DNA from: Verrucomicrobiota bacterium | Lineage (GTDB): Bacteria; Verrucomicrobiota; Verrucomicrobiia; Limisphaerales; UBA8199 | Direction of reading: 5' to 3' | Length of the DNA stretch: 64,000 bases | NCBI GenBank assembly: GCA_003176045.1 | Contig: PSRM01000068.1 | Coordinates: forward strand, 60,084 to 124,083 | Shown here: positions 1 to 64,000 of the stretch, piece by piece | Position numbering within the stretch: position 1 is the stretch's first letter | How the letters are laid out: the number at the start of each line of letters is the position of its first letter | Made by a program: the position numbers and the translations under genes | The notes under the pieces: model-generated | Told to the model about the DNA's origin: nothing | Database searches by the model: none | The model's input: only the letters and a program-made list of their open reading frames with translations

Positions 1-1880
1 TGGACGAATTGCCGGGGATTGGTGGAGCTGGCGAGGAGGAATCCGAGGCGGACTTCGGGAATATCAATGCCTTCGTCGAGGCAGCGGATGGCGACGACGG
101 CGTCGAGGCTGCCGTCGCGGAGGGCGGCGAGGATGGCTTCACGATCCTCCGGCGGCTCTTCATAGGTGAATTTGCGGACGCGGAGGCCATGCTCCTCGCC
201 GAGCAGGCGCGACACGGCGCGAATTTGGCGCTCGTCCTCCTCGGTGACGGGCTGCTCTACCCGGCCGTCGCCGCAGTAAACGATAGCTTTGGTAGGCGGG
301 GTAGTTAAGGATTTAAGAACGGCAGAGAGGGCGGGAAGTTTGTTAGCCGCCGAAGCAAGGAGCCGAGCGCGTTTGATGAGAAGCCAAAGGAGCTGGTCGC
401 TCATCCCTTCGCCTTCGCTGGCGGGGAGGTGGCGGCAGAGCTGTAGAGTGAGATCATAGTACCGGTCGGACTCCTCGGCGGTCAGATCAACGAGGACCGG
501 GTAATAGAAATACGGGCAGAGAACGGGCGGGTTGGCTTTGATGGCATCGGCTATGGTGAATTCGTAAGCGATATCGCCGAAGTAATCGAAAATAGCCTTC
601 GTACCTTCCTCGTCCCAGCGGCGCTCGGGTGTAGCGGAAAGTCCGAGGCGGAGCTGGATAAAATCGGGGAGAGCGGTTTTGAGCTTCGCAGCGCCGAGAT
701 TGTGAACTTCATCGGCGACTAAAAGGTGGTGACCGAGCTTGGGCTGGAGCGCAGCCTGAAAAGCCGTCGAGAGAAAGGTGTCATTGGTGACGACCAGGCC
801 AATCACTTCGGTCATGCCAGCGGCCAAGCGCTGGTAGGCTTCCTGAAGGGGGAGTTCCCAGCGGGCGCGGCCCTCGAAGCAGGGAACGGCGGAAATGCCG
901 AAGCGGGCCATCTCGCGGCCCCATTGTTTAGCGAGGTTCAGGTAAGGAGCGACGACGAGGAGCACCAACGGACGGTTGCGTTCGGCCACTTTGCACGCGA
1001 GGTAGAGGGCGGTAATGGTTTTGCCGGTACCGGTGGCCATGGAGAGAATGCCGCGGCCGTTGCGTTTGAGCCATTCGCGGATAGCGTCTTTCTGGTATTC
1101 GCGAAGGGTGAGGTCTGGCGGAACGGTTCCGGGCTTAAGGTCTTTGGGCGGAATCCAGTATTGGACGTGCGCTTCATGGAGCTCGGGGGTATGGGGAAGC
1201 TGGTAACGTTGAAGGAGCTCTTTGGAGACGGCGGTGAAATCCAGCACGCGGAGACCGGGCGTACGGTCGGACCAGAGTAATTCGAAGTTGATAAGTTCCT
1301 CTTTGACGCGGCCCTGGAGATCGTCCCAGGACCAGAACACTTTGATGCTTTCGAAGTTGTCCACGAGGCCAGCGGCTGTTTCGTTGGCGGAGCCGGCGAA
1401 AGCGACGTTGTTGCCTTCGGCATCGGTGAAGATACCGATTTTCTCGTGGTAGATGCCGCGCGCAAGGCGCCCATTTTCATCGAGGCGGATGGCCAGGCGG
1501 ACTTCGAGAGAACCGTCGGCAATGAGCCAGGCGAGAGCATTGAGGCGCTCGCGCTCCAGGAGGTCTTCAATTTCGGAGAGGGAGCGGGCGACAATCTGGC
1601 GCAGAACAGTCGTTGGATTGTCCTTGGCCAGTTCAAGGGCCTGGATGTCGGCTTCTTCGAGGTGAGGTGAGGCGACCAGTTGCATTTTGCCATGGCGGGA
1701 AACGAGACTGGCGACGCCGCGGGCGGCGGACGCGAGGCTGGAGCTGGTAAAGTAACCGACCGCGCGGCGGTAGAGGGTGGCACACTCCATGCAGGGGATG
1801 TAGAAGTCTCTGAGGAGATCATCCCGACCGCTGCGGTAGCAGATTCGAAGGCGCTGGGCTAACGCTGGGAGACTTGGCAT
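1..1880 (-). CDS. PLD (HKD) nuclease domain fused to SF2 DEAD/DEAH (type III res-like) helicase; C-terminus cut by window edge
   Basis: Absent from the ORF track because there is no stop in the window. My hand translation of the minus strand from ATG 1880-1878 stays open to position 1 (MPSLPALAQRLRICYRSGRDDLL...). Motifs: HKD YHEKIGIFTD...GSANET, Walker A SMATGTGKT, DEVH box LLVADEVHNLG, motif III LSATPER, C-lobe CLDEGIDIPEV. Listed ORFs 9..308+, 726..1280+ and 938..1822- are shadow frames of this gene. Confidence 0.8.
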   Translation of the reverse strand, partial: MPSLPALAQRLRICYRSGRDDLLRDFYIPCMECATLYRRAVGYFTSSSLASAARGVASLVSRHGKMQLVASPHLEEADIQALELAKDNPTTVLRQIVARSLSEIEDLLERERLNALAWLIADGSLEVRLAIRLDENGRLARGIYHEKIGIFTDAEGNNVAFAGSANETAAGLVDNFESIKVFWSWDDLQGRVKEELINFELLWSDRTPGLRVLDFTAVSKELLQRYQLPHTPELHEAHVQYWIPPKDLKPGTVPPDLTLREYQKDAIREWLKRNGRGILSMATGTGKTITALYLACKVAERNRPLVLLVVAPYLNLAKQWGREMARFGISAVPCFEGRARWELPLQEAYQRLAAGMTEVIGLVVTNDTFLSTAFQAALQPKLGHHLLVADEVHNLGAAKLKTALPDFIQLRLGLSATPERRWDEEGTKAIFDYFGDIAYEFTIADAIKANPPVLCPYFYYPVLVDLTAEESDRYYDLTLQLCRHLPASEGEGMSDQLLWLLIKRARLLASAANKLPALSAVLKSLTTPPTKAIVYCGDGRVEQPVTEEDERQIRAVSRLLGEEHGLRVRKFTYEEPPEDREAILAALRDGSLDAVVAIRCLDEGIDIPEVRLGFLLASSTNPRQFV

Positions 1881-1902
1881 CTGGGAAGGTGGTTGATGGG
1901 GC

Positions 1903-2772
1903 CTAGAGGATCTGAGAAAGAGGCACGTAGAGGTTTCTGGTCAAACTTGCGTCGAGTGCGCCAACGTGAGTGCGTGCCGTTGACCACTTGTTCAGGTCGG
2001 CTTTCAGCGACAAGGTGTACGCGAGATGTCTTCCAGAGCGCAAAACGATGGGGAGATTCTTTGCTGCTTCCACAATCGCCGGGTTGAACTCCAGATTGGA
2101 CGCAAAGATGTAAACCAAGCCGATGCCGTCGGCCGCTTTGTCGATTCCTACAGCTTTCTGGTAATCGTGCCATTTGAGGCTATGTCTGAGGAGCAGGAAC
2201 TTGGTGTAATCACTGAACAGCGTCTCTTTCGAGACCTCGTTCTGAGCGGTCTTGGCCTGGACAAGGAAGCAAACGCCTTTGAAGGGACCCTTTTCGTGTA
2301 TGCCTATCAGATCCAGGCCAGCGTCGCCGCTCGTGTCGGTAATAAAAATGCGGGTGCATCCCAAGAGGAAGAGGTAGGTGGCACAGCAAAATAGAAACTC
2401 ACGCTCGTAGCAGCTTCGCACCCATTGCCAAACGTCGCAGTAATGTTGAGGCAATGTGGCACGTCCTGAAATTGTCCCGAACTTCGGGTGCTTCCAGGTG
2501 ACGATTGCTCCGTGTTGATCTGTGACGTGGAGCGGGCAGGGTATTCCAAGCGACTCCCACTCGCCGCAGACTATCAGGATCTTAGTCAGGATCAGATCGA
2601 TGTTCTTCTCAGCATACTCATCGGCAACCATGGCGACACAGCCCCTCGTTTTTAGGAAGCTGGCGAATTCAACACGGGCGTTGAGCCGTTCGGGCACATT
2701 GGCTCCTATGACCGAGTCCCAAATGTGACGGTACGAGAACTCGCTGACGTCGTTGCCGGAGGGTAAGGGCAT
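1903..2772 (-). CDS. Mrr-cat-like PD-(D/E)xK restriction-endonuclease-fold protein
   Basis: 289-aa ORF. The C-terminal half has the pattern GDAGLDLIGIH...FLVQAKT typical of Mrr-type nuclease cores. It starts 1 nt after the upstream stop and ends 22 nt before the helicase start. Confidence 0.55.
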   Translation of the reverse strand: MPLPSGNDVSEFSYRHIWDSVIGANVPERLNARVEFASFLKTRGCVAMVADEYAEKNIDLILTKILIVCGEWESLGIPCPLHVTDQHGAIVTWKHPKFGTISGRATLPQHYCDVWQWVRSCYEREFLFCCATYLFLLGCTRIFITDTSGDAGLDLIGIHEKGPFKGVCFLVQAKTAQNEVSKETLFSDYTKFLLLRHSLKWHDYQKAVGIDKAADGIGLVYIFASNLEFNPAIVEAAKNLPIVLRSGRHLAYTLSLKADLNKWSTARTHVGALDASLTRNLYVPLSQIL

Positions 2773-2773
2773 C

Positions 2774-3937
2774 TCAAATCTGATTTGGGTCGGAGGTTGC
2801 GGCTGTAGCCTTTTGAGCCCCTAGACCGGAGGCGACCGATTGGGCCTTTTTGCGAAGGTTCTCGATCTGGGCGATTAGGCCGGTGGTCGCGGAAAGGATC
2901 GCATTGGCATCGTTGTCGATTGCAGAATTGGGGATGTCGCCGAGCAGGTTGTTTATCTTCTTGAAAGTACTTTCCCAGTCGTATGGAGAGTAGTCGTCAG
3001 TGAGCTTCTGGTTTGCCGCTTCGATCGCGATCTCGTGTTTATCAATTTTGCTCAGGAGGCCTTCTTGCTTGCCTACGAGAAGACGGCCCAGCATGGCTAT
3101 GTGGCGCGGATCATGTATGCGGCGTTGGTTTTCGTGCTCCTCGTCTGGACAAATCCAGCCGTAAAACTGTTTCAAGTTGTCGTTGTTCTTAAAGCACTTA
3201 TTTTCGTCGTCCCACCCGAGCCAGCCCTTGACGTATTTGTCGCGGATGGCTTCTTCGAAGAGGCTATAAAACTTGTTTTCGGCTTTGCTCTGGAACTCTT
3301 CATCCTCACGCATTTGTTGAAGGGCCTTATAGCTTCGGTATCGTCGGCCCACAGCCTGGGCGGAGAGGCCAAATTGTTGTCCAGCTTCGGCCAATCCCAT
3401 GCCTTGCTTGTCAATTTGGTCTGCGATCAGCTTGCCTTGCTGGGCCGGCATCCAGTCTCGTATTCCTCCGATGTGACGGATGCCCTGCAGAATCCACGCG
3501 ATGTCTTTGGTGTCCGAGCCTTCGTAGACCAAAACATCGATGTTATCGGTGGCATTCTTGAGGGTTTGCAGGTACTCCTCGGTTATGTTCGTTTCCGCGA
3601 CGGTCCCGTCGTTGATTTGTTCTCTGAGCGTTTTGAGGGCGGCAAGACGCCGGTTGCCTTCAACGGCGACATACTTGCCAGGCAGCCCAGCAAGTTCACG
3701 AACTACGACGCGATCGAGTGGCAAGAAGCCATTGCGCAGGATGCTATTCTTGAGTTCCTCAATTCCGTGATTGGAGATTCGCGCGCGGGTCCTACTCTGG
3801 TGAGTTTCCTCTGGGACTTTGATGTCAGGAACGTCGGCGGTCTTTTGGGTTTGCTCGGACCAAAAGCGAGGATTGTTTGGGTCCAGGTAAACGCAGTCGA
3901 TTGAGACGGTCTTCTGCTTTAGTTGATCGTTGTACAT
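2774..3937 (-). CDS. ParB/Srx N-terminal-domain (ParB-like nuclease) protein
   Basis: 387-aa ORF with DPNNPRF and VAVEGNRRLAALKTL, the GxRR box of the ParB/sulfiredoxin fold. No DGQHR motif. The long C-terminal region is unassigned. Confidence 0.65.
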   Translation of the reverse strand: MYNDQLKQKTVSIDCVYLDPNNPRFWSEQTQKTADVPDIKVPEETHQSRTRARISNHGIEELKNSILRNGFLPLDRVVVRELAGLPGKYVAVEGNRRLAALKTLREQINDGTVAETNITEEYLQTLKNATDNIDVLVYEGSDTKDIAWILQGIRHIGGIRDWMPAQQGKLIADQIDKQGMGLAEAGQQFGLSAQAVGRRYRSYKALQQMREDEEFQSKAENKFYSLFEEAIRDKYVKGWLGWDDENKCFKNNDNLKQFYGWICPDEEHENQRRIHDPRHIAMLGRLLVGKQEGLLSKIDKHEIAIEAANQKLTDDYSPYDWESTFKKINNLLGDIPNSAIDNDANAILSATTGLIAQIENLRKKAQSVASGLGAQKATAATSDPNQI

Positions 3938-3974
3938 AAGCGGCTTCTATATTTTTGGTGGCTTGTATCCATAT

Positions 3975-4415
3975 TCAAATGTGGTCTTCGTGTATGTCCT
4001 CGGCCTTCTTGCAAAGCAGACACGCCAGTTCCAGATGGAGCCTTGCTGGCGTGCAAGCAGTCAATTCGTGGCTCAAGTATTTAAGGCCGACATCGGCGAA
4101 GCTTTCGACGAGGCGGCAGAGGCGATCTTCGTCGCGGGCGATGTCGGCGTTCCGCTCGGTGGCGAGGCCGATAAGGAGAAGGTTTGGAAATAGGCCCTGG
4201 TTTTTGAAAACGGCGAGGTCGATCGGATAAATATTCGAGAGGAATTCTTTCGTATCTTGCGGTTTTCGGCCATGGAGGCGGTCAAAGCCACAGGAGGCGG
4301 CAAACACCACCATATCGGCGTAGGTATCGAAGCAGGCATTTTCGGCTGGTTCGTCCGAACGCCGGCAGAAGGGTACCAGCGTTTCAGCGGAGGTGGCTAG
4401 GCGTATGGCGGGCAT
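3975..4415 (-). CDS. 146-aa hypothetical protein translationally coupled to the upstream ATPase
   Basis: Track ORF 3975..4628 trimmed to Met72. Its ATG (4415-4413) overlaps the ATPase TGA (4417-4415) as TGATG. The discarded N-terminal extension is an out-of-frame read of the ATPase. Sequence MPAIRLATSAETLVPFCRRSDEP...; possible resemblance to Dnd-associated small proteins is from memory only. Confidence 0.5.
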   Translation of the reverse strand: MPAIRLATSAETLVPFCRRSDEPAENACFDTYADMVVFAASCGFDRLHGRKPQDTKEFLSNIYPIDLAVFKNQGLFPNLLLIGLATERNADIARDEDRLCRLVESFADVGLKYLSHELTACTPARLHLELACLLCKKAEDIHEDHI

Positions 4416-6547
4416 CAGTTTAGGGGGATGATTTTTGTGTAAGGGCTCTGCTGCGCTCCAGGCAGTTCTTCGAGAAGCCGTACGCTTTTTGCCCCGACCT
4501 GGTAGGAGAAGTCCGAGAGTTTTGGGTCCTTTTCCCGCCACTCCAGGATTTTTTCGGGCAGGGTATGGTATTGGAAACCCAAGATCCGCGAAGCAGCGGG
4601 TTCGATAATTGGCTGGACGAGATTCCATTGCTGGCGGGCAAGCAGGAGAACGACCTGACGGGCATTGCCCTCAAGGAAATTGGCGATGGCATGTGCGTAG
4701 TGATCGGTGACCTGATTAAACGGCGAATCGAGAAAGAAGGACTGGTCGTCGAGCTTGCCAAAACCGATGCCGAGCTTTTGCATCTGGACGTGGAGGCTTT
4801 TGCGGAGGCGAGCGACCGAAACGATGTACGCGAGGGCAAGGAGCTGGGACTGGCCGCCGCCGAGGTTCCCACGAACCTGACCATTTGCTTCGATGGCGGG
4901 CAGGAGGGTGCCGCGGTTAATGTGGGCTTTGCTGCCGTCGGTAGCCGAGGTGTCGTAATATTCCGTCACGGACCCCTGAAGCATGTGATGGAAGGAGCGG
5001 TTTAATTGCTCGCGGGATTCCTGGATGAGCAAGCGGAGCTTCTCGGCGCGCGCGCGGGCCTTTTGGAGGATGCGCTCTTTTTGGGCCAAGGCGCCAGAGG
5101 GGCGCGCTCGTTCCATTTTCTCTTTAAGGTTTTTGAGGGTTTTCTGAGTCGCGGCGATGGAATCCTCAAGCTGGGTGATTTCGCCCTTGAGGGTTTCGCG
5201 GGAACGCGCGAGTTCGCGGAGCTTGGCAGTGAGCGTACGGATTTCCTCGATGGGCGAGGCTTGGAGTTTTTTCTCGAGGTCAGAGACGGAAGCGTCGAGC
5301 TTTTCGATTTCGGCTAAGGCGCGGGCGCGGGACTCCTGGGCAGCTTTGAGTTTTGTAGTGATGTCGGCGGTGAACTTGGTGTAGCTGTGGGAATTTGATT
5401 CCTGAACGGCGTTCAGGAGGTCACTGAGACCGCGGTTGAGGTCCACGCTGAGGGTTTTTTCCTTGTAGCGCTTCCACGCGAGACGGGTCTCGTCGTCGTG
5501 GGGGCGTCCGCAGACGCAAGCGGGCGAGGAGAGGATGCGGTTGACGAAGCGCTCGGAAACATCGGCAGGGATGATGTTGTCTTCCTGCATTTGGCGGAGG
5601 ATAGACGTGGCGACAGGGAGGGCCTGCAGGACGAACGGGACACCGCGGGAGCCGCCAACCAGCCGGGCGATGTCGCCATCGGCACGTTCACGGGCTTTCC
5701 TAGCGGATTCGAGTTTCGTTCGGAAATCGCGTATTTGGGAGACAAGCCGCTCGGCGTCGCCGCCGCTGCCCAACTCCTGGAGGCGGACCGTGACATCGTC
5801 GAAATTGCCAGTGGTCTCATCCAACTGCTTTTTCTTCGCGGCTAGTTTCTCCTGCTCTTTAAGCATGTGTTTACGAAAGAGTTCTTCATTATTTAGAAGC
5901 TCGCTGTATTCCTTGTTCTTTTCGGTGAGTCGGCCCAGGTCCTTTGTGTAGGAGTGGCGGACTGCTTCGGCGGCAGTTTCGGCGTCCTGCCAGCGGTCTT
6001 CGTGGAGGAAGGAGGCGAGGGACTCGCGAATGGCGGTGACCCCGCCGAGTAGTTTACCGTCGAGGGGTTCGCCTTTGAAGTAAAAGGCGTCGAAGAGCTG
6101 CTCGGGAACCAGGGTGCGGAGTTTGGTCTGATAGAGGCCATCGGCATCTACCACAAGGGAAAGTCTTGGGACACGGTAAACCCTGGTGAACTGGAGCTCC
6201 GGTGGCATCCACTGGTCCTGGCCGCGCTTGCGCGTCTTGACGGTGCGACGGAGGGTCAGGTCTTCGTCTTCAAGTTCGAGGGTAACTTCGACCCAGCCGG
6301 CCACTTCGTGGCCGACCGAGGCGGCACCGCGCCGGCCGTCGTGGATGAGACGATAGGCGGTGAGTTCGGTGCAGTCGGGGAGGTGGCCGTAGAAAAGGAA
6401 TTTTAGAGCGCGGATGATGTTGGTCTTGCCGCTGTTGTTGGGGGCGAGGATGACGACGAGGTTGTGATCTTTCTGGGTGGGCAGTTGGATGACCTGTTCA
6501 CCCGGGAAGACAAGGAAATCGCAGATGCGCAGCTCTTTTATTAGCAT
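4415..6547 (-). CDS. DndD-like SMC/ABC-type ATPase (Walker A, coiled coils, zinc-hook-like CxC, signature and Walker B)
   Basis: Track ORF 4415..6661 trimmed to MLIKELRICDF (ATG 6547). Motifs: Walker A APNNSGKTN, FYFKGEPLD, long coiled-coil segments, SSPACVCGRPHD, signature-like GGGQSQLLALAYI, Walker B SFFLDSPFNQVTDHY. The K/R-rich 38-aa extension was rejected. Confidence 0.75.
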   Translation of the reverse strand: MLIKELRICDFLVFPGEQVIQLPTQKDHNLVVILAPNNSGKTNIIRALKFLFYGHLPDCTELTAYRLIHDGRRGAASVGHEVAGWVEVTLELEDEDLTLRRTVKTRKRGQDQWMPPELQFTRVYRVPRLSLVVDADGLYQTKLRTLVPEQLFDAFYFKGEPLDGKLLGGVTAIRESLASFLHEDRWQDAETAAEAVRHSYTKDLGRLTEKNKEYSELLNNEELFRKHMLKEQEKLAAKKKQLDETTGNFDDVTVRLQELGSGGDAERLVSQIRDFRTKLESARKARERADGDIARLVGGSRGVPFVLQALPVATSILRQMQEDNIIPADVSERFVNRILSSPACVCGRPHDDETRLAWKRYKEKTLSVDLNRGLSDLLNAVQESNSHSYTKFTADITTKLKAAQESRARALAEIEKLDASVSDLEKKLQASPIEEIRTLTAKLRELARSRETLKGEITQLEDSIAATQKTLKNLKEKMERARPSGALAQKERILQKARARAEKLRLLIQESREQLNRSFHHMLQGSVTEYYDTSATDGSKAHINRGTLLPAIEANGQVRGNLGGGQSQLLALAYIVSVARLRKSLHVQMQKLGIGFGKLDDQSFFLDSPFNQVTDHYAHAIANFLEGNARQVVLLLARQQWNLVQPIIEPAASRILGFQYHTLPEKILEWREKDPKLSDFSYQVGAKSVRLLEELPGAQQSPYTKIIPLN

Positions 6548-6554
6548 GGCGACG

Positions 6555-6767
6555 TTATTGGCTGAGGGAATCCTCGATGGCCTGTTTGAGGCTGTCTTCT
6601 TTTTCCGTTTCCGATCTGGCATCAGCGCCGGGAGAAACATAGAGGTTGAGGGCCTTTGCAAACAGGGATTGCATGGCTTCGTCCTGCAGGTCGAGGAGGT
6701 CGAGAAGCGAGGTAATTTCGATCTCGGCGTGGCGGGATTTAAGAGCTTTTGATGAGGACGCGCTCAT
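6555..6767 (-). CDS. 70-aa acidic hypothetical protein
   Basis: ORF starts 5 nt after the AIPR stop and ends 7 nt before the ATPase start. It is acidic and helical-looking (EIEITSLLDLLDLQDEAMQSLF). No recognisable motif. Confidence 0.45.
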   Translation of the reverse strand: MSASSSKALKSRHAEIEITSLLDLLDLQDEAMQSLFAKALNLYVSPGADARSETEKEDSLKQAIEDSLSQ

Positions 6768-6772
6768 TGGGT

Positions 6773-8632
6773 TCAGATCATCGTTCGATCCCTTTCCTCC
6801 AGTCGCTCGTCGAAGTTGCGAACGAACTCGAAAACATCCACGTTGTCTTTGAGGTAGAGAGATTTCTGAGCTTTTTCGAAGGCGGCATTTAGGCTCTCTG
6901 TCTTCGTATCCTCAAGGCACATAAACCGTTCCTGTATTTGGCTCTTGATCCGGGAGTGATAATTATCGAGTTGCTTGGCGATTTCGTCTCTGAGCGCGCG
7001 GTCCCTTCCCACGATAGAGGTGCCGTAATCTTCCAGCGGACCGAATACTTCATTCTTGGCCAGATACCTACACAGCAGGCAGAGCGCGTAATAGAGGACC
7101 TTGCCTGCTTTTACATAGCTTGTACTCCAGTCGAGGCCGAGGTCGTTTTTCAGGACTACGCCGAGAACGTTGTGCAGGTTTTGGAGGAAGACGAGGAAGT
7201 GCACCGACACGGTTCGCGTTTGGGAAAAGCAGCGGTTGTACGCTGCATCGCTTTCGAATAGATCGTTGGTGTTCCGGGCGAAAGTGATATCCCCAGCCGC
7301 GGCAGCAAGGCATCGTGCGAGGTCTTCGATATTGACTGGACCCCACGTTGAATTCAGGAACGCGCGGCCAAGCCTTTTCGGGTCGCTTTCCTCGACATAT
7401 TCAAACGCCCCCTCCTGGCGCTCATAGAAAACCTCTATGTCTGAAAAACGTTGCTCAAGTGCAATCTGGGTTGGGTCGTTTGCCCGCAACGCAGCGGCGG
7501 TAATCGCATTTTGTCGGTTGTTGTTGACTGTGACGGTTCGGATGAGCTCCTCGTCGCGGCTGTTGATTACACGCACCGGGATTGTGATGCGGTCCCAGAG
7601 GGCGTCGTCCATTTTAGGGGTGGAGTTGGAGGGGCAACGGAAGCGGTAAGCGGTGATAATGGTCTGACACCCGTTCAGCACATATGGGTCGCGGAAGGAA
7701 AGGAGCCCCGAGGAGAGCACGACGTCGCGCGCGTGTATGGTCACGCCATTGTGATATAGGGCGAACGTTTCCGGGTCTACGATTGGTGGCTTGTCAACGC
7801 AGATAGCTCGCAGCGTCCTTTTGATTCGGGCGGATGGCCCCTTCTCCACGTTTCTGCCAGACGTAATGAACAGCCTAACGTTTTTGGAAAAAAGGTCTTC
7901 TTTGCGGGTAGCAAACATGGCGACAAGGTCGGCGAGGCGTCCAATCCCGATGAACATGTTCGTTTGGGTACTTTGTGCGACAGGGAGGGACGTACCCTGG
8001 AACCTTATAGTTTTAGCCGGGGACGGCTGAAGGTCGGGAGGAGGGAGGTGCTCGATATACCTTGGGCCTTCGAGGCGAAGCTTGAACACCGCGTCCGGCA
8101 GGACGTCCCGGCAATCCTCTTTGAAGACATCTTGCGTCTCTCTTGTTTTGTTGTTGAGCAGGGCATCATCTTCTTCGTTGAGGTGCACGACAACAAATTC
8201 GAGCTTGAGCTTAGGTCGTTCTTCGGGAGGCAGGTTGGCCAGGTCGGCACGAAGATTGACGAGGAGCTTGCTGTCCGTGGCGGGAGACGCCTCGGAGGAA
8301 CCCAAGGCGGATTTAAGCCAAACAAGTGATTTTTTAAAATCCCTGGCTCCCTGGGCGATGAGCTTCACGCTATCGGAGTACTTGGTTTGAATCAGAACAA
8401 GGGTGGGCGGTTTGCCATCGTCACGGAGGAGGTGAAATGCGTCGAGACCGTGATCAAGACCGGACCCGTCGGGGCCTTGTTTGCTTTCCGCGGAGCAGCG
8501 TATCGCTTCTGTGGCAGAGACGCCGTAGGTCTTTGTCAGATACCACGGCGCGAAGCATTCTTCGATGCCATCACCATGTGCGTAGCACTCTTTGAAATCT
8601 TTTACTTGTTCGCGAATATCTGCGGCGGGCAT
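6773..8632 (-). CDS. AIPR-family abortive-infection protein
   Basis: 619-aa ORF. N-terminal nuclease-like GLDAFHLL...LVLIQTKYS. C-terminal ALYHNGVTI and VLNGCQTI resemble the AIPR (Abi-like) core as I remember it. Confidence 0.7.
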   Translation of the reverse strand: MPAADIREQVKDFKECYAHGDGIEECFAPWYLTKTYGVSATEAIRCSAESKQGPDGSGLDHGLDAFHLLRDDGKPPTLVLIQTKYSDSVKLIAQGARDFKKSLVWLKSALGSSEASPATDSKLLVNLRADLANLPPEERPKLKLEFVVVHLNEEDDALLNNKTRETQDVFKEDCRDVLPDAVFKLRLEGPRYIEHLPPPDLQPSPAKTIRFQGTSLPVAQSTQTNMFIGIGRLADLVAMFATRKEDLFSKNVRLFITSGRNVEKGPSARIKRTLRAICVDKPPIVDPETFALYHNGVTIHARDVVLSSGLLSFRDPYVLNGCQTIITAYRFRCPSNSTPKMDDALWDRITIPVRVINSRDEELIRTVTVNNNRQNAITAAALRANDPTQIALEQRFSDIEVFYERQEGAFEYVEESDPKRLGRAFLNSTWGPVNIEDLARCLAAAAGDITFARNTNDLFESDAAYNRCFSQTRTVSVHFLVFLQNLHNVLGVVLKNDLGLDWSTSYVKAGKVLYYALCLLCRYLAKNEVFGPLEDYGTSIVGRDRALRDEIAKQLDNYHSRIKSQIQERFMCLEDTKTESLNAAFEKAQKSLYLKDNVDVFEFVRNFDERLEERDRTMI

Positions 8633-8669
8633 AGGAACCTTGAGGCAGTCTGTCGGTGTTCAGGAGAGG

Positions 8670-9056
8670 TTAAGCTTTTTTGGGGTTTGGGGACCTCTTG
8701 ATGATGAGCCACTCGTTGGGTTTTCCGTGTTTGAAACGAACGAGGTTGAAGCGGCCGGAAGCAAGGGCGCCGTGGAGGTTGAAAACGATTACGTTATCGT
8801 TCCATTCCTCGGAGTCGTAGGTGCCTTTGTCCCAGATGCGCACTTTGCCGGCGCCGTATTGGCCTTCGGGCAGGGTGCCCTCGAAATCGCCGTACGCGAG
8901 GTCGTGGTCCTCGACCTGGACGGCGAGGCGCTTTATTCCGGGTTTTTCGGGAATTCCTTTAGGTACAGCCCAGCTTTTGAACACGCCTTCCTTTTCCAAG
9001 CGGAAATCGAAGTGGTGCGTGCGGGCATCATGCTCCTGAACCACGAACTTTGGCAT
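8670..9056 (-). CDS. Stand-alone LigD-type 3'-phosphoesterase (PE) domain protein
   Basis: 128 aa. MPKFVVQEHDARTHHFDFRLEKEGVFKSWAVPKG matches the LigD PE domain signature. Confidence 0.85.
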   Translation of the reverse strand: MPKFVVQEHDARTHHFDFRLEKEGVFKSWAVPKGIPEKPGIKRLAVQVEDHDLAYGDFEGTLPEGQYGAGKVRIWDKGTYDSEEWNDNVIVFNLHGALASGRFNLVRFKHGKPNEWLIIKRSPNPKKA

Positions 9057-9194
9057 ACCAAGATTCTTCTTGCTCGCAGCCGAGGCTCCGAGCGAGCCCC
9101 GCCGCCGGGGAATGTTCTATTCCGATTGCCGGAATGTTGCAATTCAATTACACGCCAGTCGCACAACAAATGTTCCGGGGCCGCAGTGCTCCGC

Positions 9195-9326
9195 GCGCAA
9201 TTCATAAACGCAGAATCTTGGCGGCGGGAGGAGGGTCAAGGTGGAGGCGCCTCGAACCGCTTTGCCCGCTCCGCGCACTACCTTGACGCCCGCACCGCCG
9301 CCATAAAATCTCCTGCGGAATTGCGC
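9195..9326 (+). repeat. 132-nt structured imperfect palindrome, copy A (candidate ncRNA or ssDNA hairpin)
   Basis: Hand-folded helices: 9195-9203/9318-9326, 9209-9213/9313-9317, 9220-9227/9295-9302, 9233-9244/9278-9291, 9247-9250/9273-9276. A second copy at 47304-47435 carries compensatory substitutions. Confidence 0.65.
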
Positions 9327-9360
9327 ATCGTGGCAAAGCGAGTCACCTGAATTGGGCCAT

Positions 9361-9996
9361 CTACATCCGGTACTTTGCAGTTCGAGGGCTGATCGTTTGC
9401 GGTTTAGGTTCAATTCCAATGGCTCGAAGCAGGTTTATCGCCTCTGCTCGCTGTTCCGCAGAGGGTTGTTCAGCGGAAAGGAATTGCGCGAATCGGCCCT
9501 TCATGGAGTCAAACTCAAGCGCTTGGTTTGCGCCGAACCTCTCGAATTCGCCAGATTTCGCACGGATAATTGGCAGGACCACACCTTTTTGCGCGCCCCG
9601 CTCTTCCCCGATGACGAGCACAATTTCCTGACGGTCAGGTGATTCCGAGGGAGGCTTCATCGGATCGAGCGGCTCACCGGGTTTAGGAAGAACTGCCCAC
9701 GCTTCAGACGCCATCACGACAAGCCGAGCATCATGTCCGATGCAAAACAGACGAGCTACATCTGCAAAGAAATTCTTGTCGGGAAGATTCGTCAGCCTTT
9801 CTGGTGAGAGAACATGCGAGCCATCGGCCCCGATAATGAAGAGGGTTGGTGGCAAGGACCCGGACATTCTCATGCAAAAGCCAGCGTAAAATTCAGCGTG
9901 TTCGACGAGGTCGGCCAACGTTCGCACCTGGCCTGCCGTTGGCAGGAGTGCAGCCGGATCATTTCCTCCTAAATTGTTCGGCTTCGGTGAGGTCAT
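9361..9996 (-). CDS. hypothetical protein (211 aa)
   Basis: Clean ORF co-directional with the T4SS block. No motif recognised. Confidence 0.5.
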   Translation of the reverse strand: MTSPKPNNLGGNDPAALLPTAGQVRTLADLVEHAEFYAGFCMRMSGSLPPTLFIIGADGSHVLSPERLTNLPDKNFFADVARLFCIGHDARLVVMASEAWAVLPKPGEPLDPMKPPSESPDRQEIVLVIGEERGAQKGVVLPIIRAKSGEFERFGANQALEFDSMKGRFAQFLSAEQPSAEQRAEAINLLRAIGIEPKPQTISPRTAKYRM

Positions 9997-10035
9997 AATA
10001 TATAAATCCTTGAGCTGATTTTTGCGTAGCGATCT

Positions 10036-11100
10036 TCAAATTTTGAACCGAGGGGCTTTTAATTGGCCTTTTTTGATTATGGGCGACCATGGAGATGGAA
10101 CGTTCTCGCCAAGGATCGAGGATGTTTCGGAAGGCTTTTGCGTCGGGACGTGGACGGCTGTCTCCATTGACTGATTCCCGAGAGAGAGTTTTTCAGCAAT
10201 GCCGGCCCGCTGTTGTCCCAACTGCTTTAACCGGTATGCGAGGTTGTGGTCCTTTTCCATGAGCCATTGCGCCTTTTCGGCGATAGCCTCGTAAATCAAC
10301 GGGTGCTTTACAGCGCGTTGCATCCGTTCAAGTGTTTCGTTCCATTCCTTTGGCCCGGATGGCCTTTCCCCAGGAGCGCCAGACGGCGCAACATAACAAT
10401 GGCGGTATGCGTTTCCGCCCAGCGCCTTTACCATTCCAAGAACACCCGCCCGTCCCATCAATGCCTCGCGGAACGCAGCCCCGAGAATTTCGAACCTTGC
10501 CACTTCAATCGCGCGTTCAGCGGGAAGCTCTGGCTCGCTGTTGGGATTAGCTGCGCGGCGTTGGGCGTTCAGATGATTAATTTCATGAGTCAGGCTATCC
10601 AAAGCTTTATCGAGCGGGAGTTGGCGAACGGTCTCGCAACCCTCGCAATCCTCTGCGCAAACGGCAACCAATTGTGGGGTGAGACAGCGAAGCGTTTCGT
10701 CGTCCTGTTGTTCATAAATTCTCCAGGCTGTACTTAACCCAAGTTTTTCATCTGCGACGGCTACCGCCTCCGCAAGCAGTCCGGTGGGTTTGAAGCTCTG
10801 CACGTCGGGTAGGTCTTGGCGAAGGGAAGTGTTGATTGGGAGGGCCAGGCGGAGCCACGGGGTATCGATTACCACAAAGCGATCTTCCTTTGCGAGAACC
10901 CACAATCCTTCGAAATATTGTCCGACCGTTGGCGGCGCAATTGGTGTCATCGGGCGTATCTGGCCCCATTCGAATAATGGGTCGCCGGATGAGTCGTACC
11001 GCCCGCTAAACTCCTTTCGATATTCGGTGTAAGAAAGATAGCCGTTGGTGCTGATCAGATTATCGGGCTCTAAACCAATGAATTCAGGCTTTTCATTCAT
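10036..11100 (-). CDS. hypothetical protein (354 aa)
   Basis: Clean ORF, co-directional. No motif recognised. Confidence 0.5.
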   Translation of the reverse strand: MNEKPEFIGLEPDNLISTNGYLSYTEYRKEFSGRYDSSGDPLFEWGQIRPMTPIAPPTVGQYFEGLWVLAKEDRFVVIDTPWLRLALPINTSLRQDLPDVQSFKPTGLLAEAVAVADEKLGLSTAWRIYEQQDDETLRCLTPQLVAVCAEDCEGCETVRQLPLDKALDSLTHEINHLNAQRRAANPNSEPELPAERAIEVARFEILGAAFREALMGRAGVLGMVKALGGNAYRHCYVAPSGAPGERPSGPKEWNETLERMQRAVKHPLIYEAIAEKAQWLMEKDHNLAYRLKQLGQQRAGIAEKLSLGNQSMETAVHVPTQKPSETSSILGENVPSPWSPIIKKGQLKAPRFKI

Positions 11101-11137
11101 GACGGTGGAATTCTTATTAAGCCTGGCGCGTCAGTGA

Positions 11138-11584
11138 TTACAATTTGAACCGGGTCCTCTGTGAGTGGGCTGGCCGTTCCTCGCATCCATCTTTCTCAAG
11201 GGAGATGCGCTCAAACAAGCCCGGCGTATGCACGAGGTAAAACGGCGGGAGGTAGAGGACTTTGCACCAGGCGGAGGGGCGGATTGCAGAGGTCGGAAGC
11301 GTCAGTTGCGGGAATCGATTCGCGATCCCTTCGCGCAGTGAAACGAGCAGCATGTGCTGGCGCATATAGTCTTCCAGAATTCGATTTGCTTCGGACAGAG
11401 CTTGGTCACCGCCCGGCGATTGAAGCGATTCGAGTTGCTGCGCTATTTCGCCGAGCAAATCGAGACTCTTGATATGCAAGATGCAGCGGATGGGGCTTTC
11501 TGGGTTCGCTAGCGTTCTGGCGACCACGCGGAATTGTTTGGAATGCACGCGTTGGTCGGAAGACGGAGAGATCCGTTCTTTCAT
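11138..11584 (-). CDS. hypothetical protein (148 aa)
   Basis: ORF track only. No motif recognised. Confidence 0.4.
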   Translation of the reverse strand: MKERISPSSDQRVHSKQFRVVARTLANPESPIRCILHIKSLDLLGEIAQQLESLQSPGGDQALSEANRILEDYMRQHMLLVSLREGIANRFPQLTLPTSAIRPSAWCKVLYLPPFYLVHTPGLFERISLEKDGCEERPAHSQRTRFKL

Positions 11585-11743
11585 GGGTTCGGATTCGATG
11601 GAAAAGGATTGATGTAGCGAGAACTAACAAGACGAGACCGCCGCTGAGGAAGAAGGTGAGGGTTGTTTTTTGTTGGGGGCACAATCCTCGAAAGCCATGA
11701 ACCGTAGTAAGAACCGCGGAAGAAGACGGGCGGAATGCGCCGG

Positions 11744-12037
11744 TCAGTCTTGCGGTTCAGCGTCTTTGTCCTGGTTTTGTTCGCAGATCCAGGAGTGTGT
11801 AACGTCCGCGACCTTCGCAAGGGCCAGAAGATCAGCTTGACCACCAAAACTTGAGGTGGACTTCCACTGATCATCATCCTTGTCCTTGTAAATTCGCGAA
11901 AAGGTGACGTTGTATCGGATACCATTGCTGGTCTCGTTCTTCCACACGGCTGCTTTGCAAGAACCGATGCGGACCTCATGTACCGGCCGATCATTTTGTT
12001 TTGGCATATAACTTTCGTTTTGTGTTTGTGTACCCAT
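11744..12037 (-). CDS. 97-aa small protein, possibly a PC4/YdbC-like ssDNA-binding fold
   Basis: Track ORF 11744..12073 trimmed to the Met preceded by AAGGAGG at a 6-nt spacing. The pattern VHEVRIGSCKAAVWKNETSNGIRYNVTFSRIYKDKDDDQWKSTSSF resembles PC4-like beta-sheet ssDNA binders (from memory). Confidence 0.5.
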   Translation of the reverse strand: MGTQTQNESYMPKQNDRPVHEVRIGSCKAAVWKNETSNGIRYNVTFSRIYKDKDDDQWKSTSSFGGQADLLALAKVADVTHSWICEQNQDKDAEPQD

Positions 12038-12192
12038 TCTTTTCCTCCTTGTAGAACCCTGAAACAGATGCATACCACGTTTGACAGGCTAAACCAACAG
12101 ACCGGCGAGATTTGTGCGCGGTCGTTAAAGCCGGAACCGATTTCGGTGGTCAAAAAGCCTTGTAACTTCAAGAACATAGGTTGCGGGTTGCT

Positions 12193-12804
12193 CTATCGCG
12201 GTGGCGAAACCACAGAATTGGAGCGAGCTGGTGGAATTGGCCGCGACGATCCTGGCAAATTTTGCAAAGCACTTTCGATAGAATCCAAACGATTGCTGAC
12301 GACCGAAATTTGATCCCGCAACCGATACGATTCCTTGAGCGCTTCGCGGAACTCACGCGACTGGCTGTTCAGTTCGCGCAGACGGTCCTGTAGCAGTTTT
12401 GCTTGTTCGATAAGCGCCTGCGATGTTGTTCGTTGCCTGTTCAACTCCGCGGTCAACGCATCGCGGAGCATTGTCGTGTCGCGCTCCTTCGTCGCCGATA
12501 TTGAGGGCGTCAGAACTGAGGTTTCCGCCGGCGCGAGATTCCACCGGCCCGTTTGCTCGCGACGATAGAGAGTATGCCCGTCGTGCATCACGCTTGAATC
12601 CCGAGGATCGATATATCGCCCAACCGAGTACGCCGAGAATTGGTCGGGCACCCAAATCGCATCGTTTCCAGCAGCCGGTTGGCTTGGTCTCGAAAGCGGA
12701 ACATAAACAGGTTGGCCCGTTGGCGACGAGCGACAACCAGCCATGACGGCGACCGCACTGATCATGACGGAGATTCTAAAGATGGGGGGTAAGTGAAAAC
12801 TCAT
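12193..12804 (-). CDS. T4SS-associated lipoprotein with coiled-coil C-terminus
   Basis: Signal peptide plus lipobox ISAVAVMAGC. Overlaps the VirB10-like stop by 29 nt. Confidence 0.6.
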   Translation of the reverse strand: MSFHLPPIFRISVMISAVAVMAGCRSSPTGQPVYVPLSRPSQPAAGNDAIWVPDQFSAYSVGRYIDPRDSSVMHDGHTLYRREQTGRWNLAPAETSVLTPSISATKERDTTMLRDALTAELNRQRTTSQALIEQAKLLQDRLRELNSQSREFREALKESYRLRDQISVVSNRLDSIESALQNLPGSSRPIPPARSNSVVSPPR

Positions 12805-13792
12805 GGTTTGTTGAGTGATTTCCAGCGCCGAATTCCGCGGGCCACGCTACGACTCGCATGTTTCCGACTTTGGATTTGGACAGGTCGATTGTCTGAGTGA
12901 CATAGAGATAAAATTGTTTGCCCGCAGCAACTCGCACAAACACCCCCTGTTTTTTGATCGTTTCAAGGATCTGTTGCGCATAAGTGTTTAGCACCTGGCT
13001 CGTGCCGTTGAGGGCTGCGTTCCGCGCGGTCGCAGAAACCTGGGTGCCATAGATTGTTGTCTGAGATTGTTCCAGACCAGAAGCGATTCCCGAAAGCATC
13101 GTAGCTGCAAACAGCTTGATCTCCTCCATGGACTGGCTCCGGATGACCTGGCCGGCTAATCCCGGGCTCCCGTCAGTAATGCCCCATGTGCCGCTCTTTT
13201 CATTGAACTCACGATCCAACGCGATGCCCTTTACAAGCAGCTCTTCGCCAGTTTGCCGCACGATGGTCCAAGTCCCGCTAGATATGATTCTCTCACGAAG
13301 CGTATCCACCTGCGCGCGTCCGTGGATTTCTGCTCCGGTGGGAATAACCAGATTCCCGTCGTGCCACAGGTCCTGGGTGACCAACGCAATAATTGGCGTG
13401 TCATTAGCGCCCGAATCAACAGTGTTGACCAATTGGCACTGAACGAGTCGGCCCATGGGCGCGTAGGTCGAAAGGGGAGGAGGGTTCGTGTCGGCGGGCA
13501 AATCAACATGAATACTAAGCGGGGGAATTGGTTTAGCCGGAGGGTTCGTTTGGACATTGGTGGAAACCACGCGAACGACCTCCTGCGTAACGGCCAGTTT
13601 CGGAAGAGGGGGAATTTTTCGCACGACCGACTCCGAAGTCTCGAAAACCTGGTTGGTGTACAGCTTCGTGCTTTGGTTCGTTTGCCGCGAATGGAGCGCG
13701 CCAAACAGGCCCACAAGCAAGATGGCAATGAGAGCGGCCGCCAGGAAAAAGGCGGGACGCGACCTCACCATTTCTATGAGATTACCGAACAT
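12776..13792 (-). CDS. virB10: VirB10/TrbI-like T4SS protein
   Basis: N-terminal TM segment, a Pro-rich linker, and a C-terminal region (LVQCQLVNTVDSG...IPTGAEIHGR...GITDGSPGLAGQV) typical of the TrbI/VirB10 barrel. Confidence 0.75.
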   Translation of the reverse strand: MFGNLIEMVRSRPAFFLAAALIAILLVGLFGALHSRQTNQSTKLYTNQVFETSESVVRKIPPLPKLAVTQEVVRVVSTNVQTNPPAKPIPPLSIHVDLPADTNPPPLSTYAPMGRLVQCQLVNTVDSGANDTPIIALVTQDLWHDGNLVIPTGAEIHGRAQVDTLRERIISSGTWTIVRQTGEELLVKGIALDREFNEKSGTWGITDGSPGLAGQVIRSQSMEEIKLFAATMLSGIASGLEQSQTTIYGTQVSATARNAALNGTSQVLNTYAQQILETIKKQGVFVRVAAGKQFYLYVTQTIDLSKSKVGNMRVVAWPAEFGAGNHSTNHEFSLTPHL

Positions 13793-15074
13793 GGCCGAAA
13801 GCTCTGTCGAAGCTGAGAATGCGATTTTGCGGTCGAGCTGCGTAAACTGAGTATGGGGCGGAGGAATAGTAATACCGGGGCGCGGGGTAATAATAATAGT
13901 ACGGCTGGGGATAGTAGGAGTACGGCTGAGGCGTCGGATAACAATAGCAGTAATAAACCGGATACTGATATTGAACTGTAGGTGGGTTGACGTACGTCAC
14001 GGGCGCTGATTGGACTGCTGGCGGCGAAGAAGCATAACTCAGCCCGGCAGCGGGACTGGGCTGTGGGCTAGCCGTTGCTGTGGGGTGTATTCCGAGGCCG
14101 GCGGAAATCGCGGAAGCGTAATTTTTGTTCGATGGCTGAGTTCTTGATTCACTGACTGGCGGGGCCGCGATTGTTGGCTCAAGTTGAGAATTGCCGGTGG
14201 CGGGCTGCGCCGCAGCTGGAGGTAAATTCGTGGGGACCACAGTAATGGGCGGATCGGTCCGATGTAACAGCACCAGGAATTCGTTCTGAGGCGATACCTC
14301 ATTCCGCCCGCCATCAGGCGTGCCTGTAACGCTGAAATAAACCGGCGCTGCTTTCTGAGGCGGTACCTCCCCGGTCCCATCGGTAATTGATTGATAAAAA
14401 ACTCGGCGCCCAGTTTGCACCATCAAGCTCTGCGGCAGATAATGCATGACTTGCATCGTCTTATTTGAAATGGCGATGCGGAACACGAGTGTATCGGCAT
14501 CATCGAAGCGAAAAACCTCTTCCGTCCTAATCGTGTAATCGCCGTAATCGTTTAATGTGTCAGGTCTGATGCACTGGACGTTGGCAACAGCTTCGGGATG
14601 CTGTTTCTTTAGAAGCGGAAAGGCTTTCGCTGTGTCCAACAGGCCGAGCAATCGCGAAGGGGTTACTGATTGGCGCGGTGCTGGTGCCGCGGGTGAGGGT
14701 GCCTGCGCGAAAATGACCGAAAACCATGGAGTTTTCGACTCTTCCAGTTCCAAGACATACGTCTGGTCCTTCCAAACAACATTTAAGGTAGCATTCGTGT
14801 TTGCTCTCAAAGCCCGAATCGAAAAAAACGAACTGCCAGGCCGAAAGGACAGGAGGAAAAGTGCCGGTGAATTCGCGTCAGATGAAACGAATGCGCCTTC
14901 GAGGTCGGAGATGGGACTCGGAAAGCGGATGGTTGTCGGACCTGTCATTGCAACTGGAATCCGCGCAAGGACCATGGGATTTAGGGGAAGTTGCTGAATC
15001 GGGTTGACCGATTGACCGGCAGCGGAATGCAAGAGAAAGACCAGCAGCAGGATTTTAATTGTCGCGCGTCTCAT
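13782..15074 (-). CDS. VirB9/TrbG-like T4SS outer-membrane core protein with a Tyr/Pro-rich tail
   Basis: Signal peptide. TTIRFPSPISDLEG...TNATLNVVWKDQTYVLEL fits the VirB9 N-domain pattern. The tail is low-complexity (YYCYCYPTPQPYSYYPQPYYYYYPAPRYYY). Confidence 0.6.
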   Translation of the reverse strand: MRRATIKILLLVFLLHSAAGQSVNPIQQLPLNPMVLARIPVAMTGPTTIRFPSPISDLEGAFVSSDANSPALFLLSFRPGSSFFSIRALRANTNATLNVVWKDQTYVLELEESKTPWFSVIFAQAPSPAAPAPRQSVTPSRLLGLLDTAKAFPLLKKQHPEAVANVQCIRPDTLNDYGDYTIRTEEVFRFDDADTLVFRIAISNKTMQVMHYLPQSLMVQTGRRVFYQSITDGTGEVPPQKAAPVYFSVTGTPDGGRNEVSPQNEFLVLLHRTDPPITVVPTNLPPAAAQPATGNSQLEPTIAAPPVSESRTQPSNKNYASAISAGLGIHPTATASPQPSPAAGLSYASSPPAVQSAPVTYVNPPTVQYQYPVYYCYCYPTPQPYSYYPQPYYYYYPAPRYYYSSAPYSVYAARPQNRILSFDRAFGHVR

Positions 15075-15729
15075 AGTTCAGGGTGAAATCAAAAATCTTG
15101 AGAGGCTGAACGCGATTTCGGAGTAAATCCGGGTTGCGACGCATAACGAGATCGAGGGTGAAGTGAAGCGCATCCGTAAATGGCTTTTCATTGAGCACGC
15201 CCGCGCGACTAAGTTCACCGGTGACCTTTGCGCGGAATTCCCCTGGAGCGGACTGTCGAATATCGATGCGTGTGATGAGCGGCTTTTGTTCTATTTGCAA
15301 CTCATCAAACTGCCGAGCTTCTGCCGCCTTCATGGCGGAAGCCCGATTCATCGCCTGACGTGAAAACAGCGCCTGAAGCAACTCTGGAGCGTCAAAATCG
15401 CGCGGGTTGCGTAAGAGCAACGATTCCGTGGCCTCGAAAGCGATGCGTTGATGTAGCTCTTTAGCCTGCGCCAGAGGCTTCGGAGTGCCCATTTTAACTA
15501 CGCCTTCGTCATCTACCACCGTGACGTTGTCCTTCTGTTGGAGGTAGCCGACCAGAGCGGCGATCTGTAGTCCGTTGCAGAGCAGTGAAGCCAGCAAAGC
15601 TACAATGCAAAGCCTGGCCAGACGGTCTTTGTGGGCAAAGAACTGCGCCGCATTAAGGCGCCGTGGTGGATCAGGCATTAACTCGTGAACAACCGGCGAT
15701 TTGCGAAGCGATTCTATATCCTGGGTCAT
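15055..15729 (-). CDS. VirB8/TrbF-like T4SS protein
   Basis: Single N-terminal TM followed by a roughly 150-aa periplasmic domain. It sits between the VirB6-like and VirB9-like genes. Confidence 0.5.
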   Translation of the reverse strand: MTQDIESLRKSPVVHELMPDPPRRLNAAQFFAHKDRLARLCIVALLASLLCNGLQIAALVGYLQQKDNVTVVDDEGVVKMGTPKPLAQAKELHQRIAFEATESLLLRNPRDFDAPELLQALFSRQAMNRASAMKAAEARQFDELQIEQKPLITRIDIRQSAPGEFRAKVTGELSRAGVLNEKPFTDALHFTLDLVMRRNPDLLRNRVQPLKIFDFTLNYETRDN

Positions 15730-16766
15730 TGCCTTTTGAGTTTGCTAATGAGTTGGCTCACCTCTTTGTCGCCTGTCGGATCGTCGGCACCCGGTTGCCA
15801 AGGAGCCGGAGGACTCGACGGTGGTCCCGGAGGAGAATCAGGAGGGGGACTCTCGCTGGATGTGGATGTGCTGGTCTGCTTCGATTCGGCAGCGCTGCTG
15901 ACGGTTTGCCAACCCCAGGCAACAGCCCCACCCAACGCGGGAGCTCCTACGGAGAGCAGCGTCGAAGCGGTTTGAGTAATTGCGGAAGCAGCACCGGGCG
16001 AACCAACCACCATTTTCTGAACGAAAGCAGGTGCCAGAACCGTTGAAAAGATGATCCAAATGGCGATCACTGTAATCGCAAGCAGATTTTGCAGACCGTA
16101 ACCAAGTGAGCCGCTGATCGAATGCGAAGCGAGGAAGTTTTGGTCCACGGCAACGCCGATTAGGCCATCCGTAAAACAGGCCGCTAAAGCGTTCCCCACT
16201 GGCCAGAGCATGATAGCCAGGATTCGAAGCGCGTGGCGTAACCCCAAGTATGAAAGTGGTCGAACCGCCAGTAACGGGAGAAGCAATGGGCAGACCGCCC
16301 AACATACAAGCAAGACAGCCCGCTGCACGGCGTAAATAAAATACATGGCGGCCATCGCGAGCCAGGAGAGGAGGGTCAAAAATGCGTAAATAATCGCCTC
16401 AAACCAATTGCTGCTGAAAAGTGTGCTCCAGAAACTCTGATTCGATTCCGGCGCATTTTGAGCTAGGGCGAGCTGTTGCTGGTACCGCGCTGCCACGTTT
16501 TCAGGTCTAGCCGGAACGTTCTGCTCAACCCATTGCTGGACGAAGGTTTGGCCGTTGGTGATAAAGGCATTGGAGTTGGCAATCACGAGCACAACCAAAA
16601 AGAGCTTAACGATGAATTTCAGGAGCCCGTATGCCGTCGGAGGACCGCCCCAAAACTCAAAAATGAAGGCGGCCAGAAGCAGAATGAAAGCCCAAGGGAG
16701 CAGGTGGCCGTAAAGAGCGGCGCACGCCTGCACGAAACCTGGGAACGTTTGGTCAACGGTATTCAC
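15726..16766 (-). CDS. VirB6/TrbL-like polytopic membrane protein
   Basis: Multiple hydrophobic segments and a Ser/Pro-rich tail. Position within the T4SS operon supports the call. Confidence 0.6.
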   Translation of the reverse strand: MNTVDQTFPGFVQACAALYGHLLPWAFILLLAAFIFEFWGGPPTAYGLLKFIVKLFLVVLVIANSNAFITNGQTFVQQWVEQNVPARPENVAARYQQQLALAQNAPESNQSFWSTLFSSNWFEAIIYAFLTLLSWLAMAAMYFIYAVQRAVLLVCWAVCPLLLPLLAVRPLSYLGLRHALRILAIMLWPVGNALAACFTDGLIGVAVDQNFLASHSISGSLGYGLQNLLAITVIAIWIIFSTVLAPAFVQKMVVGSPGAASAITQTASTLLSVGAPALGGAVAWGWQTVSSAAESKQTSTSTSSESPPPDSPPGPPSSPPAPWQPGADDPTGDKEVSQLISKLKRQ

Positions 16767-16769
16767 GCA

Positions 16770-17540
16770 TCACGGGCGCACAGAACGCGGATCAGGAATT
16801 TGAACGGGGGTTGTGTTGGGAATGAGAAATTGCCCCAATTTTTGTTGAGCGGTCTTGAAATCTACTATCCTTTCTTCGAGACGAGCGTGTTCCTGCTTGT
16901 CAGCGTCGGTCTGATTCGCGACATGCTGAAGGAGCAGGTGGTTCATAGCCGCCTCGCGCTCACGGTCAATAGCGCCTAGTTCGGCTGCCTGAGCGGCGAG
17001 CGTCGCTTGCAACTTTTGAACCTCCGAAATAGTAGGAGCCACTTCAAGCTGCGCGGTCGTGGATTTGATCTCGTCACGAAGATGTTGCCTCCGAACCTCG
17101 GTATCGTTCATCGTTTTTTCGAGGGCTGCCGCCGCGCGTATCACGGCGTCGAACTTACGGTAGGGCAACCCTGCTCTCGGAGTTGTCTGGCCGTCCGCAT
17201 TCGTGATGCTCTCGCCGATCACGTGGTAAAGGCCGTCACCATCGTAAAGGAAAGCGGCAGAAGCTGTTGCTGAGTTTCGGAGGTCGGTCCAAGTCTGGAA
17301 GTCTCCTTTGATGCCCAAGCTTGCAATGACAGCGGCCGCTCCAGGCAGCTTTATCGTGATCGGATCGCCGAGTCGCTGCACCTCGGTTGTAATCTGATGC
17401 ACCTGCTCGATTGTCAGTTGGACCTCTTCAATAGCTTGGGCCAGAACGGACGGATCAATAACCGGGAGGTCTGCGCGAACGACGAACGGCTGGAGAAATG
17501 AGGCCGACATGATTCCAACGGCGATTGAAAATCTTTTCAT
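16770..17540 (-). CDS. TrbJ/VirB5-like secreted coiled-coil protein
   Basis: Signal peptide, the ADLPVIDPSVLAQAIEEVQ start typical of TrbJ, and its operon position. Confidence 0.5.
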   Translation of the reverse strand: MKRFSIAVGIMSASFLQPFVVRADLPVIDPSVLAQAIEEVQLTIEQVHQITTEVQRLGDPITIKLPGAAAVIASLGIKGDFQTWTDLRNSATASAAFLYDGDGLYHVIGESITNADGQTTPRAGLPYRKFDAVIRAAAALEKTMNDTEVRRQHLRDEIKSTTAQLEVAPTISEVQKLQATLAAQAAELGAIDREREAAMNHLLLQHVANQTDADKQEHARLEERIVDFKTAQQKLGQFLIPNTTPVQIPDPRSVRP

Positions 17541-17542
17541 AA

Positions 17543-17950
17543 TTACTCCTGTATCCGTAGAATTCGGGTCGCTGGTTGCACGAGCACGCCGTCCTCGTAG
17601 TGCTCCGGAATCGTGACTTGGTATTGGCGGACCGATGTAGCGTCGGGCCGTTCGCGCTGTTGCTGTTGCAGATTCCAGTACAATTGCTTCACGCCATCAG
17701 AGCGCCCGAGCGTATAACCATTGGTGTAAGCCCGTTTTTCGGAGCTGGTCTTCAATGCCTGGAAGCCTTCACTCAAGAGGACGCCCCCCGCCGCTCCGCC
17801 AGCGATAGCAACGGGGTTACCACCGCTAAGTTTGTCGCCGAGATAAGCTCCTCCAGCGCCGAGAGCGGCATCAGCCACTGGGCGTTGAAGGCCTGAACAA
17901 CCACACAGAAGTGTCAGCGCTACGATCGAAAGATTGATGATTTTACGCAT
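17543..17950 (-). CDS. Glycine-zipper lipoprotein (VirB7-like role possible)
   Basis: Track ORF trimmed to MRKIINLSIVALTLLCGC (lipobox). Gly-zipper GAGGAYLGDKLSGGNPVAIAGGAAGG. Overlaps the VirB4 stop by 8 nt. Confidence 0.55.
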   Translation of the reverse strand: MRKIINLSIVALTLLCGCSGLQRPVADAALGAGGAYLGDKLSGGNPVAIAGGAAGGVLLSEGFQALKTSSEKRAYTNGYTLGRSDGVKQLYWNLQQQQRERPDATSVRQYQVTIPEHYEDGVLVQPATRILRIQE

Positions 17951-20564
17951 GTTTTGGTTGGGCTGTTTGAGTTGATGCTGGAAGTTCATGGGGCAGGCGC
18001 ACGTATCGGACGGTGCCGCAGATGGGCTGGCGAGCGTCTGTGTGGTAATACAAGAATTCGGAATACTTGGCCCCTATTTGCTGGTCTGGTCGCGGAAAGC
18101 GCAGAATGGCTTCGCGAGCAACACTGGACAAACCCAAGTCTTCCGCGAGTCGTTCGACATCGCGGCGATCTCCGGTATTAAAGATGAACCAAGCTCGGGT
18201 ATTCCCGACCAAGGCTGTGCGAATCGGCGTGTCCGCAATCCGCGAGTATTGTTGAGCGACGATCAGGACCTGGCAGTTGAACTTGCGAAACTGCTCGTAA
18301 AGTTCTCGAAGGATGGCCTCGCCGCCTGGAATATCTATGAAACGCGAGACTTCTTCCACTATCACCCGCTTTTTTAAATGCCGCGGCATGTTCAGGATGT
18401 GGTTGCGGATGCCGTTGATTATCAAAAAACCCACTACCGTTTTAATTTCCTTCGCGGCTTCGGGGATGAATCCGAGTTCAAAATGGACTACAGGGCCGTT
18501 CAGTGAAACATTCGTTGCGCCATCAAACATGACACCGTAACTGCCGCCTCTGCACCATGGAGCGAGCAACGTAGCCAGCCATCGGCACTCCTCCTCATCC
18601 TGGTCCGCCAGCTCGAAGTATTCGCAGAGGGAAGACAAGGTGAGATGTTCCTCCGGCCGCAAAATAGCGAATACCATGTTGCGGACACTTTGCGGATCGC
18701 TTGATTCGAATTCGTCCAGGTCCGCTTGAGGAAGTTGCTTTAGGAGAGCGTTGCCCTCAACAGGGCGCGTCTGCTGGATTTCGTTAAAGCAACCGAAAGC
18801 TTCCAACTCCGAAATGCCTTGGCTTTTGGACAGACGCTTCACTGTTAGCGCAAGGCGAAGAAGTGCATTTCGCTGCTCCAAACTCAATTTCCGCATGTGC
18901 TCATCAGCATGGTCATTGGACAGTCGAGTGAGGTGGCGCGAGATGAGGGCTGAATGGCGACGTGCTTTGTCTTCGTCTGCGGGAAGCCCGATCATCCGAG
19001 CGACGACGGCAATTTGAGTTGCCGCGGCAAAGGAAGATCGCGGCAATTTCTGAGTATCCAAGGGATTGAGCGTTTGGTTTCCATCCACTCGGAAGACCAC
19101 AGGATTTACTCCGTGGCTGCGTGAATAGGGGACTTGCGACAGACCTTCCTCCACTATTGCCGTGAAAGCAAAATGAGGATCGGTTTCAAGCTCCAACTTG
19201 GTGAGCGCAAGGCTTTTGCCGACACCCGGTGCGCCCAAAGCCGTAAGGTTTTGAGGTGTGGATGCATCACCTTCGCCAAGAAACATAGCGGCGTTGACTA
19301 AATTGTTGTCGTTGCCGGGGAACAGTGCCTGAACGGGGCCGGGATGGCCTACAAAGCTGCTACACAGCGGCATGAGGTCCGCCGCAGTCCGGTCTTCGCA
19401 ATAGATTCGGAATCCCTGGTAGCGACTGCCTGTCCAGCCAGGCAGTGTTTTGGTGAACAAATGGCGGGACGTGCTGGGTAACGAGGCTTCATAATACTGG
19501 GCTCCGTTCATGGCCTGAAGCGTCGCCTTGATCGCAGCGGCTTTGTCGCCCAGTTCTTCCTCGGTTTTCGCTCGGACCAAAAGGATAATCTCTAATTCCA
19601 GAGGAACAGCCTCGCCTTCAGCAAGCCGCCGGATTTTTTCTTGCATCTGTCGAACGGTTACGGCCTGACGCTCATCAGGCTTGCGCAAGAGTTGCTGGTT
19701 GAGGCGATCCAGCGAGGATTGAGTCCTCTTCACGATGTCGGCCTTGGCCAGACGGCGGACATGAACTGTGAAGACGAAGTCGCTGAAGGGGAGATAAGTG
19801 AGGCGATGAACGATCGTAGGGAACGTTTCGGTTGGCAGCCGTCTTACAGTAATGGCCAGACAGTGATAGCCGTCCAAAACAAATCCGTGACGCCCCAGCC
19901 CCCGTAACTCAGAATTCCAAAAATTATCCAACAGGGATCGGGTCCTGTCGAATGTCGCGACAGGCTCATAATTGGGCTGGCGAGTGAGCGAAGGATTCAG
20001 GGCATCCGCCCAAAGTCGAACATTCTCAGATTCGGTCAGAGGAGTCACCCGTCCACCGATTGGCGCCAAAGCCTGGACAAGCGACTGTTCGAAATCGCTG
20101 AAAGCGCTTTTTACTTCCGTGAGCAACTGATCATAACGATGCTGGTTGCCTTTTGCTTTGGCCGATGGCCTGCTGTGTGTTTTCTGGTGGTAGGAAGCAT
20201 AGAGAATTACACGCTTTCTCAATAACTTTCCCGATTCCCGTGAGTTCCACTGTTGGATGAGGTTTGCATTCCGCAACGTTCGCGCGGTGGGGTTTTGGCA
20301 CGCCTCGGTGCTACGCTGATAGTCCAGGAGGATGCCAGTATCGACCGGAGCTTGAAACTGAATCAGTTGAAGGTTCATTCCCTCCGGAATTTGCCTCAGC
20401 ATCATCGAAATCGCGTCCTGGACCTGGTTGCATTCAGAATAAGAAGCCGATTGCAAATTGGGTGTATCGATTTCGAAACCCATCGAGATCACCCCCCTGC
20501 TCGGTCCGCCGAAGACGATAAGATTGTCCACGACAAACCCGTCCGGAAGTAGGTCAGCACTCAT
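17943..20564 (-). CDS. virB4: VirB4/TrbE-family T4SS ATPase
   Basis: 873 aa with Walker A LGAPGVGKS. The size and operon position are typical of VirB4. Confidence 0.9.
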   Translation of the reverse strand: MSADLLPDGFVVDNLIVFGGPSRGVISMGFEIDTPNLQSASYSECNQVQDAISMMLRQIPEGMNLQLIQFQAPVDTGILLDYQRSTEACQNPTARTLRNANLIQQWNSRESGKLLRKRVILYASYHQKTHSRPSAKAKGNQHRYDQLLTEVKSAFSDFEQSLVQALAPIGGRVTPLTESENVRLWADALNPSLTRQPNYEPVATFDRTRSLLDNFWNSELRGLGRHGFVLDGYHCLAITVRRLPTETFPTIVHRLTYLPFSDFVFTVHVRRLAKADIVKRTQSSLDRLNQQLLRKPDERQAVTVRQMQEKIRRLAEGEAVPLELEIILLVRAKTEEELGDKAAAIKATLQAMNGAQYYEASLPSTSRHLFTKTLPGWTGSRYQGFRIYCEDRTAADLMPLCSSFVGHPGPVQALFPGNDNNLVNAAMFLGEGDASTPQNLTALGAPGVGKSLALTKLELETDPHFAFTAIVEEGLSQVPYSRSHGVNPVVFRVDGNQTLNPLDTQKLPRSSFAAATQIAVVARMIGLPADEDKARRHSALISRHLTRLSNDHADEHMRKLSLEQRNALLRLALTVKRLSKSQGISELEAFGCFNEIQQTRPVEGNALLKQLPQADLDEFESSDPQSVRNMVFAILRPEEHLTLSSLCEYFELADQDEEECRWLATLLAPWCRGGSYGVMFDGATNVSLNGPVVHFELGFIPEAAKEIKTVVGFLIINGIRNHILNMPRHLKKRVIVEEVSRFIDIPGGEAILRELYEQFRKFNCQVLIVAQQYSRIADTPIRTALVGNTRAWFIFNTGDRRDVERLAEDLGLSSVAREAILRFPRPDQQIGAKYSEFLYYHTDARQPICGTVRYVRLPHELPASTQTAQPKHA

Positions 20565-20889
20565 AAAATGGATGGCTTAACGGCTTCCTTGGTGGTTTCG
20601 CGTGGCCTCTCGTGACCAAAGAATCCAGGAGGTCGGATAAATAGCCTGGTGGCCTGCCTTGATGGAAAAACCGCAGGTACAGGAAGCAACCGAGCACTGG
20701 AACCAGTGCCCACTGCATGGCTTCCAAGAACCCCAATGCGAGACCGTAAAAAAGGCCAGCAAAGAGGCTGAGCGCGACGAGCAACGCGAGGGCAAACCAT
20801 TTGAAATTAATAACCTCGATGCCCCAGAGTGAGCCTTCGTACTGCTCTGCGCTTAGTGTGCGCGTGACGCGCAGCTTCTGGTCGGACAT
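20554..20889 (-). CDS. VirB3/TrbD-like small membrane protein
   Basis: 111 aa with two TM segments, immediately upstream of VirB4 and overlapping it. Confidence 0.55.
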   Translation of the reverse strand: MSDQKLRVTRTLSAEQYEGSLWGIEVINFKWFALALLVALSLFAGLFYGLALGFLEAMQWALVPVLGCFLYLRFFHQGRPPGYLSDLLDSLVTRGHAKPPRKPLSHPFYEC

Positions 20890-20898
20890 AACCCGAGA

Positions 20899-21219
20899 TC
20901 AAAACGTGATGCCGACATTCTGGGCCAGATACGTGATCAAGGGCACCGCAATCGCGATAATGAAGCCGCCAATGATGCACAAGACACCTTCGATTGTGTG
21001 GCCTTGCCGTGCGATCAAGTAGCCCCCGTAAGCAATGACTGCTACGCCTATCAACAGGCAAAATTTTGCCAGCAGTAGCTTGAACGAATCAATGGCCGCA
21101 TTGGGGTCGGCCTGGGCGAGGAGAACCGACGTAGTCAAAACCGGAGCCGCTTTTGCTGGATGCAATGCGGTGTCAACGGACGCGAAGAACAAGAACAGGA
21201 TGAGAATGAATTTATGCAT
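20899..21219 (-). CDS. VirB2/TrbC-like pilin precursor
   Basis: 106 aa with a long signal peptide and two hydrophobic helices. It is the first gene of the T4SS block. Confidence 0.6.
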   Translation of the reverse strand: MHKFILILFLFFASVDTALHPAKAAPVLTTSVLLAQADPNAAIDSFKLLLAKFCLLIGVAVIAYGGYLIARQGHTIEGVLCIIGGFIIAIAVPLITYLAQNVGITF

Positions 21220-21332
21220 CGTTTTGTCTTTCTATATTTTCAAGTTTCTATTTGTGACTGAGCGAACCGAATCACTTCGACTTTGTATCCGCCAAGGGAG
21301 GGGCGTTTGGTTGCACAAGGTCCTAAAGAAAG

Positions 21333-21359
21333 CGGCGGGGCGTTCTTGGCACCCCGCCG
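21333..21359 (-). terminator. GC-rich hairpin downstream of the sigma-factor gene
   Basis: CGGCGGGGCG / CACCCCGCCG stem (8 bp, a mismatch, then 1 bp) with a 7-nt loop. On the minus strand it is followed by CTTTCTTTAGG. It lies 16 nt after the stop at 21375. Confidence 0.45.
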
Positions 21360-21374
21360 GTTAGCGTGTTTTTG

Positions 21375-22004
21375 TTAGTCGCGGACGCGACGTATTACAA
21401 CGGGTCTATCTTCTTCCTCCGCCAGCAGCCACTCTCGCATCTTTTCTCGACCCCGGCTGAGATGAGATTTTATCGTGTTCTCCGGTATGCCAAGGATCTC
21501 ACTAATTTCGAACACTTTGAGCCCGCCCCAGTAAAACAGGTTTATAGCATCGCGCTCAGGCTCACTCAGACTGGTCAGAGCATCACCCAACCCGCCACTT
21601 CGACCCGACCCAACTTCGAACGATTCACGCGATGACTGCCGGTGCTCGGTTAGTGCGAGAACGCCTTCATTGTGCCGCATTTGCTGGCGATATGCGCCAG
21701 AGCAACGGGAGTACAGCCTGAGTTTGAAGCGGCCTCGAAAATCTCCGTCTTTTGGCACAGGCTCCCTCAAAAGGCTCAAGAGAACGTCATGGAAGAGGCT
21801 TTCAGGGTCAGATGCTCCCTTATGAAAGCCAATCGCAAGCGCATAGCACTGCATGTTGGCGTAGTTCGTCGAGATGAACTCGGACCAAGATGGTTTTGAA
21901 CCAAAGCAATTTAGTCCAGCGTTGCGGTTAGATGAGTATTGATGATGTTGGCCTCTCGTTTCGGCTGAGGCCGTAGCCGTTGTCTTTCGATTTTTCACGG
22001 GCAA
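21375..22004 (-). CDS. ECF-type sigma-70 family RNA polymerase sigma factor
   Basis: Region 2-like FHDVLLSLLRE and region 4 LSEPERDAINLFYWGGLKVFEISEILGIPENTIKSHLSRGREKM. The start is a non-ATG codon (TTG or GTG), so it is uncertain. Confidence 0.75.
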   Translation of the reverse strand: MPVKNRKTTATASAETRGQHHQYSSNRNAGLNCFGSKPSWSEFISTNYANMQCYALAIGFHKGASDPESLFHDVLLSLLREPVPKDGDFRGRFKLRLYSRCSGAYRQQMRHNEGVLALTEHRQSSRESFEVGSGRSGGLGDALTSLSEPERDAINLFYWGGLKVFEISEILGIPENTIKSHLSRGREKMREWLLAEEEDRPVVIRRVRD

Positions 22005-22031
22005 GACTCACTTTCTATGTGAGGAGTCCGC

Positions 22032-22043
22032 CCGAGCGCTCGG
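22032..22043. promoter_or_regulatory. Perfect 12-bp palindrome CCGAGCGCTCGG in the divergent intergenic region
   Basis: Read directly from the sequence. It lies in the 61-nt gap between the sigma gene (minus) and the 369-aa/CHAT operon (plus). Confidence 0.3.
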
Positions 22044-22065
22044 AACGGTATCCGGTTTTCTGTTT

Positions 22066-23175
22066 GTGGCCACAACAGGTGGCCTGAATTCGTCCTCATG
22101 GTCCTCTATGGGCCAGATGGGGGCGAATGGGCTATTTGGGGAGAAATGGGAGGATTTACGATTCGCGGAAAGGCACCAATTTTGGATTGTAAATAATCAC
22201 CTCACACCGTGTACTCCTTCCGTGATCACTGCCGGCCACATGTTTGTGATGGAAATCTTCCGAGTTGCGAATTCTCGCTTCGGAGCCAATACCCTTAATC
22301 TTGCGGGAGTTGATGCGACGAGTTGGCGAGATTGGTGCGAAAACGTGTCGAGTATTTCACCATATTCCGCCCACAAGACCGCGACAATCATTTGGAAGCA
22401 GATGCATGAGCCAGGCCGGCAACGTGTACGGCGCGATCTACTTGCAATGATTCGCCATCTGGTTCCGACCGCTCCAAAGAAGTGGGATGCCGAAAACTTT
22501 CCTGCCTTCTTTCATAGATTGGCTTCCGAAACGCAGACAATTGGTCCTCTGAGGGCAAATTTTTGGGCGGAGGCGATTCATTCAGGCCGCAGATTCACGC
22601 TTCGCCCAGAAGAAGAACTTCGGGAAGGCACCGTCGATTCGGGAGGACTCATACGCCTCCACATCGAGCTAACTCGGCCAGCTTACCCCCTAATTCTTTG
22701 GATCACAGGCAATGGCAAAATACAGCCAATTTACCCGTGGCGGCGTTTCGATTGGAAAGGCGCGCTTAGGCACGAGAAAGTGGTCGCTCTGTGTCTTCCC
22801 GAAGCAGAGGACGAGGGATTCCCTCTCGAATCGTCGAACGGATTGGAAACGGCGATCCTCTTAGCGAGCGTTGAGGAAATTGGGCCTTATCTGATTGACG
22901 ACCTTCCAAACAGACTCCCTCCAAGTTTTCCTAACCCGAAAACCACCGGTCCCGTTTTGGACTCAGCAAAATCTCCGGTGGTTCCTTTTCGATTCACAAA
23001 GGACGCTGATTTAGGTGGCGCGTTGCACCGCACAAGATTGGGAGATCCGGTAAAAATCTCAGATCAAATACAACATCGGCATGACGAAATCGGGTCGAGA
23101 CTTGCTGGTTGTTTCGATCTGGTACAAGGATTTAGCTTTTTTGTCCGGAACCCAGAAACCGTAGCGAAAGAATGA
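22066..23175 (+). CDS. 369-aa hypothetical protein, possible DUF4384-like beta-sandwich in the central part
   Basis: GTG start, uncertain. The segment GGLIRLHIELTRPAYPLILWITGNGKIQPIYPW...ETAILLAS resembles the DUF4384 pattern that often accompanies caspase/CHAT proteins (from memory). Its stop overlaps the CHAT start (ATGA). Confidence 0.5.
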   Translation: MATTGGLNSSSWSSMGQMGANGLFGEKWEDLRFAERHQFWIVNNHLTPCTPSVITAGHMFVMEIFRVANSRFGANTLNLAGVDATSWRDWCENVSSISPYSAHKTATIIWKQMHEPGRQRVRRDLLAMIRHLVPTAPKKWDAENFPAFFHRLASETQTIGPLRANFWAEAIHSGRRFTLRPEEELREGTVDSGGLIRLHIELTRPAYPLILWITGNGKIQPIYPWRRFDWKGALRHEKVVALCLPEAEDEGFPLESSNGLETAILLASVEEIGPYLIDDLPNRLPPSFPNPKTTGPVLDSAKSPVVPFRFTKDADLGGALHRTRLGDPVKISDQIQHRHDEIGSRLAGCFDLVQGFSFFVRNPETVAKE

Positions 23176-26100
23176 ATTCCGTGACTGGGGATGTGCATTC
23201 AGTTCATCTCCAATCCCTTCAGGCGGCCGCGGACTGGTCAGGACTTGTAAGGTATTGGATAGTTCATCGCTACGAACCCGCTCTTCAATCGGCAGCGCTT
23301 TTGTTACGAAAGCGAACTGAAAAAGAAGGTGAGCCTTGGGACCAAATGGCGGACGCGTTCGGGGAGCTTGGAGCGGTTGGACTGGTATCGACCGACAAGA
23401 TTCCGCTGAGTCTTCGGGACAGATGCACATTTTCCGAGCGCGCGACCATTGGGCTTCTGGGTTGGCTGCCGGCGATTAGGTTTGCTGCCTCGTGTGAGAC
23501 TGCCTGGGAAGGTCCCCCGAAGGAGCAAGTTGAGATGGCTGTGCAGGGCTGTGGAAAGGCATTTTTGCTCGCGAAGGAGATTCACGACAAAGCTGTGGCT
23601 GCGCTGTGCGCAACATCTGCGACAGTTGGTTTCGGTTATTTGGGACGATGGGAGGAAGCACTGAAGGCAGGCAGCGCGGCGGTGGCCTTGCGGGAGGAGC
23701 TTACCACTGTCGAGCCTTCGTTGCATGCGACTTCCCTGGCCCAAGCCTTCCTGAATCTTGTAACTCCGACCTACAAGTTGGGAAAATTGCAGGATTCGCT
23801 GTTTTTTGCGAGGCGCGCTGTGCAGTGCGCGAAAGTCGGATGTCATTTCCGCCACGACCGTGCGCTGCCGCTGTTATCGTTAAGCATCCACAACCTCGGA
23901 TTTGCGCTGAAGGCGAACCATCGCCTTTTGTCTGCAAATTATTGTCTTCGGAAGGCGGTTGCCCTGCTGCGAACCCTGCCAGATGAAAAGGGCAGATTAG
24001 CTTCCGCATTGGACGGCTACGCCGCGGTCGCAGAGTCGCTTGGCCGCTTGGATGAAGCGGAGGCGAGTTGTCGGGAGTTGATTGACCTTCGTCGCAGGTT
24101 GGATCGTCCTGGCTGCCTGGTGGAATGCGAGTTCTTGGTTGGGGCCTTGCTCTTGATGGTTTCGATTCACATCAAGCAGGAACGGTTTGGAGCAGCCTTA
24201 GCTCTGTGCGAGGAAGCCGCAGAGAAATTCGAGCGAAGCAGACAGGCCGAAAACATTCAGCATTTAAACACCCTCGCTTTCATCTTTCATCTAAGAGGCG
24301 CCGCACAGTTTGGATTGCGAAATCTTGACGCTGCCAAAGGGAATTGCGATCGCGCCGTGAAGCTATTGGAACCCCTGGCATCAGCGAACCCGGCCAGCAG
24401 ATTCGAACTTGCCAAAGTGCTCGATTCACGTTCAATCGTTTTGAGGGAACTGGGAGATCTGGAACCTGCGCTGGCCGATGTTACTAGAGCCACTGAACTC
24501 TTAACAGATTTGCCATTAACTCTGGAATTCGAAGCGGCGGCGCGCACCATACTTTGCCTTTCTAGCAAGGGGGTAATCCTGGCGACTTTGGGCCATTGGG
24601 GCGCAGCGCGACGAACCTTCGAGGAAGCGACGGAAAAGTTAGAATTGCGAGCGAGCAGCGAGTCTGCCGCTTGGACAGCAACGACGAAAGCAAGGGTTCT
24701 GGTCAGCCTGAGTTACGTTCTTCTAAAACTTGAGGATAAACTCAGCGCCCTTGAAAGGGCCGGCGAGGCGTTGTCATGCCTCGAAAAGCGGGCGACTCTT
24801 GGCCTGCCGGAAAATGCCGAATTGCGCTCACTTGCACTGATGAACCGAGGAAATTCGCTCCTAGCGGTCGCTGATTTGGACGGGGCATTGGCCAGTTATC
24901 GAGAGGCTCTGTCGATCCATAAAGTTGCATTTAAAAAAAACCGGGATGCTCACCGGGGTTTCATTGCACGATTGTTGTTGAACATTGGGCTCGTAAGCCT
25001 GGAAAAGCAAAATCGCGCCGAGGCAATACGTTACTTTAGAAGGGCAGCGATGCTTTACCGGTGGGATGCGCGCCGACAGCCGGGTGCGTGGATGGCAGAG
25101 CGGTTGCAGGTGTTGAGCACATTGGGGCAGCAGCTTTCCTGGTCTGGCGACCCGGGTGATTCCGCACAAACACAAAAGGCAGTGAAGATTCTTGAAGAAG
25201 GTTTGAAGGTTGCCGAGGAATTGCGCGGGCACTTCTTTGATGGTGAACAGTTGCGTCGTGTTCAGTTATCCGCACGAGAAATCCATGAGGGGCTAATACT
25301 CAACCTGGTTGGTCTTGGCTCGCAATTGCAATCTGATGAGCCACTTCAGCGGGCTTTTTTCGTGGGTGAATCCAGCCGGGCACGAAACTTAAACGGAATA
25401 ATTGCGGAAGAGCGGCTGCGGACGGATGACATTCCGGCTCAGATCGCTGAGGAATTTTGGACGCAACGGCGGAGGTTACGAGAAGCCTCGCGAGCTGTAC
25501 ATTCATACGAAGCTGGCTTGGGTGCCATGTCGGGTGACTCGACGGTCCAGTCCCCCCGACCAGCCTTTTTGTCTATCAAGGCAGTTCATGACAAACTGTT
25601 GGCAGCCATTCAGCGCGAGCATCCAGACTTTTGCTCCCGAGAGGTACAACCCAAAGACCTTGCGCGGATTCGTTCATTACTCCCAACCGATATCCCAACA
25701 GCTTTTGTGCAGTACAACTTCTCCAAGCCCGGTTGCGTTGCCCTGATCCTTACGTCCGATGGGATTAAAGATGTGTTCTTGAGGCGCAGCGAGCGGACGC
25801 GGATTCGAGAAATCGCCAACCAGTGGTCTTCCCTGGCTCAAAATTTCGGGAATGTGCAAGAAATCGGAGCGCGCCGCCGAGAGACGGAGACCGCGCGCTC
25901 GTTGCTGGCGGACATCGCGAGCACCTTTTTGTGGCCCATCATGCCGCACCTCCACGATCGGGGCATACGGAGGGTGGTAATTTCGCCAAGTCGGGAACTG
26001 CACCTGCTTCCTTTACATGCCTGTCCGCTTGAAGATGGCGGACACCTGCTTGATTATTGCGAAGTCGCGTACACCCCGAGCTTCTCTGTGCTGTTTCATT

Positions 26101-26870
26101 GCGCCCAATCACAACAGGATCGGTCGAAAAAGCTGCTGCTGGCTACCGACCCCACGGCAGACCTGCGTTTTTCGGAAGTCGAAGCCCTTTGCATCGAAAA
26201 AATGTATTCCGAGAAGAAAGTGTTGATGTTTCGAAGAGTTACGAAAGAAAACCTTTGCCAACTGGCTCCGGCTTGCGATGTGTTGCACTACAGTGGCCAC
26301 GTTCGCTTCGTCCCTGGTGATCCCATGTCGTCGGCTTTGGTTCTGGAAGGGCGTAATGATTCATTCAGCAAGCGATGGCTCATGCTTCGAGATGTGCTCT
26401 TGGACCTAAGGCTGCGACCTAACGCCTTGGTCATCGTTAATGGGTGTGAAAGCGGTTTACTTCGCCCGGATGAAACCGACGACTACGTCAACTTCCCAAC
26501 TGGCTTCTTGGTGGCGGGGGCTTCATGTGTTTTGAGCACGCTGTGGCCCGTGCCTGATTTTTCGTGTGCTCTTCTGATGCGACAATTCCACAAGGAATGG
26601 GCTGAATCCAAGCAGAGCGTTTGCAGTGCCATGAACAAAGCGCAACGATGGCTTCGCGATGAGATTAAGACAGGCATCCAGTTACGCGACGAAGTGTTGC
26701 CCTCGATACTTCTTGATTTACCGCACAAGCACTTGCAGGACGTGTGCGCGGAAGCGGCCGACCATTACGCGAAAGCGTTCCGCAGAATCCCTCCGTTCGA
26801 GTCCCCGCTACATTGGGCATCCTTCCAGCCGATTGGGTTAGCATTCCCAATTCCGCATAACAAAAACTGA
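23172..26870 (+). CDS. TPR-repeat / CHAT-domain (caspase-like) protease
   Basis: 1232 aa. About 800 aa of TPR-like repeats, then a C-terminal CHAT core with catalytic-type His (LHYSGHVRF) and Cys (VIVNGCESG). Confidence 0.85.
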   Translation: MNSVTGDVHSVHLQSLQAAADWSGLVRYWIVHRYEPALQSAALLLRKRTEKEGEPWDQMADAFGELGAVGLVSTDKIPLSLRDRCTFSERATIGLLGWLPAIRFAASCETAWEGPPKEQVEMAVQGCGKAFLLAKEIHDKAVAALCATSATVGFGYLGRWEEALKAGSAAVALREELTTVEPSLHATSLAQAFLNLVTPTYKLGKLQDSLFFARRAVQCAKVGCHFRHDRALPLLSLSIHNLGFALKANHRLLSANYCLRKAVALLRTLPDEKGRLASALDGYAAVAESLGRLDEAEASCRELIDLRRRLDRPGCLVECEFLVGALLLMVSIHIKQERFGAALALCEEAAEKFERSRQAENIQHLNTLAFIFHLRGAAQFGLRNLDAAKGNCDRAVKLLEPLASANPASRFELAKVLDSRSIVLRELGDLEPALADVTRATELLTDLPLTLEFEAAARTILCLSSKGVILATLGHWGAARRTFEEATEKLELRASSESAAWTATTKARVLVSLSYVLLKLEDKLSALERAGEALSCLEKRATLGLPENAELRSLALMNRGNSLLAVADLDGALASYREALSIHKVAFKKNRDAHRGFIARLLLNIGLVSLEKQNRAEAIRYFRRAAMLYRWDARRQPGAWMAERLQVLSTLGQQLSWSGDPGDSAQTQKAVKILEEGLKVAEELRGHFFDGEQLRRVQLSAREIHEGLILNLVGLGSQLQSDEPLQRAFFVGESSRARNLNGIIAEERLRTDDIPAQIAEEFWTQRRRLREASRAVHSYEAGLGAMSGDSTVQSPRPAFLSIKAVHDKLLAAIQREHPDFCSREVQPKDLARIRSLLPTDIPTAFVQYNFSKPGCVALILTSDGIKDVFLRRSERTRIREIANQWSSLAQNFGNVQEIGARRRETETARSLLADIASTFLWPIMPHLHDRGIRRVVISPSRELHLLPLHACPLEDGGHLLDYCEVAYTPSFSVLFHCAQSQQDRSKKLLLATDPTADLRFSEVEALCIEKMYSEKKVLMFRRVTKENLCQLAPACDVLHYSGHVRFVPGDPMSSALVLEGRNDSFSKRWLMLRDVLLDLRLRPNALVIVNGCESGLLRPDETDDYVNFPTGFLVAGASCVLSTLWPVPDFSCALLMRQFHKEWAESKQSVCSAMNKAQRWLRDEIKTGIQLRDEVLPSILLDLPHKHLQDVCAEAADHYAKAFRRIPPFESPLHWASFQPIGLAFPIPHNKN

Positions 26871-27039
26871 ACGTCCGGGCGTCGGTTTGCTGTTCGCATC
26901 TCGCCGTCGATCTTGAAGAACCGCATCTGCGAGTTTTTCAATTCTTAGCGAAGCAGAATTCAGCAGTGGCACAAGCTCGCGCAACCTTGCGTGTCACCAT
27001 GGCGGATATGGTACGGACGCGCTTAGCGCTCGTTTCTGC

Positions 27040-27954
27040 ATGAGATCGAAAAAAATACTTGGCACTAAACTGTGGCGACCCGACCTCGGAGCAATTCCGG
27101 CCAGGCTGGGCGATCGGATCAAAGGCCAACCTGAAATACTCTGTCGCCTGGCGGAGACGATCATACGGCGAGAAACCGATGCGATTCCGCAGCGCGGCCC
27201 ACGGGGCAAATTCTTCTTCCCAGGACCAACTGGAACTGGAAAGACATTCACTGCACAGACGGTTGCCGATCTGTTGTTCGGGCCTGGGCATCTCATCATT
27301 TTCGATTGTTCAGAATACAAGACGGTGGAGAGTCTTGCCGCCCTGCTTGGAGATCGGAATGGGGATCAAGGCCGATTTGCTGGGGCCTACGAACGGGTCC
27401 CCGCGGGCTGCTGGCTTTTTGATGAAATCGAAAAGGCGCACAAGGAGTTTGTGGATCTGTTTTTGCAAATGGTTGGCGACGGGCGGGTCACCCAAGCCAA
27501 TGGACGAACTATTGATTTGTGCGGTATTTATATTTTCGTCACAAGCAATCTGGGTTCTGCCCAAATCCTGGGCCGACAACACTTGCCTTTCGCTTCCCTT
27601 GAACGCCATGTGGTGCATCACGTTCAAAAGCACCTCCGACCTGAATTACTCGGACGATTCGGACGACCATACGTATTCCGGCCTTTAAGTCGCGAGGCTC
27701 AGTCGGAAATCGCCATCCAGAAGCTAGAACAACTAGTGGACTGGCAGCGCGCGCAAGGCCGGACCATCAGCTATGATCCTATGGTCGTAACGTTTCTGAT
27801 GCAAAGGGGCTTCTCTTCGCGGCTTGGCGCGCGCCCATTATTGGATGTCATTGAAGAATTTGTTGGAAACGCGGTTGCGCAGAACCTTCTGACAGGGGGC
27901 TCGGGCAACGGCCGGTTGCTCGTTCGGGATGGCCATCTTGAATTGGTGCGATGA
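27040..27954 (+). CDS. Stand-alone ClpA/ClpB D2-like AAA+ ATPase
   Basis: IKGQPEILCRLAETIIR, Walker A FFFPGPTGTGKT, Walker B WLFDEIEKAHKEFVDLFLQMVGDGRVT, then IYIFVTSNLGS and GARPL. Together these match the AAA_2 (Clp D2) module. Confidence 0.8.
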   Translation: MRSKKILGTKLWRPDLGAIPARLGDRIKGQPEILCRLAETIIRRETDAIPQRGPRGKFFFPGPTGTGKTFTAQTVADLLFGPGHLIIFDCSEYKTVESLAALLGDRNGDQGRFAGAYERVPAGCWLFDEIEKAHKEFVDLFLQMVGDGRVTQANGRTIDLCGIYIFVTSNLGSAQILGRQHLPFASLERHVVHHVQKHLRPELLGRFGRPYVFRPLSREAQSEIAIQKLEQLVDWQRAQGRTISYDPMVVTFLMQRGFSSRLGARPLLDVIEEFVGNAVAQNLLTGGSGNGRLLVRDGHLELVR

Positions 27955-29396
27955 AAATCAGCGCCATCCGGGACCTCCTCGTCGGATCAACTGGCCTTTG
28001 GTTGGCAATGGGCGCGGCGATATTCCTACTGACAGCTTTGGCTATTGCCAGCCGATTCGGGTCTTCCCATCGGTCCGAAATCGTGGCCCGAATAAAATGG
28101 TTTAGTTGGGATCGGCGCACCTTCTGCCAGCATTTCCTGATCACCGGGGCCACGGGTTCTGGAAAAACGCTCGGAGGCATCTTGCGCCTACTTTTCCAGG
28201 TCTTCAAACACGAACCTCGATTCGGGGGACTTTGTGTGGATGTCAAAGGATTGCTTCATGAAAAAGTTGTGGAAATGGCGAAGCATTTCGGGCGGCCTGA
28301 CGATGTGGTGGTGCTTCAAGTGAGATCGAACTCAGCAACGACCGAGTGGAGGCCTGTGAATCGGTTGAATCTGGTGGGTGACCGCTCAATTCCCTTTGGT
28401 ACTTATGCGCGCTGCGTGGCGGATACCGCCGCTGCTTTGGGGAACCGCCAAGAACAAACCTTTTTTCGTCGAGCCGGCCAAATCCACATCGGAAAGGGTT
28501 TGGAAGCTCTGCACGCGCTCGGGTACGAAGTCACGTTGGAGAACGTCCACAACATGTTGGTGAATCCAGGGGACACGGCCCGAGTCGTGAAGGAATTAGG
28601 CACTAAGGAAACGACCCGTGGATTGGCCGAACACTTCCAGAATTACCTCGCTCAACCGCCTGAACAGTTGGCGGGCATCGTTGGTACCGTGGGCAATTAC
28701 CTCCATTACTTCACGGAGCCGGCGATAGCCGAAGTGTTCTGCCGGGATAGCACTTTTGCATTGGAGGACGTGGACAAAGGAAAAATAATTTGTCTGGCAC
28801 TGCCGCAAAAGTATCAGACGGAGCGTCGTTTTGTCGGGACCTTCCTGAAGCTTCTTTTCTTCACACATGCGCTATCACGGTTTGACGCGGACGCCAAACG
28901 GCGTCAGTTGCAGAATATGCTTCTCTTTCTCGCCGACGAGTACCAGCAATTTGTCACGGCCAGCGAAGATGGGCTAAGCGACCATTCCGTAATTGATCTT
29001 GCTCGCGAGGCGCTGATGGCGGTGGTCGCTGCGACACAGAGCACAACCTCATTCGTTCCAGCTCTCGGCACGGACCAAGCCAAGGTGCTGACACTCAACT
29101 TGAGGAACCGGTTAATCTTCACTTCAGCCGATGAAGACGACGCAAAGGCGGCGGCAGAATTCCTGGGCAGGAAAACGGTCAAGACGCGATCTTGGACATG
29201 GAGCAACGGAAAACGTTCCGAAACCTTTACTGAAACCGAGGACTATCGAGTTAAACCCCATCAACTGCGCAAGCTCCGGAAGCATCAGTGCATCGTCGCC
29301 CATGCGAACGGCCGCTTTCGCAAGTTCACACTGCCTCCGGTGCAGCCGGACGGGACTGTGCCGAACTGGTACCGCCGTTCCTGGTTCACCCTCTGA
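27951..29396 (+). CDS. virD4: Type IV coupling protein (VirD4/TraG/TraD family)
   Basis: N-terminal TM segment, Walker A ITGATGSGKT, Walker B LLFLADEYQQF. Its start overlaps the AAA+ stop (ATGA). Confidence 0.85.
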   Translation: MKISAIRDLLVGSTGLWLAMGAAIFLLTALAIASRFGSSHRSEIVARIKWFSWDRRTFCQHFLITGATGSGKTLGGILRLLFQVFKHEPRFGGLCVDVKGLLHEKVVEMAKHFGRPDDVVVLQVRSNSATTEWRPVNRLNLVGDRSIPFGTYARCVADTAAALGNRQEQTFFRRAGQIHIGKGLEALHALGYEVTLENVHNMLVNPGDTARVVKELGTKETTRGLAEHFQNYLAQPPEQLAGIVGTVGNYLHYFTEPAIAEVFCRDSTFALEDVDKGKIICLALPQKYQTERRFVGTFLKLLFFTHALSRFDADAKRRQLQNMLLFLADEYQQFVTASEDGLSDHSVIDLAREALMAVVAATQSTTSFVPALGTDQAKVLTLNLRNRLIFTSADEDDAKAAAEFLGRKTVKTRSWTWSNGKRSETFTETEDYRVKPHQLRKLRKHQCIVAHANGRFRKFTLPPVQPDGTVPNWYRRSWFTL

Positions 29397-29409
29397 TGCT
29401 CCGCGAACT

Positions 29410-29440
29410 CTCCTATCGAAGATAGGAGTTGGTGTCTAAC
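29410..29440 (+). other. Candidate oriT: 8-bp hairpin plus GGTGTCT nic-like core
   Basis: CTCCTATC-GAA-GATAGGAG (29410-29428) followed by TTGGTGTCTAAC, in the 91-nt gap just upstream of the MOBF relaxase gene. Confidence 0.35.
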
Positions 29441-29487
29441 GTTTAAAAATTTCAACACGCCACAACAATATAAGCCAGGCACATAAG

Positions 29488-32235
29488 ATGATCACCGGAA
29501 AACCACAGAAGAACTTGCGCGACGCGAAGGAGTATTTCCGGCAGCATTTGGCTCAAGGGGACTATCATTCGGAAAGCCAAAGAATCCAAGGAATGTGGTT
29601 CGGGCGAGGAGTTGCCCGCCTGGGACTGAATCCTGCAGATCGAGTGACGGCAGAACACTTCGAGCGCCTTTGCGACAATCTCCATCCATTGACGGGGGAA
29701 AGGCTCACGGTCCGTAAGAGAGTCGTTGATCGCCGCATTTTCTACGATTTTACCGTCAGCGCGCCCAAGAGCGCTTCAATAATGGGCCTGATTATGCAGG
29801 ATAGTCGAATTCTCACAGCGCATGAGGAAGCGGCCAGTGAAGCTATGGCGCAAATGGAAAAGGTGGCTGCCGCCCGCGTACGGCAGGGCGGCCAACGGTC
29901 CGAACGCACAACGGGCGAAATCGTTGCAGCCATCTTTCAGCATGACTCTTCGCGAGCACTGGATCCGCAACTGCACACACATTTCATAATTTGGAATGCC
30001 ACATTTGACCCCGTGGAGAAACGTTGGAAGGCGCTCGAAACGATGGCGATGTTTGAAAAAATCAATTTCTTCACCGAAGTCTATCGCAACACTCTGGCGA
30101 GGCGATTACGCGAATTCGGCTATGGAATCCGGAACACTGCTCACGGATTTGAAATCGAGGGCGTCCCTCAGGGAATAATTGAGCGATTCAGCAAACGGCG
30201 TCAGCAGATTTTGGCTGCTGAGTCGCAGGCAATCGAGGCGGTGAATAAAAAACTTCGTGAAGCGCTTGAGCAAGCTGTGCGCGACAGCGTCGGACAACCA
30301 GCGGAGGTGCGAGAAAAAGCAGAGAAAGCCCTTCGCGAATTTAAGCCCATCACAAAGCTCACAAACACAGGTCGAGCAACCTTGGCTCACACTACCCGCC
30401 AGTGGAAAGACACAAACCTGGACCCGGCCGAGGTGCTTAGCTATCAAAAATCTCAACTGTCCAGCGATGAAATCGTGCAACTCCAACGGTTAATGCGGCC
30501 AGATGCGACCGCCATCAAAATTAAGCCCGAATCTATCTCCGCTAAGCAGGCAATTGATTATGCCCGCGACCACTTGTTTGAACGAAATAGCGTCGTTCCC
30601 ATCACGGAATTGTTGCGCGAAGCCTTAACATTTTCGCGCGGCCGACTTGAGTTGCCCGAGCTCGAGGCGGAGGTAGTGAAACGAGATGATTTTCTTCCAG
30701 TCGGTGAGTTTTTGACGACCCGCGAAACCCTGGTCGAGGAGCGACAAATGATCACTATCACGAATGAGGGGTTGGACCAACTCCGGCCCATCAACCCGAG
30801 TTACGTGCCGACCGCAAAACTGTCCGTTGAACAGAATCAAGCAGTGCGATTCTTGCTCAATTCTGCCGATTTGGTGGTCGGCTTACGCGGTGGCGCCGGG
30901 ACCGGCAAGACTGACCTGCTACATGAATTGGTTCGCAGAATAGAGCAACGCCACACTGCTGTTGTTCTCGCGCCGACAACGTCGGCGGTTGAAGTCCTTC
31001 GGAGAATGGGCTTTAAACGCGCTGCAACTCTCCAGCGATTTCTCCAGGACGAAGCGTTTCAGCACGATGAAAAGGGGAGCGTGTTGGTTGTTGACGAGGC
31101 GGGGTTACTTTCCCGGCGTGATATGCTCGCTCTTCTCAATATTGCCCATCGCTTGGGGTCTCGACTGATTCTGAGCGGTGATACGAGACAACACACCGGA
31201 ATCGAAGCGGGAGATGCGTTGCGTTTGCTCGAAGAGCGAAGCGCACTCCAAGTTATCGGTGTCCGGAAGATTCGTCGCCAAGTGGAGATTGAATACCGGG
31301 AAGCTATTGGTGAGCTCGCGAGAGGCGAAGGAGCAAAGGCCTTGGCGCGACTGGACAGGATCGGGGCTGTGTCAGAAATCGAAGGAGACAAACGGTATCG
31401 CCGCCTGGCCGAAGAATACATTTCATCGATCAGGGCCGGCAAAACGTCTTTAGTTGTAAGCCCGACATGGCGTGAAATTGAACAGGTTACCCAGAGCATT
31501 CGAGAGCAGATGAAGGAACAAGAACTTCTGGGGACGCGCGAAAGCACAATTGTGGTACTTCGCGGATTGAAGTGGACAAAAGCGCAAAAGCGTGACCTTC
31601 GCAATTATCGGCCTGGGTTGGTCCTCAACTTCTATCGAAATACTGCTCGCTTCGTAAAGGGTGACACTGCGGAGGTTATCAAGATGGAGCGCGACGCGTT
31701 GTGCGTCCAACTTCGGAATGGCCAACGCACGGAGGTTACCCGGAAACAAGCCGATTGCTTTGAAGTCACCGAAAAGGTGGATTTGAAGGTCGCGCCGGGG
31801 GACCGCCTGTTGCTTCAATCCAGCGAAAAGGCGAGAAGACTGTTCAATGGTCAAATCGTCACGGTCAAGGAAATCGCTCCGAACGGTGTAATCTTCTTGT
31901 CAGATGGGCGAGAAATACCGGTAGGATTTCGGACGTTCACGCACGGCTATTGCGTCACGAGTTACGCGTCACAGGGACGAACAGTGGACCATGTGTTTGT
32001 GGCAATGGATTCCCATTCCTTTCAGGCGGCTAGCCGCAATCAGTTTTATGTGAGCACTTCGCGTGCGAGGGAACGAGTCAAGATTTACACTGATGACAAA
32101 GAGTTTTTGAGGATGGTCGTCAATAAATCTGGTTCCCGGCTCTCTGCGATCGAATTGGCGGAAAGCCGACGCTTGGCGACCCGTGAATCAACCACCAACC
32201 GGCAAAGTGTAACGTTGGGAGTTGCGGCAGCCTGA
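29488..32235 (+). CDS. traI: MOBF relaxase (TrwC/TraI type) fused to a RecD-like helicase
   Basis: N-terminal TrwC domain with YDFTVSAPKS and the His triad HDSSRALDPQLHTHFIIWN. Helicase Walker A LRGGAGTGKT. C-terminal YASQGRTVDHVFV. Confidence 0.9.
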   Translation: MITGKPQKNLRDAKEYFRQHLAQGDYHSESQRIQGMWFGRGVARLGLNPADRVTAEHFERLCDNLHPLTGERLTVRKRVVDRRIFYDFTVSAPKSASIMGLIMQDSRILTAHEEAASEAMAQMEKVAAARVRQGGQRSERTTGEIVAAIFQHDSSRALDPQLHTHFIIWNATFDPVEKRWKALETMAMFEKINFFTEVYRNTLARRLREFGYGIRNTAHGFEIEGVPQGIIERFSKRRQQILAAESQAIEAVNKKLREALEQAVRDSVGQPAEVREKAEKALREFKPITKLTNTGRATLAHTTRQWKDTNLDPAEVLSYQKSQLSSDEIVQLQRLMRPDATAIKIKPESISAKQAIDYARDHLFERNSVVPITELLREALTFSRGRLELPELEAEVVKRDDFLPVGEFLTTRETLVEERQMITITNEGLDQLRPINPSYVPTAKLSVEQNQAVRFLLNSADLVVGLRGGAGTGKTDLLHELVRRIEQRHTAVVLAPTTSAVEVLRRMGFKRAATLQRFLQDEAFQHDEKGSVLVVDEAGLLSRRDMLALLNIAHRLGSRLILSGDTRQHTGIEAGDALRLLEERSALQVIGVRKIRRQVEIEYREAIGELARGEGAKALARLDRIGAVSEIEGDKRYRRLAEEYISSIRAGKTSLVVSPTWREIEQVTQSIREQMKEQELLGTRESTIVVLRGLKWTKAQKRDLRNYRPGLVLNFYRNTARFVKGDTAEVIKMERDALCVQLRNGQRTEVTRKQADCFEVTEKVDLKVAPGDRLLLQSSEKARRLFNGQIVTVKEIAPNGVIFLSDGREIPVGFRTFTHGYCVTSYASQGRTVDHVFVAMDSHSFQAASRNQFYVSTSRARERVKIYTDDKEFLRMVVNKSGSRLSAIELAESRRLATRESTTNRQSVTLGVAAA

Positions 32236-32246
32236 TTGGGACGAAT

Positions 32247-32627
32247 ATGCTTCGCGGCCATTCAGATTCCCCGAAGCTGGCGGAGACTCCCCCGCCGTAC
32301 GGAATCAAGTCCGAATTAAATTTCCCAGGAATCGATCAAGCGTTCTCAACGGACGAGCGGCCGATTGGAATTACCTTCTATCGCTCCAAAGAAAGTTTTT
32401 TCCTGCCCTATCATTTGCTGCAAACCGCCCGATTCAAAGACAACCGGATCACGCTTGTGTTCGCCGTGGCTGAGGTCGTTATTTCCGGTCGGGGACTGCA
32501 CCTGCTTTATGCTCAGATTACGGCGCAACTGGTGAGCCGGGTCGTGGAACAGGGAGAGCGATACTCGGCCGTTTCGGACCTTCTCGTCCACATTCGGGCG
32601 ATAGAAGAAATTCCGAGGGAAAAATAA
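32247..32627 (+). CDS. hypothetical protein (126 aa)
   Basis: ORF starts 12 nt after the relaxase stop. No motif recognised. Confidence 0.45.
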   Translation: MLRGHSDSPKLAETPPPYGIKSELNFPGIDQAFSTDERPIGITFYRSKESFFLPYHLLQTARFKDNRITLVFAVAEVVISGRGLHLLYAQITAQLVSRVVEQGERYSAVSDLLVHIRAIEEIPREK

Positions 32628-32647
32628 GAGCCCCCGTGAGGGGGCTC
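32628..32647. terminator. Bidirectional intrinsic terminator between convergent genes
   Basis: GAGCCCCC-GTGA-GGGGGCTC (8-bp stem, GNRA loop), flanked by AAAATAA on the left and GAATTTTA on the right. It lies between the stops at 32627 and 32653. Confidence 0.65.
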
Positions 32648-32652
32648 GAATT

Positions 32653-33528
32653 TTAAGCGGCTGCCGCCAGTTCTTCTGTTGCGATCTTGCCGCGGATGTA
32701 GTCAGCAGCCCGCTGTGCTGCCGAAGCCCCGCGCAAAATCACGCGCGAATCTCCCCGAAATACTGTTGACCATCCACCAATGTAACTCGCCTGCAATGCT
32801 TCGCTGGTGGAGTTCTTTATTCCGGCGAACGCGCACAAAAACGCCGCGCCGAACTCGGCGACCAACTCCTCGAACGAGTATTTCTCAGCTATATCCCCCT
32901 TCGCGTCGGCGAACCGGTTTAAGCGCTTTCCATGGCCACTACTGTGCACAAGCTCATGAAATAAAGTCGCATAATATTCATCCCCATTCTCGAATTGGCT
33001 GAGGTGGGGCAAGGTAACCCGGTCGAGTCCACGGTTGTACACCGGTTCCGCTACCGCCGAGTGAACAATCTCCGGCTTGCTCGGCATCACTTCTAACAGC
33101 AATTCAGCAGTCCTCAGCCGTTGGCTATGCGGAGGTGCCGTGTCCTCCTCCGGTTCTGCGATTCCCTCCACCTGGTCGAGATTGAACACGCTGCTGGTGA
33201 AGGGAACACAAGGCGCGAGATTTTCCTTTCCGGTCTTCTCTCGCAATCGGTCGATCTCCTCTGGGGTGCGCCACTTCCAGTAAACCACAGTCGTAGCCTT
33301 CTCCCCTTTTCGGACATGACCCCCAAGCGCCAAAGCCTGGCGATAGGTTATCCAATATCGAGAGGCCAATCCGGCTGCACACAAGATCAGGATATTAACT
33401 CCTCGGTATTCTCTTCCGGTGGCCAGGTTTCTGGGCAGTCCCGTCTTCCAGGTTTTTCTCCAAGGAATCTGGCCGGCTTCAAGCTGTTTTAAAATCCGAT
33501 TGGTAACTTCTTCATAAATGTTCAACAT
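32653..33528 (-). CDS. ardC: ArdC-like antirestriction protein (N-terminal ssDNA-binding DUF1738 plus zincin metalloprotease domain)
   Basis: Track ORF trimmed to MLNIYEEVTNRIL (AGGAA 7 nt upstream). Motifs: IPWRKTW, YRGVNILIL, and C-terminal LFHELVHSSGH. Confidence 0.85.
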   Translation of the reverse strand: MLNIYEEVTNRILKQLEAGQIPWRKTWKTGLPRNLATGREYRGVNILILCAAGLASRYWITYRQALALGGHVRKGEKATTVVYWKWRTPEEIDRLREKTGKENLAPCVPFTSSVFNLDQVEGIAEPEEDTAPPHSQRLRTAELLLEVMPSKPEIVHSAVAEPVYNRGLDRVTLPHLSQFENGDEYYATLFHELVHSSGHGKRLNRFADAKGDIAEKYSFEELVAEFGAAFLCAFAGIKNSTSEALQASYIGGWSTVFRGDSRVILRGASAAQRAADYIRGKIATEELAAAA

Positions 33529-33604
33529 TTTTGATTTCCTCTTGTGAATAAGCGGGCGCGAGAAATAGAAACGCCGCTGGAAATCATCCAGCGGCGGGTT
33601 GGTC

Positions 33605-33889
33605 TTAGTAATCCTCGGGAAGCAGAACAGTTGTCGCTGAACGGTCAGCTTCGGTGATGATCCAAAACCGTGTTCCGTTTCGGTCGCGATAAGCTGAAAG
33701 CAAGCGATTGCCATCGCGCAGCGACAAATCATTCATTTCCGCATCTTCGGGGCACACCTCACCCCAATCGCCACGCGCATGCCGTTGCAACCCTGAGTAA
33801 GTATCCTCGGGATTCAACTCGCGCAAAGCGTTCGAGGTGATGACCGTCTGACCCAGTGGGAAAGTATTCAATCGTATTGTGTCGTCCAT
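33605..33889 (-). CDS. 94-aa conserved small element protein (GDWG...ITEADRxxTTVLLPxDY family)
   Basis: Trimmed to MDDTIRL (GGAGGA upstream). It has a paralogue at 51853..52293 with the same C-terminal motif. Confidence 0.6.
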   Translation of the reverse strand: MDDTIRLNTFPLGQTVITSNALRELNPEDTYSGLQRHARGDWGEVCPEDAEMNDLSLRDGNRLLSAYRDRNGTRFWIITEADRSATTVLLPEDY

Positions 33890-33997
33890 GATTCCTCCTA
33901 TCAAAAGTGGAACAACTAGAGATTCTCTTACCATGTCTCACTGATAAATGGTAGATAGTTTGTTGCGATTTTCTAAAAAGAGTGAGATTTCTAAGGT

Positions 33998-34444
33998 ATG
34001 GGGAGAGGTCGAACGCGGTTGCAACTGAAGTCAGGGGAACGGGCGCAAATGCTTAGACTGCGTCACTTTCTTCCCAGCCCCCGTGACCGCGAACGGCTCA
34101 AAGCCGTTCTCTTGGCGGCCAGGGGGCGGCATACGCTGGAAGACATCGCCGAAACACTGGGGCGTTCGCGTTCCACGATTCAAAACTGGTTGCGCAAATT
34201 CGCTAGAAGCAGAGTCTCCGGCCTATTGGAGAGGAATACTCCTCCGGGGTCGGTCAGCCCGTTATCAAGCGCTGAAATTCAAAAACAATTGGCCGCCGGG
34301 CTACGCATAGGGCGGTGGCGATCCGCGGCGCACATTGCGGCCTGGCTCCAGGAGGTTCACGGTATTACACGGGCACGGAAATCAATCTACTACTGGCTGC
34401 GAAAAAAGGGTTGGACCTCCCCGCACGGCAGAGATCGCCGCTGA
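33998..34444 (+). CDS. Stand-alone HTH/winged-helix protein resembling the N-terminal DNA-binding part of IS630-type transposases
   Basis: LEDIAETLGRSRSTIQNWLRKF and AHIAAWLQEVHGITRARKSIYYWLRKKGW. No DDE domain follows. Confidence 0.55.
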   Translation: MGRGRTRLQLKSGERAQMLRLRHFLPSPRDRERLKAVLLAARGRHTLEDIAETLGRSRSTIQNWLRKFARSRVSGLLERNTPPGSVSPLSSAEIQKQLAAGLRIGRWRSAAHIAAWLQEVHGITRARKSIYYWLRKKGWTSPHGRDRR

Positions 34445-34543
34445 GGCTCACAGAGGTTGCTCGGCCCGCCTTTTACCCATCTCCTGACGGATTTGTATTC
34501 GAGAATCGAGACGGAGATGAGTGACACCAAACTTCAGAGATGA

Positions 34544-35371
34544 CTACGAAGCCTGATTTACGTGAACCCGCAGGGCTTCCGCCAGGGCTTCGCGGACCCG
34601 ATCCTGCGTGGACTCCCCAGAAGTAAATTTGACGATTACGGACCCAGCTGTGAGTTTTATCGTACAGGTCGCTTTTCTGCTCCTGGTGGTTGAGCCCTTG
34701 CCTCTTTCCTTCTGCGCCTCGCGCACGGGAAGATGTCCCTCCTTTGCCTCCTGCCAGAGATCCTTTTGCCGCTGTGGGTCCTCTTCCTTCGCAATTTCGA
34801 GCAGCACGGATTTGTTGGCTTGTTCAGACGTCTGAACATCGGCCAACAGCTCGGGTTTGATATCGAGGATGCGCAGTGTTTGATTTATTGCGGTCAACGA
34901 CTTGCCGAGCCTTCGCGCTAAATCGCGCTGCTTTAGGCCAAACTCATCCATGAGCCTTTTGAATGCGCGGGCTTCCTCAACCGGATGCAAATCCTTACGG
35001 TGCAGGTTTTCAACCAGTTGCAGTTCCAATCGTGATTGTTCGCCGGCAGTCCGCACCAAAACCGGGATTGTTTCTCTTCCAAGGCCGCGGCAGGCGGCGA
35101 ACCGACGCTCGCCGGTAAGAATTCGAAAACGACCGCCCTCGACCGCCTCGACCACGATCGGTTGAACAACACCATGTTCCCGAATCGAAAAGGCTAAATC
35201 ACTCAATTCACCCAGGTTCTTGCGGGGTTGGTTTGGGTCGGGGTCGATCAAGCTGAGGGGGATCTCAGCAAATCTCTGCTCATCCCGGCCAACAGGATCG
35301 AAGTCGAGTTGACTGTCACCTGCAGCCTGGCGGGCAAGTCGGTCTTTCAAACCTACGGCCATAATGTGCAA
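34544..35371 (-). CDS. parB: ParB/Spo0J-family partition protein
   Basis: IDPDPNQPRK, EHGVVQPIVV, RILTGERRFAACRGLG. AGGAG lies 5 nt upstream of the ATG. Confidence 0.9.
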   Translation of the reverse strand: MHIMAVGLKDRLARQAAGDSQLDFDPVGRDEQRFAEIPLSLIDPDPNQPRKNLGELSDLAFSIREHGVVQPIVVEAVEGGRFRILTGERRFAACRGLGRETIPVLVRTAGEQSRLELQLVENLHRKDLHPVEEARAFKRLMDEFGLKQRDLARRLGKSLTAINQTLRILDIKPELLADVQTSEQANKSVLLEIAKEEDPQRQKDLWQEAKEGHLPVREAQKERGKGSTTRSRKATCTIKLTAGSVIVKFTSGESTQDRVREALAEALRVHVNQAS

Positions 35372-36117
35372 ATCTCCTGTGCAAGCTGCTGGTAATCCCG
35401 GGCTGCTCGGGTGTGCTGTGCGATCGCGACGACATCCCTTGGCTCATCTCCGCTCTGTGCGCGATTCAGCATTTCGCAGCGCCCAATTCGCGTTTGTAGC
35501 ACTTTGTCGCGGACAGGTTCCAGGGCCTTCTCGACTAGGCCGTTGGTCACAGTGGCCTGTGCCATCACCATGGTGACCAGAATACGATACTCCCAATGTG
35601 GTGCGAATCGTTTGACGCTATGTAAGATTTCAAGGAGGTCGCCGAGTCCGCGAAGCGCATATCCCGAAGGTTGGGTTGGGATTAAAAAGTGACTTGCTGC
35701 AACCATAGCGTTTACGGGCAGCACGCCCATTGTGGGCTGGCAATCGATGATAACGAAGTCAAAACCTTGCAATCCTTCGAGCGCGTGCTGCAAGCGCTGC
35801 TCGCGGAAGTGTTTCGTGTGCAAGAGCGAATCAGCCTTGGACAAGGTAATCGAAGCGGGCGCGATCCGAAGATCCGGCAGGTAGGTGTCGGAAATGATCG
35901 AGGAAATACTTTGGGACTCGGACAATAACACGTCTCCGATAGTCCGTCCGGTGAATTGGTCGGGATCTAGACCGAGCCCAACGGTGGCATGCGCCTGAGG
36001 GTCCAGGTCGATGACCAGCACCTTCTTGCCCGCTCGGCATAGGCACGCACTGAGATTCACAACGGTGGTGGTTTTTCCGACACCGCCTTTCTGGTTGGCA
36101 ACTGCGAGGATCTTCAC
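35353..36117 (-). CDS. parA: ParA/Soj-family partition ATPase
   Basis: MKILAVANQKGGVGKTTT deviant Walker A. GTG start preceded by GGAGG. Confidence 0.9.
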   Translation of the reverse strand: MKILAVANQKGGVGKTTTVVNLSACLCRAGKKVLVIDLDPQAHATVGLGLDPDQFTGRTIGDVLLSESQSISSIISDTYLPDLRIAPASITLSKADSLLHTKHFREQRLQHALEGLQGFDFVIIDCQPTMGVLPVNAMVAASHFLIPTQPSGYALRGLGDLLEILHSVKRFAPHWEYRILVTMVMAQATVTNGLVEKALEPVRDKVLQTRIGRCEMLNRAQSGDEPRDVVAIAQHTRAARDYQQLAQEICTLWP

Positions 36118-37985
36118 GATGTTGCCTCCCCGTTTTCCGACCTTGTCCCAGGTCCTCTGTTGAATGACCGTCTGTTCAGCCGTTTATCCCACGCCCAAAA
36201 ATCGAAAACCATCCCGCCCGCTCGATTTCGACAGAACTCAGCAAAATCAGACAAACGACTCTCATCGCTGTCAAACAGGGCCAGGCGTTCGGCTGACATG
36301 AGGAAAGGCTTCATGGATTCTCGCAATTTTTGGCGGTGTTTGAGATAAGCGTCATAAACGGCCGGATTCGTTTGCTGTAGCTCGTTCTCTGCTATCCGCA
36401 GGTAATTGAGGTATTCGGGCGTAAACGCCTTCTGATGAGCATCCCTCGCCTCGCCAAGGGCCTTCCGCGCGCGGGCCGCGCCTTCTGTTTGCAGCAATCG
36501 AAGAAACTTATCGCCGAAGAGAACCAAGGTGAATGAAAGGTTCGGCCTGGCTTTCGGGTCTCCGTAGTGTCTCTCGCGCATCATGAGACCGAAACGTCTG
36601 CCCCATTCGGGCACCAGTGATTCGTTTCTTTCTTGAGCCAAAAGTCGCGCAACAAATTTTGTGGCGAGCTCGATTTCCCTCTCGAACGGTTCGGTGCCTG
36701 CTTCTCCCGAAAGGCCATGATAGCCGGCGTAGTAATGGCTGGCGAAATGCCTTCCCAGCTCAAAAGCGGGGTCGTTAGCTGCGTTATGCTCCGCAGCCTG
36801 TGGTTTTGGCCAATCCCCCTCAATCGCCCGGCGCAGCATGCCCAAGCGGCTTTTTTTGACGTTCCGCTGCGGAAGCCATTGGACTTGGCGCTCGATAACC
36901 TGCCAGGGGCTACTCCCAGCCAATCGCTTTGCCGTAGCCTCATCGAACCCAGCCTTTCTGAGCAAGTTCAAAGCCGAAAGAGCCGCCGCAACATCTGCTG
37001 CTGTTGGTATATTTTTATGTTCTTTTTTAATTCTTATGCCGTTCGCCATTTTTGACTCCTCCCCGTTTCCCTTTTCCGACCGGCTCCATTCACCTTTTTT
37101 GACTGCCGCCCCGTCCACCTTTTTTGACCGGTCTAGTATCCGTTCACCTTTTCTGACTGGATTGGGATCACTTTGACCAGGGGCGTTTTCATCCGAATGC
37201 TGCGATGCCGCCCACCGGATACAGTACGTGGTAGGACAGCTTTTTCTTCCTGCTGCTGGGTCAAAGCGGCCAGCTTCTTTCTGCTCAATGTAACCGGCCC
37301 TCAAAGCGAAGCTCACCGCAGAATGGACGTGCTGCCGCGACATATTGGTTAGCCTACTCAGCTCGGTTATGGACTTGCTGACAGCTACCGCGCGTTCCCC
37401 CTCTTCAGTCCATTGGATTGAGTAAAAAAGCAGAGCGCCAACGACGCGGATGACAGACAGCCGTTCTCGTGGGAGCAGGATATCGAAGAAACAATTGGGA
37501 ATGTTCTTGCGCGCCGTCTTAGCCAGAATAACTGTCCCCGCACCCTTTCCCTCCTCTTCCAAAGCTGCCGGCCCGTTGTGAAATCCTTGGAACTGTTTGG
37601 GATTATGGCAGCATTTTTCGCTGTGTTGCCAACACAACTCGTACACTCCGCCTCGGCCCGCTTGACCTTTTCGGGCAGGGCAGGGTTCTTCCACACAACG
37701 CAAGCAGTGGTTCTGCATCGCTTCGCGAAGCGCTTGCGCGATCGACTCGCGCGAGACCCCAGCCTCTTCAATCAGTTCCTTGTATGTGAACCGCAACTGC
37801 CCGCGAACTGCATCGCCTCGCTTATCCGCGTAGCCCAGGACTTTGCGTAGAGCATAGCCCACTATCCGGACAGCGCCTCGCGAACGGTGGGGGATGATGA
37901 CCGTGAAATACTGAATGGGCACGAAGGTGACGTTTGAATTGAATTCCGGAAAGCCGGCGATGGTCGATTTAACTTTCCTGGGCAC
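36114..37985 (-). CDS. 623-aa protein with two predicted winged-helix motifs; possible replication initiator or regulator
   Basis: FTYKELIEEAGVSRESIAQALREA and ITELSRLTNMSRQHVHSAVSFALRAGYIEQ. It heads the parAB operon (GTGA overlap). The function is inferred only. Confidence 0.45.
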   Translation of the reverse strand: MPRKVKSTIAGFPEFNSNVTFVPIQYFTVIIPHRSRGAVRIVGYALRKVLGYADKRGDAVRGQLRFTYKELIEEAGVSRESIAQALREAMQNHCLRCVEEPCPARKGQAGRGGVYELCWQHSEKCCHNPKQFQGFHNGPAALEEEGKGAGTVILAKTARKNIPNCFFDILLPRERLSVIRVVGALLFYSIQWTEEGERAVAVSKSITELSRLTNMSRQHVHSAVSFALRAGYIEQKEAGRFDPAAGRKSCPTTYCIRWAASQHSDENAPGQSDPNPVRKGERILDRSKKVDGAAVKKGEWSRSEKGNGEESKMANGIRIKKEHKNIPTAADVAAALSALNLLRKAGFDEATAKRLAGSSPWQVIERQVQWLPQRNVKKSRLGMLRRAIEGDWPKPQAAEHNAANDPAFELGRHFASHYYAGYHGLSGEAGTEPFEREIELATKFVARLLAQERNESLVPEWGRRFGLMMRERHYGDPKARPNLSFTLVLFGDKFLRLLQTEGAARARKALGEARDAHQKAFTPEYLNYLRIAENELQQTNPAVYDAYLKHRQKLRESMKPFLMSAERLALFDSDESRLSDFAEFCRNRAGGMVFDFWAWDKRLNRRSFNRGPGTRSENGEATS

Positions 37986-37991
37986 TGTTCA

Positions 37992-38204
37992 TTACTCCTG
38001 CGCCGCCGAGGCCGAAGATTCTGACGGCGGCGCACTCGGTTTCAATGGACGGCCATGCCGTGCGGCGTGTTCCCGCACAATCTGATTGATGCAAAAACTC
38101 CGGTTGCGGTCATCTCTTTCTGCCAACTCCTGCAAATACTCGAGGACGACCAATTCCAATGTGACACCCGTTGATCTCGTGAAACGCCGGCGTCGTGTGC
38201 TCAT
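37992..38204 (-). CDS. Ribbon-helix-helix (CopG/Arc-like) DNA-binding protein
   Basis: Trimmed to MSTRRRRFTRSTGVTLELVVLEYLQELAERDD (GGAGGG upstream). The beta-strand/helix pattern matches the RHH fold. Confidence 0.6.
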   Translation of the reverse strand: MSTRRRRFTRSTGVTLELVVLEYLQELAERDDRNRSFCINQIVREHAARHGRPLKPSAPPSESSASAAQE

Positions 38205-39394
38205 GCTTCTGTCCCTCCGTGAGACGGTCGTAACACACCATGCCCTGTCATCACAAGGCACCTCGCAATGCCGTTCGGTTTCATAACAGATCTCGATTCT
38301 CGATTTGTCATCCGCAGCCCGTGAAGAATCGGTTGCAACAAAATTCGTGCATCTCGGTTTACCCAAATCGAAACCGTGTTAGAACTTCACGCAATGGGAG
38401 GTTCTTGATCCCAGCAACGTCAATGTGCGTGCCAAACGCGTTCTCGACGTTCTTTGAGATGGGCTTGAGCGCCCGCAAAACCGGACTTACCATCCGGCGA
38501 AGGGGACGGATTTACCACCCGTCATGCTCATGTCCCGTAGAGCGTGGTGCCACGAGAGTGGCCCGCCACGTTCGAGAGAGGCTTCTGGAAGTAATCTTTG
38601 GCTACCAACCAAAAGTAATCTCCAGATTCTATCTCATGCAATCGAAGTGAAGTTCGCGCGTGCGAATGCGGGCGAGCGGGACATGCTTCGTCGTGAAATT
38701 CGGCGGAGTTGTCAGATTCAAATGGGTGAGCAGTGATTGAGAGGCGCTGCAAATCCTTCGGCGGGATTCGGACCACAATCACGCATCGCGTGATCAATCG
38801 GGTGTAAAGCTCGGCAGGTTCGTTTAACGCACGCTGGCGTCGGGAGCCTCCCGGTGGTGACATCGAGGAGCCGAAAGCGACAACTTTCGGGGTTCTGCTC
38901 AAAGCGCAGACCGTGAAAAGCTCAACGACGAGAGGGGCGGAAGCCCTTGCCAGTAAGCAACAGCAGAGACGGAGCCGAATCGGGAAAAACCTGCACAGGA
39001 TGGATAAATCGCCGCTTCTGTATTCGAGCGATTGAAAACAGTGTGTGGTGGCACACTGGCGACTATGGCAAGGCGGGAGTCTTGCGCATACCTGGCAGGT
39101 CTGGACGATAAATACGTCCTTACCAACGTGACTGCTGTAGCGAAGAGTCTGAATAACCGTGCAAGGAGTTTTGGCTTCCGGAGTGGTATCCGGTGCCGGT
39201 TTCGTCAACCGGTGGTTCAAACGCCAACTCTGATGAGAGTGTCTCCAGTAGGAATGCGCCCCCGCTCGCAAGAGCAAAGGTGCAACGCAACTTCAGCAAG
39301 GCAGTTGAAGCGGCGTGTGCGTGCAACGGGTGGTACCGGGCACATTTGCACACACGAAAGAGACGACGGGATATACCTATCTCAAAGAGGTCGT

Positions 39395-39425
39395 GGGCAG
39401 GTGGAGTTCAAACCTTCACCTGCCC
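39395..39425. other. Strong 12-bp hairpin in an ORF-poor region
   Basis: GGGCAGGTGGAG-TTCAAAC-CTTCACCTGCCC, with one G-T wobble. Confidence 0.5.
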
Positions 39426-39828
39426 ATTTCCGTGGAAGAGAACTGCGTTCAAGCCGGCGCAACCTGGGGACAGGCAGCGCTCGTTTGAAGGCAGCAGCCG
39501 TATTGGAGTGATTGCGATGACAAGCTGAATCAAAGAGGTTTTATTGCAGGCAACCGCTATTGATTGCGCAACTGCAATACAAGGAATACAGCGCGCGCCG
39601 GCGTCAACCCAAAAGACGAAAACGACGGCGCCGTCTGTGCATCGAATGAAGTTAGGTTTTTGTGAGCCAGACCATTAGGCATCCATGAGGTTTGCCACGC
39701 GAGGTTGCTCGGCTTGTAGCCGCTACTTGCAGCATGGCATTGAGGATTTTGGGCTTTCGGAGGGTTTGCGCCCAAAAAAATGCAACCTCCACTTTTGACG
39801 CCGCCATAACATCGGTTGGGAGACTAAA

Positions 39829-40461
39829 ATGACCTACCGATGTGTGGCGGCATCAGTTGCTGGGTTCGTGCAACAAGTGGCCGTGGGCTACATCGCCCAC
39901 GGTTACTATTTTTACGTGGCGGGTCGGATTCCGAATGGGAAAGAACCGTCCAAAACTGACTCAAAGATCATCGCCCAATACGGCATTGATGTCGCCAAAT
40001 GGACGAGGTCACGGCGTAAGCGAGCGGGCCAGGCTAATGTCCAATATCTGCGTTACGACCAATTCTACGTAATACTCGCGACTCACGGTGAACACGCGTT
40101 CTTCGTAGAGGAAGGGGACCGCATAAGGGATATACGCCAGCATCCGCTCCGATTCTTTGATTATTCGATTGGATGCCGAAAGTCCCGTCGAGGAGGTGAA
40201 CTGCACCCTTCGGTCCGGATTTCCCGGAAAGCTTTTCGCCAGTTGAAAACTCGGTTTGAGAAATCAGCGGTCAGTTCCACTTCTGACGAGCTATGGCAAG
40301 CACTGCGAAACATGCCGTTCGAACCTTACGCTCCGGTCCGCGATCAGTTCAGGATCCTCCTGCGGGCAGTGAATCGGATGCGAAAAACGGCGGGGCTGGA
40401 GTTAGTCCCTTGGACCGCTTGCCGCTTGCGCCGGTGTCCGGTAAAACCCTTCTCAGGTTGA
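39829..40461 (+). CDS. 210-aa hypothetical protein, paralogue of 46618..47208
   Basis: GGGAGA SD-like sequence upstream. Shared blocks are listed here with the 46618 copy in brackets: YFYVAG (FFYIAG), IRDIRQHPLRF..YSI (ARDMRQHPLHCMGYTI), RKTAGLELVPW (REAAGLPLVPR). Confidence 0.6.
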   Translation: MTYRCVAASVAGFVQQVAVGYIAHGYYFYVAGRIPNGKEPSKTDSKIIAQYGIDVAKWTRSRRKRAGQANVQYLRYDQFYVILATHGEHAFFVEEGDRIRDIRQHPLRFFDYSIGCRKSRRGGELHPSVRISRKAFRQLKTRFEKSAVSSTSDELWQALRNMPFEPYAPVRDQFRILLRAVNRMRKTAGLELVPWTACRLRRCPVKPFSG

Positions 40462-40611
40462 CGCCGCGACCAAGCAGACTATCGCAGCCGGCTCCAGGGC
40501 TCCCGTTGTGGCGGTGGTCAAGAGCCCCTCGCCGGTCGGCGATGCGTCTCGCCACTCGATCATCAACCAGAAGTTGTGTGGATTTTGGTGCCGCCACGAG
40601 CGCCTGGTTAT

Positions 40612-42408
40612 TCATAGGCTCGCTATAACGGTCTCCTTACCGAGGGCAGCGAGGCGTGCCTCCACCGCAGCCAGGTCAACCTGAATCCCCTTCGTAACAG
40701 CCCCGCGAGGCGGGTCGTCCACAAGCTGTGCAACCCTCGCGCCAAGCCGGGACACCTCTGCAAGCAATGCCGCGACCTGCATATCGTGCCGATCAACCGC
40801 CGAGTGGCTCTCGTAAACCCACTCATTTTCCAACAAATCGAACCACCCGGATACCGCTTCGGGAAGTTCAACGCGCGCCACGGACCTGTCGGTACCCCGT
40901 CGCTCCCCGCCTCTCGCCACAATTGCTCGTCTGAGTGCCGCGCGAGAATCGTTCTCGCCGTGAACCAGAAACACGCGCTTCAAGGGCCTGTACGGGTGAC
41001 TACTGTTCTTCCGCATAAGGAAATCCAGCAACCCGTTCCGGTCCGCGTGACCCGAGAAATAGTCGGAAAAATCTACGATCCGTGCCTGCACCTGGCCGTT
41101 AGATAGCGCCCAAAAGGCCGGATCTATCACCGCGGCCGCGTTAACTGCCCGCCGCTTCAGTTCGGCCCCAGGCGTTCCGGCCCCTTGGTATCCCGTAAGT
41201 ACCACAATCGTCCTTTCCGATGGCAATAGATTCTTCAGGTGTTCCGTAACCCGTCCGCCGTTACACATGCCGGCGCCAGCTATCACAATCCTAATGGCTG
41301 CATTCGTTCTTGAACCGTCAATGGTGTATGATAGTGAATAGTTTCTGCCTTGCTTGCTCCCGCCTGGAGGACAAAACAAAGTCGTGAGCAACGCGCCCGC
41401 CTCCTCCTCGGTCCCGGGGATCCTGCTTTGCAGCGCCGCGTTGCGATAGAAAGGCCTTCCATTTGGACGCGACCGAACCAACTGCTTCGCGTATACGGCT
41501 CCATACTTTCTTGCGAGCGGCGAATCCACCAGAATTTCGGCCACAAGCCGCGCCTCGGAGCCGGCACTTGGGAACCACGTCTGCCGCTCATCAGGAGTAA
41601 GCGCTACGTCCAACAGGTAATGCAAATCCATGACCAACTCTTGCATCCGCTGCAGGGTAAAGCAGGGGAACACAACAGTTGCTCCCACTCCGAGTTTGGC
41701 CGCCTGGCCCAACAGTCCCTTTAGGGCACTAATGCGACTCCAGAAGTCCATATATTTCTGGTCGCGATCGCGACCGCCGTACGTTGCCTCGCAGACGATA
41801 TACTCTGCATGAGTGGACGGGTACTGCCGCCCATTCAAAAGGGCCTGGTAAGGATTTTCATCAGTGTTGCATCCGATGTCTCCTGAGAACACGATCGTTC
41901 GACGCTCACTCGGCAAAGCTACGCTCCAGTCCGAGAACTGGAACTCGAAACCGACTGAACCCAAGATGTGCGAGCTCCTGATGAAAGCGCACGTCAGGTC
42001 CTTCTGGATCGGGAAGAATCTTCCAAACTCAAAACGGGGATGCTCATCCGGGCACGCAAACTCTAACCGGTTCACATCTGCTACCGAAAAACCGCAAGTG
42101 CCCAGTTCTGCCACATCCGTCAGCGCATGTCGTGTTAAGTCCGCGGTTGCGCGCGTGCAATATATTCTGCCTAGGAAACCCTCTTTCACGAGCTGGGGGA
42201 GCAAACCACAATGATCCAAGTGCGCATGAGTCAAAAAGACGGCACTTACTCCGCTTGGCTTGAAGGCGAACGCAGACTCACCAGCCTGCCGGGCTGCCTG
42301 TGAACCCTGAACCGCTCCGCAGTCCACTAGGTAATAGCAGCAGCCGTGATTCAGCAATATGCACGATCCCGTCACGCTCCCTAGAGCGCCAATAAATCGC
42401 ATTTTCAT
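40612..42408 (-). CDS. MBL-fold beta-CASP family nuclease (RNase J/CPSF73/SNM1-like) with a C-terminal extension
   Basis: FLTHAHLDHCGLLP (HxHxDH), a later GDIG motif, C-terminal YFSGHAD and FLVHGE. AAGGAG lies 6 nt upstream. Confidence 0.8.
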   Translation of the reverse strand: MKMRFIGALGSVTGSCILLNHGCCYYLVDCGAVQGSQAARQAGESAFAFKPSGVSAVFLTHAHLDHCGLLPQLVKEGFLGRIYCTRATADLTRHALTDVAELGTCGFSVADVNRLEFACPDEHPRFEFGRFFPIQKDLTCAFIRSSHILGSVGFEFQFSDWSVALPSERRTIVFSGDIGCNTDENPYQALLNGRQYPSTHAEYIVCEATYGGRDRDQKYMDFWSRISALKGLLGQAAKLGVGATVVFPCFTLQRMQELVMDLHYLLDVALTPDERQTWFPSAGSEARLVAEILVDSPLARKYGAVYAKQLVRSRPNGRPFYRNAALQSRIPGTEEEAGALLTTLFCPPGGSKQGRNYSLSYTIDGSRTNAAIRIVIAGAGMCNGGRVTEHLKNLLPSERTIVVLTGYQGAGTPGAELKRRAVNAAAVIDPAFWALSNGQVQARIVDFSDYFSGHADRNGLLDFLMRKNSSHPYRPLKRVFLVHGENDSRAALRRAIVARGGERRGTDRSVARVELPEAVSGWFDLLENEWVYESHSAVDRHDMQVAALLAEVSRLGARVAQLVDDPPRGAVTKGIQVDLAAVEARLAALGKETVIASL

Positions 42409-42420
42409 GACGCTCTCCTT

Positions 42421-44289
42421 TCATTGGTTAGCTGGGGCACTCGCTTGCTGGCCGAGATAGCACAACCTGAATCCGATTTTTTTGCCTTTGTATCGCCCAG
42501 TACTGCTTGGGGAAAATGGATGCGCCGACGGTGTGCGAATTGGATTGCAGAGCCCAGTCAGATAAAGCGTATTGACGGCGGCGCCCGGCTTATCGTTTAG
42601 CCACTCGCCAAAATGATTAGACACGAGAAACGCAAGCCCCTGCGGCGAATGCTTCCAGACAAGAGCCTGCGGGAGGAAGCGATACCTCATCGTGAAGATT
42701 CCCTCACCGGGACCCTGACTCTCTTCGCTTCTCATGGCCTTGAAATCGTCCGGGCCAAGCGGGCGCAGATTGTTGAATGGAAAAATCGAACCATCCGCCC
42801 GCAAGAATTGGCATAACCTGTCGTGCTCGACACTGTAAAAATAAGGATTCTTGGAAGCATCAGGCGGCTGAATCACCGCGCGAGCAATTGAATCGTATTC
42901 ACATTCAGTCAAGAGCCGCACCGGAAGTTTCTTTGTCTTGCTGGCCCAGGCTGCGTAAGCATTTGCGTCGTACCAAGTCGCCGCCGCCGGAAGAGAGCGG
43001 TCTTCGTCCGAATTAACGGTCGTCCAGTCATCTGAATCCTGAGGCCTCCGGCTATACCTCGCATAATCGGCGTTCTCCTGCATGAAAGCAGCGAATTCCG
43101 CGATTGTGACCAGGTTCGATACGTATAGCAGAGCTCCACCGACGTCGTAAGGAATGTAACCGTTCATCGGGCCGGACTCAGCTCGCGGAGCCTTATACTT
43201 TCCAGTTCCAAGCAAATAATTCCTCAAGATGATATCCGTCCCCGGATAATTTTTTGCGTCTCCCAGATTGGTATAGTAGTAGATCTCCGAGTGGTGCCGA
43301 TCTTCCTCCAGCCAGCCGCCATACTCAAAGTACAACCATCGCCTGAAGTGATAAGTGTCGTTTGACTTTGGCACATCACTGTTGCGCAGGTGAGGCGCAA
43401 AAGGGTTATGATCGAAGGGCTCATCTCGCAAACCCGGAAAGACGAAGTCGTACGCCCCGTCCCTCCCCTTGAGGAAGACTAAACACTTGTTGTAAGGCAC
43501 AACGTCCACCCACCCCTTCCCGAGCCTTTCGATCCACATCCGAAAAATCCTCGCCACCTCTCGCATTCTTTTCTCGTCCTTTTGGAACATGTCGGCGGGC
43601 TGAAGTTTGGTCTTGTACATGCAGGGAACGAATTTCAATGCGTACTCAGCGCCCTCGAAAGCCAGGAGCTGATCACCAAGCAGATTTCCGCATCCAAAAC
43701 GGATGGAGTAATCACATGCAGCCACTGCGGCGTCCAGCAGTTGTCGGCCCGATTCCGAAGACTCTCCGCCGGCCGCGGCAACCTCCTTCATCACGCTCTC
43801 AAAAGGCAGGCTAAACTCGACATCATAATCAGGGTGCTCACGCCACGGGTTCTTGTGGAAATACCGATTATTGAGCTCGAACCAATCAACGTCGTAGCCG
43901 GTAAATATCCGGCGAGGAAACAGTCCGCCCGGCAAAAAGATCCTGTCGGCCACTTCTCTCGGTTTGAGCGAGACCATGTCAAACCCAGGATCGGTCCTGT
44001 TAATCAAGTCCTTGCGGAAATTGAGCCCATTCCTTTCCATGAAGGGCACCAAACGATGTTCGTATTCCTGCCTATATCCGGCAAAGCCTCCGTTGAATCC
44101 AAGTCTCTTGGAAATATGGTTCAGGGCGGTTGTCTGCTTTAAGGTCTCTCTGTCCTGGTAATCTGTCCGCGTAAGCTTTGCAGCCCGCTTTATTGCATCG
44201 GGGGTGACATCACTCAGCGGAGCAATGTGGAAGTTGTCGAAGGGGATATAGCGAGCAGGCGTGACTGCAACAGTGCGATTGCTATGCAT
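42421..44289 (-). CDS. 622-aa protein with a C-terminal FGE-sulfatase (SUMF1-like) domain and an unknown N-terminal 400 aa
   Basis: ATWYDANAYAAWASKTKKLPVRLLTECEYD, NHFGEWLND, and a terminal KIGFRLCY, matching the formylglycine-generating-enzyme fold pattern. Confidence 0.7.
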   Translation of the reverse strand: MHSNRTVAVTPARYIPFDNFHIAPLSDVTPDAIKRAAKLTRTDYQDRETLKQTTALNHISKRLGFNGGFAGYRQEYEHRLVPFMERNGLNFRKDLINRTDPGFDMVSLKPREVADRIFLPGGLFPRRIFTGYDVDWFELNNRYFHKNPWREHPDYDVEFSLPFESVMKEVAAAGGESSESGRQLLDAAVAACDYSIRFGCGNLLGDQLLAFEGAEYALKFVPCMYKTKLQPADMFQKDEKRMREVARIFRMWIERLGKGWVDVVPYNKCLVFLKGRDGAYDFVFPGLRDEPFDHNPFAPHLRNSDVPKSNDTYHFRRWLYFEYGGWLEEDRHHSEIYYYTNLGDAKNYPGTDIILRNYLLGTGKYKAPRAESGPMNGYIPYDVGGALLYVSNLVTIAEFAAFMQENADYARYSRRPQDSDDWTTVNSDEDRSLPAAATWYDANAYAAWASKTKKLPVRLLTECEYDSIARAVIQPPDASKNPYFYSVEHDRLCQFLRADGSIFPFNNLRPLGPDDFKAMRSEESQGPGEGIFTMRYRFLPQALVWKHSPQGLAFLVSNHFGEWLNDKPGAAVNTLYLTGLCNPIRTPSAHPFSPSSTGRYKGKKIGFRLCYLGQQASAPANQ

Positions 44290-44474
44290 ATGATCTTTAA
44301 GTTCTTAACGGCCATTATGCCCTCCGTGATGGTTTCAGAACTTGAAGAACAAACTATGCAATCTGCTTAACTGCGAACTGTCTTAACGATTTGTTTGCAC
44401 CCCGGAGGGCATCATTTGCAACCGCTGGCCGTTAACCACCGCCGAAAGTTTCGCACAGGCTCAGGGATTTGCAA

Positions 44475-44504
44475 GTGCATTCCGGACCGGTGCATTCCGG
44501 ACCG
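44475..44504. repeat. Perfect tandem duplication of the 15-mer GTGCATTCCGGACCG
   Basis: Read directly: units at 44475-44489 and 44490-44504, between the RadC stop and the FGE-domain gene start. Confidence 0.8.
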
Positions 44505-44543
44505 GGGATCGGGTCGGTTTCTTGTATCAACTCGGCACAGGCC

Positions 44544-45164
44544 CTAATAAAAATAACCGAGCTCTCTTAAGCTGACCCAATCTCTTGCCTGCGCGTCAGT
44601 TCTCCGGCCCAGGATGACATGATCGAGCACCTCGATGTGGAGCAGTTGACCCGCTCTGATCAAATCGCGGGTGACTTTGATGTCTGCCTCGCTTGGAGTC
44701 GGATCGCCACTGGGGTGGTTGTGCGCCAGGATGATCGCTGCGGCTCGGCGACTGATTGCCCCAAGAAATACCTCGCGCGGTTGTACCAGAATTGTATCAA
44801 GGGTTCCTTGCGAAATTGTCTCCATGGCGATCAATCGTCTGCGAGTGTTCAGATACACCACCTGAAAATTCTCGACTGTGAGCAGGCGATTCGGCTCCCG
44901 CAATAAATCGGCGATCCGATCGGGCGTGTCTAGCAGGGGAGCCTCGCCGTAGGTTTCGCGGCTCAAACGTTGCGCAAGCAGAAATGCCGATTTTATCGCC
45001 GCAGCCTTTGATTTTCCGATGCCTTTGACGGCCTGCAGATCATCAAATGAGGCCTGGGCCAGATTTGTGAGTCCCCCATATTTTTCCATTAAAGCGTCCG
45101 CGGCGGGCTCACCGGCGAGAGTGGAGAGCAAGTCTTTGTTGTTGGCGTGTTCAAAAGGTTCCAT
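44544..45164 (-). CDS. radC: RadC-like JAB/MPN domain protein
   Basis: HhH-like N-terminus (LQAVKGIGKSKAAAI) and the JAMM motif ILAHNHPSGDPTPSEADIKVT. Confidence 0.9.
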   Translation of the reverse strand: MEPFEHANNKDLLSTLAGEPAADALMEKYGGLTNLAQASFDDLQAVKGIGKSKAAAIKSAFLLAQRLSRETYGEAPLLDTPDRIADLLREPNRLLTVENFQVVYLNTRRRLIAMETISQGTLDTILVQPREVFLGAISRRAAAIILAHNHPSGDPTPSEADIKVTRDLIRAGQLLHIEVLDHVILGRRTDAQARDWVSLRELGYFY

Positions 45165-45580
45165 TGGTTCCTCCCGTGAACGCGGACTCTAACACCGTTT
45201 CCGTTGGCAGGGAATGCCCGGAAGCCTGACATCATCTTGTCAAAAATTGCGAATCAGAACGGGGACTTAACCGAGACTCACGCTCTCGTGATCAGCCCAA
45301 GACCCCGGAGTGCCCCAACCCGTTGACTTGGAGACAGTGTTTGCGGCATTAATGTCATTGGGTAGAAGGAGGGTTTTCTGTCGCGTTTTCTGCGGCTGGT
45401 TATGAGTCGAATGCAACGCCTTTCCTAATTTCAATTTCCCTTCGCAACCGCTCGTCCTTGAACGGCGGATTGTGAATGGAAGCTTCGATCAAGAGCTAAA
45501 GTGTGCCGCTATGCGCTTGGTCGGGACAAAAACAAAGCAAGCCGAGTAAAACCGGACTGCGGCACTGGAAAGAGCAATGC

Positions 45581-46438
45581 ATGAGACTGAACGAACAAAC
45601 GTCGAACTTTAAGGCGGTCGCCTTAGGGGACGACATGCTCCGCAGCCAGGCACCGAGCATCTTTGCAACGGGGCCAATGCAGGGCGTCAGCAGCCGTTAC
45701 ACATTCGTGCCGACTTCTCGAATCGTTTCGGGATTGAGGGAACACGATTGGGTTCCGGTGGAAGTGGAAGAGCAACGCATCCGCAAGGAAGACAGGCGGG
45801 GTTTTCAGAAGCACCTGATACGGTTTCGTCTTGCCACGCAGATGCAGACGTTGGCCGAATGGAACGTGGAACTGGTCCTGCTCAACTCGCACGATCGGGG
45901 TTGCGCATATCAACTTCACGCGGGGATCTTCCGGCGAATCTGTTCCAATGGATTGGTGATGAGCGAAGGGTCATTTGAGGCCATTCGCTTTCGTCATTCC
46001 AATTTGGAAGCGGAGAAAGTTGTTCAAGCGAGTTTTCGCCTGCTCGACTACGTTCCGAAGGTCGGCGAGATGGTCAATCGGTTCCGCGCCCGCGCTCTTG
46101 ATTCCCAGGAATCAACCGCGTTGGCCGGCCACGCACTCTTGTTGCGCTATGGCAGCATGGAGCGCGCACCCGTCGAAGCTGCAACGCTCCTGACCTCGCG
46201 TCGTTCGGAAGATGAGGGAACGGATCTGTGGACAACCATGAACCGCGTTCAAGAGAACCTGATTCGTGGTGGCGTTTCCGATTTCCGCAAGGACCGTCGT
46301 GGCCGGCTGCGATCGGTGAGGGCAATACGAGGCATTGATTCCAAAGTCAATTTGAACAAGGGACTTTGGAGCCTGGCTGAAAAACTGGCCAATGGTCAAC
46401 CGCTGGATGATGCCGAGCGGGTTGCACTTGCGAATTGA
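45581..46438 (+). CDS. DUF932 (DUF945) family protein
   Basis: Trimmed to MRLNEQTSNF. Motifs: APSIFATGP...SSRYTFVPT, FQKHLIRFRL, LLNSHDRGCAYQLHAGIFRRICSNGLV. Confidence 0.85.
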   Translation: MRLNEQTSNFKAVALGDDMLRSQAPSIFATGPMQGVSSRYTFVPTSRIVSGLREHDWVPVEVEEQRIRKEDRRGFQKHLIRFRLATQMQTLAEWNVELVLLNSHDRGCAYQLHAGIFRRICSNGLVMSEGSFEAIRFRHSNLEAEKVVQASFRLLDYVPKVGEMVNRFRARALDSQESTALAGHALLLRYGSMERAPVEAATLLTSRRSEDEGTDLWTTMNRVQENLIRGGVSDFRKDRRGRLRSVRAIRGIDSKVNLNKGLWSLAEKLANGQPLDDAERVALAN

Positions 46439-46617
46439 AACCGCCGAAGGTTATTCCCAAGGTTTCTTCTACATGGCTTTTGAGGACGTGTGCCAACAAA
46501 CAATCCTCCACCAAACTGAGGGATCTCCTCAGAAATTGCCTGCTGCCACGATGAAAAGGGCTTTGAAGCTGGTTGAATAATTGAACCAGAATTAATGATT
46601 TCCTGGACCTATTTCCT

Positions 46618-47208
46618 ATGATCAAGGGTTTTATCGTCGAGTCCCGCGAGGAATGCATGCGTGAAATAACGGATGTGCTAATTCCGAACAAATTTTTCTT
46701 TTACATAGCTGGACAGTGTCGGCGCGAGCCGCCAGCAATAGAGGATGAAAACACTCTGCAGATTTTTGAAGCCGCCGTGTCGAAGCTCGGCGCGACTGAG
46801 TTCGAAGCCGAATTGCGGTTTTATCGGTGGGGCGCGTGGCGGATTGTCGCGGGGACTGAAAGAGTTGTTCCCGTCTTTAAAGAGGCGAGAGCGCCGGCGC
46901 GTGATATGCGACAGCACCCGCTCCATTGTATGGGGTATACCATCAAGGCCATTCAGCTAGGCGACGAGGAACATTACCAAGCATACGTTGAAATCACTCG
47001 CGAGTTTCTCGGGCTTTTTGAACCTCGCTGGCTCAATTTCGCGCTCAAATGGTCCGTCGAGCAGATTGCAAAAGATTTTTCACAAGTAGATTACGTTAGA
47101 TATCCGCAGGTTCTTGCGGAGGTTGAGAGAATTCTTGCTGTTATCAACGAGCGGCGAGAAGCGGCGGGATTGCCACTCGTTCCGCGCGATGCGTTGTTCA
47201 TTACCTGA
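46618..47208 (+). CDS. 196-aa hypothetical protein, paralogue of 39829..40461
   Basis: See 39829..40461. The N-terminal length before the FFYIAG block is the same in both. Confidence 0.55.
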   Translation: MIKGFIVESREECMREITDVLIPNKFFFYIAGQCRREPPAIEDENTLQIFEAAVSKLGATEFEAELRFYRWGAWRIVAGTERVVPVFKEARAPARDMRQHPLHCMGYTIKAIQLGDEEHYQAYVEITREFLGLFEPRWLNFALKWSVEQIAKDFSQVDYVRYPQVLAEVERILAVINERREAAGLPLVPRDALFIT

Positions 47209-47303
47209 GAAGAGGGGATTATCGAGAATGCGTCCAGCTCACCAAATCGCAAATAAAGCCGCTTAAAAGAATGGTAATTCAATGAAGAACCGAAGTGCTT
47301 CCA

Positions 47304-47435
47304 CGCGCAATTCCTAAAGGCGAAATCTTGGCGGAGCGAGGAGGGTCAAGGTGGAGGCGCTGACTCCCTCGGACGTGAAACGCGCACTACCTTGACGCCC
47401 GGAGCGCCGCCATAAAATGGTCGCCGGAATGCGCG
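47304..47435 (+). repeat. 132-nt structured imperfect palindrome, copy B
   Basis: Same architecture and orientation as 9195-9326. Helices: 47304-47314/47426-47435, 47319-47323/47421-47425, 47330-47337/47404-47411. It ends 2 nt before the stop codon of 47438..47914. Confidence 0.65.
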
Positions 47436-47437
47436 GT

Positions 47438-47914
47438 TCAGCAGTCTGGACATGCGTTGCCTGCACCTTCGCACCCAGCGAGGTTCTCCCGAGCAGCGAG
47501 GAAAGAAAGTATCTCGCGCTGCGTGATCCGCCATGAGTCCTCCCAACCAGCTACGAAACTGAATTTGAATTGTTGGTAGTGGCGCATAGCCAGATTCTGG
47601 TCTCCGCTTGCGTCCATCAAAAGCGCCAAAGCTAACTGGGCCGGACCACTACCGCCGTATCCCCATTCAAAGCCAGCCGGGCTATGGTTTCGTGCCTGAA
47701 GGCATAACGGCAATGGCCGTGAGGAAACTTGAGCTTCCGTCGAACCCTCGGGCACTGGTTCTTCTACATAAACTCGGCAAATCCCGTCGGCCTCGCGGAA
47801 GCCGGTGTAAGCTTTTTCAACCTGTTTTGGTAAGAGTAAGGAGGGGAGGGCGGTTTTTGGAAGCTCTGGTTCGAGTGCTCCATTTTGCTGTTGTTCACGC
47901 TGTTGTCGCTCCAT
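47438..47914 (-). CDS. 158-aa hypothetical protein with a GFEWGYGGSGPAQLALAL motif (paralogue of 48754..49257)
   Basis: GGGGGAGG lies 7 nt upstream. The core LPLCL..RNHSP.GFEWGY.GSGPAQLALAL is shared with the paralogue. Confidence 0.65.
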   Translation of the reverse strand: MERQQREQQQNGALEPELPKTALPSLLLPKQVEKAYTGFREADGICRVYVEEPVPEGSTEAQVSSRPLPLCLQARNHSPAGFEWGYGGSGPAQLALALLMDASGDQNLAMRHYQQFKFSFVAGWEDSWRITQREILSFLAARENLAGCEGAGNACPDC

Positions 47915-47990
47915 ACCAGCACCTCCCCCGAATGATCGTTTGTCTCACGCCTGCCAATTCTAATCAACTACCGTTTGTCAAATCGCGCGT

Positions 47991-48701
47991 CTAAGGCCGC
48001 GAGCGCGTATTTTTCCAAGTGCTTCCATCCGCAAAGGCCAATCCAGTTCCCCAGCCCAGTGCGCGTCGGCAGGCTGCGATTGTGGTGCCGGTCGTGATTA
48101 CATTATCTACGAAATAAGCCGGCATTACCTGCATTGGTCCTGCGACTCGAATGATCGCGTGTTGCTCGATATTGAGTCCAAAGCGGCCGTCCAAGCGGCG
48201 GTCACACGACGACTCCACAGGATGGGAGCGAGTAAGCGCGCACTTGACTCGGGCGCGAGGGACCAAAGCGGCGATAGCACGAGCCAACTCGAGGTTCGCG
48301 GTTAGGGTGCCATCACTGGCGGGGACTGGAACCAGCCAACACGGAGCGTCAATGAGCGCGGCCATTGCGGGCGCAGCAATTTCAATGGCGTCTTCGAGGC
48401 CGTCCTTAAGCTGCCAGGCTATCCGGCGCGCGCGTCGCTCCTCCGCGGTGACGGTTCGCCATTCAACGGGAACGTATTTGGAAGCGTAACGATCCGTGTG
48501 AACAAGGACTGACGCCTGAGAATCAAGCACTGGGATCCGGAGCTTCGCCCGATTTGAGTCGGGGGCGTCTTGATGATAGCCTTTTCGCTGGGCGCGAGTG
48601 TCAACTCCGTTGGCGGCGAGAGATGGAAGTTTTAAAGCGGAGAGGCCAGAGGCAGGGGCTTGTATCGAGTTCCGACCCGATTTATCAAGATGTTGTTCCA
48701 C
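47991..48701 (-). CDS. Phosphoribosyltransferase-fold protein (ComF-like)
   Basis: The C-terminal YFVDNVITTGTTIAACRRAL is the PRPP-binding loop of type I PRTases. GTG start. Confidence 0.65.
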   Translation of the reverse strand: MEQHLDKSGRNSIQAPASGLSALKLPSLAANGVDTRAQRKGYHQDAPDSNRAKLRIPVLDSQASVLVHTDRYASKYVPVEWRTVTAEERRARRIAWQLKDGLEDAIEIAAPAMAALIDAPCWLVPVPASDGTLTANLELARAIAALVPRARVKCALTRSHPVESSCDRRLDGRFGLNIEQHAIIRVAGPMQVMPAYFVDNVITTGTTIAACRRALGWGTGLAFADGSTWKNTRSRP

Positions 48702-48753
48702 TTCTCCCTGGCCTCCCCTGATTTCCCGGTTATGTCACATCTTGAAAACCAAA

Positions 48754-49257
48754 TCAAACACGGTTGCTCGCGCTGCCGATTCCAGAGGCAGCCGATTCGT
48801 CTTCCGAGATGTTTGGCGGGTGTCCCTTCAATTCTTTAAGCCCGTCATCTTCGATGCCGGCATGTTCGCGGACATTTCTAGCTGAGATGGTCCAGTTGTT
48901 ATCCCAATATGCAACAACGTCTCGCTTGAAACCTTGATAATTGCGAAGCGCGATTCTTTCGTCGCCGGTGGCGTCGAGCATTAGCGCCAAGGCCAACTGT
49001 GCAGGCCCGCTTCCCTCGTATCCCCACTCGAAACCGCACGGACTATGGTTTCGAACTTCGAGGCACAACGGCAGAGTTCGAGACGCCTTTCCCCGTCTGG
49101 AGCCTCGGACGGGCTCCTCGACCCAAACTTCGACTTTGCCATTCCTGCGCCTGATACCATGATAAGCTTTTTGATACGGAGCCGGCATTGTCAAAGCGGA
49201 GAGGGCTGTTTCTGAAACCTGCTTTCTGACTCTTTGGTTTGTATCTTGCCGTTCCAT
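48754..49257 (-). CDS. 167-aa hypothetical protein, paralogue of 47438..47914
   Basis: GGGGAGG lies 7 nt upstream. It shares the GFEWGYEGSGPAQLALAL core. Confidence 0.65.
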   Translation of the reverse strand: MERQDTNQRVRKQVSETALSALTMPAPYQKAYHGIRRRNGKVEVWVEEPVRGSRRGKASRTLPLCLEVRNHSPCGFEWGYEGSGPAQLALALMLDATGDERIALRNYQGFKRDVVAYWDNNWTISARNVREHAGIEDDGLKELKGHPPNISEDESAASGIGSASNRV

Positions 49258-49397
49258 ACAAGCGCCTCCCCGCGTTGAAATGTTATCTCAAAACACGAGA
49301 CCTTAATCAAACGGTGTTGAATCGATCATCCAGATCTCGCCCGGACGTTCCAGAGACGACCCTTTTCCAGGGGAATTCGCGAGGTTAGGCAAGCGAT

Positions 49398-49676
49398 TCA
49401 GGAAAGGCGTTCCGGATGGAAGAAATCCAGTAATCGCACGCTAAATTGTGGTTGCGTTAGTTGAAGTTTGTTCAGATGTTCGAGAGCCGCTTGCTGATCA
49501 TCCGCTGTGAAATCGCCGCCGCATTTGGGGCAAAGGTGCTCAGAGAAGTTTGGCGCTGCGTCGAACATGTCCCCTGCGAAAAGGTTGGTTAGAATGCTTT
49601 GCCGAATGACACCCTGGCAATGATGGCAACAGATTTTGTATTCCAGAAGGGGACGCTCCTCAGCAAGTATGCGCAT
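49398..49676 (-). CDS. 92-aa zinc-ribbon protein (start uncertain)
   Basis: Track ORF 49398..49982 trimmed to avoid a 239-nt overlap with the upstream gene. Cys pairs CCHHCQG...CPKCGG. An alternative start lies at 49778. Confidence 0.4.
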   Translation of the reverse strand: MRILAEERPLLEYKICCHHCQGVIRQSILTNLFAGDMFDAAPNFSEHLCPKCGGDFTADDQQAALEHLNKLQLTQPQFSVRLLDFFHPERLS

Positions 49677-49743
49677 AATACCTTTGTGCGTGCGACGGCG
49701 GACGATGAGTTCGCGTTTGTGTTTCACGATTCCTGGTCCCAAG

Positions 49744-50547
49744 TTATGCCGCAATCCTTTCCCGGGCGTGTTCCACATATCTCGTTCGATACGGTACGAC
49801 ACACTCGTGCAACATAGCCGAGGTCGGAACGTGAGCAAGCGGAGCTGAGCGTAGCATCGCTCTGACCTGTTGTCGGATGAATGCGCCCATCTGAGGCCAA
49901 GTGATCCGATGCATCTCAACAGCATTAACTGCCGGCGGGATTGGCACCTGGTGTGAGCGAGCAACGAATTCCCCTCCATCAATCACGTCGGTGACTTTGT
50001 GAATTGTAAGGACAAGATGCTTTCGTCCATCCCGCACCATAGCGGCAATTGGATCGGGGCCGGGATACGACGGCCACGTGTCGCCGCTGTGATGGAAATT
50101 GAAGAATCCAAGCGACGGAAAGTTGATCAAAGCAGTCGGAATCTTCTGGCCGAATGTTGCCATTAGGCAAAGCTGCGGCCGCCATTCTTCCAAAAAAGCG
50201 GTGAAGAATTCTGGCGTTTTTATGCGACCCACATAACAAGGAATCTGCCGGGCCGCCACCAAGAGCGGGACCATTTTTTCCTCATATTGTGCGTGGGGGT
50301 ATTTCCAGAGGCGAACATCAGCGTGCGAAAATGGCTGACGAGGATCGTCCGTTGCCACACCGACAATTTCGACCTGCCGTGCCAGGTCCCCCGAGAGCAA
50401 TTCTTTGATTACATGGTAACCGCCATGGAAGCTCCCGAACACGGCCACACGACATTTAGTTCTGGGATCATCGAGCCGACGGTGGGGAAGGCGGAGGATG
50501 TTCGCTCCGCATATTGCCGAAGAAGCAGCCGCATTCATTTCACGCAA
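49744..50547 (-). CDS. Formyltransferase-fold protein (Fmt/PurN N-domain-like)
   Basis: FNFHHSGDTWPSYPGPDPIAAMV resembles the NxHxSLLPxxRG loop. It is followed by KVTDVIDGGEFV (Asp of the catalytic triad). TTG start. Confidence 0.6.
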   Translation of the reverse strand: MREMNAAASSAICGANILRLPHRRLDDPRTKCRVAVFGSFHGGYHVIKELLSGDLARQVEIVGVATDDPRQPFSHADVRLWKYPHAQYEEKMVPLLVAARQIPCYVGRIKTPEFFTAFLEEWRPQLCLMATFGQKIPTALINFPSLGFFNFHHSGDTWPSYPGPDPIAAMVRDGRKHLVLTIHKVTDVIDGGEFVARSHQVPIPPAVNAVEMHRITWPQMGAFIRQQVRAMLRSAPLAHVPTSAMLHECVVPYRTRYVEHARERIAA

Positions 50548-50808
50548 GTTTTGCTGCGCGCGAACAAACTGCGGGAGCTAAAAGGGCGTGACCCAATCAC
50601 ACCCTCGCTAGAGGCACCGCGAAGCGCCCATCAAGAAAGTGCGTCAAGCCACGCCCAAGGGGTGGGCGCAGCCTTTGCAGCTTGGTCTCTTGATTGAAAA
50701 TTCGCGGTTTTCTAGCGAGACCGCAGCCGAAGCTACGCAAATTTATGTTGAGTAGATGTCGTGCCAGCGGCCGTAAAAAGCAAGATTTTTTTGAAAAGTT
50801 CGTGGAGG

Positions 50809-51828
50809 CTACGGCATCCACTTCGGCCGACCGAGAGCTTTCAGGACACCGGTCCTGCGAAGAAGCCGTTCGACGTAAGCGACTGTATGTTGGGCATGAT
50901 CCGAGTTTTCGGCAGATGACGCGGCCAAACCGCGCTCGAAAAAAAAGGTCCCACTGGAGTGGTGAACGACAGGTTCGGGGCGTAGGTCTGGAGAGCCGTT
51001 ATCCAGAAGCCATGCCAGCACATTCATCATAAAGCGGGCATTGTCAGGCCGGGTGAGCAGACCGAATCGTCCTGTTTCGAACGCGTGCGGCCCCCCAATC
51101 AGCACAAATCGGCCCCCTCCGTGCAATCCTGCAACCGCTATCGGAAGAGAGGCGAAACTGATTCTACGAGCCGAGCGATTGAAGCTGATGCAGGTCCCGC
51201 CGGCTGAAAGAGCCAACGGTTGTGCTTCGGCACCCGGCAAGATGTTGAAAGTCGCCGTCGTTCGCCAGCGAACACTGCTCACATGAAGATTTGACCAGTG
51301 TAGGGGAAGCAGATTGCGGGGCGTATCAAAGAATGCTTCGAGAGGGTTCATGGTACGCAGTGTCTGCAAATCGATCACCGCGTCATCGTTCAAAAGGCAA
51401 CCAAGCGGGCTCACAAGTTCGCGTAGATTGGAGCGCGTAAACCAATCGCCGAAACGATAAGCAAAAGCGAGCAGCCTGCCGCCGCTCCGCACAAAGTTGA
51501 GGATGTCGCGAATATGTTCCGACGCGAACGATGACTCAGCGAGTGGCGACCAGCATTCCTTCGCAGCATTGTAGGCCCCGGTTGGGGGTGGAATCACGAG
51601 CAAGCGGGCATCTGTCAAACGCGCCTGCGATAGCGGCTGACTGACGGGAGCGCAACGGCAGCCCATACGGCACAGCAACTCCATCAGGCCAGCATAATTC
51701 GTATGCATTTCACGGGACGTGAATCCGGTTTGTGACCAGTTGGGCTGCCCGTGACTGGCATCGAAAATCGCGAGGGATGGTTTGCGCTCCTTGATTATGG
51801 AACCCACTTGCGCGCTTTCTCGCTTCAT
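50809..51828 (-). CDS. 339-aa hypothetical protein, possible GATase1-like/DUF4350-like fold
   Basis: The pattern AIFDASHGQ...LLVIPPP...FVRSGGRLLAF is reminiscent of DUF4350/GldG-like domains (from memory, weak). Confidence 0.4.
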   Translation of the reverse strand: MKRESAQVGSIIKERKPSLAIFDASHGQPNWSQTGFTSREMHTNYAGLMELLCRMGCRCAPVSQPLSQARLTDARLLVIPPPTGAYNAAKECWSPLAESSFASEHIRDILNFVRSGGRLLAFAYRFGDWFTRSNLRELVSPLGCLLNDDAVIDLQTLRTMNPLEAFFDTPRNLLPLHWSNLHVSSVRWRTTATFNILPGAEAQPLALSAGGTCISFNRSARRISFASLPIAVAGLHGGGRFVLIGGPHAFETGRFGLLTRPDNARFMMNVLAWLLDNGSPDLRPEPVVHHSSGTFFFERGLAASSAENSDHAQHTVAYVERLLRRTGVLKALGRPKWMP

Positions 51829-51852
51829 CTCCCTTCTCGCTCAGAACTAGTT

Positions 51853-52293
51853 TCAGTAGTCTGCCGGAAGCAGCACGGTTGTGACTCTTCGGTCGGCCTC
51901 GGTTATTACCCAAAATTTTTTGCCGGTGCTTGATTCATACTTGGAAAAGAGCCGTTCACCATCACGCAATGCCTTGTCATTTCGCTGCCAATCCGCTTGG
52001 TCCAGGACCCCCCAATCTCCGGCGGCATGCCTTTGAACGGCTTTAAGGATCTCGTCGGCGGGTACGGACTTGGCAACTCCTTCGGTTACACATAGACGGC
52101 CAAAAGCAAACCGGGGTTTTGCTTTCACCTGCATCTTGACCTGGGGCTCTAATGGCGAGAGGAATCTGGTTGGGTCCGATTCAGACGCCGTAAGTGCATG
52201 TCTTTGGAATTCCTCATAAGGCAAGGGAACTTCACCACGTCGCTCTGCGTGCAGTTGGTGGACTCGGTACAACGCATCCTGGGCATTATTCAT
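51853..52293 (-). CDS. 146-aa paralogue of the 33605..33889 small protein
   Basis: Trimmed to MNNAQDAL (GAGGA 6 nt upstream). C-terminus HAAGDWG...FWVITEADRRVTTVLLPADY. Confidence 0.6.
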   Translation of the reverse strand: MNNAQDALYRVHQLHAERRGEVPLPYEEFQRHALTASESDPTRFLSPLEPQVKMQVKAKPRFAFGRLCVTEGVAKSVPADEILKAVQRHAAGDWGVLDQADWQRNDKALRDGERLFSKYESSTGKKFWVITEADRRVTTVLLPADY

Positions 52294-52377
52294 GAAGGGT
52301 CCTCGTAAATGATAACTGGTTTTCGTCCATAACACGATTTTACTGGTGAATGCAACAAGGCTGACCGGCGGACTCCG

Positions 52378-55300
52378 TCAACCTGGTTCATCCGAAGACT
52401 TTCCCTCGCCTTGCTGGTCAGGTCCGTTTGCTGCTTGCTGCGGTTCAAGCTGACCGGATGTTTGGCTTTTTGTTAAGTCGAGTTCATCTTCAATTTCGCG
52501 CTGTCGTTGCACCAAAGCCGCGAGGCGGTCCGCATACTCGAACGGTGCGTCCACCTGCGCTCGGCTGTCGGCGAGCCGCTTCTGAGTATCGGCAATATTC
52601 TGTCCAATCGTTGCCGCGAGCTCTTCAAGATGCTGAATTGTATGCTCCACGGAACGTATGGTGCCGTGAGCGGTGTCTGTTACTTTGGCGACATAAGTCG
52701 TGGCTCCCTTTATGACGATTTCCGGCCCCTGCATGAAGTTGTCAGCAACGAATAAGTCGAAACCTGCAATCTTCCCGATCTGTCGTTCAGAACGGCCGCC
52801 GCGCATCTTTTCGGCGCGGCGAATCAACAACTCGCCAGCGATCCCTCGGTCTCGAATCTCCTGACCTTCTAGAATCATCATGAACTTATCTCCGTTCGTG
52901 TCCTCACGGACCTTTAGGTCCTGCCGTACGGCTTCAAGTCGCTTCTCATGTGCTGGGATTTCATCAGCTAAATGTCGAACACGAGTTCGGAGCTTGAACA
53001 TGGTCTCTTGGTGTTCGCAATGCAGACGGCTCAGGCGGCCGACTTCGGCGTCAATTCGAGCTTTTTCGATGACCAGGGGATTTCCTGACGCGATTGCCTT
53101 GACTTCGGCATAAGTAAGAGCCGCGCCGTCTATGTCCTCAATGCGCCGCAGATCGCTTTCTCCGGTCATGACCTGGCTGATGAACTTCGCCTTCGTCTCC
53201 AATACTTGCCACATATATGCGTCGAAAGATTCTTCGGTAACATAGCGGTATATTTGGACCTCGGCGTTGGAGTTACCCTGCCTAAGGATACGTCCCTCGC
53301 GCTGCTCCACATCAGCGGGGCGCCACGGTGCGTCCAGGTGATGGAGAGCGATAAGGCGTTCCTGCACGTTAGCGCCAGTCCCCATTTTTTGCGTGCTGCC
53401 GAACAGGACGCGAATTTTTCCAGCCCTAACGTCTTTGAAAAGCGTGAGCTTCGCGGCGTCACTTTCGTAGTCCTGTATGAACGCGATCTCGCCCGCGGGA
53501 ACTCCAGCGAGGATGAGCTTGTCGCGCATATCCTCGTAAACAGAAAATCCTTTGTTTTGAGTGGGGATTGAGAGGTCACAGAAAACAAGTTGAGTGGAGC
53601 GATTGTTCATGGTGTCGCGCCAAATGCGCTCAATTTGGCGCACTGCTTGGTTAATTTTGCTATCGCCATGGTCTGGCAAACTGGCTTCGTGAAGCCGGAG
53701 GTCCAAAGCAGCCTTGCGCCCATCCGTGGTGACCAGAAGCATATTATCCTCGCGAGGATCAACACTCCCTGTCTTCAAAGCTTCGGCTCGTTCCACGAGA
53801 GATTGAACGATTTCCTTCAATTCGGGTGAGCAGGGGGCACTGACTACCGTGGGTTTGCCGCCGTGAAGGTCGGGCACGGGCAGCTTCAGCATCTCCTGGG
53901 TTTGAATGTCGGCGACCTGCCGAAACATCTGCATCAATTCAGGCACGTTTATGAAGCGCGCAAAGCGAGTGTGAAGCCGATACCCCGACCCATCCGGGGA
54001 GAGCTCGAGCGCGGTCACTGGTTCGCCGAAGGTAGCCGCCCACGAGTCAAAGTGAGCAACGCTTTGACCCTTGAGCAAACTCATTTCGAGAAAGCGCTGC
54101 ATCGTGAACATCTCAGCGACGCTGTTGGCGATGGGTGTGCCAGTGGCGAAAACAACTCCACCTCCACCGTTGATTCGCTGTACATGTCCAACTTTTAGGA
54201 ACATGTCAAAAGCCCGTTGTGAGGCGGTCTGAGGAAGCCCGGCGATGCGGGTCATTTTCGTGACATAGAATAGATTCTTAAAATAGTGCGCCTCGTCCAC
54301 GAATATGCGGTCCACACCAAGTTCCTCGAACGTCAGACCGTCGTCCTTCTTCTCATCTGCCGAAAGTTCCTTGAGTTTTGTTTCCAACTGTTTTTTCGAG
54401 CGTTCCAGCGCTTTTACGATTCGGGAATCTCCATCCTTTCGCTGTTGTTCGATTGCGAGCGCCAGCTCCCGCAAGTTCGCTTTGAAGAATTCTTCCTGTG
54501 TCGCGCGGGCGACGGGGATTTTTTCGAAGCCTGAGTGAGTAACGATCACGGCATCCCAGTTGCCGGTTGCGATTCGGCTCATCAGGGTCTTTCGCTTGTC
54601 CTTTTCGAAATCGTCCTTGGTGGCGACCAGAATATTCGCCCCGGGATATAACGCTAGCAGTTCTGATGAGAATTGACCCAGCATGTGATTTGGAACCGCG
54701 AAGAGTGTTTTACGCGCTAATCCGAGGCGCTTCAATTCCATGGCGGCCGCAACCATTGCGAACGTCTTCCCGGCGCCGACGACATGGGCGAGCAGGCAGT
54801 TGGGGGTCTGTAGAATCCGCCATACGGCGGCTTTTTGGTGGGGACGCAGCGTGATTGCCGGACTTGCGCCTGGCAAGGTTAAGTGGTCTCCGTTGAAAGT
54901 TCGTAATCGGGTGTGGTTGAATTCATCGTTGTATTTTCGGACAAGGCGTTCGCGTCGCTCATCATCCCGCCAGATCCATTGCTTGAAGCGCTCCTTCAAC
55001 TTCTCCTGCTTATCGCGGGCGGCCTCAGTGGCAGGCCCATTGATCACGTCGCGGTCCGTGTCGGGGTCATGGTCGTACACTGTCGGAACCCGCAAGTTGA
55101 GCGCATCCTCAATCAACTCAATAGCGCTCCTGCGGTCCGTACCCCATTCAGTAGTGTTGGCAACACTGAAGCGGGCGCCGTATCCGCCCCGTATAACCCA
55201 AAGGCCCAACTGTGGCGCATGGCTGACAGAAATGCCTTCCTCTCCAAGTAATTCAGCAGTGAAGATTTGAACATCTTGGGCCGGAATCCAGGTGCTTCCC

Positions 55301-57255
55301 AATCGAGCATCAATTTCCGGCGCAGTTAAGTCTGTCGGCTGCACACTCTTGAGTGCGTTGACATTTCCCGAAAATTGCTCGTCAGCCAGTGCGGCTGCTT
55401 CGGCTGCTGTGAGTTTGGCGCGAACATTCCCGGATAGGTAATCGTCTTCCGTTTCCCAGCGGTTCGTTTGTGGATTAAGAAAAATCGCGCCTTTCAATTC
55501 TGGCAAAAACTCGGAAGCTTTGCGGTGGAGCAGGCCCGCGAGGTAATCTAGGTCAACGCAGCCGCGTTCGTTCAGCGTAACGAGCAACGCTTCATGTGGA
55601 GCGTCGGTCTGGACTGTGGGCCTCTTTTTCTGGATTGTTCGCTCGCGAAAAATAGCAGCCTTCGCCGCACGGCCGGTTTCTTCGTCATAGAGCTCCAACG
55701 AAAGGAGAAGCGGCAGGTCAGGATCGCCGCGAAAAGCCGACGTGTTCGCGCGTTCTGAAATTGGGCCGCACCGGGCGACAAAGCTATCATAACTTTGATT
55801 GAGCTGTTCGCGCGCGGCCAGCACCTCGTCATCCGGCGTGCCATTGAGTTGCGAAGAAAGACATCGCCTTACGGCATCCCGCACGCGAATGAGTCCTCGA
55901 ATTCTCCGGGCAACTTGTGATGAGAGGCCGGTCAAAATCCGCAACGAGTCGCCATCCCGCACTGCGAGCTGATCATTTACGACAGTATAAGCGTTCGGTT
56001 TTATGTGTTCAGGAGCAGGGAACGTCTGCTCCAAAGTTGGCTTGGCGACTCGCCGTGCCTCTGGCTGAAAGACATCTTTGGGTAACAGGGCGATAACTTC
56101 CGCCAGTTGTTCGGTGAGGCGGCGGCCGTTGGGGGCGAGTGTAGGTTCGCCACGCGCATACATCCGACCCTCAAGTCGCATCTCGCCAAGCATCATTTCT
56201 GGTCGAGCGGCGAAGTACTCGTTGACGGGGATGGTCTCCCCCTGCGAGTTAGTTATCTCGCTCAACTCCTTCCAGGCCGGTCCTGTTGGTATTTCGCCCG
56301 GAATCCTTTTGCGGAACATGATAATGTCCGTGGTCACCTCCGTGTGCGCATTCCGTTTGAACGCGTCGTTTGGTAAACGAATGGCACCCAAAAGATCAGC
56401 CTGCTGTGAGACGTATTCTCGAAGCGCCGCATCCACCTTGTCGAGGGTTCCACGTGACGAAACGAACAGAATCAGCCCGCCCGGTCGGACTTTCTCCAGT
56501 GCGGCAGCGAAGAAGTAGTCGTGGATTACGAAGTTCCAGGACTTGAATCGCGGATCGAACGGCTTGTAATCACCGAATGGAATATTCGAGATGGCAACGT
56601 CATAAAAACCGTCAGCGAGTTTTGTTTCTTCAAATGGTTGGCGTCGAATGTCAGCATCGGGGTAGATCAATTTTGCCAGTCGGGCGGTTATGGAATCGAT
56701 CTCGACACCTGTGATGAGAGATCGTTTGTGCATTTCTTCGGGCATTAACCCGATGAAATGGCCCAAACCGAGAGCGGGTTCGAGAATCCGTCCATGTGTG
56801 AAACCAAACCGTGCCACTGCCGAATACATTGAGCGAATGACATCTGGCGCCGTGTAATGAGCGTTGAGGGTGGTCGCGCGAGCGGAGTCGAGTTCATCCT
56901 CCGACAGCAACGATTCAAGCTGCTCCCGCTCTTTCCTCCATTGTTCATTCAATGAGTCAAAAACCTGCGGCAACCCGCCCCAGCCGACGTAGCGGATCAA
57001 AGTTCGCTTTTCCTGATCGGTGGCAGGTCGGGTATCGGCTTCAAGTTGCTTGACAAGTTCGATGGCCCGCAGGTTGTCGCGGCATTTTTGCTTTAGGGAG
57101 CCGACGCCTAACCTATCTGCGTCTGTGATCCTATAGTTCCGCTGGTTCCGCAACGGCTCTGGTTCACTGCTCGGCGGGGTTTGCGAGGCCGATTCGTCTG
57201 GAACTTCTATGTCTCGGGCGGGAGGAAGATGTATCTCTCCCGAACCATTTCCCAT
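52378..57255 (-). CDS. Giant N6-adenine DNA methyltransferase plus SNF2/DEAD helicase fusion (P1 DarB-like architecture)
   Basis: MTase motif I LEPALGLGHFIG and motif IV AISNIPFGD. Helicase Walker A HVVGAGKTF, DEAH box VDEAHYFKN, motif VI EQREGRILRQGN. The start is set at Met95 of track ORF 52378..57537; the true start is uncertain. Confidence 0.85.
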   Translation of the reverse strand: MGNGSGEIHLPPARDIEVPDESASQTPPSSEPEPLRNQRNYRITDADRLGVGSLKQKCRDNLRAIELVKQLEADTRPATDQEKRTLIRYVGWGGLPQVFDSLNEQWRKEREQLESLLSEDELDSARATTLNAHYTAPDVIRSMYSAVARFGFTHGRILEPALGLGHFIGLMPEEMHKRSLITGVEIDSITARLAKLIYPDADIRRQPFEETKLADGFYDVAISNIPFGDYKPFDPRFKSWNFVIHDYFFAAALEKVRPGGLILFVSSRGTLDKVDAALREYVSQQADLLGAIRLPNDAFKRNAHTEVTTDIIMFRKRIPGEIPTGPAWKELSEITNSQGETIPVNEYFAARPEMMLGEMRLEGRMYARGEPTLAPNGRRLTEQLAEVIALLPKDVFQPEARRVAKPTLEQTFPAPEHIKPNAYTVVNDQLAVRDGDSLRILTGLSSQVARRIRGLIRVRDAVRRCLSSQLNGTPDDEVLAAREQLNQSYDSFVARCGPISERANTSAFRGDPDLPLLLSLELYDEETGRAAKAAIFRERTIQKKRPTVQTDAPHEALLVTLNERGCVDLDYLAGLLHRKASEFLPELKGAIFLNPQTNRWETEDDYLSGNVRAKLTAAEAAALADEQFSGNVNALKSVQPTDLTAPEIDARLGSTWIPAQDVQIFTAELLGEEGISVSHAPQLGLWVIRGGYGARFSVANTTEWGTDRRSAIELIEDALNLRVPTVYDHDPDTDRDVINGPATEAARDKQEKLKERFKQWIWRDDERRERLVRKYNDEFNHTRLRTFNGDHLTLPGASPAITLRPHQKAAVWRILQTPNCLLAHVVGAGKTFAMVAAAMELKRLGLARKTLFAVPNHMLGQFSSELLALYPGANILVATKDDFEKDKRKTLMSRIATGNWDAVIVTHSGFEKIPVARATQEEFFKANLRELALAIEQQRKDGDSRIVKALERSKKQLETKLKELSADEKKDDGLTFEELGVDRIFVDEAHYFKNLFYVTKMTRIAGLPQTASQRAFDMFLKVGHVQRINGGGGVVFATGTPIANSVAEMFTMQRFLEMSLLKGQSVAHFDSWAATFGEPVTALELSPDGSGYRLHTRFARFINVPELMQMFRQVADIQTQEMLKLPVPDLHGGKPTVVSAPCSPELKEIVQSLVERAEALKTGSVDPREDNMLLVTTDGRKAALDLRLHEASLPDHGDSKINQAVRQIERIWRDTMNNRSTQLVFCDLSIPTQNKGFSVYEDMRDKLILAGVPAGEIAFIQDYESDAAKLTLFKDVRAGKIRVLFGSTQKMGTGANVQERLIALHHLDAPWRPADVEQREGRILRQGNSNAEVQIYRYVTEESFDAYMWQVLETKAKFISQVMTGESDLRRIEDIDGAALTYAEVKAIASGNPLVIEKARIDAEVGRLSRLHCEHQETMFKLRTRVRHLADEIPAHEKRLEAVRQDLKVREDTNGDKFMMILEGQEIRDRGIAGELLIRRAEKMRGGRSERQIGKIAGFDLFVADNFMQGPEIVIKGATTYVAKVTDTAHGTIRSVEHTIQHLEELAATIGQNIADTQKRLADSRAQVDAPFEYADRLAALVQRQREIEDELDLTKSQTSGQLEPQQAANGPDQQGEGKSSDEPG

Positions 57256-57458
57256 GCCTGACCGTGGGCTTGCTCGGGAGTCAAACCCTGGCTGATCAAA
57301 TCGCGGCGAACCCGATCCATTTCCGCTTCCGTTTTCTCCTCGGCTTCCAGCAGCATCACCGGAAGCTGGCGCTTCGATTCCAGTTCCTCGACCATTCTCG
57401 GCAGAAACTCCCGCCAATGTTTCTCGGCCATTAAGCCGTATTGTGTCAGTGGTTTCAT
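57207..57458 (-). CDS. 83-aa small helical protein (TnpV-like by loose resemblance)
   Basis: Trimmed to MKPLTQYGLMAEKHWREFLP...AWEMVRERYIFLPPET. It reads as a genuine protein, whereas the overlapping frame of the giant ORF is G/S-rich low complexity. Confidence 0.55.
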   Translation of the reverse strand: MKPLTQYGLMAEKHWREFLPRMVEELESKRQLPVMLLEAEEKTEAEMDRVRRDLISQGLTPEQAHGQAWEMVRERYIFLPPET

Positions 57459-57854
57459 ACGTGTAGGTACTCTGAGCAGAGGAAAAGAGGTCGAGTTGCA
57501 ATTCCTGGTTCGCTTTGCTCCTCGCGACCGACCGCATAGTCCCCTCTCATGGCGCTCCCGTGAAGCAACTCGAATTACCGCACCTTGTCCATCCAAGTCA
57601 ACAGATCTCAAACGACGTTCCTGGTCTTCATCCTTCATCCTTCATCCTGACCTCCGGCGCTGAGCAGCTTCGGGCGAAATTGCCTCAACCGTCCGGTGCG
57701 GGGGGTCAGTTGTTAAGGTCGATTCGGGCAACCGTTGTCGCTCCCTCCCCGCTTCGCTTCCCCGGGGCGGAATAGTTGAAGAAGTCGAGTTCTCCAACAG
57801 CCAGCATCAGCTTAAGCCATCAATAGAATCTGTAGGTTCCGCTTTGGTCACAAC

Positions 57855-59114
57855 TCACGTGTGTACTGCTATATCAAGGGCTTGATTAATTGTCCTCCGA
57901 TTTAACCAACAGACGGTAACTGTCAGAACTGTAAGAGCTGACGATAAGAGGCAGATTATACGGTCGGAGAGAGCCAGTGTCCGCTGAAGTTGTACAATGC
58001 CGAAAATGGTAAAATTCACTCCCCCTGCCATGAGCACACGGCGAAGTGAAGCTAAATTGGCTGTGCGGTCGCTTGTGCCAGCTTGGACAGCGCGAGCAAA
58101 AATTGTGTCAGTAGCGCCGTAACAGATATTAGCCAGGCACCAGCCAAGAGCTATAGTAACAGAACTACGCTGGCAGTACGTAAACAGCGCTGTTACTATA
58201 TCAAGGAATACAAAGGTCCAAAGTGACACTTTTGCCATTTTCGAAACGTGGGTGCCCAGCATCGCCCCAAGCGCTCCGAGAGACATTACATAATACAGAG
58301 TCGTCAAACTTTTATCTGGTAGCAATCTTGGCAGCATCAAAGCCCCCATGAAGAAGCAGTTAAGAGAAAACTCAAGGGCCAGAACAGAGACTAATGGATG
58401 GTTCCATCGCCAGGGTTCCTTCATTTCAAATAACCGAGCAGCAACTGGGTTTTCGGGCGGCGCTTTCAATCTAGCCCCGCCCCCTAAAAACCCAAGAACG
58501 GCTGAACTGAAAACCAACATAAACCCTGCTTCAAATCGGTATGTGCTCGTCGCTGCGGACACACCCGTAAGGGATAACACTCCAAAGGCCAAACCTATCC
58601 ATATAACAATTCGCCCAATAAATTGAACAAAATTGCGGATCTTCACCGCCAAGGTCTTAAAGATGACTTCGCTGTTGGACTGCAACACCAGTCGGCACAG
58701 GAATTCTTCATTAGCTGGAAATGAGAATGCCTGAATGAGGGCGATCCCTATGCCATACAATAGGATGCGACTGACGGTTACTTTCCCCTCCCCAGCGGCT
58801 AAGGCCATGAAAATAGAGAAAGGTACAATCATTATTGCCAGTCCGCTGACTAACCGAGACCCTCCTAAACGCTTGGCTACGCTGGCAGCTATTGGGGCAA
58901 AAGCTATTGCCACACAACCGGAGATCATTTGAAGGATGACCCGCAACGACATCGAAGGTTGTGTTTGGGCAACAAGCCAGGTTAACGTGCTGCGAGTCAC
59001 CTGAGCAACGGCAGACAAAATGCCCAATAAAACCGCAAAACTTAGCGCTCGCGCTGGAATCAACTCAGCACTCCGGCTGACTGCCTTATTTGGAAGAAAA
59101 TGGCGTGATTTCAA
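57855..59114 (-). CDS. Polytopic membrane transporter, MFS-like
   Basis: 419 aa with roughly 12 hydrophobic segments. It is the last gene of the biosynthetic operon and overlaps the upstream stop by 4 nt. Confidence 0.55.
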   Translation of the reverse strand: MKSRHFLPNKAVSRSAELIPARALSFAVLLGILSAVAQVTRSTLTWLVAQTQPSMSLRVILQMISGCVAIAFAPIAASVAKRLGGSRLVSGLAIMIVPFSIFMALAAGEGKVTVSRILLYGIGIALIQAFSFPANEEFLCRLVLQSNSEVIFKTLAVKIRNFVQFIGRIVIWIGLAFGVLSLTGVSAATSTYRFEAGFMLVFSSAVLGFLGGGARLKAPPENPVAARLFEMKEPWRWNHPLVSVLALEFSLNCFFMGALMLPRLLPDKSLTTLYYVMSLGALGAMLGTHVSKMAKVSLWTFVFLDIVTALFTYCQRSSVTIALGWCLANICYGATDTIFARAVQAGTSDRTANLASLRRVLMAGGVNFTIFGIVQLQRTLALSDRIICLLSSALTVLTVTVCWLNRRTINQALDIAVHT

Positions 59115-60424
59115 ATCACGGATCGAGGCGATTCTGTTAAACGACGCTGCATAACGTTGGCCATTCTAGTTCCACTCCGTCGATGGTAATCGAAAAACCA
59201 CTCTATTTCTGACCTGAGGAGCGAGGACTCCCCCAAGAATTGGGACGGCCGTTCTAGATAACCCCATCCATTAGCCAGATCGATCGGCCCCTCAACGCTG
59301 CCCAACGGAGTGCCCAGTCGCCTTTGGAAGATAGACAACGAATAGTAAACGTGAGATTTGTCGAGCCACTCGTTTAAACTTTGTAAGGTAGTCTCGGTTT
59401 CGTTAGGCAAACCTACAATGACAAAAACTAACGGAATAAGCCCACAACGACGAATCAAGGAAATCGCATTCTCAATTTGGCTTCCGGTGATGCGCCCCTT
59501 TGTTAGGTAAGCCCTTTGATTAAGCTCTGGGGATTCGACACCGAGCCAAATCCCGCTGCATCCGGCCTCCTTCATCCTCAGCAGAGTTTTTTCATTAATA
59601 CAATCTACTCTTGTTTGACATATCCAGCTTACGCGCATTCCAGAAGCGATGATACTAGCGCATAGTCTCTGAACCCACGAATTGTCGATAGTAAATGTGT
59701 AATCCAAGAAGAAAAAGTGCCGAAAAGAATAGATCTCATACATTTGTTTCAACTCGGCGACTGTTAAGTCGACAGGGCGTTTTCTAAGTCGTTGGCCAAA
59801 AAACAAGTAACAGAAGTTACATGCGTAAGGACACCCACGATTTCCCAGTATGAGACCGCTATTTACTCGATCTAGTTGGTTTGAAACAAAACCTTCACTG
59901 AAATAATCTTGCATTCGTGCCAATCGGTACGCAGGCGAAGGCAACCGAGATAGCTCGTTATCGCTTCCAATCCTGATGCCGGAAGGGGGCCATGTCTTGG
60001 GTTTGCGGTTTTCAGACCGAATGCATCGCACCAACTCTGGAAGAGCAAACTCGAACTCTCCCCTTATGATTATATCAGCTTTAGTAAATTCTCGTGTAAG
60101 AGGGTCGTGGGCCGTAGCGTGAGATCCGGCACAAGCTACTAGAGTGTTGGCGTTACGCCTTATTGACGTGATACAGTCCCTCGCCGCTGATAACGGAGGA
60201 TAACACTGTGCTAAATCATAATCTGCGGAAAATACTACCGCCAAATCCGCAGCGCCTATTTTGGAGTAAGTAGCATCGCTCTCTTGTTCTATACGTAAGT
60301 CGAAAAAGGATACGTCGATCTCGTCTTGTTCGAGCTGCGCGGCTGCATACAGAGCACCGATCGGAACCTGGTGAAAGTTGTTCATCCCAGGTGGATCCCG
60401 AGGCATAACGAGCGACACCTTCAT
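59111..60424 (-). CDS. B12-binding-domain radical SAM enzyme
   Basis: CxxxCxxC cluster GNRGCPYACNFCY preceded by a Rossmann-like N-terminal domain. The layout is typical of class B radical SAM enzymes. Confidence 0.75.
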   Translation of the reverse strand: MKVSLVMPRDPPGMNNFHQVPIGALYAAAQLEQDEIDVSFFDLRIEQESDATYSKIGAADLAVVFSADYDLAQCYPPLSAARDCITSIRRNANTLVACAGSHATAHDPLTREFTKADIIIRGEFEFALPELVRCIRSENRKPKTWPPSGIRIGSDNELSRLPSPAYRLARMQDYFSEGFVSNQLDRVNSGLILGNRGCPYACNFCYLFFGQRLRKRPVDLTVAELKQMYEIYSFRHFFFLDYTFTIDNSWVQRLCASIIASGMRVSWICQTRVDCINEKTLLRMKEAGCSGIWLGVESPELNQRAYLTKGRITGSQIENAISLIRRCGLIPLVFVIVGLPNETETTLQSLNEWLDKSHVYYSLSIFQRRLGTPLGSVEGPIDLANGWGYLERPSQFLGESSLLRSEIEWFFDYHRRSGTRMANVMQRRLTESPRSVI

Positions 60425-60457
60425 GCGATCATTAACACAATACTGTCAGTCTGCCGG

Positions 60458-61855
60458 TTAACGACGCATGAGATCCAATGCCTGAGGGTGCTTGGTTCGC
60501 CTCGCGACATCGGTCGCAAATGCAGTTGCAACGTCATTGTTGAATGCTCTACCCGCTATCGTGCACTCCAGGCAATCCGCTTTTAGTTCCACCAATCCTG
60601 CTCGGGTAAGAAGGTCCGTCTCCTTTTTGTAGTAATTTGTGAATATTTCCCCTGTCAAGGTTTCGAACTTTGAGAGTTCAAGACCAAAGAATTTGACGCC
60701 CAATACTGCAAGACGACTTGTCCGCTCAGTTTGCGTCAATTTTTTGGCAAGCACTACAGGCGGCACATTCTCGTTGACCATTTTGGCGTATTTCGCGGGA
60801 TCGTGTTCGTTCGTATAAATGTTTCCGTTGAAAAATGAGAAAGCTCCGGGTCCAAGGCCAAGTGTTTCGAGCTGAGGCATTTTCCATCGGTCAACGTGAT
60901 AATCGCATCGACGAGATTTTGCAAAGTGATAAGGAGTGTATTGGTCGTAACCAGCGAGCGAAAGTCGCTCAAGCACCGTTTCGAACATTGCAAAATACTG
61001 CTCGCGGTCTGCAGGTTTAGCGACTTGTTGGTTTGATATCCTACTTGCCAGCCGTGTTCCTTGATGGGGAACGTACGGAAACCAAGACATATGGTCGATT
61101 CCTAAAGAGCGCACATTTTCTAAGTCTTGCTCGACCTCCTTGTGCTTTTGGCCGGGAAGGCGATACATCATATCAATATTTAGAGGAAAACCGGCCCCCA
61201 TGATTTTGTCCACCACCTCTAATGCATCTTTGGCTGTATGCCCCCGGCCCAGGATTTCGAGTTGTTTCTGCTCAGTAGATTGCACACCCATGCTGATCCG
61301 GGTTACGCCATACTGGCGGAAAAGATCAAACTTCTCTTCAACCAGGTCGCTTTGCGTTGGTTTAATCTCCATCGTAAATTCAACGACTGTTCGAAGATCA
61401 AAATTCGTGTCCAGCAACTCCAGCAGCCGATTCATGCTCGCGATACTCAACCTTGTGGGCGTTCCGCCCCCCACCCAGACCGTACGGACCCGTGTTCGCG
61501 TCAAATCATTTAATGAGCGAATCGCCCTTATTTCCTTTTCCAAGGAGTCTATGTAACGGAGCGCTTCCTCTTCTTTATAACGATACACGTTAAACGGGCA
61601 GAAACCGCAAATAGTGCCACAATAAGGGACGTCGACAAACAAATCGATTTCTCGATCACGACTCTCTCCGATCGCAGAGAATATCTCCACACCATTCGAA
61701 ACCGGCTCTAAGTTTGGGGGATAATAACGGACACATTCCTCGATCTTTACCAGATCCTGATAGTTCGTAATCCGCGCCAAATTGGACGGTGGCGAAACTG
61801 AAGGCTTAGGCGGGACTTGCCGTGTGAGCGCAGTCATTGAGTTTTGGGTTGCCAC
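60458..61855 (-). CDS. HemN-like (class C) radical SAM enzyme
   Basis: VPYCGTICGFCPFNVY, VWVGGGTPT, and a HemN_C-like tail. Confidence 0.8.
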   Translation of the reverse strand: MATQNSMTALTRQVPPKPSVSPPSNLARITNYQDLVKIEECVRYYPPNLEPVSNGVEIFSAIGESRDREIDLFVDVPYCGTICGFCPFNVYRYKEEEALRYIDSLEKEIRAIRSLNDLTRTRVRTVWVGGGTPTRLSIASMNRLLELLDTNFDLRTVVEFTMEIKPTQSDLVEEKFDLFRQYGVTRISMGVQSTEQKQLEILGRGHTAKDALEVVDKIMGAGFPLNIDMMYRLPGQKHKEVEQDLENVRSLGIDHMSWFPYVPHQGTRLASRISNQQVAKPADREQYFAMFETVLERLSLAGYDQYTPYHFAKSRRCDYHVDRWKMPQLETLGLGPGAFSFFNGNIYTNEHDPAKYAKMVNENVPPVVLAKKLTQTERTSRLAVLGVKFFGLELSKFETLTGEIFTNYYKKETDLLTRAGLVELKADCLECTIAGRAFNNDVATAFATDVARRTKHPQALDLMRR

Positions 61856-61925
61856 ATCACAACATGTACTGATTGAAGCCGCATCTCAAGCCAAAACCAT
61901 AAAACCATATCTGTTGTCGCTAAAT

Positions 61926-62642
61926 TCAAGAGAGCCAGACTCGAAGCACCACACGCGTGGAATTTGATGACAATCGGGTACGACCGTGGAGCATCGAAGT
62001 ATTCGACATGAGTAAGGTTTCGCCTGTATCTGCAGCATATTTGAATGGCTCGGATATGCTCAGGAAATCGTGCATCCAGTCGACGGCTGCAGCCGCCCTT
62101 GTTCCTTGTGCGGCTACGACCTTTGGCCGCCATATCGAATCGGAACGCCAGCGAATTCGCATCTGCCCGCCCTCTCTCTCTAAAATTGGGCCGACAAAAG
62201 AATCATCTAAATTTCCGTCATACGTTTTAACAAACCGAAACGATGCATTGAGGCAGGCCTGCAATACCCACTCCGGGGCCGAAGTCAGGATTTTGGAAAT
62301 CGGCATAAAAGTGCTCACACCACCGCCATCTGCATCTTTCGATAAAAACGACAAAAGAAACCTCCTGGGCGGATGCTTCAGAAAGGAGCCATCGGTATGT
62401 AATGGCAAAGCATCTAAGGACATAGCGGTGCTGTTCACTACTGTTGGGTCGTACTTTACAGTCCGGACATCGGCAGATGGCTCAAAGTTGCAAATTCCCC
62501 CCAGCTTTGAGCAGTACGCTTTTAGCTCATCAATTGAAGGAGGATTCGCCTCTCGAAGCACAATCAAAGCATCCCCGCTCTGCTCGGCCGCCTCAAAAAA
62601 GGAAGATCGGCTGGTCGTAACAATCGGCGTTATTGTTTCCAT
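61926..62642 (-). CDS. TauD/TfdA-like Fe(II)/2-oxoglutarate dioxygenase
   Basis: HxD facial triad in LPLHTDGSF, a distal His in MLHGRT, and a size typical of the family. Confidence 0.65.
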   Translation of the reverse strand: METITPIVTTSRSSFFEAAEQSGDALIVLREANPPSIDELKAYCSKLGGICNFEPSADVRTVKYDPTVVNSTAMSLDALPLHTDGSFLKHPPRRFLLSFLSKDADGGGVSTFMPISKILTSAPEWVLQACLNASFRFVKTYDGNLDDSFVGPILEREGGQMRIRWRSDSIWRPKVVAAQGTRAAAAVDWMHDFLSISEPFKYAADTGETLLMSNTSMLHGRTRLSSNSTRVVLRVWLS

Positions 62643-62660
62643 TGCTAGAATGACGGCTGC

Positions 62661-64000
62661 TTACTTTCTCAGCGTATTAAACAACTGACGTGACAACCGG
62701 GAAAACCCTATGGCGTTATGCCGGCTGCACAGTCCTTTCGTGTTCCGAATAAAGTCCGGCATATCAAACCTGATGAACGAGCGCTCTCCAAACCTCTGCA
62801 TCGAAGTAGTTTGGCAATCGGAAGGCTTGTTCGCATCCACGCGAACAAAGTATGGCACAAGCAAAGCCTCAGAATCTTGCAATGCCACTTCAAATTGTAA
62901 ACCACGATCATCTACCTCAGTCCGAATCCCCTCACGGCTCAAATACTCCGCCATCTGCAGAGCCAAAGGAAGAACAGTGATGTTTTCCGGCCAGATACGC
63001 AATATAACTGGCGAGAGCCATAACGGTAAGTGAGAAGAAATGCCTTGTGATTCTCGGCGAATAATGCGATCAAAACAAAAATATAGAAAGCGTTCCACTC
63101 CTCCTGTAAATACCGCGTGGATCGTTGCAGGCGTAGTTTTGTCTGAACAGGAGATTCCGAAAGTTTCAGTGATTCGCCTATCAATTTGAAACGTACTTAA
63201 CTCACGGCAGCACCCGGTCGAGTCAACAATGTGGTATTCAACATCAACCTCAACTCCATCTTCGCACAATTCCCCCGGAGGGCTCACTTTTAGAAGAGCG
63301 CGAGCGGAGGAGTCTTTGCAGAGAGTTTTAAAGTATTCTTCATGAGATCGTGCGAATTCGTCAGTGGCACTTATCAGAAGCACAATGGGTGCTTCCATCT
63401 CAGAAAGGGTCGAGAGAATCAACGGGTGGAAACGCAACGACAGATTAACAGCCTCTTCAACCGTGCGCGTATGGATATGTGCTTCTGGGAGATGAAAACG
63501 CCGTAATCTGAAACCGAGCTGCAGTGCCGGTTTTGGCTCGCGGCGAAAACTATCCGAAACCTCGAATAAAGCAAGCGGTAATGAATCCACGGGTAACGGG
63601 CGGTTTAAGCAAGCCGAGTACTTCTGGAAACATGCTGTTTGTCGAAGAACGCAGGTTTGGTCTGTGGTGTTAACCACGTACGGAGAATCACCATAGAGAC
63701 CCGGATGGGTGGAAATCAAGCGCGAGTAATTGCTCATCACAGGAGATGAAACATCAACGACGCTTACACCCTCTACTTTCACTACGGGCACGTCTAGCTC
63801 GCGACAAATTGCGTTTGCTACATCCTCAGAGTTTTTCATTGCCTGACCTAGAACAAAGCTGCTGTAGCCAACAAAACTCATGTGCCCCGGTTCAGTCAGA
63901 CCCTCCCAGCCGCAACCAAATAGTTCTAACAACTGAGATAACCGAGCTGGTTGTATTTCACTCTTACGTCCGAAAATCTGTTGTTGAATAAGAGACTGAA
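62661..64000 (-). CDS. Threonyl-tRNA-synthetase-like class II ligase (catalytic and anticodon-binding domains); N-terminus outside the window
   Basis: Motif 2-like FEVSDSFRREPKP...LRRFHLPEAHIH. Motif 3-like IHAVFTGGVERFLY. LPLWLSPVILRIWP parallels the ThrRS FPxWLAPVQV. I checked that the frame stays open from 63932 to 64000, so the track's TTG start is an artefact. Confidence 0.75.
   Translation of the reverse strand, partial: QSLIQQQIFGRKSEIQPARLSQLLELFGCGWEGLTEPGHMSFVGYSSFVLGQAMKNSEDVANAICRELDVPVVKVEGVSVVDVSSPVMSNYSRLISTHPGLYGDSPYVVNTTDQTCVLRQTACFQKYSACLNRPLPVDSLPLALFEVSDSFRREPKPALQLGFRLRRFHLPEAHIHTRTVEEAVNLSLRFHPLILSTLSEMEAPIVLLISATDEFARSHEEYFKTLCKDSSARALLKVSPPGELCEDGVEVDVEYHIVDSTGCCRELSTFQIDRRITETFGISCSDKTTPATIHAVFTGGVERFLYFCFDRIIRRESQGISSHLPLWLSPVILRIWPENITVLPLALQMAEYLSREGIRTEVDDRGLQFEVALQDSEALLVPYFVRVDANKPSDCQTTSMQRFGERSFIRFDMPDFIRNTKGLCSRHNAIGFSRLSRQLFNTLRK

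Follow-up and report, generated by a model that had tools for sequence, protein, structure and literature searches.

A probable relaxase-first establishment region with anti-restriction genes in a MOBF-type conjugative element from Verrucomicrobiota

The window, meaning the whole 64-kb stretch of DNA analysed here, holds a MOBF-type conjugative element of a Verrucomicrobia MAG, and the relatives of this element are integrated ICEs. Our analysis concerned the region 32653-57537. The curated gene list places 22 genes there, 18 of them on the minus strand, which is the same figure as in an earlier, sequence-only reading of this DNA. Pfam searches also confirmed the gene content named in that reading (ArdC, RadC, DUF932, ParB, a paired small protein and a methylase-helicase). 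One of the counted genes, the minus-strand ORF 38528-39277, was found to be no protein gene; it sits within a conserved structured RNA. The excess of minus-strand genes had been taken as a sign of a plasmid leading region. A binomial test of 18/22 gave P = 0.004, a value that ignores operon structure. The bias is not distinctive and thus not diagnostic, because 44 of the 55 genes of the whole window (80%) are on the minus strand as well, and in the T4SS block, on the late-entering or lagging side, the count is 21 of 22. No match was found in a PLSDB megablast of 27-40 kb, nor in a tRNA scan and an Rfam scan at the gathering threshold. The element also carries other defence-like cargo, namely Mrr_cat, AAA_23/SMC-like, AIPR and CHAT-TPR genes.

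On the left side of the region, the plus strand encodes a type IV coupling protein (27951-29396; Pfam T4SS-DNA_transf, E = 2.9e-18, and TrwB_AAD_bind) and a MOBF (TrwC-type) relaxase-helicase (29488-32235; TrwC, E = 7.6e-73, and AAA_30, E = 1.8e-37). The relaxase gene is followed by a 126-aa ORF (32247-32627, plus strand), which is conserved in the related loci L011, L012 and L020 with 42-67% identity. An ORF of similar size follows the relaxase gene in distant relatives, as judged from ORF positions only. The mob operon and the ArdC gene converge on a bidirectional intrinsic terminator at 32628-32647 (GAGCCCCC-GTGA-GGGGGCTC, with A- and T-runs on the flanks, z = -3.1). This hairpin was considered as an oriT and rejected as an ordinary bidirectional terminator. 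ArdC (32653-33528, minus strand, 291 aa) matched ArdcN, the N-terminal ssDNA-binding domain (PF08401, E = 1.7e-32), and MPTase-PolyVal, a zincin metalloprotease domain (PF18818, E = 4.2e-28), and has a HELVH motif, of the HExxH form, at residue 191 of the 291-aa form. Similarly, the ArdC of R388 combines an ssDNA-binding domain with a metalloprotease domain containing HExxH, and R388 ardC lies in the leading region. Upstream of ArdC there is a 94-aa protein (33605-33889, minus strand; 77% identical in L012), a paralogue of the 160-aa protein encoded at 51853-52335 (46% identity, E = 3e-28). The DNA-binding protein encoded at 33998-34444 on the plus strand (HTH_23, E = 7e-13; conserved in L012) is probably a regulator.

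A maintenance operon occupies 34544-37985 on the minus strand. It encodes ParB (34544-35371; ParB_N, E = 1e-22, and HTH_ParB, E = 5e-17), ParA (35353-36117; AAA_31, E = 1e-49) and a 623-aa protein with weak wHTH matches (36114-37985). L012 keeps this operon, and homologues of the 623-aa protein are present in L034 and L037. In L011, which has no ArdC, a ParB homologue comes directly after the relaxase gene and the small ORF. ParB had been listed among the minus-strand genes of the supposed leading region; its place in a ParA/ParB/623-aa operon conserved in relatives speaks for maintenance instead.

The structured RNA lies at 38465-39600 on the plus strand and is, by its Rfam match and covariation, a circularly permuted (CP) group II ribozyme gene of ~1135 nt. 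Its predicted order is P1/P2, D5 (38540-38573), D6 (to 38632), a 37-nt linker equal to the predicted circle (38633-38669), the 5′ splice site GGGCG at 38670, and D1-D4, the last placed by order, with no helix-by-helix assignment. The Rfam Intron_gpII match to D5-D6 (38538-38632, plus strand) scored 36.9 bits against a gathering score of 40 (E = 3.7e-5). Nucleotide identity to L012, L034 and L037 was 70-79%, and the indels were not multiples of three. Across these four sequences only, the fold comprised 316 predicted pairs with 97% of cells paired, and compensatory changes were found at 76 pairs, compared with 5-12 in slid controls (0/500 shuffles).

The CP group II ("T-large") ribozymes described by Roth et al. 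2021 are ~900 nt long, with linkers of 15-86 nt, and those on pPNAP05 and pTT8 adjoin a maintenance module (PMC8637638). The window copy shares with them D5-D6 at the 5′ side, a short linker, the GGGCG 5′ splice site, extra 5′ helices (P1/P2), the absence of an internal ORF and an adjoining maintenance module. It differs in its greater length (~1135 nt against ~900) and in being of Verrucomicrobia type, a phylum missing from their set (PMC8637638). AcpG is a frequent neighbour of these ribozymes, not an obligatory one; with the pTT8 AcpG as tblastn query, no match was obtained in the window, L034, L037 or L012. Primary-sequence similarity between the window ribozyme and the pTT8 copy was not detectable. 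As the pTT8 region known to encode a CP group II RNA gave no Rfam match, pTT8 could not be used as a positive control. Beside the RNA, in L034 too, a 210-aa protein is encoded (39829-40461, plus strand; 61% identity), a distant paralogue (24% identity, E = 8e-13) of a 196-aa protein described below.

Further to the right, the minus strand carries a two-gene cassette (40612-44289) assigned by Pfam, comprising an MBL/beta-CASP/RMMBL nuclease (40612-42408) and a 622-aa FGE-sulfatase-domain protein (42421-44289). It is followed by a RadC-like JAB-domain protein with an HhH motif (44544-45164, minus strand; Pfam RadC, E = 1.6e-38), which is 79% identical in L034. In L003 and L005 RadC comes after the predicted nic, and in L016 it comes after the relaxase. 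The main plus-strand unit (45503-47208) consists of a DUF932 protein (45503-46438; E = 4e-37; 71% identical in L034) and the 196-aa protein (46618-47208). RadC and DUF932 are often associated with mobile elements; to our knowledge, neither has a proven anti-defence role.

Another minus-strand cassette (47438-49257) has two DUF6166 genes (47438-47914 and 48754-49257; E = 7e-28 and 4e-26), whose products are 51% identical to each other, around a gene for a PRTase-like protein of 236 aa (47991-48701). The latter is called PRTase-like from a PRPP-loop-like motif (FVDNVITTGTT) and from the naming of homologues, some of which, among 363, carry the JGI name "predicted amidophosphoribosyltransferase"; it also has a PVPAS motif. 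FVDNVITTGTT is invariant in the family. The 236-aa protein had no match in Pfam, NCBIfam or PDB, even with a 20-sequence profile, and its single-sequence AlphaFold model was too poor to use (pLDDT 38.7). Nothing informative came from searching the PDB with the sequences of the 623-aa, 419-aa and 236-aa proteins.

The right end of the region is formed by a conserved cluster (49744-52335) and a very long gene (52378-57537), all on the minus strand. The cluster encodes a formyltransferase-like protein (49744-50547; Formyl_trans_N, E = 2.5e-12, and fmt, E = 6.6e-11), a 74-aa protein, a 339-aa DUF4350/GIFT-like protein (50809-51828; DUF4350, E = 7e-5) and the 160-aa protein, whose gene (51853-52335) adjoins the long gene. 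The product of the latter, 1719 aa, is by its PADLOC and BLASTP matches a DarB-like protein, in which an N-terminal N6-adenine methyltransferase is joined to an SNF2 helicase. Its relatives begin ~90 codons later than the ORF start. PADLOC matched only generic helicase and methyltransferase models, namely the mad2 methyltransferase at residues 204-411 (E = 4e-10) and the SNF2/DrmD/BrxH helicases. Motif IV has the variant form NIPF. Three colinear BLASTP blocks aligned the protein with phage P1 DarB (methyltransferase, E = 1e-18; N lobe, E = 7e-23; C lobe, E = 2e-13). The two proteins have the same order of methyltransferase, helicase N-lobe and C-lobe, and both belong to mobile elements that need to survive restriction at entry. 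They differ in that identity is only 25-33%, that the window protein is 500 aa shorter than the 2255-aa P1 protein and not packaged in a virion, and that it comes from a very large plasmid/ICE family, with 7302 homologues at E ≤ 1e-20. Plasmids (1392) and phages (131) carry full-length homologues with 39-48% identity. Some phage records of homologues carry the name "DarB-like antirestriction".

Linkage to formyltransferase-like and GIFT-like genes is another difference from P1, which has none. The DarB-like gene has a formyltransferase homologue at most ~5 kb away in L033, L034 and L037, and L034 also has homologues of the 339-aa and 160-aa proteins. The whole order DarB-like, 160-aa, GIFT-like, formyltransferase, DUF932, RadC, 210-aa, RNA and 623-aa is kept in L034 and partly kept in L037 and L033. 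The formyltransferase cluster had been regarded as an embedded module; it now appears not as an insert but as a part of the conserved backbone that is linked to the DarB-like gene.

An oriT core is predicted at 29410-29437 on the plus strand, in the 91 bp that separate the coupling-protein gene from the relaxase gene. It has an 8-bp inverted repeat, a 3-nt loop and a 9-nt spacer and reads CTCCTATC-GAA-GATAGGAG TTGGTGTCT/A, where CTCCTATC and GATAGGAG are the repeat arms, TTGGTGTCT is the spacer and the slash is the predicted nic, between T29437 and A29438. We infer the position and the polarity of this nick by analogy with R388. The TrwC site of R388 comprises the hairpin IR2 and nucleotides 17-25, with nic after 25 and a purine required at 26 (PMC4176350). 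The relaxases of both systems are of the TrwC family, and in each system the nick comes after a hairpin and a 9-nt spacer with TGTCT at its end and before a purine; the hairpin sequences are unrelated. The predicted site thus combines the inverted repeat, the ~9-nt spacer, the purine and the adjoining TrwC-family gene expected of a MOBF nic. In R388, the oriT is upstream of trwA-trwB-trwC and these genes are the last to enter. By contrast, the oriT predicted here is flanked by the coupling-protein gene and by the relaxase gene, into which it points. An RHH accessory gene, as compared with R388, was not recognised.

When both strands of the 64 kb were scanned for the combination of a hairpin (6 bp or longer), a 9-nt spacer and TGTCT/R, this was the single site found. 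In L012/L013, where the flanking coding DNA is only ~66-68% identical, the block has the same sequence except for one hairpin-loop base. An analogous site, CCCTAAGC-nnnn-GCTTAGGG AAGATGTCT/G, is present in ten distant MOBF relatives, whose relaxases are 32-35% identical. In all 10 loci it lies on the relaxase-coding strand, 5′ of the relaxase gene, with a hairpin sequence different from that of the window clade. The window does not contain the nic motif of this distant clade (GGGRAGATGTCTGAT); the clade of the window has its own hairpin. Also absent from the window is the block upstream of ArdC that is kept in L005, L009 and L017 (GCGAGGGGAAAATTTTAKTTGG). The known nic strings of F and of R388 (GTATTGTCTATAGCCC) gave matches at chance level only. 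Two further gaps, 26871-27039 upstream of the mob genes and 21220-21375 near the T4SS, were rejected as oriT. Their local alignment scores with the L012/L013 gap were within the shuffle range, they showed no significant structure (z = -0.65 with dinucleotide shuffling) and neither holds a site of the type scanned for. The sequence-only reading had called for the oriT and the transferred strand to be located; both can now be predicted, at 29410-29437 (plus strand) and as the plus strand, respectively.

HUH relaxases remain on the 5′ end of the nicked strand, which is exported 5′ to 3′, and the DNA on the right-hand side of the nick would therefore be the first to enter. The predicted polarity of the nic makes the plus strand the transferred strand (T-strand) and the relaxase gene the first to enter, although it would not be transcribable from the T-strand. 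Being 5′ of nic, the coupling-protein gene would be transferred near the end. Under the proposed mechanism, the relaxase would nick the plus strand at 29437/29438, just 3′ of the 8-bp hairpin, and the relaxase gene and the small ORF would enter before the 25-kb region. ArdC would then be followed by the small paralogue, ParB/ParA/623-aa, the CP group II ribozyme, the cassettes, RadC, DUF932, the formyltransferase cluster and the DarB-like gene. ArdC and the DarB-like enzyme would be made once the region can be transcribed. ArdC may shield the incoming ssDNA from type I restriction, the DarB-like enzyme may counter restriction by methylation and/or helicase activity, and ParAB and the 623-aa protein may stabilise the element.

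The 22 genes are ORFs 3-24 after the predicted nic, 3.2-28 kb away from it and all within the first 24 ORFs, with ArdC as the third. The T-strand is the template for 18 of the 22, which is weakly informative, as the whole window is biased alike. The placement of ArdC supports the leading-region reading. In all eight related loci that have ArdC (the window, L012, L003, L005, L009, L014, L017 and L021), it is found on the opposite strand, 1.8-5.9 kb beyond nic in the 3′ direction. Side and orientation are kept whether ArdC follows the relaxase gene or lies between nic and relaxase. Thus, the 25-kb stretch, with known anti-restriction genes aboard, very probably belongs to the first DNA into the recipient and would be a further example of the known type of plasmid leading region, one with an unusual predicted transfer origin and a ribozyme gene inside it. 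Anti-restriction activity has been shown experimentally for the families of only two of the 22 genes; these known anti-defence genes, ArdC and the DarB homologue, are an observation at one locus.

The leading regions of Samuel et al. 2024 likewise have anti-restriction genes within the first ~25-30 ORFs after nic, coded with the transferred strand as template (PMC11541004). The window differs in its Verrucomicrobia MAG host, in its ICE relatives and in having a partition module and a ribozyme gene in the island. No ssb, psiB or Frpo/ssi-like element was found in the region. With its start 51 bp beyond the predicted nic in the 3′ direction, the relaxase gene occupies the leading and not the textbook lagging side. 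The relaxase gene of model MOBF plasmids is described as part of the lagging region (PMC11541004), a position that is typical, not defining, of the leading-region layout (PMC11541004). The window element would be an exception to these plasmids, and the rule of "side opposite the relaxase" (Samuel et al. 2024, PMC11541004) would therefore call the window region lagging. Relaxase-first polarity itself resembles that of the conjugative element ICEBs1. There, the relaxase gene has the oriT at its 5′ end, and transfer or replication runs into it and on into the genes that follow. ICEBs1 differs in being a Firmicutes element with a MOBT (Rep_trans-like) relaxase, compared with the MOBF HUH relaxase found here.

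Taken as a whole, relaxase-first transfer from 29437/29438, with the 25-kb region as an establishment and anti-restriction island, is the reading that we prefer, with a probability of roughly two in three. The claim of a leading region made from the sequence therefore stands in part. By inference, it is favoured by the predicted nic with its polarity and by the placement of ArdC; strand bias, ParB and the argument from embedded modules no longer speak for it. Points against it are the leading-side relaxase gene, the small number of genes from families with demonstrated anti-restriction activity, the negative folding result for ssDNA promoters given below, and the presence of ordinary maintenance genes and of a plus-strand RNA gene among the 22.

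First entry may be real and the orientation of the genes incidental. The bias would then be part of an element-wide operon layout, the genes would be expressed from ordinary promoters only after synthesis of the complementary strand, and the leading position would be worth at most minutes of head start. We consider this a serious possibility, though one with somewhat less than an even chance. As the T-strand is the template of the minus-strand genes, transcription before complementary-strand synthesis is geometrically possible. However, when we folded the plus strand upstream of the minus-strand units in search of an Frpo-like ssDNA promoter, no strongly structured element was found. The best intergenic value was z = -2.8 at 44275-44558, others ranged from -2.1 to +1.6, and upstream of the DarB-like gene it was +1.6. 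This lack of convincing promoter-like hairpins favours incidental orientation. The 80% minus-strand share, with the late-entering T4SS block included, and the closure of the ArdC unit by a normal intrinsic terminator are also in its favour. Against it, ArdC is T-strand-templated in 8/8 loci with three different gene arrangements. We know of no Frpo-type promoters outside enterobacterial plasmids, and therefore an unrelated ssDNA promoter could have been missed.

It is also conceivable, again at rather less than even odds, that some embedded modules are defence or other cargo, chiefly the FGE and beta-CASP pair and possibly the DUF6166/PRTase-like cassette. The pair is absent from L034 and L037, which are otherwise syntenic. 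In L040/L041 it recurs with an identical 12-nt spacing in a chromosomal setting. It has sugar and metabolic genes on one side there, and a reverse transcriptase, unknown genes and a 1026-aa AAA_11/AAA_12-WGR helicase on the other, an arrangement reminiscent of a defence island. With 49 proteins, the family of the FGE protein is small. Being a mobile cassette that is also found in a defence-island-like chromosomal setting, the pair may be defence cargo, and the defence-like genes elsewhere on the element fit with this. However, PADLOC models matched neither of its two proteins (nor the PRTase-like, formyltransferase and GIFT-like proteins), the cassette is placed among anti-restriction genes in the same orientation as theirs, and counter-defence genes may also sit in chromosomal islands that are degraded mobile elements. 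The earlier argument, that the unknown modules are anti-defence because of where they lie, is therefore weak, the pair being a portable cassette that elsewhere is chromosomal, near a reverse transcriptase and a large helicase.

It is unlikely that the polarity is canonical, with an oriT upstream of the mob operon (~26871-27039, or the divergent region between T4SS and mob genes) and a minus strand moving leftwards, so that the relaxase gene and the region enter last as trailing maintenance and accessory DNA unreadable from the transferred strand: the usual lagging position of relaxase genes near oriT (PMC11541004, and de la Cruz 2010 cited there), the maintenance operon within the region and the 169-bp gap 5′ of the mob operon as a natural place for a promoter or oriT would suit it, but the gaps gave the negative results described above, the sole conserved nic-like element has its 3′ side towards the relaxase gene, and relaxase-facing polarity recurs in 10 distant relatives.

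Under the preferred, relaxase-first reading, the concept of an anti-defence leading region, known from enterobacterial plasmids, would also hold for an uncultivated conjugative element of Verrucomicrobia type. The locus supplies a concrete, testable nic site, which predicts a MOBF clade with the relaxase gene leading and not trailing. Inside the conserved establishment backbone, the CP group II ribozyme gains a genetic context for testing its function. As a candidate for a new anti-restriction function, the conserved set of genes around the DarB-like enzyme (those for the formyltransferase-like, GIFT-like and 160-aa proteins) has a firmer basis than the variable cassettes stressed before. As a long shot, there might be a very large undescribed family of relaxase-first MOBF ICEs of Verrucomicrobia/Acidobacteria type, with a fixed toolkit (ArdC and its small paralogue, CP group II ribozyme, RadC, DUF932, formyltransferase-like, GIFT-like and DarB-like proteins) whose unexplained members act in establishment. 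At the same slim odds, the formyltransferase cluster and the DarB-like enzyme might, for example, act together on DNA or a cofactor, and the 37-nt circular RNA of the ribozyme might be an establishment or counter-defence factor. If a relaxase-first family were real, leading and lagging regions in such clades would be assigned wrongly, and systematically so, by surveys that orient elements by the side opposite the relaxase.

Pfam and ORF scans recovered all of the genes that the sequence-only reading had named in the region 32653-57537, and 18 of the 22 genes in the curated list lie on the minus strand, as it had stated. The strand bias is real but it is not special to this region: 44 of the 55 genes in the whole window and 21 of the 22 in the type IV secretion (T4SS) block are also on the minus strand. 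The interpretation of the region as a plasmid-like leading region stands or falls with the point at which transfer starts and the strand that is exported.

ORF listing and Pfam scans identified the window as a conjugative element. Its T4SS block (9361-21219, minus strand) encodes TrbI/VirB10, a VirB8-like protein and a VirB4-type ATPase. The mobilisation operon, on the plus strand, begins with a ClpB-like AAA_2 ATPase (27040-27954), followed by the coupling protein (27951-29396) and a TrwC-family MOBF relaxase-helicase (29488-32235, E=7.6e-73). Directly 3′ of the relaxase gene is a 126-aa ORF (32247-32627, plus strand) with no family assignment. By similarity, it is also found after the relaxase gene of the close relatives L011, L012 and L020, and a similar-sized ORF occupies the same place in distant relatives; its product may be a relaxosome accessory protein. 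The region 32653-57537 begins directly after this operon. Between the T4SS and mobilisation operons, the block 21375-26870 (a sigma-70-region-4 protein, a DUF4384 protein and a 1232-aa TPR-CHAT protease-like protein) is an insertion, the corresponding place in L012 and L013 being only ~200 bp long. It is probably defence or conflict-system cargo. The source is a Verrucomicrobia MAG, and identical proteins carry the NCBI locus tags C5B50_05545 and C5B50_05570 (148,852-bp contig).

A 91-bp gap separates the coupling-protein gene from the relaxase gene and holds the block GCTCCGCGAACT CTCCTATC G(A/C)A GATAGGAG TTGGTGTCT AACGTTTAAAAATTTCAAC. Three close relatives were recovered from metagenomes (L012, L013 and L011; relaxases 68-70% identical), with ~64-72% identity to the window in coding DNA. 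L012 and L013 have the same block save for one hairpin-loop base. The predicted MOBF oriT hairpin lies at 29410-29437 on the plus strand (9922-9949 in L012 and L013). An 8-bp hairpin is followed by a 9-nt spacer, the last five bases of which are TGTCT, and by a purine. The layout is the same as that of the TrwC site of the IncW plasmid R388, where a short-loop hairpin is followed by the 3′ single-stranded nucleotides 17-25, which form a U-turn immediately 5′ of the point of cleavage; the nick falls after position 25, and A or G is required at position 26 (PMC4176350). On both strands of the 64-kb window, only 29410-29437 combined a hairpin (6 bp or longer) with a 9-nt spacer and TGTCT/R (slash, predicted nick). 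Independently, a block with another hairpin sequence and the same logic as the window site, CCCTAAGC-nnnn-GCTTAGGG AAGATGTCT/GAT, is common to ten distant relatives whose relaxases have 32-35% identity; most of these are Bacteroidota-like contigs. In every case it precedes the relaxase gene on that gene's coding strand, by either 151-240 bp or 3.1-4.3 kb. Alternative oriT sites upstream of the mobilisation operon were neither conserved nor structured, and the hairpin between the 126-aa ORF and ArdC was a plain bidirectional terminator. We infer nicking at 29437/29438 of the plus strand, and it is probable that 29410-29437 is the nic region.

It is established that HUH relaxases bind the 5′ side of the nick and that the strand leaves 5′ to 3′ with the hairpin last (PMC4176350, PMC11541004). 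A nick at 29437/29438 would thus make the plus strand the T-strand, with entry rightwards, and given this nic the polarity is very likely to be as predicted. The relaxase gene would enter first, followed by the 126-aa ORF, ArdC (third ORF) and eventually the DarB-like gene (24th ORF, 28 kb). The T4SS and coupling-protein genes would enter last. The defence-like genes beyond the T4SS (938-9350; Mrr_cat nuclease, ParB_N-like protein, AAA_23/SMC-like ATPase and AIPR abortive-infection protein) are predicted to be on the late-entering side. By position, the region 32653-57537 would therefore be the leading region. Samuel et al. found that anti-defence genes are enriched in the first ~29 ORF positions (PMC11541004). 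The region falls within this range and has the same orientation as their leading regions, the T-strand being the template for its minus-strand genes. What is unusual is the predicted leading position of the relaxase gene, which is described as lagging in model plasmids (PMC11541004). Combining the nic prediction with the polarity, we estimate a probability of about 0.7 that the region enters first.

The strongest support for the leading-region reading is the comparative placement of ArdC. The same nic polarity was found in all ten distant relatives, and ArdC lay 1.8-5.9 kb 3′ of nic, on the opposite strand, in eight of the eight loci that have an ArdC homologue. It follows the relaxase gene in the window, L012, L003, L009, L014 and L021, and lies between nic and the relaxase gene in L005 and L017. 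RadC placement matched the ArdC rule in L003 and L005, unlike in L004, where RadC was on the opposite side of nic. In L016, where nic lies outside the captured sequence, RadC is a minus-strand gene located downstream of the relaxase.

Plus-strand folding of the intergenic regions revealed no Frpo-like ssDNA promoter. The best intergenic fold had z=-2.8 (44275-44558), and the sequence upstream of the giant DarB-like gene had z=+1.6. We regard early expression driven from the single strand as doubtful. Early expression, like all of the anti-defence activities, is inferred. In distant relatives, a conserved noncoding block, GCGAGGGGAAAATTTTAKTTGG, in an AT-rich palindromic context accompanies ArdC on its 5′ side (L005 9713-9738; L009 14138-14163; L017 9793-9814). 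This possible promoter or operator of ArdC is absent from the window. We also observed a 15-nt sequence, GTGCATTCCGGACCG, in two perfect tandem copies at 44475-44504. They lie within the 254 bp that precede the FGE/beta-CASP operon, beside the intergenic sequence with the strongest predicted structure in the region (z=-2.8), and could be an operator or belong to a cassette insertion scar.

Gene content was compared with that of other relatives. L034, a 2.25-Mb NCBI contig, keeps the order giant gene, 160-aa gene, GIFT-like gene, formyltransferase gene, DUF932, RadC, 210-aa gene, a 1.5-kb gene-free gap and 623-aa gene, with syntenic proteins 45-79% identical to those of the window; L037 and L033 retain this order in part. 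In L011 a ParB homologue directly follows the relaxase unit, which implies that ArdC (32653-33528), orf94 (33605-33889, both minus strand) and an HTH gene were inserted at a hotspot. ParB had been counted among the genes of the anti-defence region, but the ParB/ParA/623-aa operon (34544-37985, minus strand) is a maintenance module.

The 1719-aa giant protein (52378-57537, minus strand) comprises a DNA-methyltransferase region at residues 204-411 (PADLOC mad2, E=4e-10) and an SNF2 helicase. It aligned to DarB of phage P1 in three colinear blocks (methyltransferase, E=1e-18; helicase N lobe, 7e-23; C lobe, 2e-13), so "DarB-like" denotes homology beyond resemblance. At E<=1e-20 we counted 7302 homologues; the best 120 are 69-100% identical and are often named "N12 class adenine-specific DNA methylase" by JGI. 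Relatives matching over the full length were found in 1392 plasmids of PLSDB and in 131 phage records, and the label "DarB-like antirestriction" is used for them in some phage entries of RefSeq.

The proposal that the embedded unknown cassettes are anti-defence genes was not specifically supported. The FGE and beta-CASP pair (40612-44289, minus strand) is missing from L034 and L037 and is not recognised by PADLOC. The FGE-domain family is small (49 proteins). The pair recurs with the same 12-nt spacing in a chromosomal context (L040/L041, 6191-13609), with metabolic genes on one side and, on the other, a 1026-aa AAA_11/AAA_12-MTES_1575-WGR helicase, three unknown genes and a reverse transcriptase. 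This setting looks like a candidate defence island, so the cassette is equally likely to be defence cargo or counter-defence. The DUF6166-PRTase-like-DUF6166 cassette (47438-49257, minus strand) is also missing from L034 and L037, and L033 has a DUF6166 remnant. Its 236-aa protein has an invariant FVDNVITTGTT loop, a PVPAS motif and 363 homologues, some named amidophosphoribosyltransferases by JGI. As neither profile nor structure support was obtained, the PRTase identity is only a lead. The formyltransferase-like (fmt-like, E=7e-11), DUF4350/GIFT-like and 160-aa genes travel with the DarB-like gene in relatives and seem better candidates for a linked function than the FGE and PRTase-like cassettes. 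Besides DUF6166, the region contains two more paralogue pairs. The product of orf94, which sits immediately upstream of ArdC, matches the C-terminus of the 160-aa protein encoded beside the DarB-like gene (51853-52335, minus strand; 46% identity, E=3e-28). The 210-aa (39829-40461) and 196-aa (46618-47208) proteins, both on the plus strand, form the other, distant pair (24%, E=8e-13).

Between the 623-aa/ParA/ParB operon and the 210-aa gene, the called gene 38528-39277 (minus strand) is spurious, an ORF without protein conservation inside a conserved RNA. The DNA at ~38465-39600 is better conserved than the adjacent genes (70-79% identity to L012, L034 and L037), and its indels are not multiples of three. 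The Rfam group II intron D5-D6 model matched 38538-38632 on the plus strand (36.9 bits against a gathering score of 40, E=3.7e-5), at the 5′ side of the conserved block. D5-D6 (38540-38632) is followed by a 37-nt linker, GGGCG (38670) and ~900 nt of helices. RNAalifold on four sequences gave 316 pairs, with 97% of cells paired. Compensatory changes were found in 76 pairs, compared with 5-12 in slid controls, and none of 500 shuffles reached the observed value. The same features characterise circularly permuted group II ("T-large") ribozymes, in which D5-D6 comes first, GGGCG is the 5′ splice site and circles of 15-86 nt are formed; they have extra 5′ helices P1/P2 and no ORF, are often on plasmids, and in pPNAP05 lie near the replication origin (PMC8637638). 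Judging from sequence and covariation, this ~1.1-kb plus-strand locus is a circularly permuted group II ribozyme gene. No AcpG homologue was present. Being on the plus strand, the ribozyme cannot be transcribed from the incoming strand.

Beyond 57.8 kb, shortly after the DarB-like gene, the G+C content decreases (from 0.54 to 0.48). The right flank (57538-64000) encodes a 419-aa unknown protein, two radical-SAM enzymes (one B12-binding, the other HemN-like), a TauD-family dioxygenase and a class II aaRS-like protein, and could be a peptide/natural-product modification cluster, cargo, or host DNA past the element end. A CATCCTT x3 repeat was noted at 57629-57648. No integrase was seen in the window. 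A tyrosine recombinase gene adjoins the giant gene in three relatives (L035 8463-9572, L036 6194-7354, L037 7177-8337), whose contigs are 0.8-3.5 Mb long. In L035 the recombinase gene is followed by ordinary chromosomal genes. These arrangements imply that some members of the family are integrated ICEs in which the DarB-like gene is close to one of the ends. L037 also carries a canonical group II intron RT in the vicinity. The leading-region idea gained support once an oriT was predicted, and the region 32653-57537 would represent a further case of a known type of leading region.

Follow-up and report, generated by a model that had tools for sequence, protein, structure and literature searches.

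Several described systems come close to the locus that we report here. FGE-like domains are documented as C-terminal sensor modules of bacterial STAND/NLR-like proteins and conflict systems (PMC12803255, PMC7159879), as the first-pass annotation had noted, and their placement at the C-terminus with the other modules N-terminal has been termed a 'strict syntax' (PMC7159879). Prokaryotic viperins (pVips) are described with nucleotide kinases, HicA and RelE as partners, the latter two being toxins (10.1101/2023.12.08.570793). Cas14, the beta-CASP RNase of Type VII CRISPR-Cas, is recruited by a separate specificity component. The locus under study lies in a stretch of 64,000 nucleotides from a Verrucomicrobiota bacterium (hereafter the window). 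It comprises two minus-strand genes, A and B, and a leader 5' of A (Table 1). The pair, its spacing, the AAGGAG site, the HxHxDH motif and the RadC neighbour are all found where they had been annotated. Neither the A-B combination nor the A family is described in PADLOC or in the searchable literature, which agrees with the earlier remark that this sensor-plus-nuclease pairing is not familiar from described defence or anti-defence systems. Together, A and its partner look like an undescribed modular bacterial immune family that brings along a conserved control region of its own, upstream of A.

Table 1. Coordinates of the features of the locus in the window, with the basis for each
Feature	Position	Strand	Basis or description
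RadC gene, adjoining A on the upstream side	44544..45164	(-)	
Conserved non-coding leader abutting the A start	44287..44455	(-)	alignment, covariance model
Gene A	42421..44289	(-)	ORF, 622 aa, ATG start; the family's constant member
A N-terminal region, aa 1-380, family-specific	43150..44289	(-)	alignment A1, structure searches
A C-terminal FGE-sulfatase-like (C-type-lectin-fold) domain, aa 381-622	42424..43149	(-)	Pfam, motifs, fold
Hypervariable indel-rich insert in the FGE-like domain, aa 471-545	42655..42879	(-)	alignment, AF2
A-B junction, 12 nt, with AAGGAG ribosome-binding site	42409..42420	(-)	
Gene B	40612..42408	(-)	ORF, 598 aa, ATG start; predicted Zn-dependent beta-CASP ribonuclease/effector
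B motif 2, HxHxDH (H61, H63, D65, H66)	42211..42228	(-)	alignments
B C-terminal helical hairpin, aa 541-597	40618..40788	(-)	DSSP on AF2 model

The relatives of A form 49 clusters by word search and 216 representatives by profile search (E<=1e-30), nearly all of 550-650 aa. Among 61 non-redundant A loci, the gene downstream of A is a pVip in 17, a beta-CASP in 11, an NYN RNase in 9 and a B12-radical-SAM enzyme in 1 (PADLOC candidate PDC-M51A, matched at 490 bits). In 7 others the contig ends there and the partner is undeterminable, and in the remaining 16 (16 of the 54 assessable) there is another partner or none, so that A may work on its own or together with a gene further away. Matches to NCBIfam NF038283 (335-348 bits, cutoff 180) and to PADLOC pVip (about 320 bits) firmly identify the viperin-type partners as pVips. 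On the A tree, every partner type occupies at least two separate branches, and no neighbour of A is conserved besides the downstream partner enzyme. More informative than the A-B pair by itself, and missed in the first-pass annotation, is that A stays constant while its partner enzymes (viperin, NYN, beta-CASP, B12-radical-SAM) are swapped along its phylogeny. With respect to the pVip systems, A relatives (about 28% identity over the full length) lie directly 5' of bona fide pVips, and the A family joins viperin chemistry and RNases as pVip+HicA and pVip+RelE do. The window, however, has no viperin but a beta-CASP RNase in its place, and no description of an FGE-domain partner of pVips was found.

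The co-occurrence of A and B proposed from the window extends to other genomes, where it is real but clade-specific. The A-then-B order recurs in 11 non-redundant loci, 9 of which share the 12-nt junction although the genes around them are unrelated, and the pairwise identities of A and B co-vary (r = 0.95). This arrangement is therefore not due to chance, and A and B form a conserved, co-inherited unit. In the window, the junction reads TGA AAGGAGAGCGTC ATG (TGA-AAGGAG-N6-ATG), with AAGGAG immediately 3' of the A stop codon and both genes in a common reading frame; the beta-CASP-type loci that keep it do so in the form TGA AAGGAG(C/A)GC(A/G)YC ATG. Where A precedes an RNase gene, the junctions are tight or overlapping (-37 to +24 nt).

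The AF2 model of A is of good quality (pLDDT 89.6, pTM 0.86), including its N-terminal 380 aa or so (pLDDT mostly >90). This region, which had been noted as unknown, indeed has no relative in the PDB by profile search, nor in the PDB and BFVD by Foldseek. The C-terminal FGE assignment holds in part. PF03781 (FGE-sulfatase) matches at 33.8 bits (cutoff 23.3) over aa 394-471 only, and the OvoA and EgtB profiles cover the same stretch, while the remainder of the domain leans solely on the GFRLCY motif and on weak Foldseek matches (EgtB-IV, OvoA, PvdO and a phage SUMF-like protein). A shares the fold motifs W-x-D-A-x-A-Y...LP(V/T)..E and GFR with FGE/SUMF1 and EgtB/OvoA (in A, TWYDANAYAAW, LPVRLLTE, FGEWLN and GFRLCY). 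It differs from them by having neither the Cys-x4-Cys copper site nor a DinB-like iron domain, by matching merely a third of the Pfam model and by the absence of sulfatase or ergothioneine/ovothiol genes nearby. As judged from the alignment, in which no conserved cysteine pair precedes GFR, the domain lacks the FGE catalytic pair.

These data also bear on the most ordinary explanation, in which a sulfatase-maturing or EgtB/OvoA-type enzyme would simply sit beside a general RNA-processing beta-CASP RNase. The NCBI names of A relatives ('formylglycine-generating enzyme family protein', 'SUMF1/EgtB/PvdO family nonheme iron enzyme') and the wide distribution of generic beta-CASP RNases of about 470 aa would fit it. 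However, only positions 44-124 of the 255 of PF03781 match A, the NCBIfam OvoA model gives A 18 bits where its cutoff is 400, no real ORF of the window carries a sulfatase signature, the family is scattered in a patchy, island-like manner and swaps its partners, and B belongs to a distinct clade of about 590 aa from defence contexts. The alternative that the first-pass annotation had set against its own proposal, a genuine sulfatase-maturing enzyme with a sulfatase nearby, is thus not supported, and this housekeeping explanation is largely refuted and highly improbable.

The FGE-like domain further contains an insert with a mean column identity of 0.27 and an occupancy of 0.66, against an identity of 0.48-0.50 in the flanking FGE core. 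It is wholly missing from one subgroup of A (P0021/P0026/P0028), and pLDDT is low within it (aa 501-531). Such a variable region, interchangeable effectors and a C-terminal FGE-like domain preceded by other modules are shared with the STAND/NLR-like systems that use FGE/FGS sensors (Avs-like, VMAP/iSTAND ternary systems). A differs from these in lacking an NTPase (Pfam gives no P-loop, NACHT or AAA match), in having its effector encoded by a separate gene, in an N-terminal domain unrelated to their known modules and in the absence of a DGR (no TR/VR repeat in locus L029).

The N-terminal region of A is conserved about as well as the FGE core (column identity 0.33-0.44 against 0.48-0.50). In alignment A1, H21, Y225, W260, D281, P307, Y320 and E335 are invariant, and D311, R317, E328 and H332 nearly so. 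The invariant His, Asp, Glu and Tyr could equally form an enzyme active site; if real, this site would make A more than a sensor. A could then be an enzyme with a catalytic N-terminal domain that shares a nucleotide or RNA pathway with its partner and senses nothing, for instance if it made or altered the substrate that viperin, NYN or beta-CASP uses, or brought that substrate to them. The set H21, Y225, W260, D281, Y320, H332 and E335, invariant across 27-100% identity, would suit such a role, and nucleotides or RNA are the substrates of all partners. But A resembles no enzyme fold or family in Pfam, NCBIfam, PDB profile search or Foldseek, and the partner chemistries (radical SAM dehydratase, metal-dependent RNases, B12 methylase-like) seem too heterogeneous for a common substrate, so we regard it as a rather remote alternative.

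B, which had been annotated as a beta-CASP nuclease, carries all the catalytic motifs. Pfam detects Lactamase_B (46 bits), Beta-Casp (58 bits) and RMMBL (38 bits), and H61-A-H63-L-D65-H66 is invariant in 25-30 homologues, as are D29, H147, D177, E207, H454 and H483 (25 and 30 homologues), all of which align with the catalytic motifs of TTHA0252. The sequence of B and its AF2 model (pLDDT 88.8, pTM 0.89) thus show the two-metal beta-CASP active site to be intact and the fold to be of the RNA type. The best NCBIfam matches are Cas14 (181 bits) and aCPSF1 (144 bits), TTHA0252 (1e-37) precedes Cas14 (1e-28) among PDB sequences, and the best 50 Foldseek matches are all RNA-type beta-CASPs. B shares with TTHA0252/CPSF73-type enzymes all seven motifs, the RMMBL and the fold (TM 0.83 normalised to TTHA0252), but it is about 170 aa longer than TTHA0252 (431 aa), with inserts and a clade-specific GWFDL motif (aa 521-525) that precedes the C-terminal helical hairpin. 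Within this motif, W522 is invariant in an alignment of 25 sequences, as is F523, and near-invariant in one of 30, as is L525; TTHA0252 does not have this C-terminal extension. The B clade also sits in defence-island operons rather than housekeeping contexts. Some B relatives even occur without A within RM/BREX-like operons (MmeI/Eco57I methyltransferase-beta-CASP-GmrSD; DUF1156-beta-CASP-DUF499). Cas14 comes second to TTHA0252 by sequence and fold among solved structures, and like Cas14, B is proposed to be recruited by a separate specificity component. It differs from Cas14 in that its score is far under the NCBIfam cutoff of 800, the window has no Cas5/Cas7 genes and no repeat array lies within 38,000-46,700; the specificity of B would derive from protein A, not from a crRNA.

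The expression of the pair may be connected to a control region of its own. Loci of the window clade carry a non-coding leader of about 165 nt 5' of A, which the first-pass annotation had overlooked, with two hairpins, conserved boxes, a G-run and an invariant AGTTCTG[AG]A at -54, as aligned over 13 loci whose A proteins are just 45-60% identical. This box lies at -42 to -55 in 21 loci, which hold 21 of its 30 plus-strand occurrences across 989 kb. The hairpins are paired in 86.9% of cells against 71.6% in shuffles (0/500), and pairing drops to 28-48% when the partners are slid. The covariance model R2 scores 125 bits at the window leader and matches once per locus in 16 loci, every match ending at the A start. 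In the viperin clade, a different, strongly structured leader precedes A and sequesters the Shine-Dalgarno site; Rfam has no family for either. Conserved leaders thus accompany A whatever the partner, and that of the window clade is a candidate promoter/operator or structured 5' UTR.

The leader also holds inverted repeats (TTGCA...TGCAA) that change along with A lineages, as might be expected if B (or NYN, or viperin) were a growth-arresting toxin and A its large neutralising partner, whose N-terminal region would autoregulate the operon at the palindromic leader. Such an abortive or addiction module would chiefly pay off by stabilising mobile elements. A precedes the RNase with tight or overlapping junctions, the pair is found on conjugative elements, pVips pair with the toxins HicA and RelE, and one preprint reports FGE-like proteins that neutralise toxins in the role of T6SS immunity proteins (bioRxiv 10.1101/2021.05.21.445229). 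However, an antitoxin of 600 aa with a hypervariable ligand-binding insert would be atypical, Pfam detects no DNA-binding domain in A, viperin is no classical toxin, 16 loci carry A without any partner and many loci are chromosomal, not obviously on elements that need stabilising. We consider this toxin-antitoxin-like organisation unlikely, although it overlaps with a defence mechanism, since many such systems act in defence.

On balance, we lean towards leader-A-B being a mobile three-part cassette, most likely an anti-phage or anti-MGE defence module, carried here as cargo of a conjugative element. PADLOC gives no match for A and contains neither an A nor a B model, so that the defence assignment is one of guilt by association; we infer the defence role, the division between sensor and executor and the RNA target. 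In this defence module, A would be the constant sensor or regulator, whose non-catalytic FGE-like domain, with its hypervariable insert, would bind an invader-derived ligand. Its N-terminal domain would relay this binding to the partner enzyme, which it would either dock to and activate or release from inhibition. B would be the effector and would cut RNA, be it the transcripts of the invader or, as an abortive response, RNA of the host, while the leader would restrain the expression of the pair. Elsewhere in the family, the A scaffold would drive viperin (producing chain-terminating ddhNTPs), NYN RNases or the B12-radical-SAM enzyme, effectors that would likewise block RNA synthesis or stability.

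The genomic setting allows one to weigh this defence module against an anti-defence role, which appears less likely. In the window, the gene block ArdC-ParB-ParA-Rep-like...B-A-RadC-DUF932-DUF6166-SNF2 is typical leading-region content; a second element reads TrwC-RadC-A-B, and RadC is also near A in L058, L087 and L100. RadC and a TrwC relaxase lie next to the pair in the window and in L048/L052, and establishment or anti-defence genes are typically found in such a setting, too. B could then be expressed early in the recipient and eliminate the RNAs of host immunity (crRNAs, retron or other guide RNAs) or its nucleotide signals, with target recognition supplied by A. Relatives of B with weak Pfam matches to Anti-Pycsar Apyc1 would point the same way, but the B of the window has no such match at E<=0.01, and it has a beta-CASP insert, which cyclic-nucleotide MBL phosphodiesterases do not. 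The degradation of cyclic nucleotides, which had been put forward for testing, is unlikely, because the relatives of B by sequence and fold (TTHA0252, Cas14, CPSF73) are all RNA-cleaving beta-CASPs. Moreover, viperin, with which A is most often paired, is a bona fide antiviral effector, the majority of loci are not conjugative, and A is missing from PLSDB (72,556 plasmids) and INPHARED (50,697 phage genomes) and is present on just 1 IMG/VR contig. An establishment function thus seems quite improbable. The idea of a pair specific to the conjugative leading region does not hold either, since it is also found in chromosomal islands beside RT/helicase, transposase or AAA_15/HNH genes. Qualitatively, the neighbours of A favour the defence module: they include PbeA, NsnB, AriA, MkoA, PtuA, GajA, AbiLi, DpdE, HsdR, integrases and TniQ, and tRNA and tmRNA genes are found near A loci.

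The genes for protein A, with its FGE-like C-terminal domain, and protein B, a beta-CASP metallo-beta-lactamase, follow each other on the minus strand, and both ORFs, their 12-nt spacing and the AAGGAG site are present just as the first-pass annotation had described them. The gap reads TGA AAGGAGAGCGTC ATG, with AAGGAG abutting the stop codon of A and with B in frame with A. We are inclined to see A as a sensing or regulatory subunit and B as its RNase effector, a reading that relies, like every function proposed here for the pair, on sequence, structure prediction and gene context: A would sense, B would cut RNA, and the output would be the shutting down of transcripts. The window is, by its gene content, a conjugative element, which also has two genes for DUF6166 proteins and one for an SNF2 protein of 1719 aa, and in which no tRNA gene was found. 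Scanning 40,300-45,400 gave 0 sigma-70 promoter sites and a background level of terminators, and nothing in the whole window passed the Rfam gathering threshold; a weak Hammerhead_HH10 match (16.9 bits against 75) was judged to be due to chance.

Coordinates of the main features, counted along the window unless a locus is named
Feature	Position	Strand	Remark
TrbI, VirB4-like and other T4SS genes	12.8-20.6 kb		
T4CP	27951-29396		
TrwC relaxase	29488-32235		
ArdC, ParB, ParA, 623-aa Rep-like protein	32.6-38 kb		
B	40612..42408	minus	ORF, 598 aa
A	42421..44289	minus	ORF, 622 aa
R2 match (leader of A)	44287-44455	minus	125 bits
RadC	44544-45164	minus	Pfam; upstream neighbour of A
DUF932	45503-46438	plus	Pfam; next after RadC
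R1-type leaders (other loci)	L008:9672-9823, L011:9747-9904, L071:5695-5853, L074:3905-4057		and 30 further loci

That B is a beta-CASP protein with an HxHxDH motif, as first proposed, is borne out by its Pfam domains, its fold and all of its motifs. It matches Lactamase_B, Beta-Casp (PF10996, 58 bits) and RMMBL (PF07521, 38 bits), both latter above cutoff. Residues D29, H61/H63/D65/H66, H147, D177, E207, H454 and H483 are invariant in sets of 25 and 30 homologues, A-linked and not; they line up with the Thermus RNase TTHA0252 and supply the four MBL motifs (1 to 4: D, HxHxDH, H, D) as well as those of the beta-CASP part, where A is D/E, B is H and C is the H of RNA-type enzymes. Its sequence relatives in the PDB are TTHA0252 (E = 1e-37), type VII Cas14 (1e-28) and archaeal/eukaryotic CPSF73-type enzymes. 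With the AF2 model (pLDDT 88.8, pTM 0.89), the best 50 Foldseek PDB matches are all RNA-cleaving beta-CASPs, no Artemis/SNM1-type DNA nuclease being among these 50, and the relatives include TTHA0252 (E = 3e-32, TM 0.83 on target), Cas14, Ysh1/CPSF73, aCPSF1, FttA, IntS11 and RNase J. By motifs, domains and fold, B belongs to the RNA-metabolising beta-CASP MBLs, with a predicted RNase activity.

Two more specific identities were rejected for B. As a Cas14 orthologue it reaches 181 bits with NF045584 against a cutoff of 800, and the best stretch aligns only residues 1-267; no Cas5 or Cas7 gene lies near B, which has RadC, DUF932 and unknown ORFs for neighbours, and window 38,000-46,700 holds no repeat array. 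Apyc1-type phosphodiesterases, for their part, are compact MBLs without the beta-CASP insert, whereas B has the beta-CASP domain and no PF23023 match at E<=0.01; among B relatives, the precomputed PF23023 matches are weak only. B belongs to a distinct clade of ~590 aa, recognised by a GWFDL motif and by a helical hairpin at the C-terminus, whose A-less members lie within restriction/BREX-like operons. One of these (P0085 locus) consists of an MmeI/Eco57I-type methyltransferase, the beta-CASP and GmrSD, beside Fic, PIN and NERD-kinase genes, and another (L035:4924-12592) of DUF1156, the beta-CASP and DUF499, beside an SNF2 helicase. The two beta-CASPs are 38-43% identical to B, and the literature searched gave no beta-CASP nuclease as a component of an RM/BREX-like system.

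Protein A is part of a coherent, full-length family that is spread over Verrucomicrobiota, Pseudomonadota, Campylobacterota and Desulfobacterota. A word-index search returned 49 clusters of relatives and a profile search run against 1.84 billion representatives returned 216 at E<=1e-30, nearly all of 550-650 aa; the NCBI labels are FGE-family, SUMF1/EgtB/PvdO-family or hypothetical proteins only. The AF2 model of A is of good quality by its scores (pLDDT 89.6, pTM 0.86). The Pfam FGE-sulfatase match (33.8 bits, cutoff 23.3) is confined to aa 394-471, which correspond to profile positions 44-124 of 255, so that membership is supported for the fold superfamily only. The C-terminal ~240 aa carry the FGE/C-type-lectin fold motifs TWYDANAYAAW, LPVRLLTE, FGEWLN and GFRLCY and give weak profile or fold matches to OvoA, EgtB-IV, PvdO and a cyanophage SUMF-like protein, and an insert at aa 471-545 is indel-rich and hypervariable (column identity 0.27, occupancy 0.66, versus 0.48-0.50 in the flanking core).

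In human FGE, the catalytic Cys pair, Cys336/Cys341, is found shortly before the GFR motif. Across a 36-sequence alignment of A there is no conserved Cys pair before GFR: the segment reads S-T-G-K-Y-K-S-K-K-I, a lone, semi-conserved Cys (SLC) has given way to other residues in many members, and the sole near-invariant Cys of the region sits inside GFRLCY. No Pfam sulfatase occurs among the 39 larger window ORFs scanned, a set that leaves out five ORFs at 57.8-64 kb, and a six-frame scan of the window for the C/S-x-P-x-R sulfatase signature gave no match in a plausible gene. The outcome that the first-pass annotation had set against its own proposal, a genuine sulfatase-maturing enzyme with a sulfatase nearby, was thus not encountered. 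As an EgtB/OvoA sulfoxide synthase, A was rejected too (ovoA_Nterm 18 bits, cutoff 400; only 46 residues align to OvoA), and together these results argue that A is neither a formylglycine-generating enzyme nor a sulfoxide synthase. We regard it as quite improbable that A would be another kind of enzyme, working in a pathway common with its partner. The N-terminal fold matches nothing in the PDB, so that no DinB-type iron domain was recognised there, and this domain without detectable relative is a candidate for a new fold or function. A was also considered as a STAND/NLR-like sensor and rejected, with no NACHT, NB-ARC, AAA_16 or other NTPase match in Pfam, NCBIfam or PADLOC. No fusion of A to an effector domain is seen among the best 150 profile matches, the longest of which has 740 aa. 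For multi-domain conflict proteins, the literature describes C-terminal FGE-like domains as modules for sensing or for diversified binding (PMC7159879; PMC12803255).

The gene that follows A differs between loci. Genomes, metagenomes and look-ups of exact matches yielded 96 loci with A relatives, 61 of which were left at 85% identity, and we took as the partner the gene immediately downstream of A, on the same strand and at -60 to +400 nt. Within these 61 non-redundant loci, the partner is a ~312-aa radical-SAM protein in 17, a beta-CASP in 11, an NYN RNase (225 aa, or the 494-aa form, NYN494) in 9, a B12-binding radical-SAM protein in 1 and something else or nothing recognisable in 16, and in 7 the contig is too short downstream of A to show it. 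The ~312-aa partner is prokaryotic viperin, or pVip (NCBIfam NF038283 335-348 bits, cutoff 180; PADLOC pVip ~320 bits), and the B12 radical-SAM partner matches the PADLOC candidate PDC-M51A (490 bits). A and B are linked in other genomes too, though not throughout the A family: the linkage recurs in those 11 of the 61 loci, and elsewhere A has viperin, NYN, another partner or none that is recognisable. A first tblastn of the window proteins, with 26 genome loci, had B in 1 of 17, and was taken to reveal alternative partners and not to reject the linkage.

In the neighbour-joining tree of A, at least 3 separate clades have viperin partners, at least 3 have NYN partners and 2 have beta-CASP partners. 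The junction TGA-AAGGAG-N6-ATG is kept in 9 of the 11 beta-CASP-type loci, and the divergence of A co-varies with that of B (r = 0.95, 36 pairs). A toxin-antitoxin-like module, as another account of these paired genes, seems rather unlikely to us. The partners of A comprise one enzyme family validated as antiviral, two families of RNases and one PADLOC candidate, and as all of them act on RNA synthesis or stability, this suggests transcript shutdown as the common output. At L055:522-6714, the A homologue is followed, 172 nt on, by a 1385-aa AAA_16-TPR STAND-type protein in place of an enzyme.

Apart from the partner, A has no conserved neighbour, and its surroundings vary by locus. In separate loci they comprise an RT and a helicase-MTES-WGR protein, a transposase, AAA_15/HNH and giant surface proteins, SSB and response regulators, or DndB genes, and tRNA/tmRNA genes are close to three viperin-type A loci. 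Among the 148 nearest neighbours of A, a qualitative tally of PADLOC matches gave PbeA (3 members), NsnB, HEC-03B, AriA, MkoA, PtuA, GajA, AbiLi and DpdE, and Pfam matches include HsdR, integrases, TniQ, SRAP, RadC and DUF932. At L029, where an RT gene lies 8 kb off, no template/variable repeat of a DGR was found. A constant component, swappable enzymes, variable neighbourhoods rich in defence genes and MGEs, and the nature of the partners together point to a conflict system, and the pair has, at the level of genes, the traits of modular two-gene sensor-effector defence, including a patchy spread. That these could be housekeeping genes we find very hard to credit.

The conjugative setting bears on a further account, in which the pair would serve anti-defence or establishment from the leading region. 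It draws on two relaxase/RadC contexts, the second (L048/L052:1786-9608) carrying TrwC, RadC, A and B, with a TrwC 39% identical to that of the window, and it is weakened by the viperin partnership of A, by the many non-conjugative A loci and by the absence of A from plasmid and phage collections, no homologue being found in PLSDB plasmids or INPHARED phages; IMG/VR has A on one contig. We deem this role unlikely and keep to that of a sensor and its RNase. The A-B gap is 89 nt in L048 against the usual 12 nt in the near-identical L052, probably an assembly or frameshift difference.

Upstream of A, two distinct conserved leaders were found. That of the window clade is ~165 nt long and conserved in all loci of the clade, in which the A proteins are 45-60% identical and the flanks unrelated. 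In 21 loci, the 9-mer AGTTCTG[AG]A is found 42-55 nt ahead of the ATG; over 989 kb it occurs 30 times on the plus strand, and 21 of these are the copies ahead of A. RNAalifold folds this leader into two hairpins, with compensatory changes in 8 of 10 pairs; 86.9% of the hairpin cells are paired, versus 71.6% when shuffled (0/500) and 28-48% with partners slid, for a structure derived from the same sequences. R2, the covariance model of this leader, gives one match per locus in 16 loci, each ending at the start of A and one belonging to an A without B, and has no match upstream of A-less beta-CASP genes. The leader of the viperin/NYN494 clade is far more structured (consensus -32.5 kcal/mol, 30 pairs, ~155 nt), and in one helix an invariant UCUCCA is paired with the UGGAGA Shine-Dalgarno, the closing pair changing from C-G to A-U in 8 sequences and never being broken. 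Its covariance model, R1, abuts A in 34 loci, including loci outside the model and loci with NYN or no partner. As the R1 and R2 matches are independent of the partner type, the leaders travel with A and not with the effector. Neither matches Rfam at E<=10; both may prove to be new cis-regulatory elements in immune operons, and the viperin-clade leader is a candidate new riboregulator of a viperin operon.

More tentatively, and with some doubt, we propose that A represents an unrecognised, widespread family of immune sensors or regulators (at least 216 clusters at 50% identity, in several phyla), which would gate interchangeable RNA-directed effectors (pVip, NYN, beta-CASP, B12-radical-SAM) under the control of novel structured leader RNAs absent from Rfam, one type being RBS-sequestering. 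If so, many bacterial viperins would not be stand-alone constitutive enzymes but would serve as the output of a riboregulated system under sensor control, and the window cassette would be an RNase-output version riding on a conjugative element. To our knowledge, the regulation and targeting of prokaryotic viperins in their native loci are largely unexplored, and pVips were reportedly tested by expression on their own (by Bernheim et al. in 2021). pVip with a ~600-aa A-family protein directly upstream occurs in cultured Pseudomonas, Janthinobacterium, Aquitalea and Comamonas, which offers a testable handle on viperin regulation.

In PADLOC-DB v2, neither A nor B of the window has a match (E<=0.01), nor has the A of loci L007, L008 and L101, and elsewhere only partner genes match (pVip, PDC-M51A). 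In the literature searched, viperin, NYN and beta-CASP are nowhere described with an FGE-domain partner; the viperin partners described there are kinases, HicA and RelE only, from which an A-family partner differs. The modular sensor-effector pair is thus of a known kind, while the sensor family, its viperin/NYN/beta-CASP pairing and the leaders appear undescribed. As type VII Cas14 is the sole immune beta-CASP described in the literature searched, an A-driven beta-CASP would be a second, CRISPR-independent recruitment of this nuclease family to immunity. The module is carried by a conjugative element beside the RadC/DUF932 establishment genes, which matters for separating defence cargo from anti-defence genes in leading regions.

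Several smaller features of the window deserve mention. A lacks an obvious Shine-Dalgarno sequence, and the leader alignment keeps a G-run; a 33-codon uORF (MAVKNLKIICIAIALLQSRLLAISPSTTSTLLR; 44214-44315, minus), preceded by GGAGG, overlaps the start codon of A in another frame. An exact 15-nt tandem duplication (GTGCATTCCGGACCG, twice; 44475-44504) lies between RadC and the A leader, just outside the R2 match. A box of the A leader (TTTGCAACCGCTGGCCGTT, 44415-44433) has a similar copy (TTCGCAACCGCTCGTCCTT, 45441-45459) between RadC and DUF932, upstream of RadC, where R2 scored no second copy; it may be an operator or promoter element shared by the neighbouring genes. Two paralogous plus-strand ORFs (39829-40461 and 46618-47208; 24% identity, E = 8e-13) lie on either side of the B-A-RadC-DUF932 block, on the opposite strand, and share the motifs FYVAG/FYIAG, RD(I/M)RQHPL and AGL.LVP; neither matches Pfam, NCBIfam or PADLOC, and a PDB sequence search with the first was negative.

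Between the Rep-like gene and orf210, ~1.8 kb (38000-39800) hold only short, overlapping, implausible ORFs, with negative Rfam and tRNA scans, and could represent an origin or some other non-coding stretch. At 57000-64000, GC falls from ~0.54 to 0.48, and five same-strand ORFs of 238-465 aa follow, which may mark a boundary of the element or else a module acquired separately. Two genes at 23172-27954, which separate the T4SS block from the coupling protein and relaxase, encode a TPR-CHAT protease protein of 1232 aa and a ClpB-like AAA+ protein (AAA_2 plus D2-small) and are further conflict-system-like cargo within the transfer region. Finally, a defence-like cluster at 1903-8632 comprises an Mrr_cat nuclease (1903-2772), an SMC/AAA_23 ATPase (4415-6661) and an AIPR abortive-infection protein (6773-8632).

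Follow-up and report, generated by a model that had tools for sequence, protein, structure and literature searches.

Two strand-specific hairpins in a Verrucomicrobiota conjugative element are candidate ssoU-type single-strand origins

We analyzed a stretch of 64,000 nucleotides of DNA from a Verrucomicrobiota bacterium (contig PSRM01000068.1), hereafter called the window. Pfam scans of its genes identified the window as a conjugative element by gene content (Table 1). Two intergenic gaps of the window are occupied by copies of an imperfect hairpin of ~130 nt, named A and B, and both copies follow directly after minus-strand stop codons. The stop of ORF 9361..9996 lies 34 nt past the end of copy A, and the TGA of ORF 47438..47914 (47438-47440, minus strand) lies 2 nt past the end of copy B; direct reading of the sequence thus gave the same distances as an earlier note on this DNA. 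The note had also listed a T4SS, a T4CP, a relaxase, ParAB, RadC and DUF932 in the ~38 kb that separate the copies, and all of these were found there together with ArdC. The element of the window reaches beyond the 38 kb between A and B.

Table 1. Genes and hairpin features of the 64-kb window.
Feature	Position	Strand	Evidence or remark
Cargo island left of copy A: LigD_N, AIPR, SMC-like ATPase, Mrr_cat, ParB_N-like gene			Pfam
Copy A: complete imperfect hairpin, candidate ssoU-like single-strand origin	9195..9326	+	fold z -3.9 to -4.0; covariance model 81.2 bits, E 2e-22
Copy A apex: GTCAAGGTGGAG (9235-9246), variable apical stem-loop, ACTACCTTGAC (9277-9287)	9235..9287	+	carries the invariant G.T wobble and the AG/A internal loop
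Copy A promoter-like pair: TTGACG (9283-9288, stem), 15-nt imperfect helix, TAAAAT (9304-9309, internal loop)	9283..9309	+	
T4SS block	9361-21219	minus	VirB4 at 17943..20564; Pfam
Sigma-like gene		minus	Pfam scan of the window
CHAT-TPR protein; AAA_2 ATPase		plus	Pfam
T4CP	27951..29396	plus	Pfam
TrwC relaxase	29488..32235	plus	Pfam
ArdC, ParB/ParA, beta-CASP nuclease, RadC, after TrwC		mostly minus	Pfam
DUF932, before copy B		plus	Pfam
Copy B: complete imperfect hairpin, candidate ssoU-like single-strand origin	47304..47435	+	fold z -4.0; covariance model 82.5 bits, E 1e-22
Copy B CCTAA bulge, 5' (template) arm	47313..47317	+	counterpart in copy A is CATAA at 9203-9207
Copy B apex: GTCAAGGTGGAG (47345-47356), apical stem-loop, ACTACCTTGAC (47386-47396)	47345..47396	+	
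Copy B promoter-like pair: TTGACG (47392-47397), 15 nt, TAAAAT (47413-47418)	47392..47418	+	
Beyond copy B: two DUF6166 genes, formyltransferase-like gene, 1719-aa SNF2 protein			Pfam

Examining the two copies, we found that they are direct repeats whose arms are 86-89% identical. In the predicted folds of both, a 10-bp core helix contains TTGAC and an internal loop contains TAAAAT. The earlier note had read TTGACG, 15 nt and TAAAAT in the 3' arm of each copy, with the -35-like box in a stem and the -10-like box in an internal loop; every coordinate proved right and the folds agree with this placement. Three compensatory double changes separate the copies in helix P2, which reads CGCAG/CTGCG in copy A and GGCGA/TCGCC in copy B. 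The z score of the fold was about -4 for A and B with RNA as well as with DNA parameters, and none of the shuffles of the + strand folded as well as the copies. Searching the entire 64 kb with a covariance model returned exactly copies A and B, the next match scoring 14.5 bits.

The hairpins are members of a large family without annotation. A gapped pattern built on the stretch common to A and B and run against species-representative genomes gave 53 loci, 51 of them real and mostly in Verrucomicrobiota MAGs; a few were in Planctomycetota, Lentisphaerota, Clostridia, Peregrinibacteria, Saccharimonadales, Dehalococcoidia, Desulfosarcina and Thiomicrospira. The other two, in Stenotrophomonas and in an unclassified gammaproteobacterial MAG (L026 and L035), were discarded as chance pattern matches. 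A looser pattern gave at least 120 matches in metagenomes and 31 in viral contigs; about half of the viral-contig matches were real, and the other half or so were chance matches inside coding regions. Ungapped flank pairing did not discriminate as a hairpin filter and folding was used instead. After filtering, there were at least 179 good instances in at least 123 sequence clusters from many phyla, and in most of them folding placed the core at the apex of a long hairpin with at least 20 enclosing base pairs. Neither the window nor 20 diverse relatives matched an Rfam family at the gathering score, and relaxing E up to 10 brought chance matches only. Copy B had no blastn match among 72,556 plasmid records, F included, an AT-rich relative had none in a blastn search of plasmids, and a literature search by sequence returned unrelated primers only.

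Comparing the instances, we found that they share the apex (G/A)TCAAGGTGGAG-[variable stem-loop]-ACTACCTTGA(C/T), with a G.T wobble that is invariant inside the core and an AG/A internal loop. Since the scan patterns fixed the core sequence, the apparent invariance of the core is partly a product of the search. The sequence of the outer stems is free to differ between subtypes while complementarity is kept. RNAalifold run on a plain MAFFT alignment recovered the core alone; because the outer stems were misaligned in that alignment, helix P3 was set by hand. Helix P3 covaries across subtypes, with 14 pairs changed on both sides, and the observed values were reached by none of 500 shuffles (by 9 of 500 for further pair types) and were far higher than those of slid controls.

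The mismatches within the stems bear on which strand folds. With G.U pairing off, single stem mismatches were GG in 41 cases and AG in 29, as against 2 for CC and 5 for CT, and the core-closing pair was G.T in 16 clusters and A.C in one. The excess of purine-purine mismatches and of G.T over A.C indicates selection on the strand whose 3' arm reads TTGA...TAnnAT, which in the window is the + strand, and the same spectrum argues that selection did not act on a minus-sense transcript of the flanking genes.

We scored as -10-like a hexamer downstream of TTGAnn that matched TATAAT in at least five of six positions, with A2 and T6 required. Such a hexamer (those found: TACAAT, TATAAT, TAAAAT) was present in the 3' arm of 66 of the 122 usable clusters, compared with 12 in the mirrored 5' arm, 12 in the 5' arm as read and 8.7 in shuffled sequences. 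The spacing between TTGAnn and the hexamer peaked at 15 nt (25 clusters), followed by 16 nt (11) and 14 nt (6). The restriction of the hexamer to one arm indicates that it is unpaired, and its fixed distance fits a pre-melted -10 box at a fork junction. The optimal sigma-70 spacer is 17 +/- 1 nt, and 15 nt is shorter. Given that minor spacing classes of 6-7, 11-12 and 20-22 nt exist as well, TTGA need not be the -35 box in all relatives. On the opposite arm, CCTAA was present in 25 of 119 clusters (3.9 expected) and is conserved in alignment A1; the Verrucomicrobiota subtypes carry it as a bulge of the template arm. This bulge may be the start site of a leftward RNA or primer, which would then begin with 5'-AGG.

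Exploring the surroundings of the relatives, we found genes of mobile elements, i.e. T4SS, T4CP, TrwC, DnaG-like primases and TOTE AEP primase, and further AbiEii, KAP NTPase, C5 methylase, serine recombinase, SSB, Replic_Relax, Rep_OBD and integrases. Genes at the relatives were called with a codon log-odds caller, which is crude. In a Pfam census of the ORFs within 3.5 kb, taking one representative per cluster and splitting by strand, the families in the sense of the hairpin included Rep_1 (10), Phage_integrase (8), REP_ORF2-G2P (7), RepSA (4) and Mob_Pre (4). Top-listed antisense families were formyltransferase (5), DnaG-like primase (4), RadC (2) and TrwC (2), and neither the rolling-circle initiators Rep_1, REP_ORF2-G2P and RepSA nor Mob_Pre were among them. 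Eleven contigs among the relatives listed are complete circles of 1.4-13.7 kb; on one of them (L047, 2.55 kb) all genes including Rep_1 lie on the strand of the hairpin. Lying on the displaced strand with the same sense as rep is what a single-strand origin does, and co-orientation with rep, which is how ssoU-type origins lie, holds at the level of the family. Elements other than that of the window have one to three copies, placed arbitrarily and mostly in one orientation: extra copies had the same orientation in nine cases (L050, L039, L019, L003, L066, L072, L101, L116 and L130) and the opposite one in L112 and L127. The bracketing of the transfer core by A and B, to which the earlier note had drawn attention, is correct as geometry, but we found nothing that would give it a meaning.

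A link to a known origin came from small plasmids. By blastn, the AT-rich, Rep_1-associated relative L070 matched small plasmids of the Bacillus cereus group, one of them of 3.6 kb with RepL/MobV, and an Enterococcus plasmid. Relatives of this type were the only blastn route to pUB110, and metagenomic Rep_1 plasmids such as L070 bridge the form of the family and that of pUB110. A motif search of pUB110 located AAAGGTGGAG-ATTTTTTGAG...CTCAAAAAAT-ACTACCT at 1315-1399, on the rep-sense strand and just beyond bleO. When folded, the site has a 16-bp outer stem that encloses the AGGTGG/CTACCT helix of the family together with its G.T wobble and AG/A loop. It falls in the BA3 region, which holds the lagging-strand synthesis signal of pUB110 (PMC7006159). 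By an arithmetic estimate, the chance of meeting the 16-nt gapped motif in a 4.5-kb plasmid is ~1e-4. About 150 nt downstream of the site and on the same strand lies GTGTG/TT, the MOBV nick sequence as in the pMV158 oriT; relative to oriT and mob, the apex-motif site is also at the position of ssoU. The covariance model trained on Verrucomicrobiota scored only 12.5 bits (E 0.14) on pUB110, so that the link to ssoU rests on the 16-nt motif, its geometry and the intermediate sequences. Homology of the family to ssoU, as judged from these sequences, is likely, not proven.

The ssoU (palU) of pUB110 and pMV158 resembles copies A and B in its apex, AAGGTGGAG-[stem-loop]-ACTACCT, with the G.T wobble and the AG/A loop, placed in a longer hairpin; like the family, it lies on the strand that is nicked and has the sense of rep, and it is found on mobilisable and conjugative elements. 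Unlike ssoU, copies A and B are in Verrucomicrobiota hosts and have G+C-rich arms, and their core helix GTCAAGG/CCTTGAC is followed by the 15-nt imperfect helix and TAnnAT, whereas pUB110 is without the TTGAC extension. The window also differs from the ssoU plasmids in having two copies in an element of more than 38 kb with TrwC and a T4SS. ssoU is RNA-polymerase dependent and has a broad host range (PMC5703833), and it matters for establishment after conjugation: without it, pMV158 was transferred into Enterococcus 300-1000 times less (PMC4595007). The ssoA type (pT181, pLS1, pE194) is also a ssDNA hairpin origin primed by RNA polymerase, of narrow host range; its markers are RSB (TTATGCCGAGAAAATTT) and CS-6 (TAGCGT/A) (PMC4598088), and both are absent from 9190-9330 and 47300-47440, which sets the copies apart from ssoA. 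The ssoT type (pTA1060, pBAA1, ICEBs1), unlike the copies, has three stem-loops and another sequence and architecture; in the pTA1060 sso (record positions 6349-6549) the best covariance-model score was 6 bits and no core motif was found, so the copies do not group with ssoT either. Still, sso1 of ICEBs1, which is of this type, sits like the copies in an integrative conjugative element. It is orientation-specific, and it lies just after the relaxase gene with a redundant second region (PMC4595007), which parallels the two copies in the window.

Folded single strands that RNA polymerase reads as promoters are known. The minus-strand origin of f1/M13 consists of ssDNA hairpins that the sigma-70 holoenzyme reads as -35 and -10 boxes and at which primer RNA is made; unlike the copies, it has an unrelated sequence and two separate hairpins instead of one long one. 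In Frpo/ssi of F and ColIb-P9 (Masai and Arai 1997, as cited in PMC11541004), a hairpin of the transferred strand mimics a duplex promoter with a mismatched -10 box and yields primer RNA as well as early transcripts. The predicted folds of A and B likewise place the -35 box in a duplex and leave the -10 box mismatched. The conserved family apex does not occur in the descriptions of Frpo that were consulted, and the plasmid search with copy B gave no sequence similarity to Frpo/ssi. Frpo lies upstream of ssb/psiB-type genes; copy A is upstream of a minus-strand gene (LigD_N, 8670..9056), whereas copy B has no co-oriented gene downstream. The reading of the copies as Frpo/ssi-like, put forward in the earlier note, was thus upheld as to mechanistic class, by the occurrence of the family on conjugative and rolling-circle elements, its co-orientation with rep and the -10-like box kept at a fixed spacing in the 3' arm only, and was not upheld as to a relation in sequence.

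Taken together, we consider it likely that each copy is an ssoU-type single-strand origin, i.e. an RNA-polymerase-dependent ssDNA promoter that primes synthesis of the complementary strand. Such an origin would work only with the + strand single-stranded, after conjugative transfer or during rolling-circle replication of the excised element. The single-stranded + strand would fold into the imperfect hairpin of ~130 nt, in which the apex and the TTGAC stem would present a duplex -35-like surface; past the 15-nt imperfect helix, the non-template TAAAAT would be pre-melted in the internal loop, in a fork-junction geometry. We infer that RNA polymerase is required at A and B: the host holoenzyme would bind the hairpin and start on the 5' arm, with the conserved CCTAA bulge as the probable site, and the short leftward RNA would be extended by DNA polymerase, rendering the element double-stranded. 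The same start may give early transcripts of the minus-strand genes left of copy A. Given that the relatives point to the ssoU type, the main role of the copies is probably priming of the second strand and not transcription of the left-hand genes. The earlier note had held its model to be only half supported, as a transcript from copy B would run antisense to 46618..47208; priming needs no co-oriented gene downstream, which removes this difficulty.

The alternative nearest to second-strand priming is a Frpo-type early promoter, with which priming could coexist: the folded + strand would mainly drive the left-hand genes from the incoming strand, such as the LigD-PE/AIPR/SMC-like operon, for zygotic establishment or anti-defence expression. 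Its hairpin promoter geometry is identical to that of the ssoU-like reading, copy A lies ~140 nt upstream of the minus-strand LigD_N gene, and in ~18 of 26 Verrucomicrobiota loci the crude gene calls put a minus-strand gene nearest on the left, a bias that may be a general strand bias of these elements. In one relative (L037) an SSB gene lies directly to the left on the minus strand, and ssb follows Frpo in F (PMC11541004). However, copy B has + strand genes on its left (46618..47208, DUF932), several relatives (e.g. L002, L010, L022 and L033) have + strand or chromosomal genes there, and on the small rolling-circle plasmids every gene is on the strand of the hairpin, so that a leftward RNA would be antisense to all of them; the lack of similarity of copy B to F also speaks against it. 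We therefore regard an early promoter as the main role of the copies as rather unlikely, and an additional Frpo-like role of copy A, into LigD_N/AIPR, as possible. The other alternatives that the earlier note had named, i.e. a 3'-UTR stabiliser, an antisense double-stranded promoter and a REP-like or recombination element, are disfavoured. Both copies do fill gaps after minus-strand stops and their fold energies are significant with RNA parameters too, as expected of a structured RNA, be it a minus-sense 3'-UTR or intercistronic hairpin (stabiliser, processing site or terminator) or a + strand small RNA gene. This is nevertheless quite improbable: the mismatch spectrum and the counts of G.T and A.C favour folding of the + strand, a U-tract terminator and an upstream promoter for a + strand RNA are absent, no Rfam family matched, an RNA would not be expected to keep a literal TAnnAT in one arm only and at a constant distance from TTGA, and the rep-sense association with rolling-circle replicons points to DNA. 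A 6S-like RNA was rejected as no Rfam covariance model matched, and a retron was considered for the hairpins and rejected.

Strong conservation of the apex sequence across phyla suggests recognition by a protein, which might be a DNA-processing enzyme acting at a leading-strand origin or nick site, an oriT, an attC-like or Xer-type folded recombination site, or a MITE. The 3' arm contains CTTGA(C/T), comparable to the nick motif CTTGATA of pC194 and phiX, and copies lie at the edges of integrated elements or beside tRNA genes in several relatives (e.g. L022, L033, L051, L105). Yet the hairpin accompanies initiators or relaxases of six or more unrelated families (Rep_1, G2P-like, RepSA, RepL, Rep_OBD and TrwC/Mob_Pre), which counts against a nick site, as every nick site belongs to one particular enzyme; CTTGA is paired in a helix and not looped, and both window copies are far from the relaxase gene. 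The number of families and the pairing of CTTGA also led us to reject a double-strand origin of the pC194 type. No R''/R' core sites of attC were seen, and free, covarying outer arms around a conserved apex are the reverse of a MITE with conserved termini. The 64 kb hold no more than the two copies, no assembly has more than two of the 53 scan loci, and the contexts are mobile elements; a MITE or REP-like repeat was therefore rejected, and an enzyme site of any of these kinds is very unlikely. An ordinary double-stranded promoter that transcribes rightwards, into the convergent minus-strand gene in antisense, with the palindromic arms incidental or an operator, is extremely unlikely. TTGACG-N15-TAAAAT does read as a weak sigma-70 promoter on the + strand, and a few relatives (e.g. 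L030, L052, L039) have a + strand gene on the right; but such a promoter leaves the covariation of the 5' arm with spacer and flanks and the systematically unpaired -10 box without reason, a 15-nt spacer is poor for a duplex promoter, and in most loci the right-hand gene converges on the hairpin.

The main risk to the explanation of the copies as ssoU-like origins is which strand is transferred. Intergenic inverted repeats and an R388-like nick pattern, by which we searched for the oriT of the window element, gave results at chance level only. The TrwC gene is on the strand of the hairpin in the window and in L072 and L167 (S3-type relatives) and antisense to it in L046, L001 and L053; the orientation of TrwC relative to the hairpin follows no consistent rule across loci. 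If the geometry were R388- or F-like, the transferred strand of the window would be the minus strand, the copies would be on the wrong strand and the model would be contradicted. A MOBV- or ICEBs1-like geometry, with the relaxase gene sense on the transferred strand, would bring no conflict. By the orientation rule for leading regions (PMC11541004), ArdC, ParAB, RadC and SNF2, which are all on the minus strand, fit transfer of the + strand.

A further and tentative thought, which we hold to be more doubtful than not by some way, is that the apex (AAGGTGGAG / ACTACCTT, with the G.T wobble and the AG/A loop) is a universal ssDNA dock for RNA polymerase with the primary sigma factor, whose conservation at the nucleotide level across at least eight phyla would come from contacts with those regions of the polymerase that vary least. 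On large conjugative elements such a dock would act both as second-strand origin and, in the manner of Frpo, as zygotic promoter of cargo for defence or anti-defence, with the LigD-PE/AIPR/SMC-like island as an example. A single covariance model could in that case identify which strand is transferred or displaced in thousands of uncharacterised mobile elements.

Whether a plasmid or conjugative element can become established in a new host is decided by its single-strand origins. Annotations nearly always omit these origins, and most knowledge of them comes from a small number of Firmicutes plasmids. The principle of such an origin is not new; the value of the present family lies in widening what is known of it and in an annotation tool. 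If the copies are ssoU-type origins, the + strand of the window element would be the transferred strand, and ArdC, ParAB, RadC and the large SNF2 protein would be read from it. The broad-host-range ssoU module would then spread far past Firmicutes, to conjugative elements of Verrucomicrobiota and to small plasmids of many phyla. A simple sequence-plus-structure model could annotate origins of this type, and since the element is strand-specific, the annotation would show which strand is transferred or displaced.

Comparing the window with four related elements (L049, L005, L007 and L038), we found that in all four the stop codon of a formyltransferase-like gene, a homologue of 49744..50547 in the window, is followed directly by the hairpin. 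In the window, two DUF6166 genes and ORF 47991..48701 stand between hairpin copy B and the formyltransferase-like gene, and this group (47438-49257) looks like an insertion adjoining the hairpin. At L038 the hairpin is flanked on the left by a minus-strand homologue of the protein encoded by 9361..9996 and on the right by the formyltransferase gene; a single hairpin here unites the neighbourhoods that in the window are divided between copies A and B.

Several relatives of the hairpin (L022, L033, L051, L105 and L102) are located right at the boundary of an integrated element. The neighbours of the copies at L022, L033 and L051 are chromosomal, the genes adjoining edge copies being those for glutaminase A, AcrB and a giant RCC1-repeat protein, and a tRNA gene lies about 260 nt from the copy at L105. 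Where a locus holds more than one copy, co-orientation prevails, as at L116 with three copies in one orientation within 10.5 kb; among the matches listed, inverted pairs were detected at two loci, L112 and L127, each carrying two copies in opposite orientation. These inverted copies may have arisen by rearrangement or assembly errors, or they may be evidence against strict strand specificity.

Analysis of P3, the helix adjoining the conserved core, revealed that the tetranucleotide AGCG is enriched about 3-fold in both arms (33 and 32 of 119 clusters of relatives, versus 10 and 13 expected), with both arms carrying it in 18 of these clusters, while its complement showed no enrichment in the same helix across the 119 clusters. 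AGCG is frequently embedded in GAGCG or TAGCG in the P3 internal loop, as in the window (see table) and at L059, L066 and L091, and is similar to the CS-6 sequence of ssoA, TAGCG(T/A). Family-wide, the distance from TTGAnn to the -10-like hexamer in the 3' arm falls into discrete classes of 6-7, 11-12, 14-17 and 20-22 nt, of which 14-17 nt is the main one; in the short spacing classes, represented by L006, L043, L020 and L199, TTGA cannot be used as a -35 box. The apical regions of many Verrucomicrobiota subtypes are rich in G-tracts and pair poorly (e.g. GGAGGCGGGGGCAGCCGGGGCGC at L009 and GGCGGCGGGAGGAGTGGGC at L008), and could form G-quadruplex-like structures in single-stranded DNA. Copies A and B differ from these subtypes in having longer apical loops of mixed sequence.

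Features located in the window
Feature	Position	Strand
Mrr_cat nuclease	1903..2772	minus
ParB_N-like protein	2774..3937	minus
SMC/AAA_23 ATPase	4415..6661	minus
AIPR	6773..8632	minus
Stand-alone LigD 3'-phosphoesterase	8670..9056	minus
Sigma-70 region-4 protein	21375..22004	minus
TPR-CHAT protease, 1232 aa	23172..26870	
AGCG, P3 internal loop	47335-47339	
AGCG, P3 internal loop	47402-47406	
DUF6166 gene	47438..47914	
ORF	47991..48701	
DUF6166 gene	48754..49257	

The sequence CGTATTGTGTCG at 33873-33885, where a small minus-strand gene located upstream of ArdC has its first codons, is similar to the nick region of R388 (GCGTATTGTCT/ATAG). No inverted repeat was found adjoining this sequence, and the likeness is probably due to chance.

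Left of copy A, minus-strand genes, including those from the Mrr_cat nuclease to the LigD 3'-phosphoesterase in the table, form a cargo island (938-9056), probably a module for defence or anti-defence. Encoded in a minus-strand cluster at 57855-63932 are a TauD-family dioxygenase, a class II aminoacyl-tRNA-synthetase-like protein and a pair of radical SAM proteins, of which one is HemN-like and the other carries a B12-binding domain; this cluster may be cargo for small-molecule synthesis or peptide modification. The sigma-70 region-4 protein adjoins the TPR-CHAT protease and a DUF4384 protein in a stretch (21375-26870) that separates the T4SS from the T4CP/relaxase operon. A sigma factor encoded by the element itself could be relevant to recognition of the hairpin promoter.
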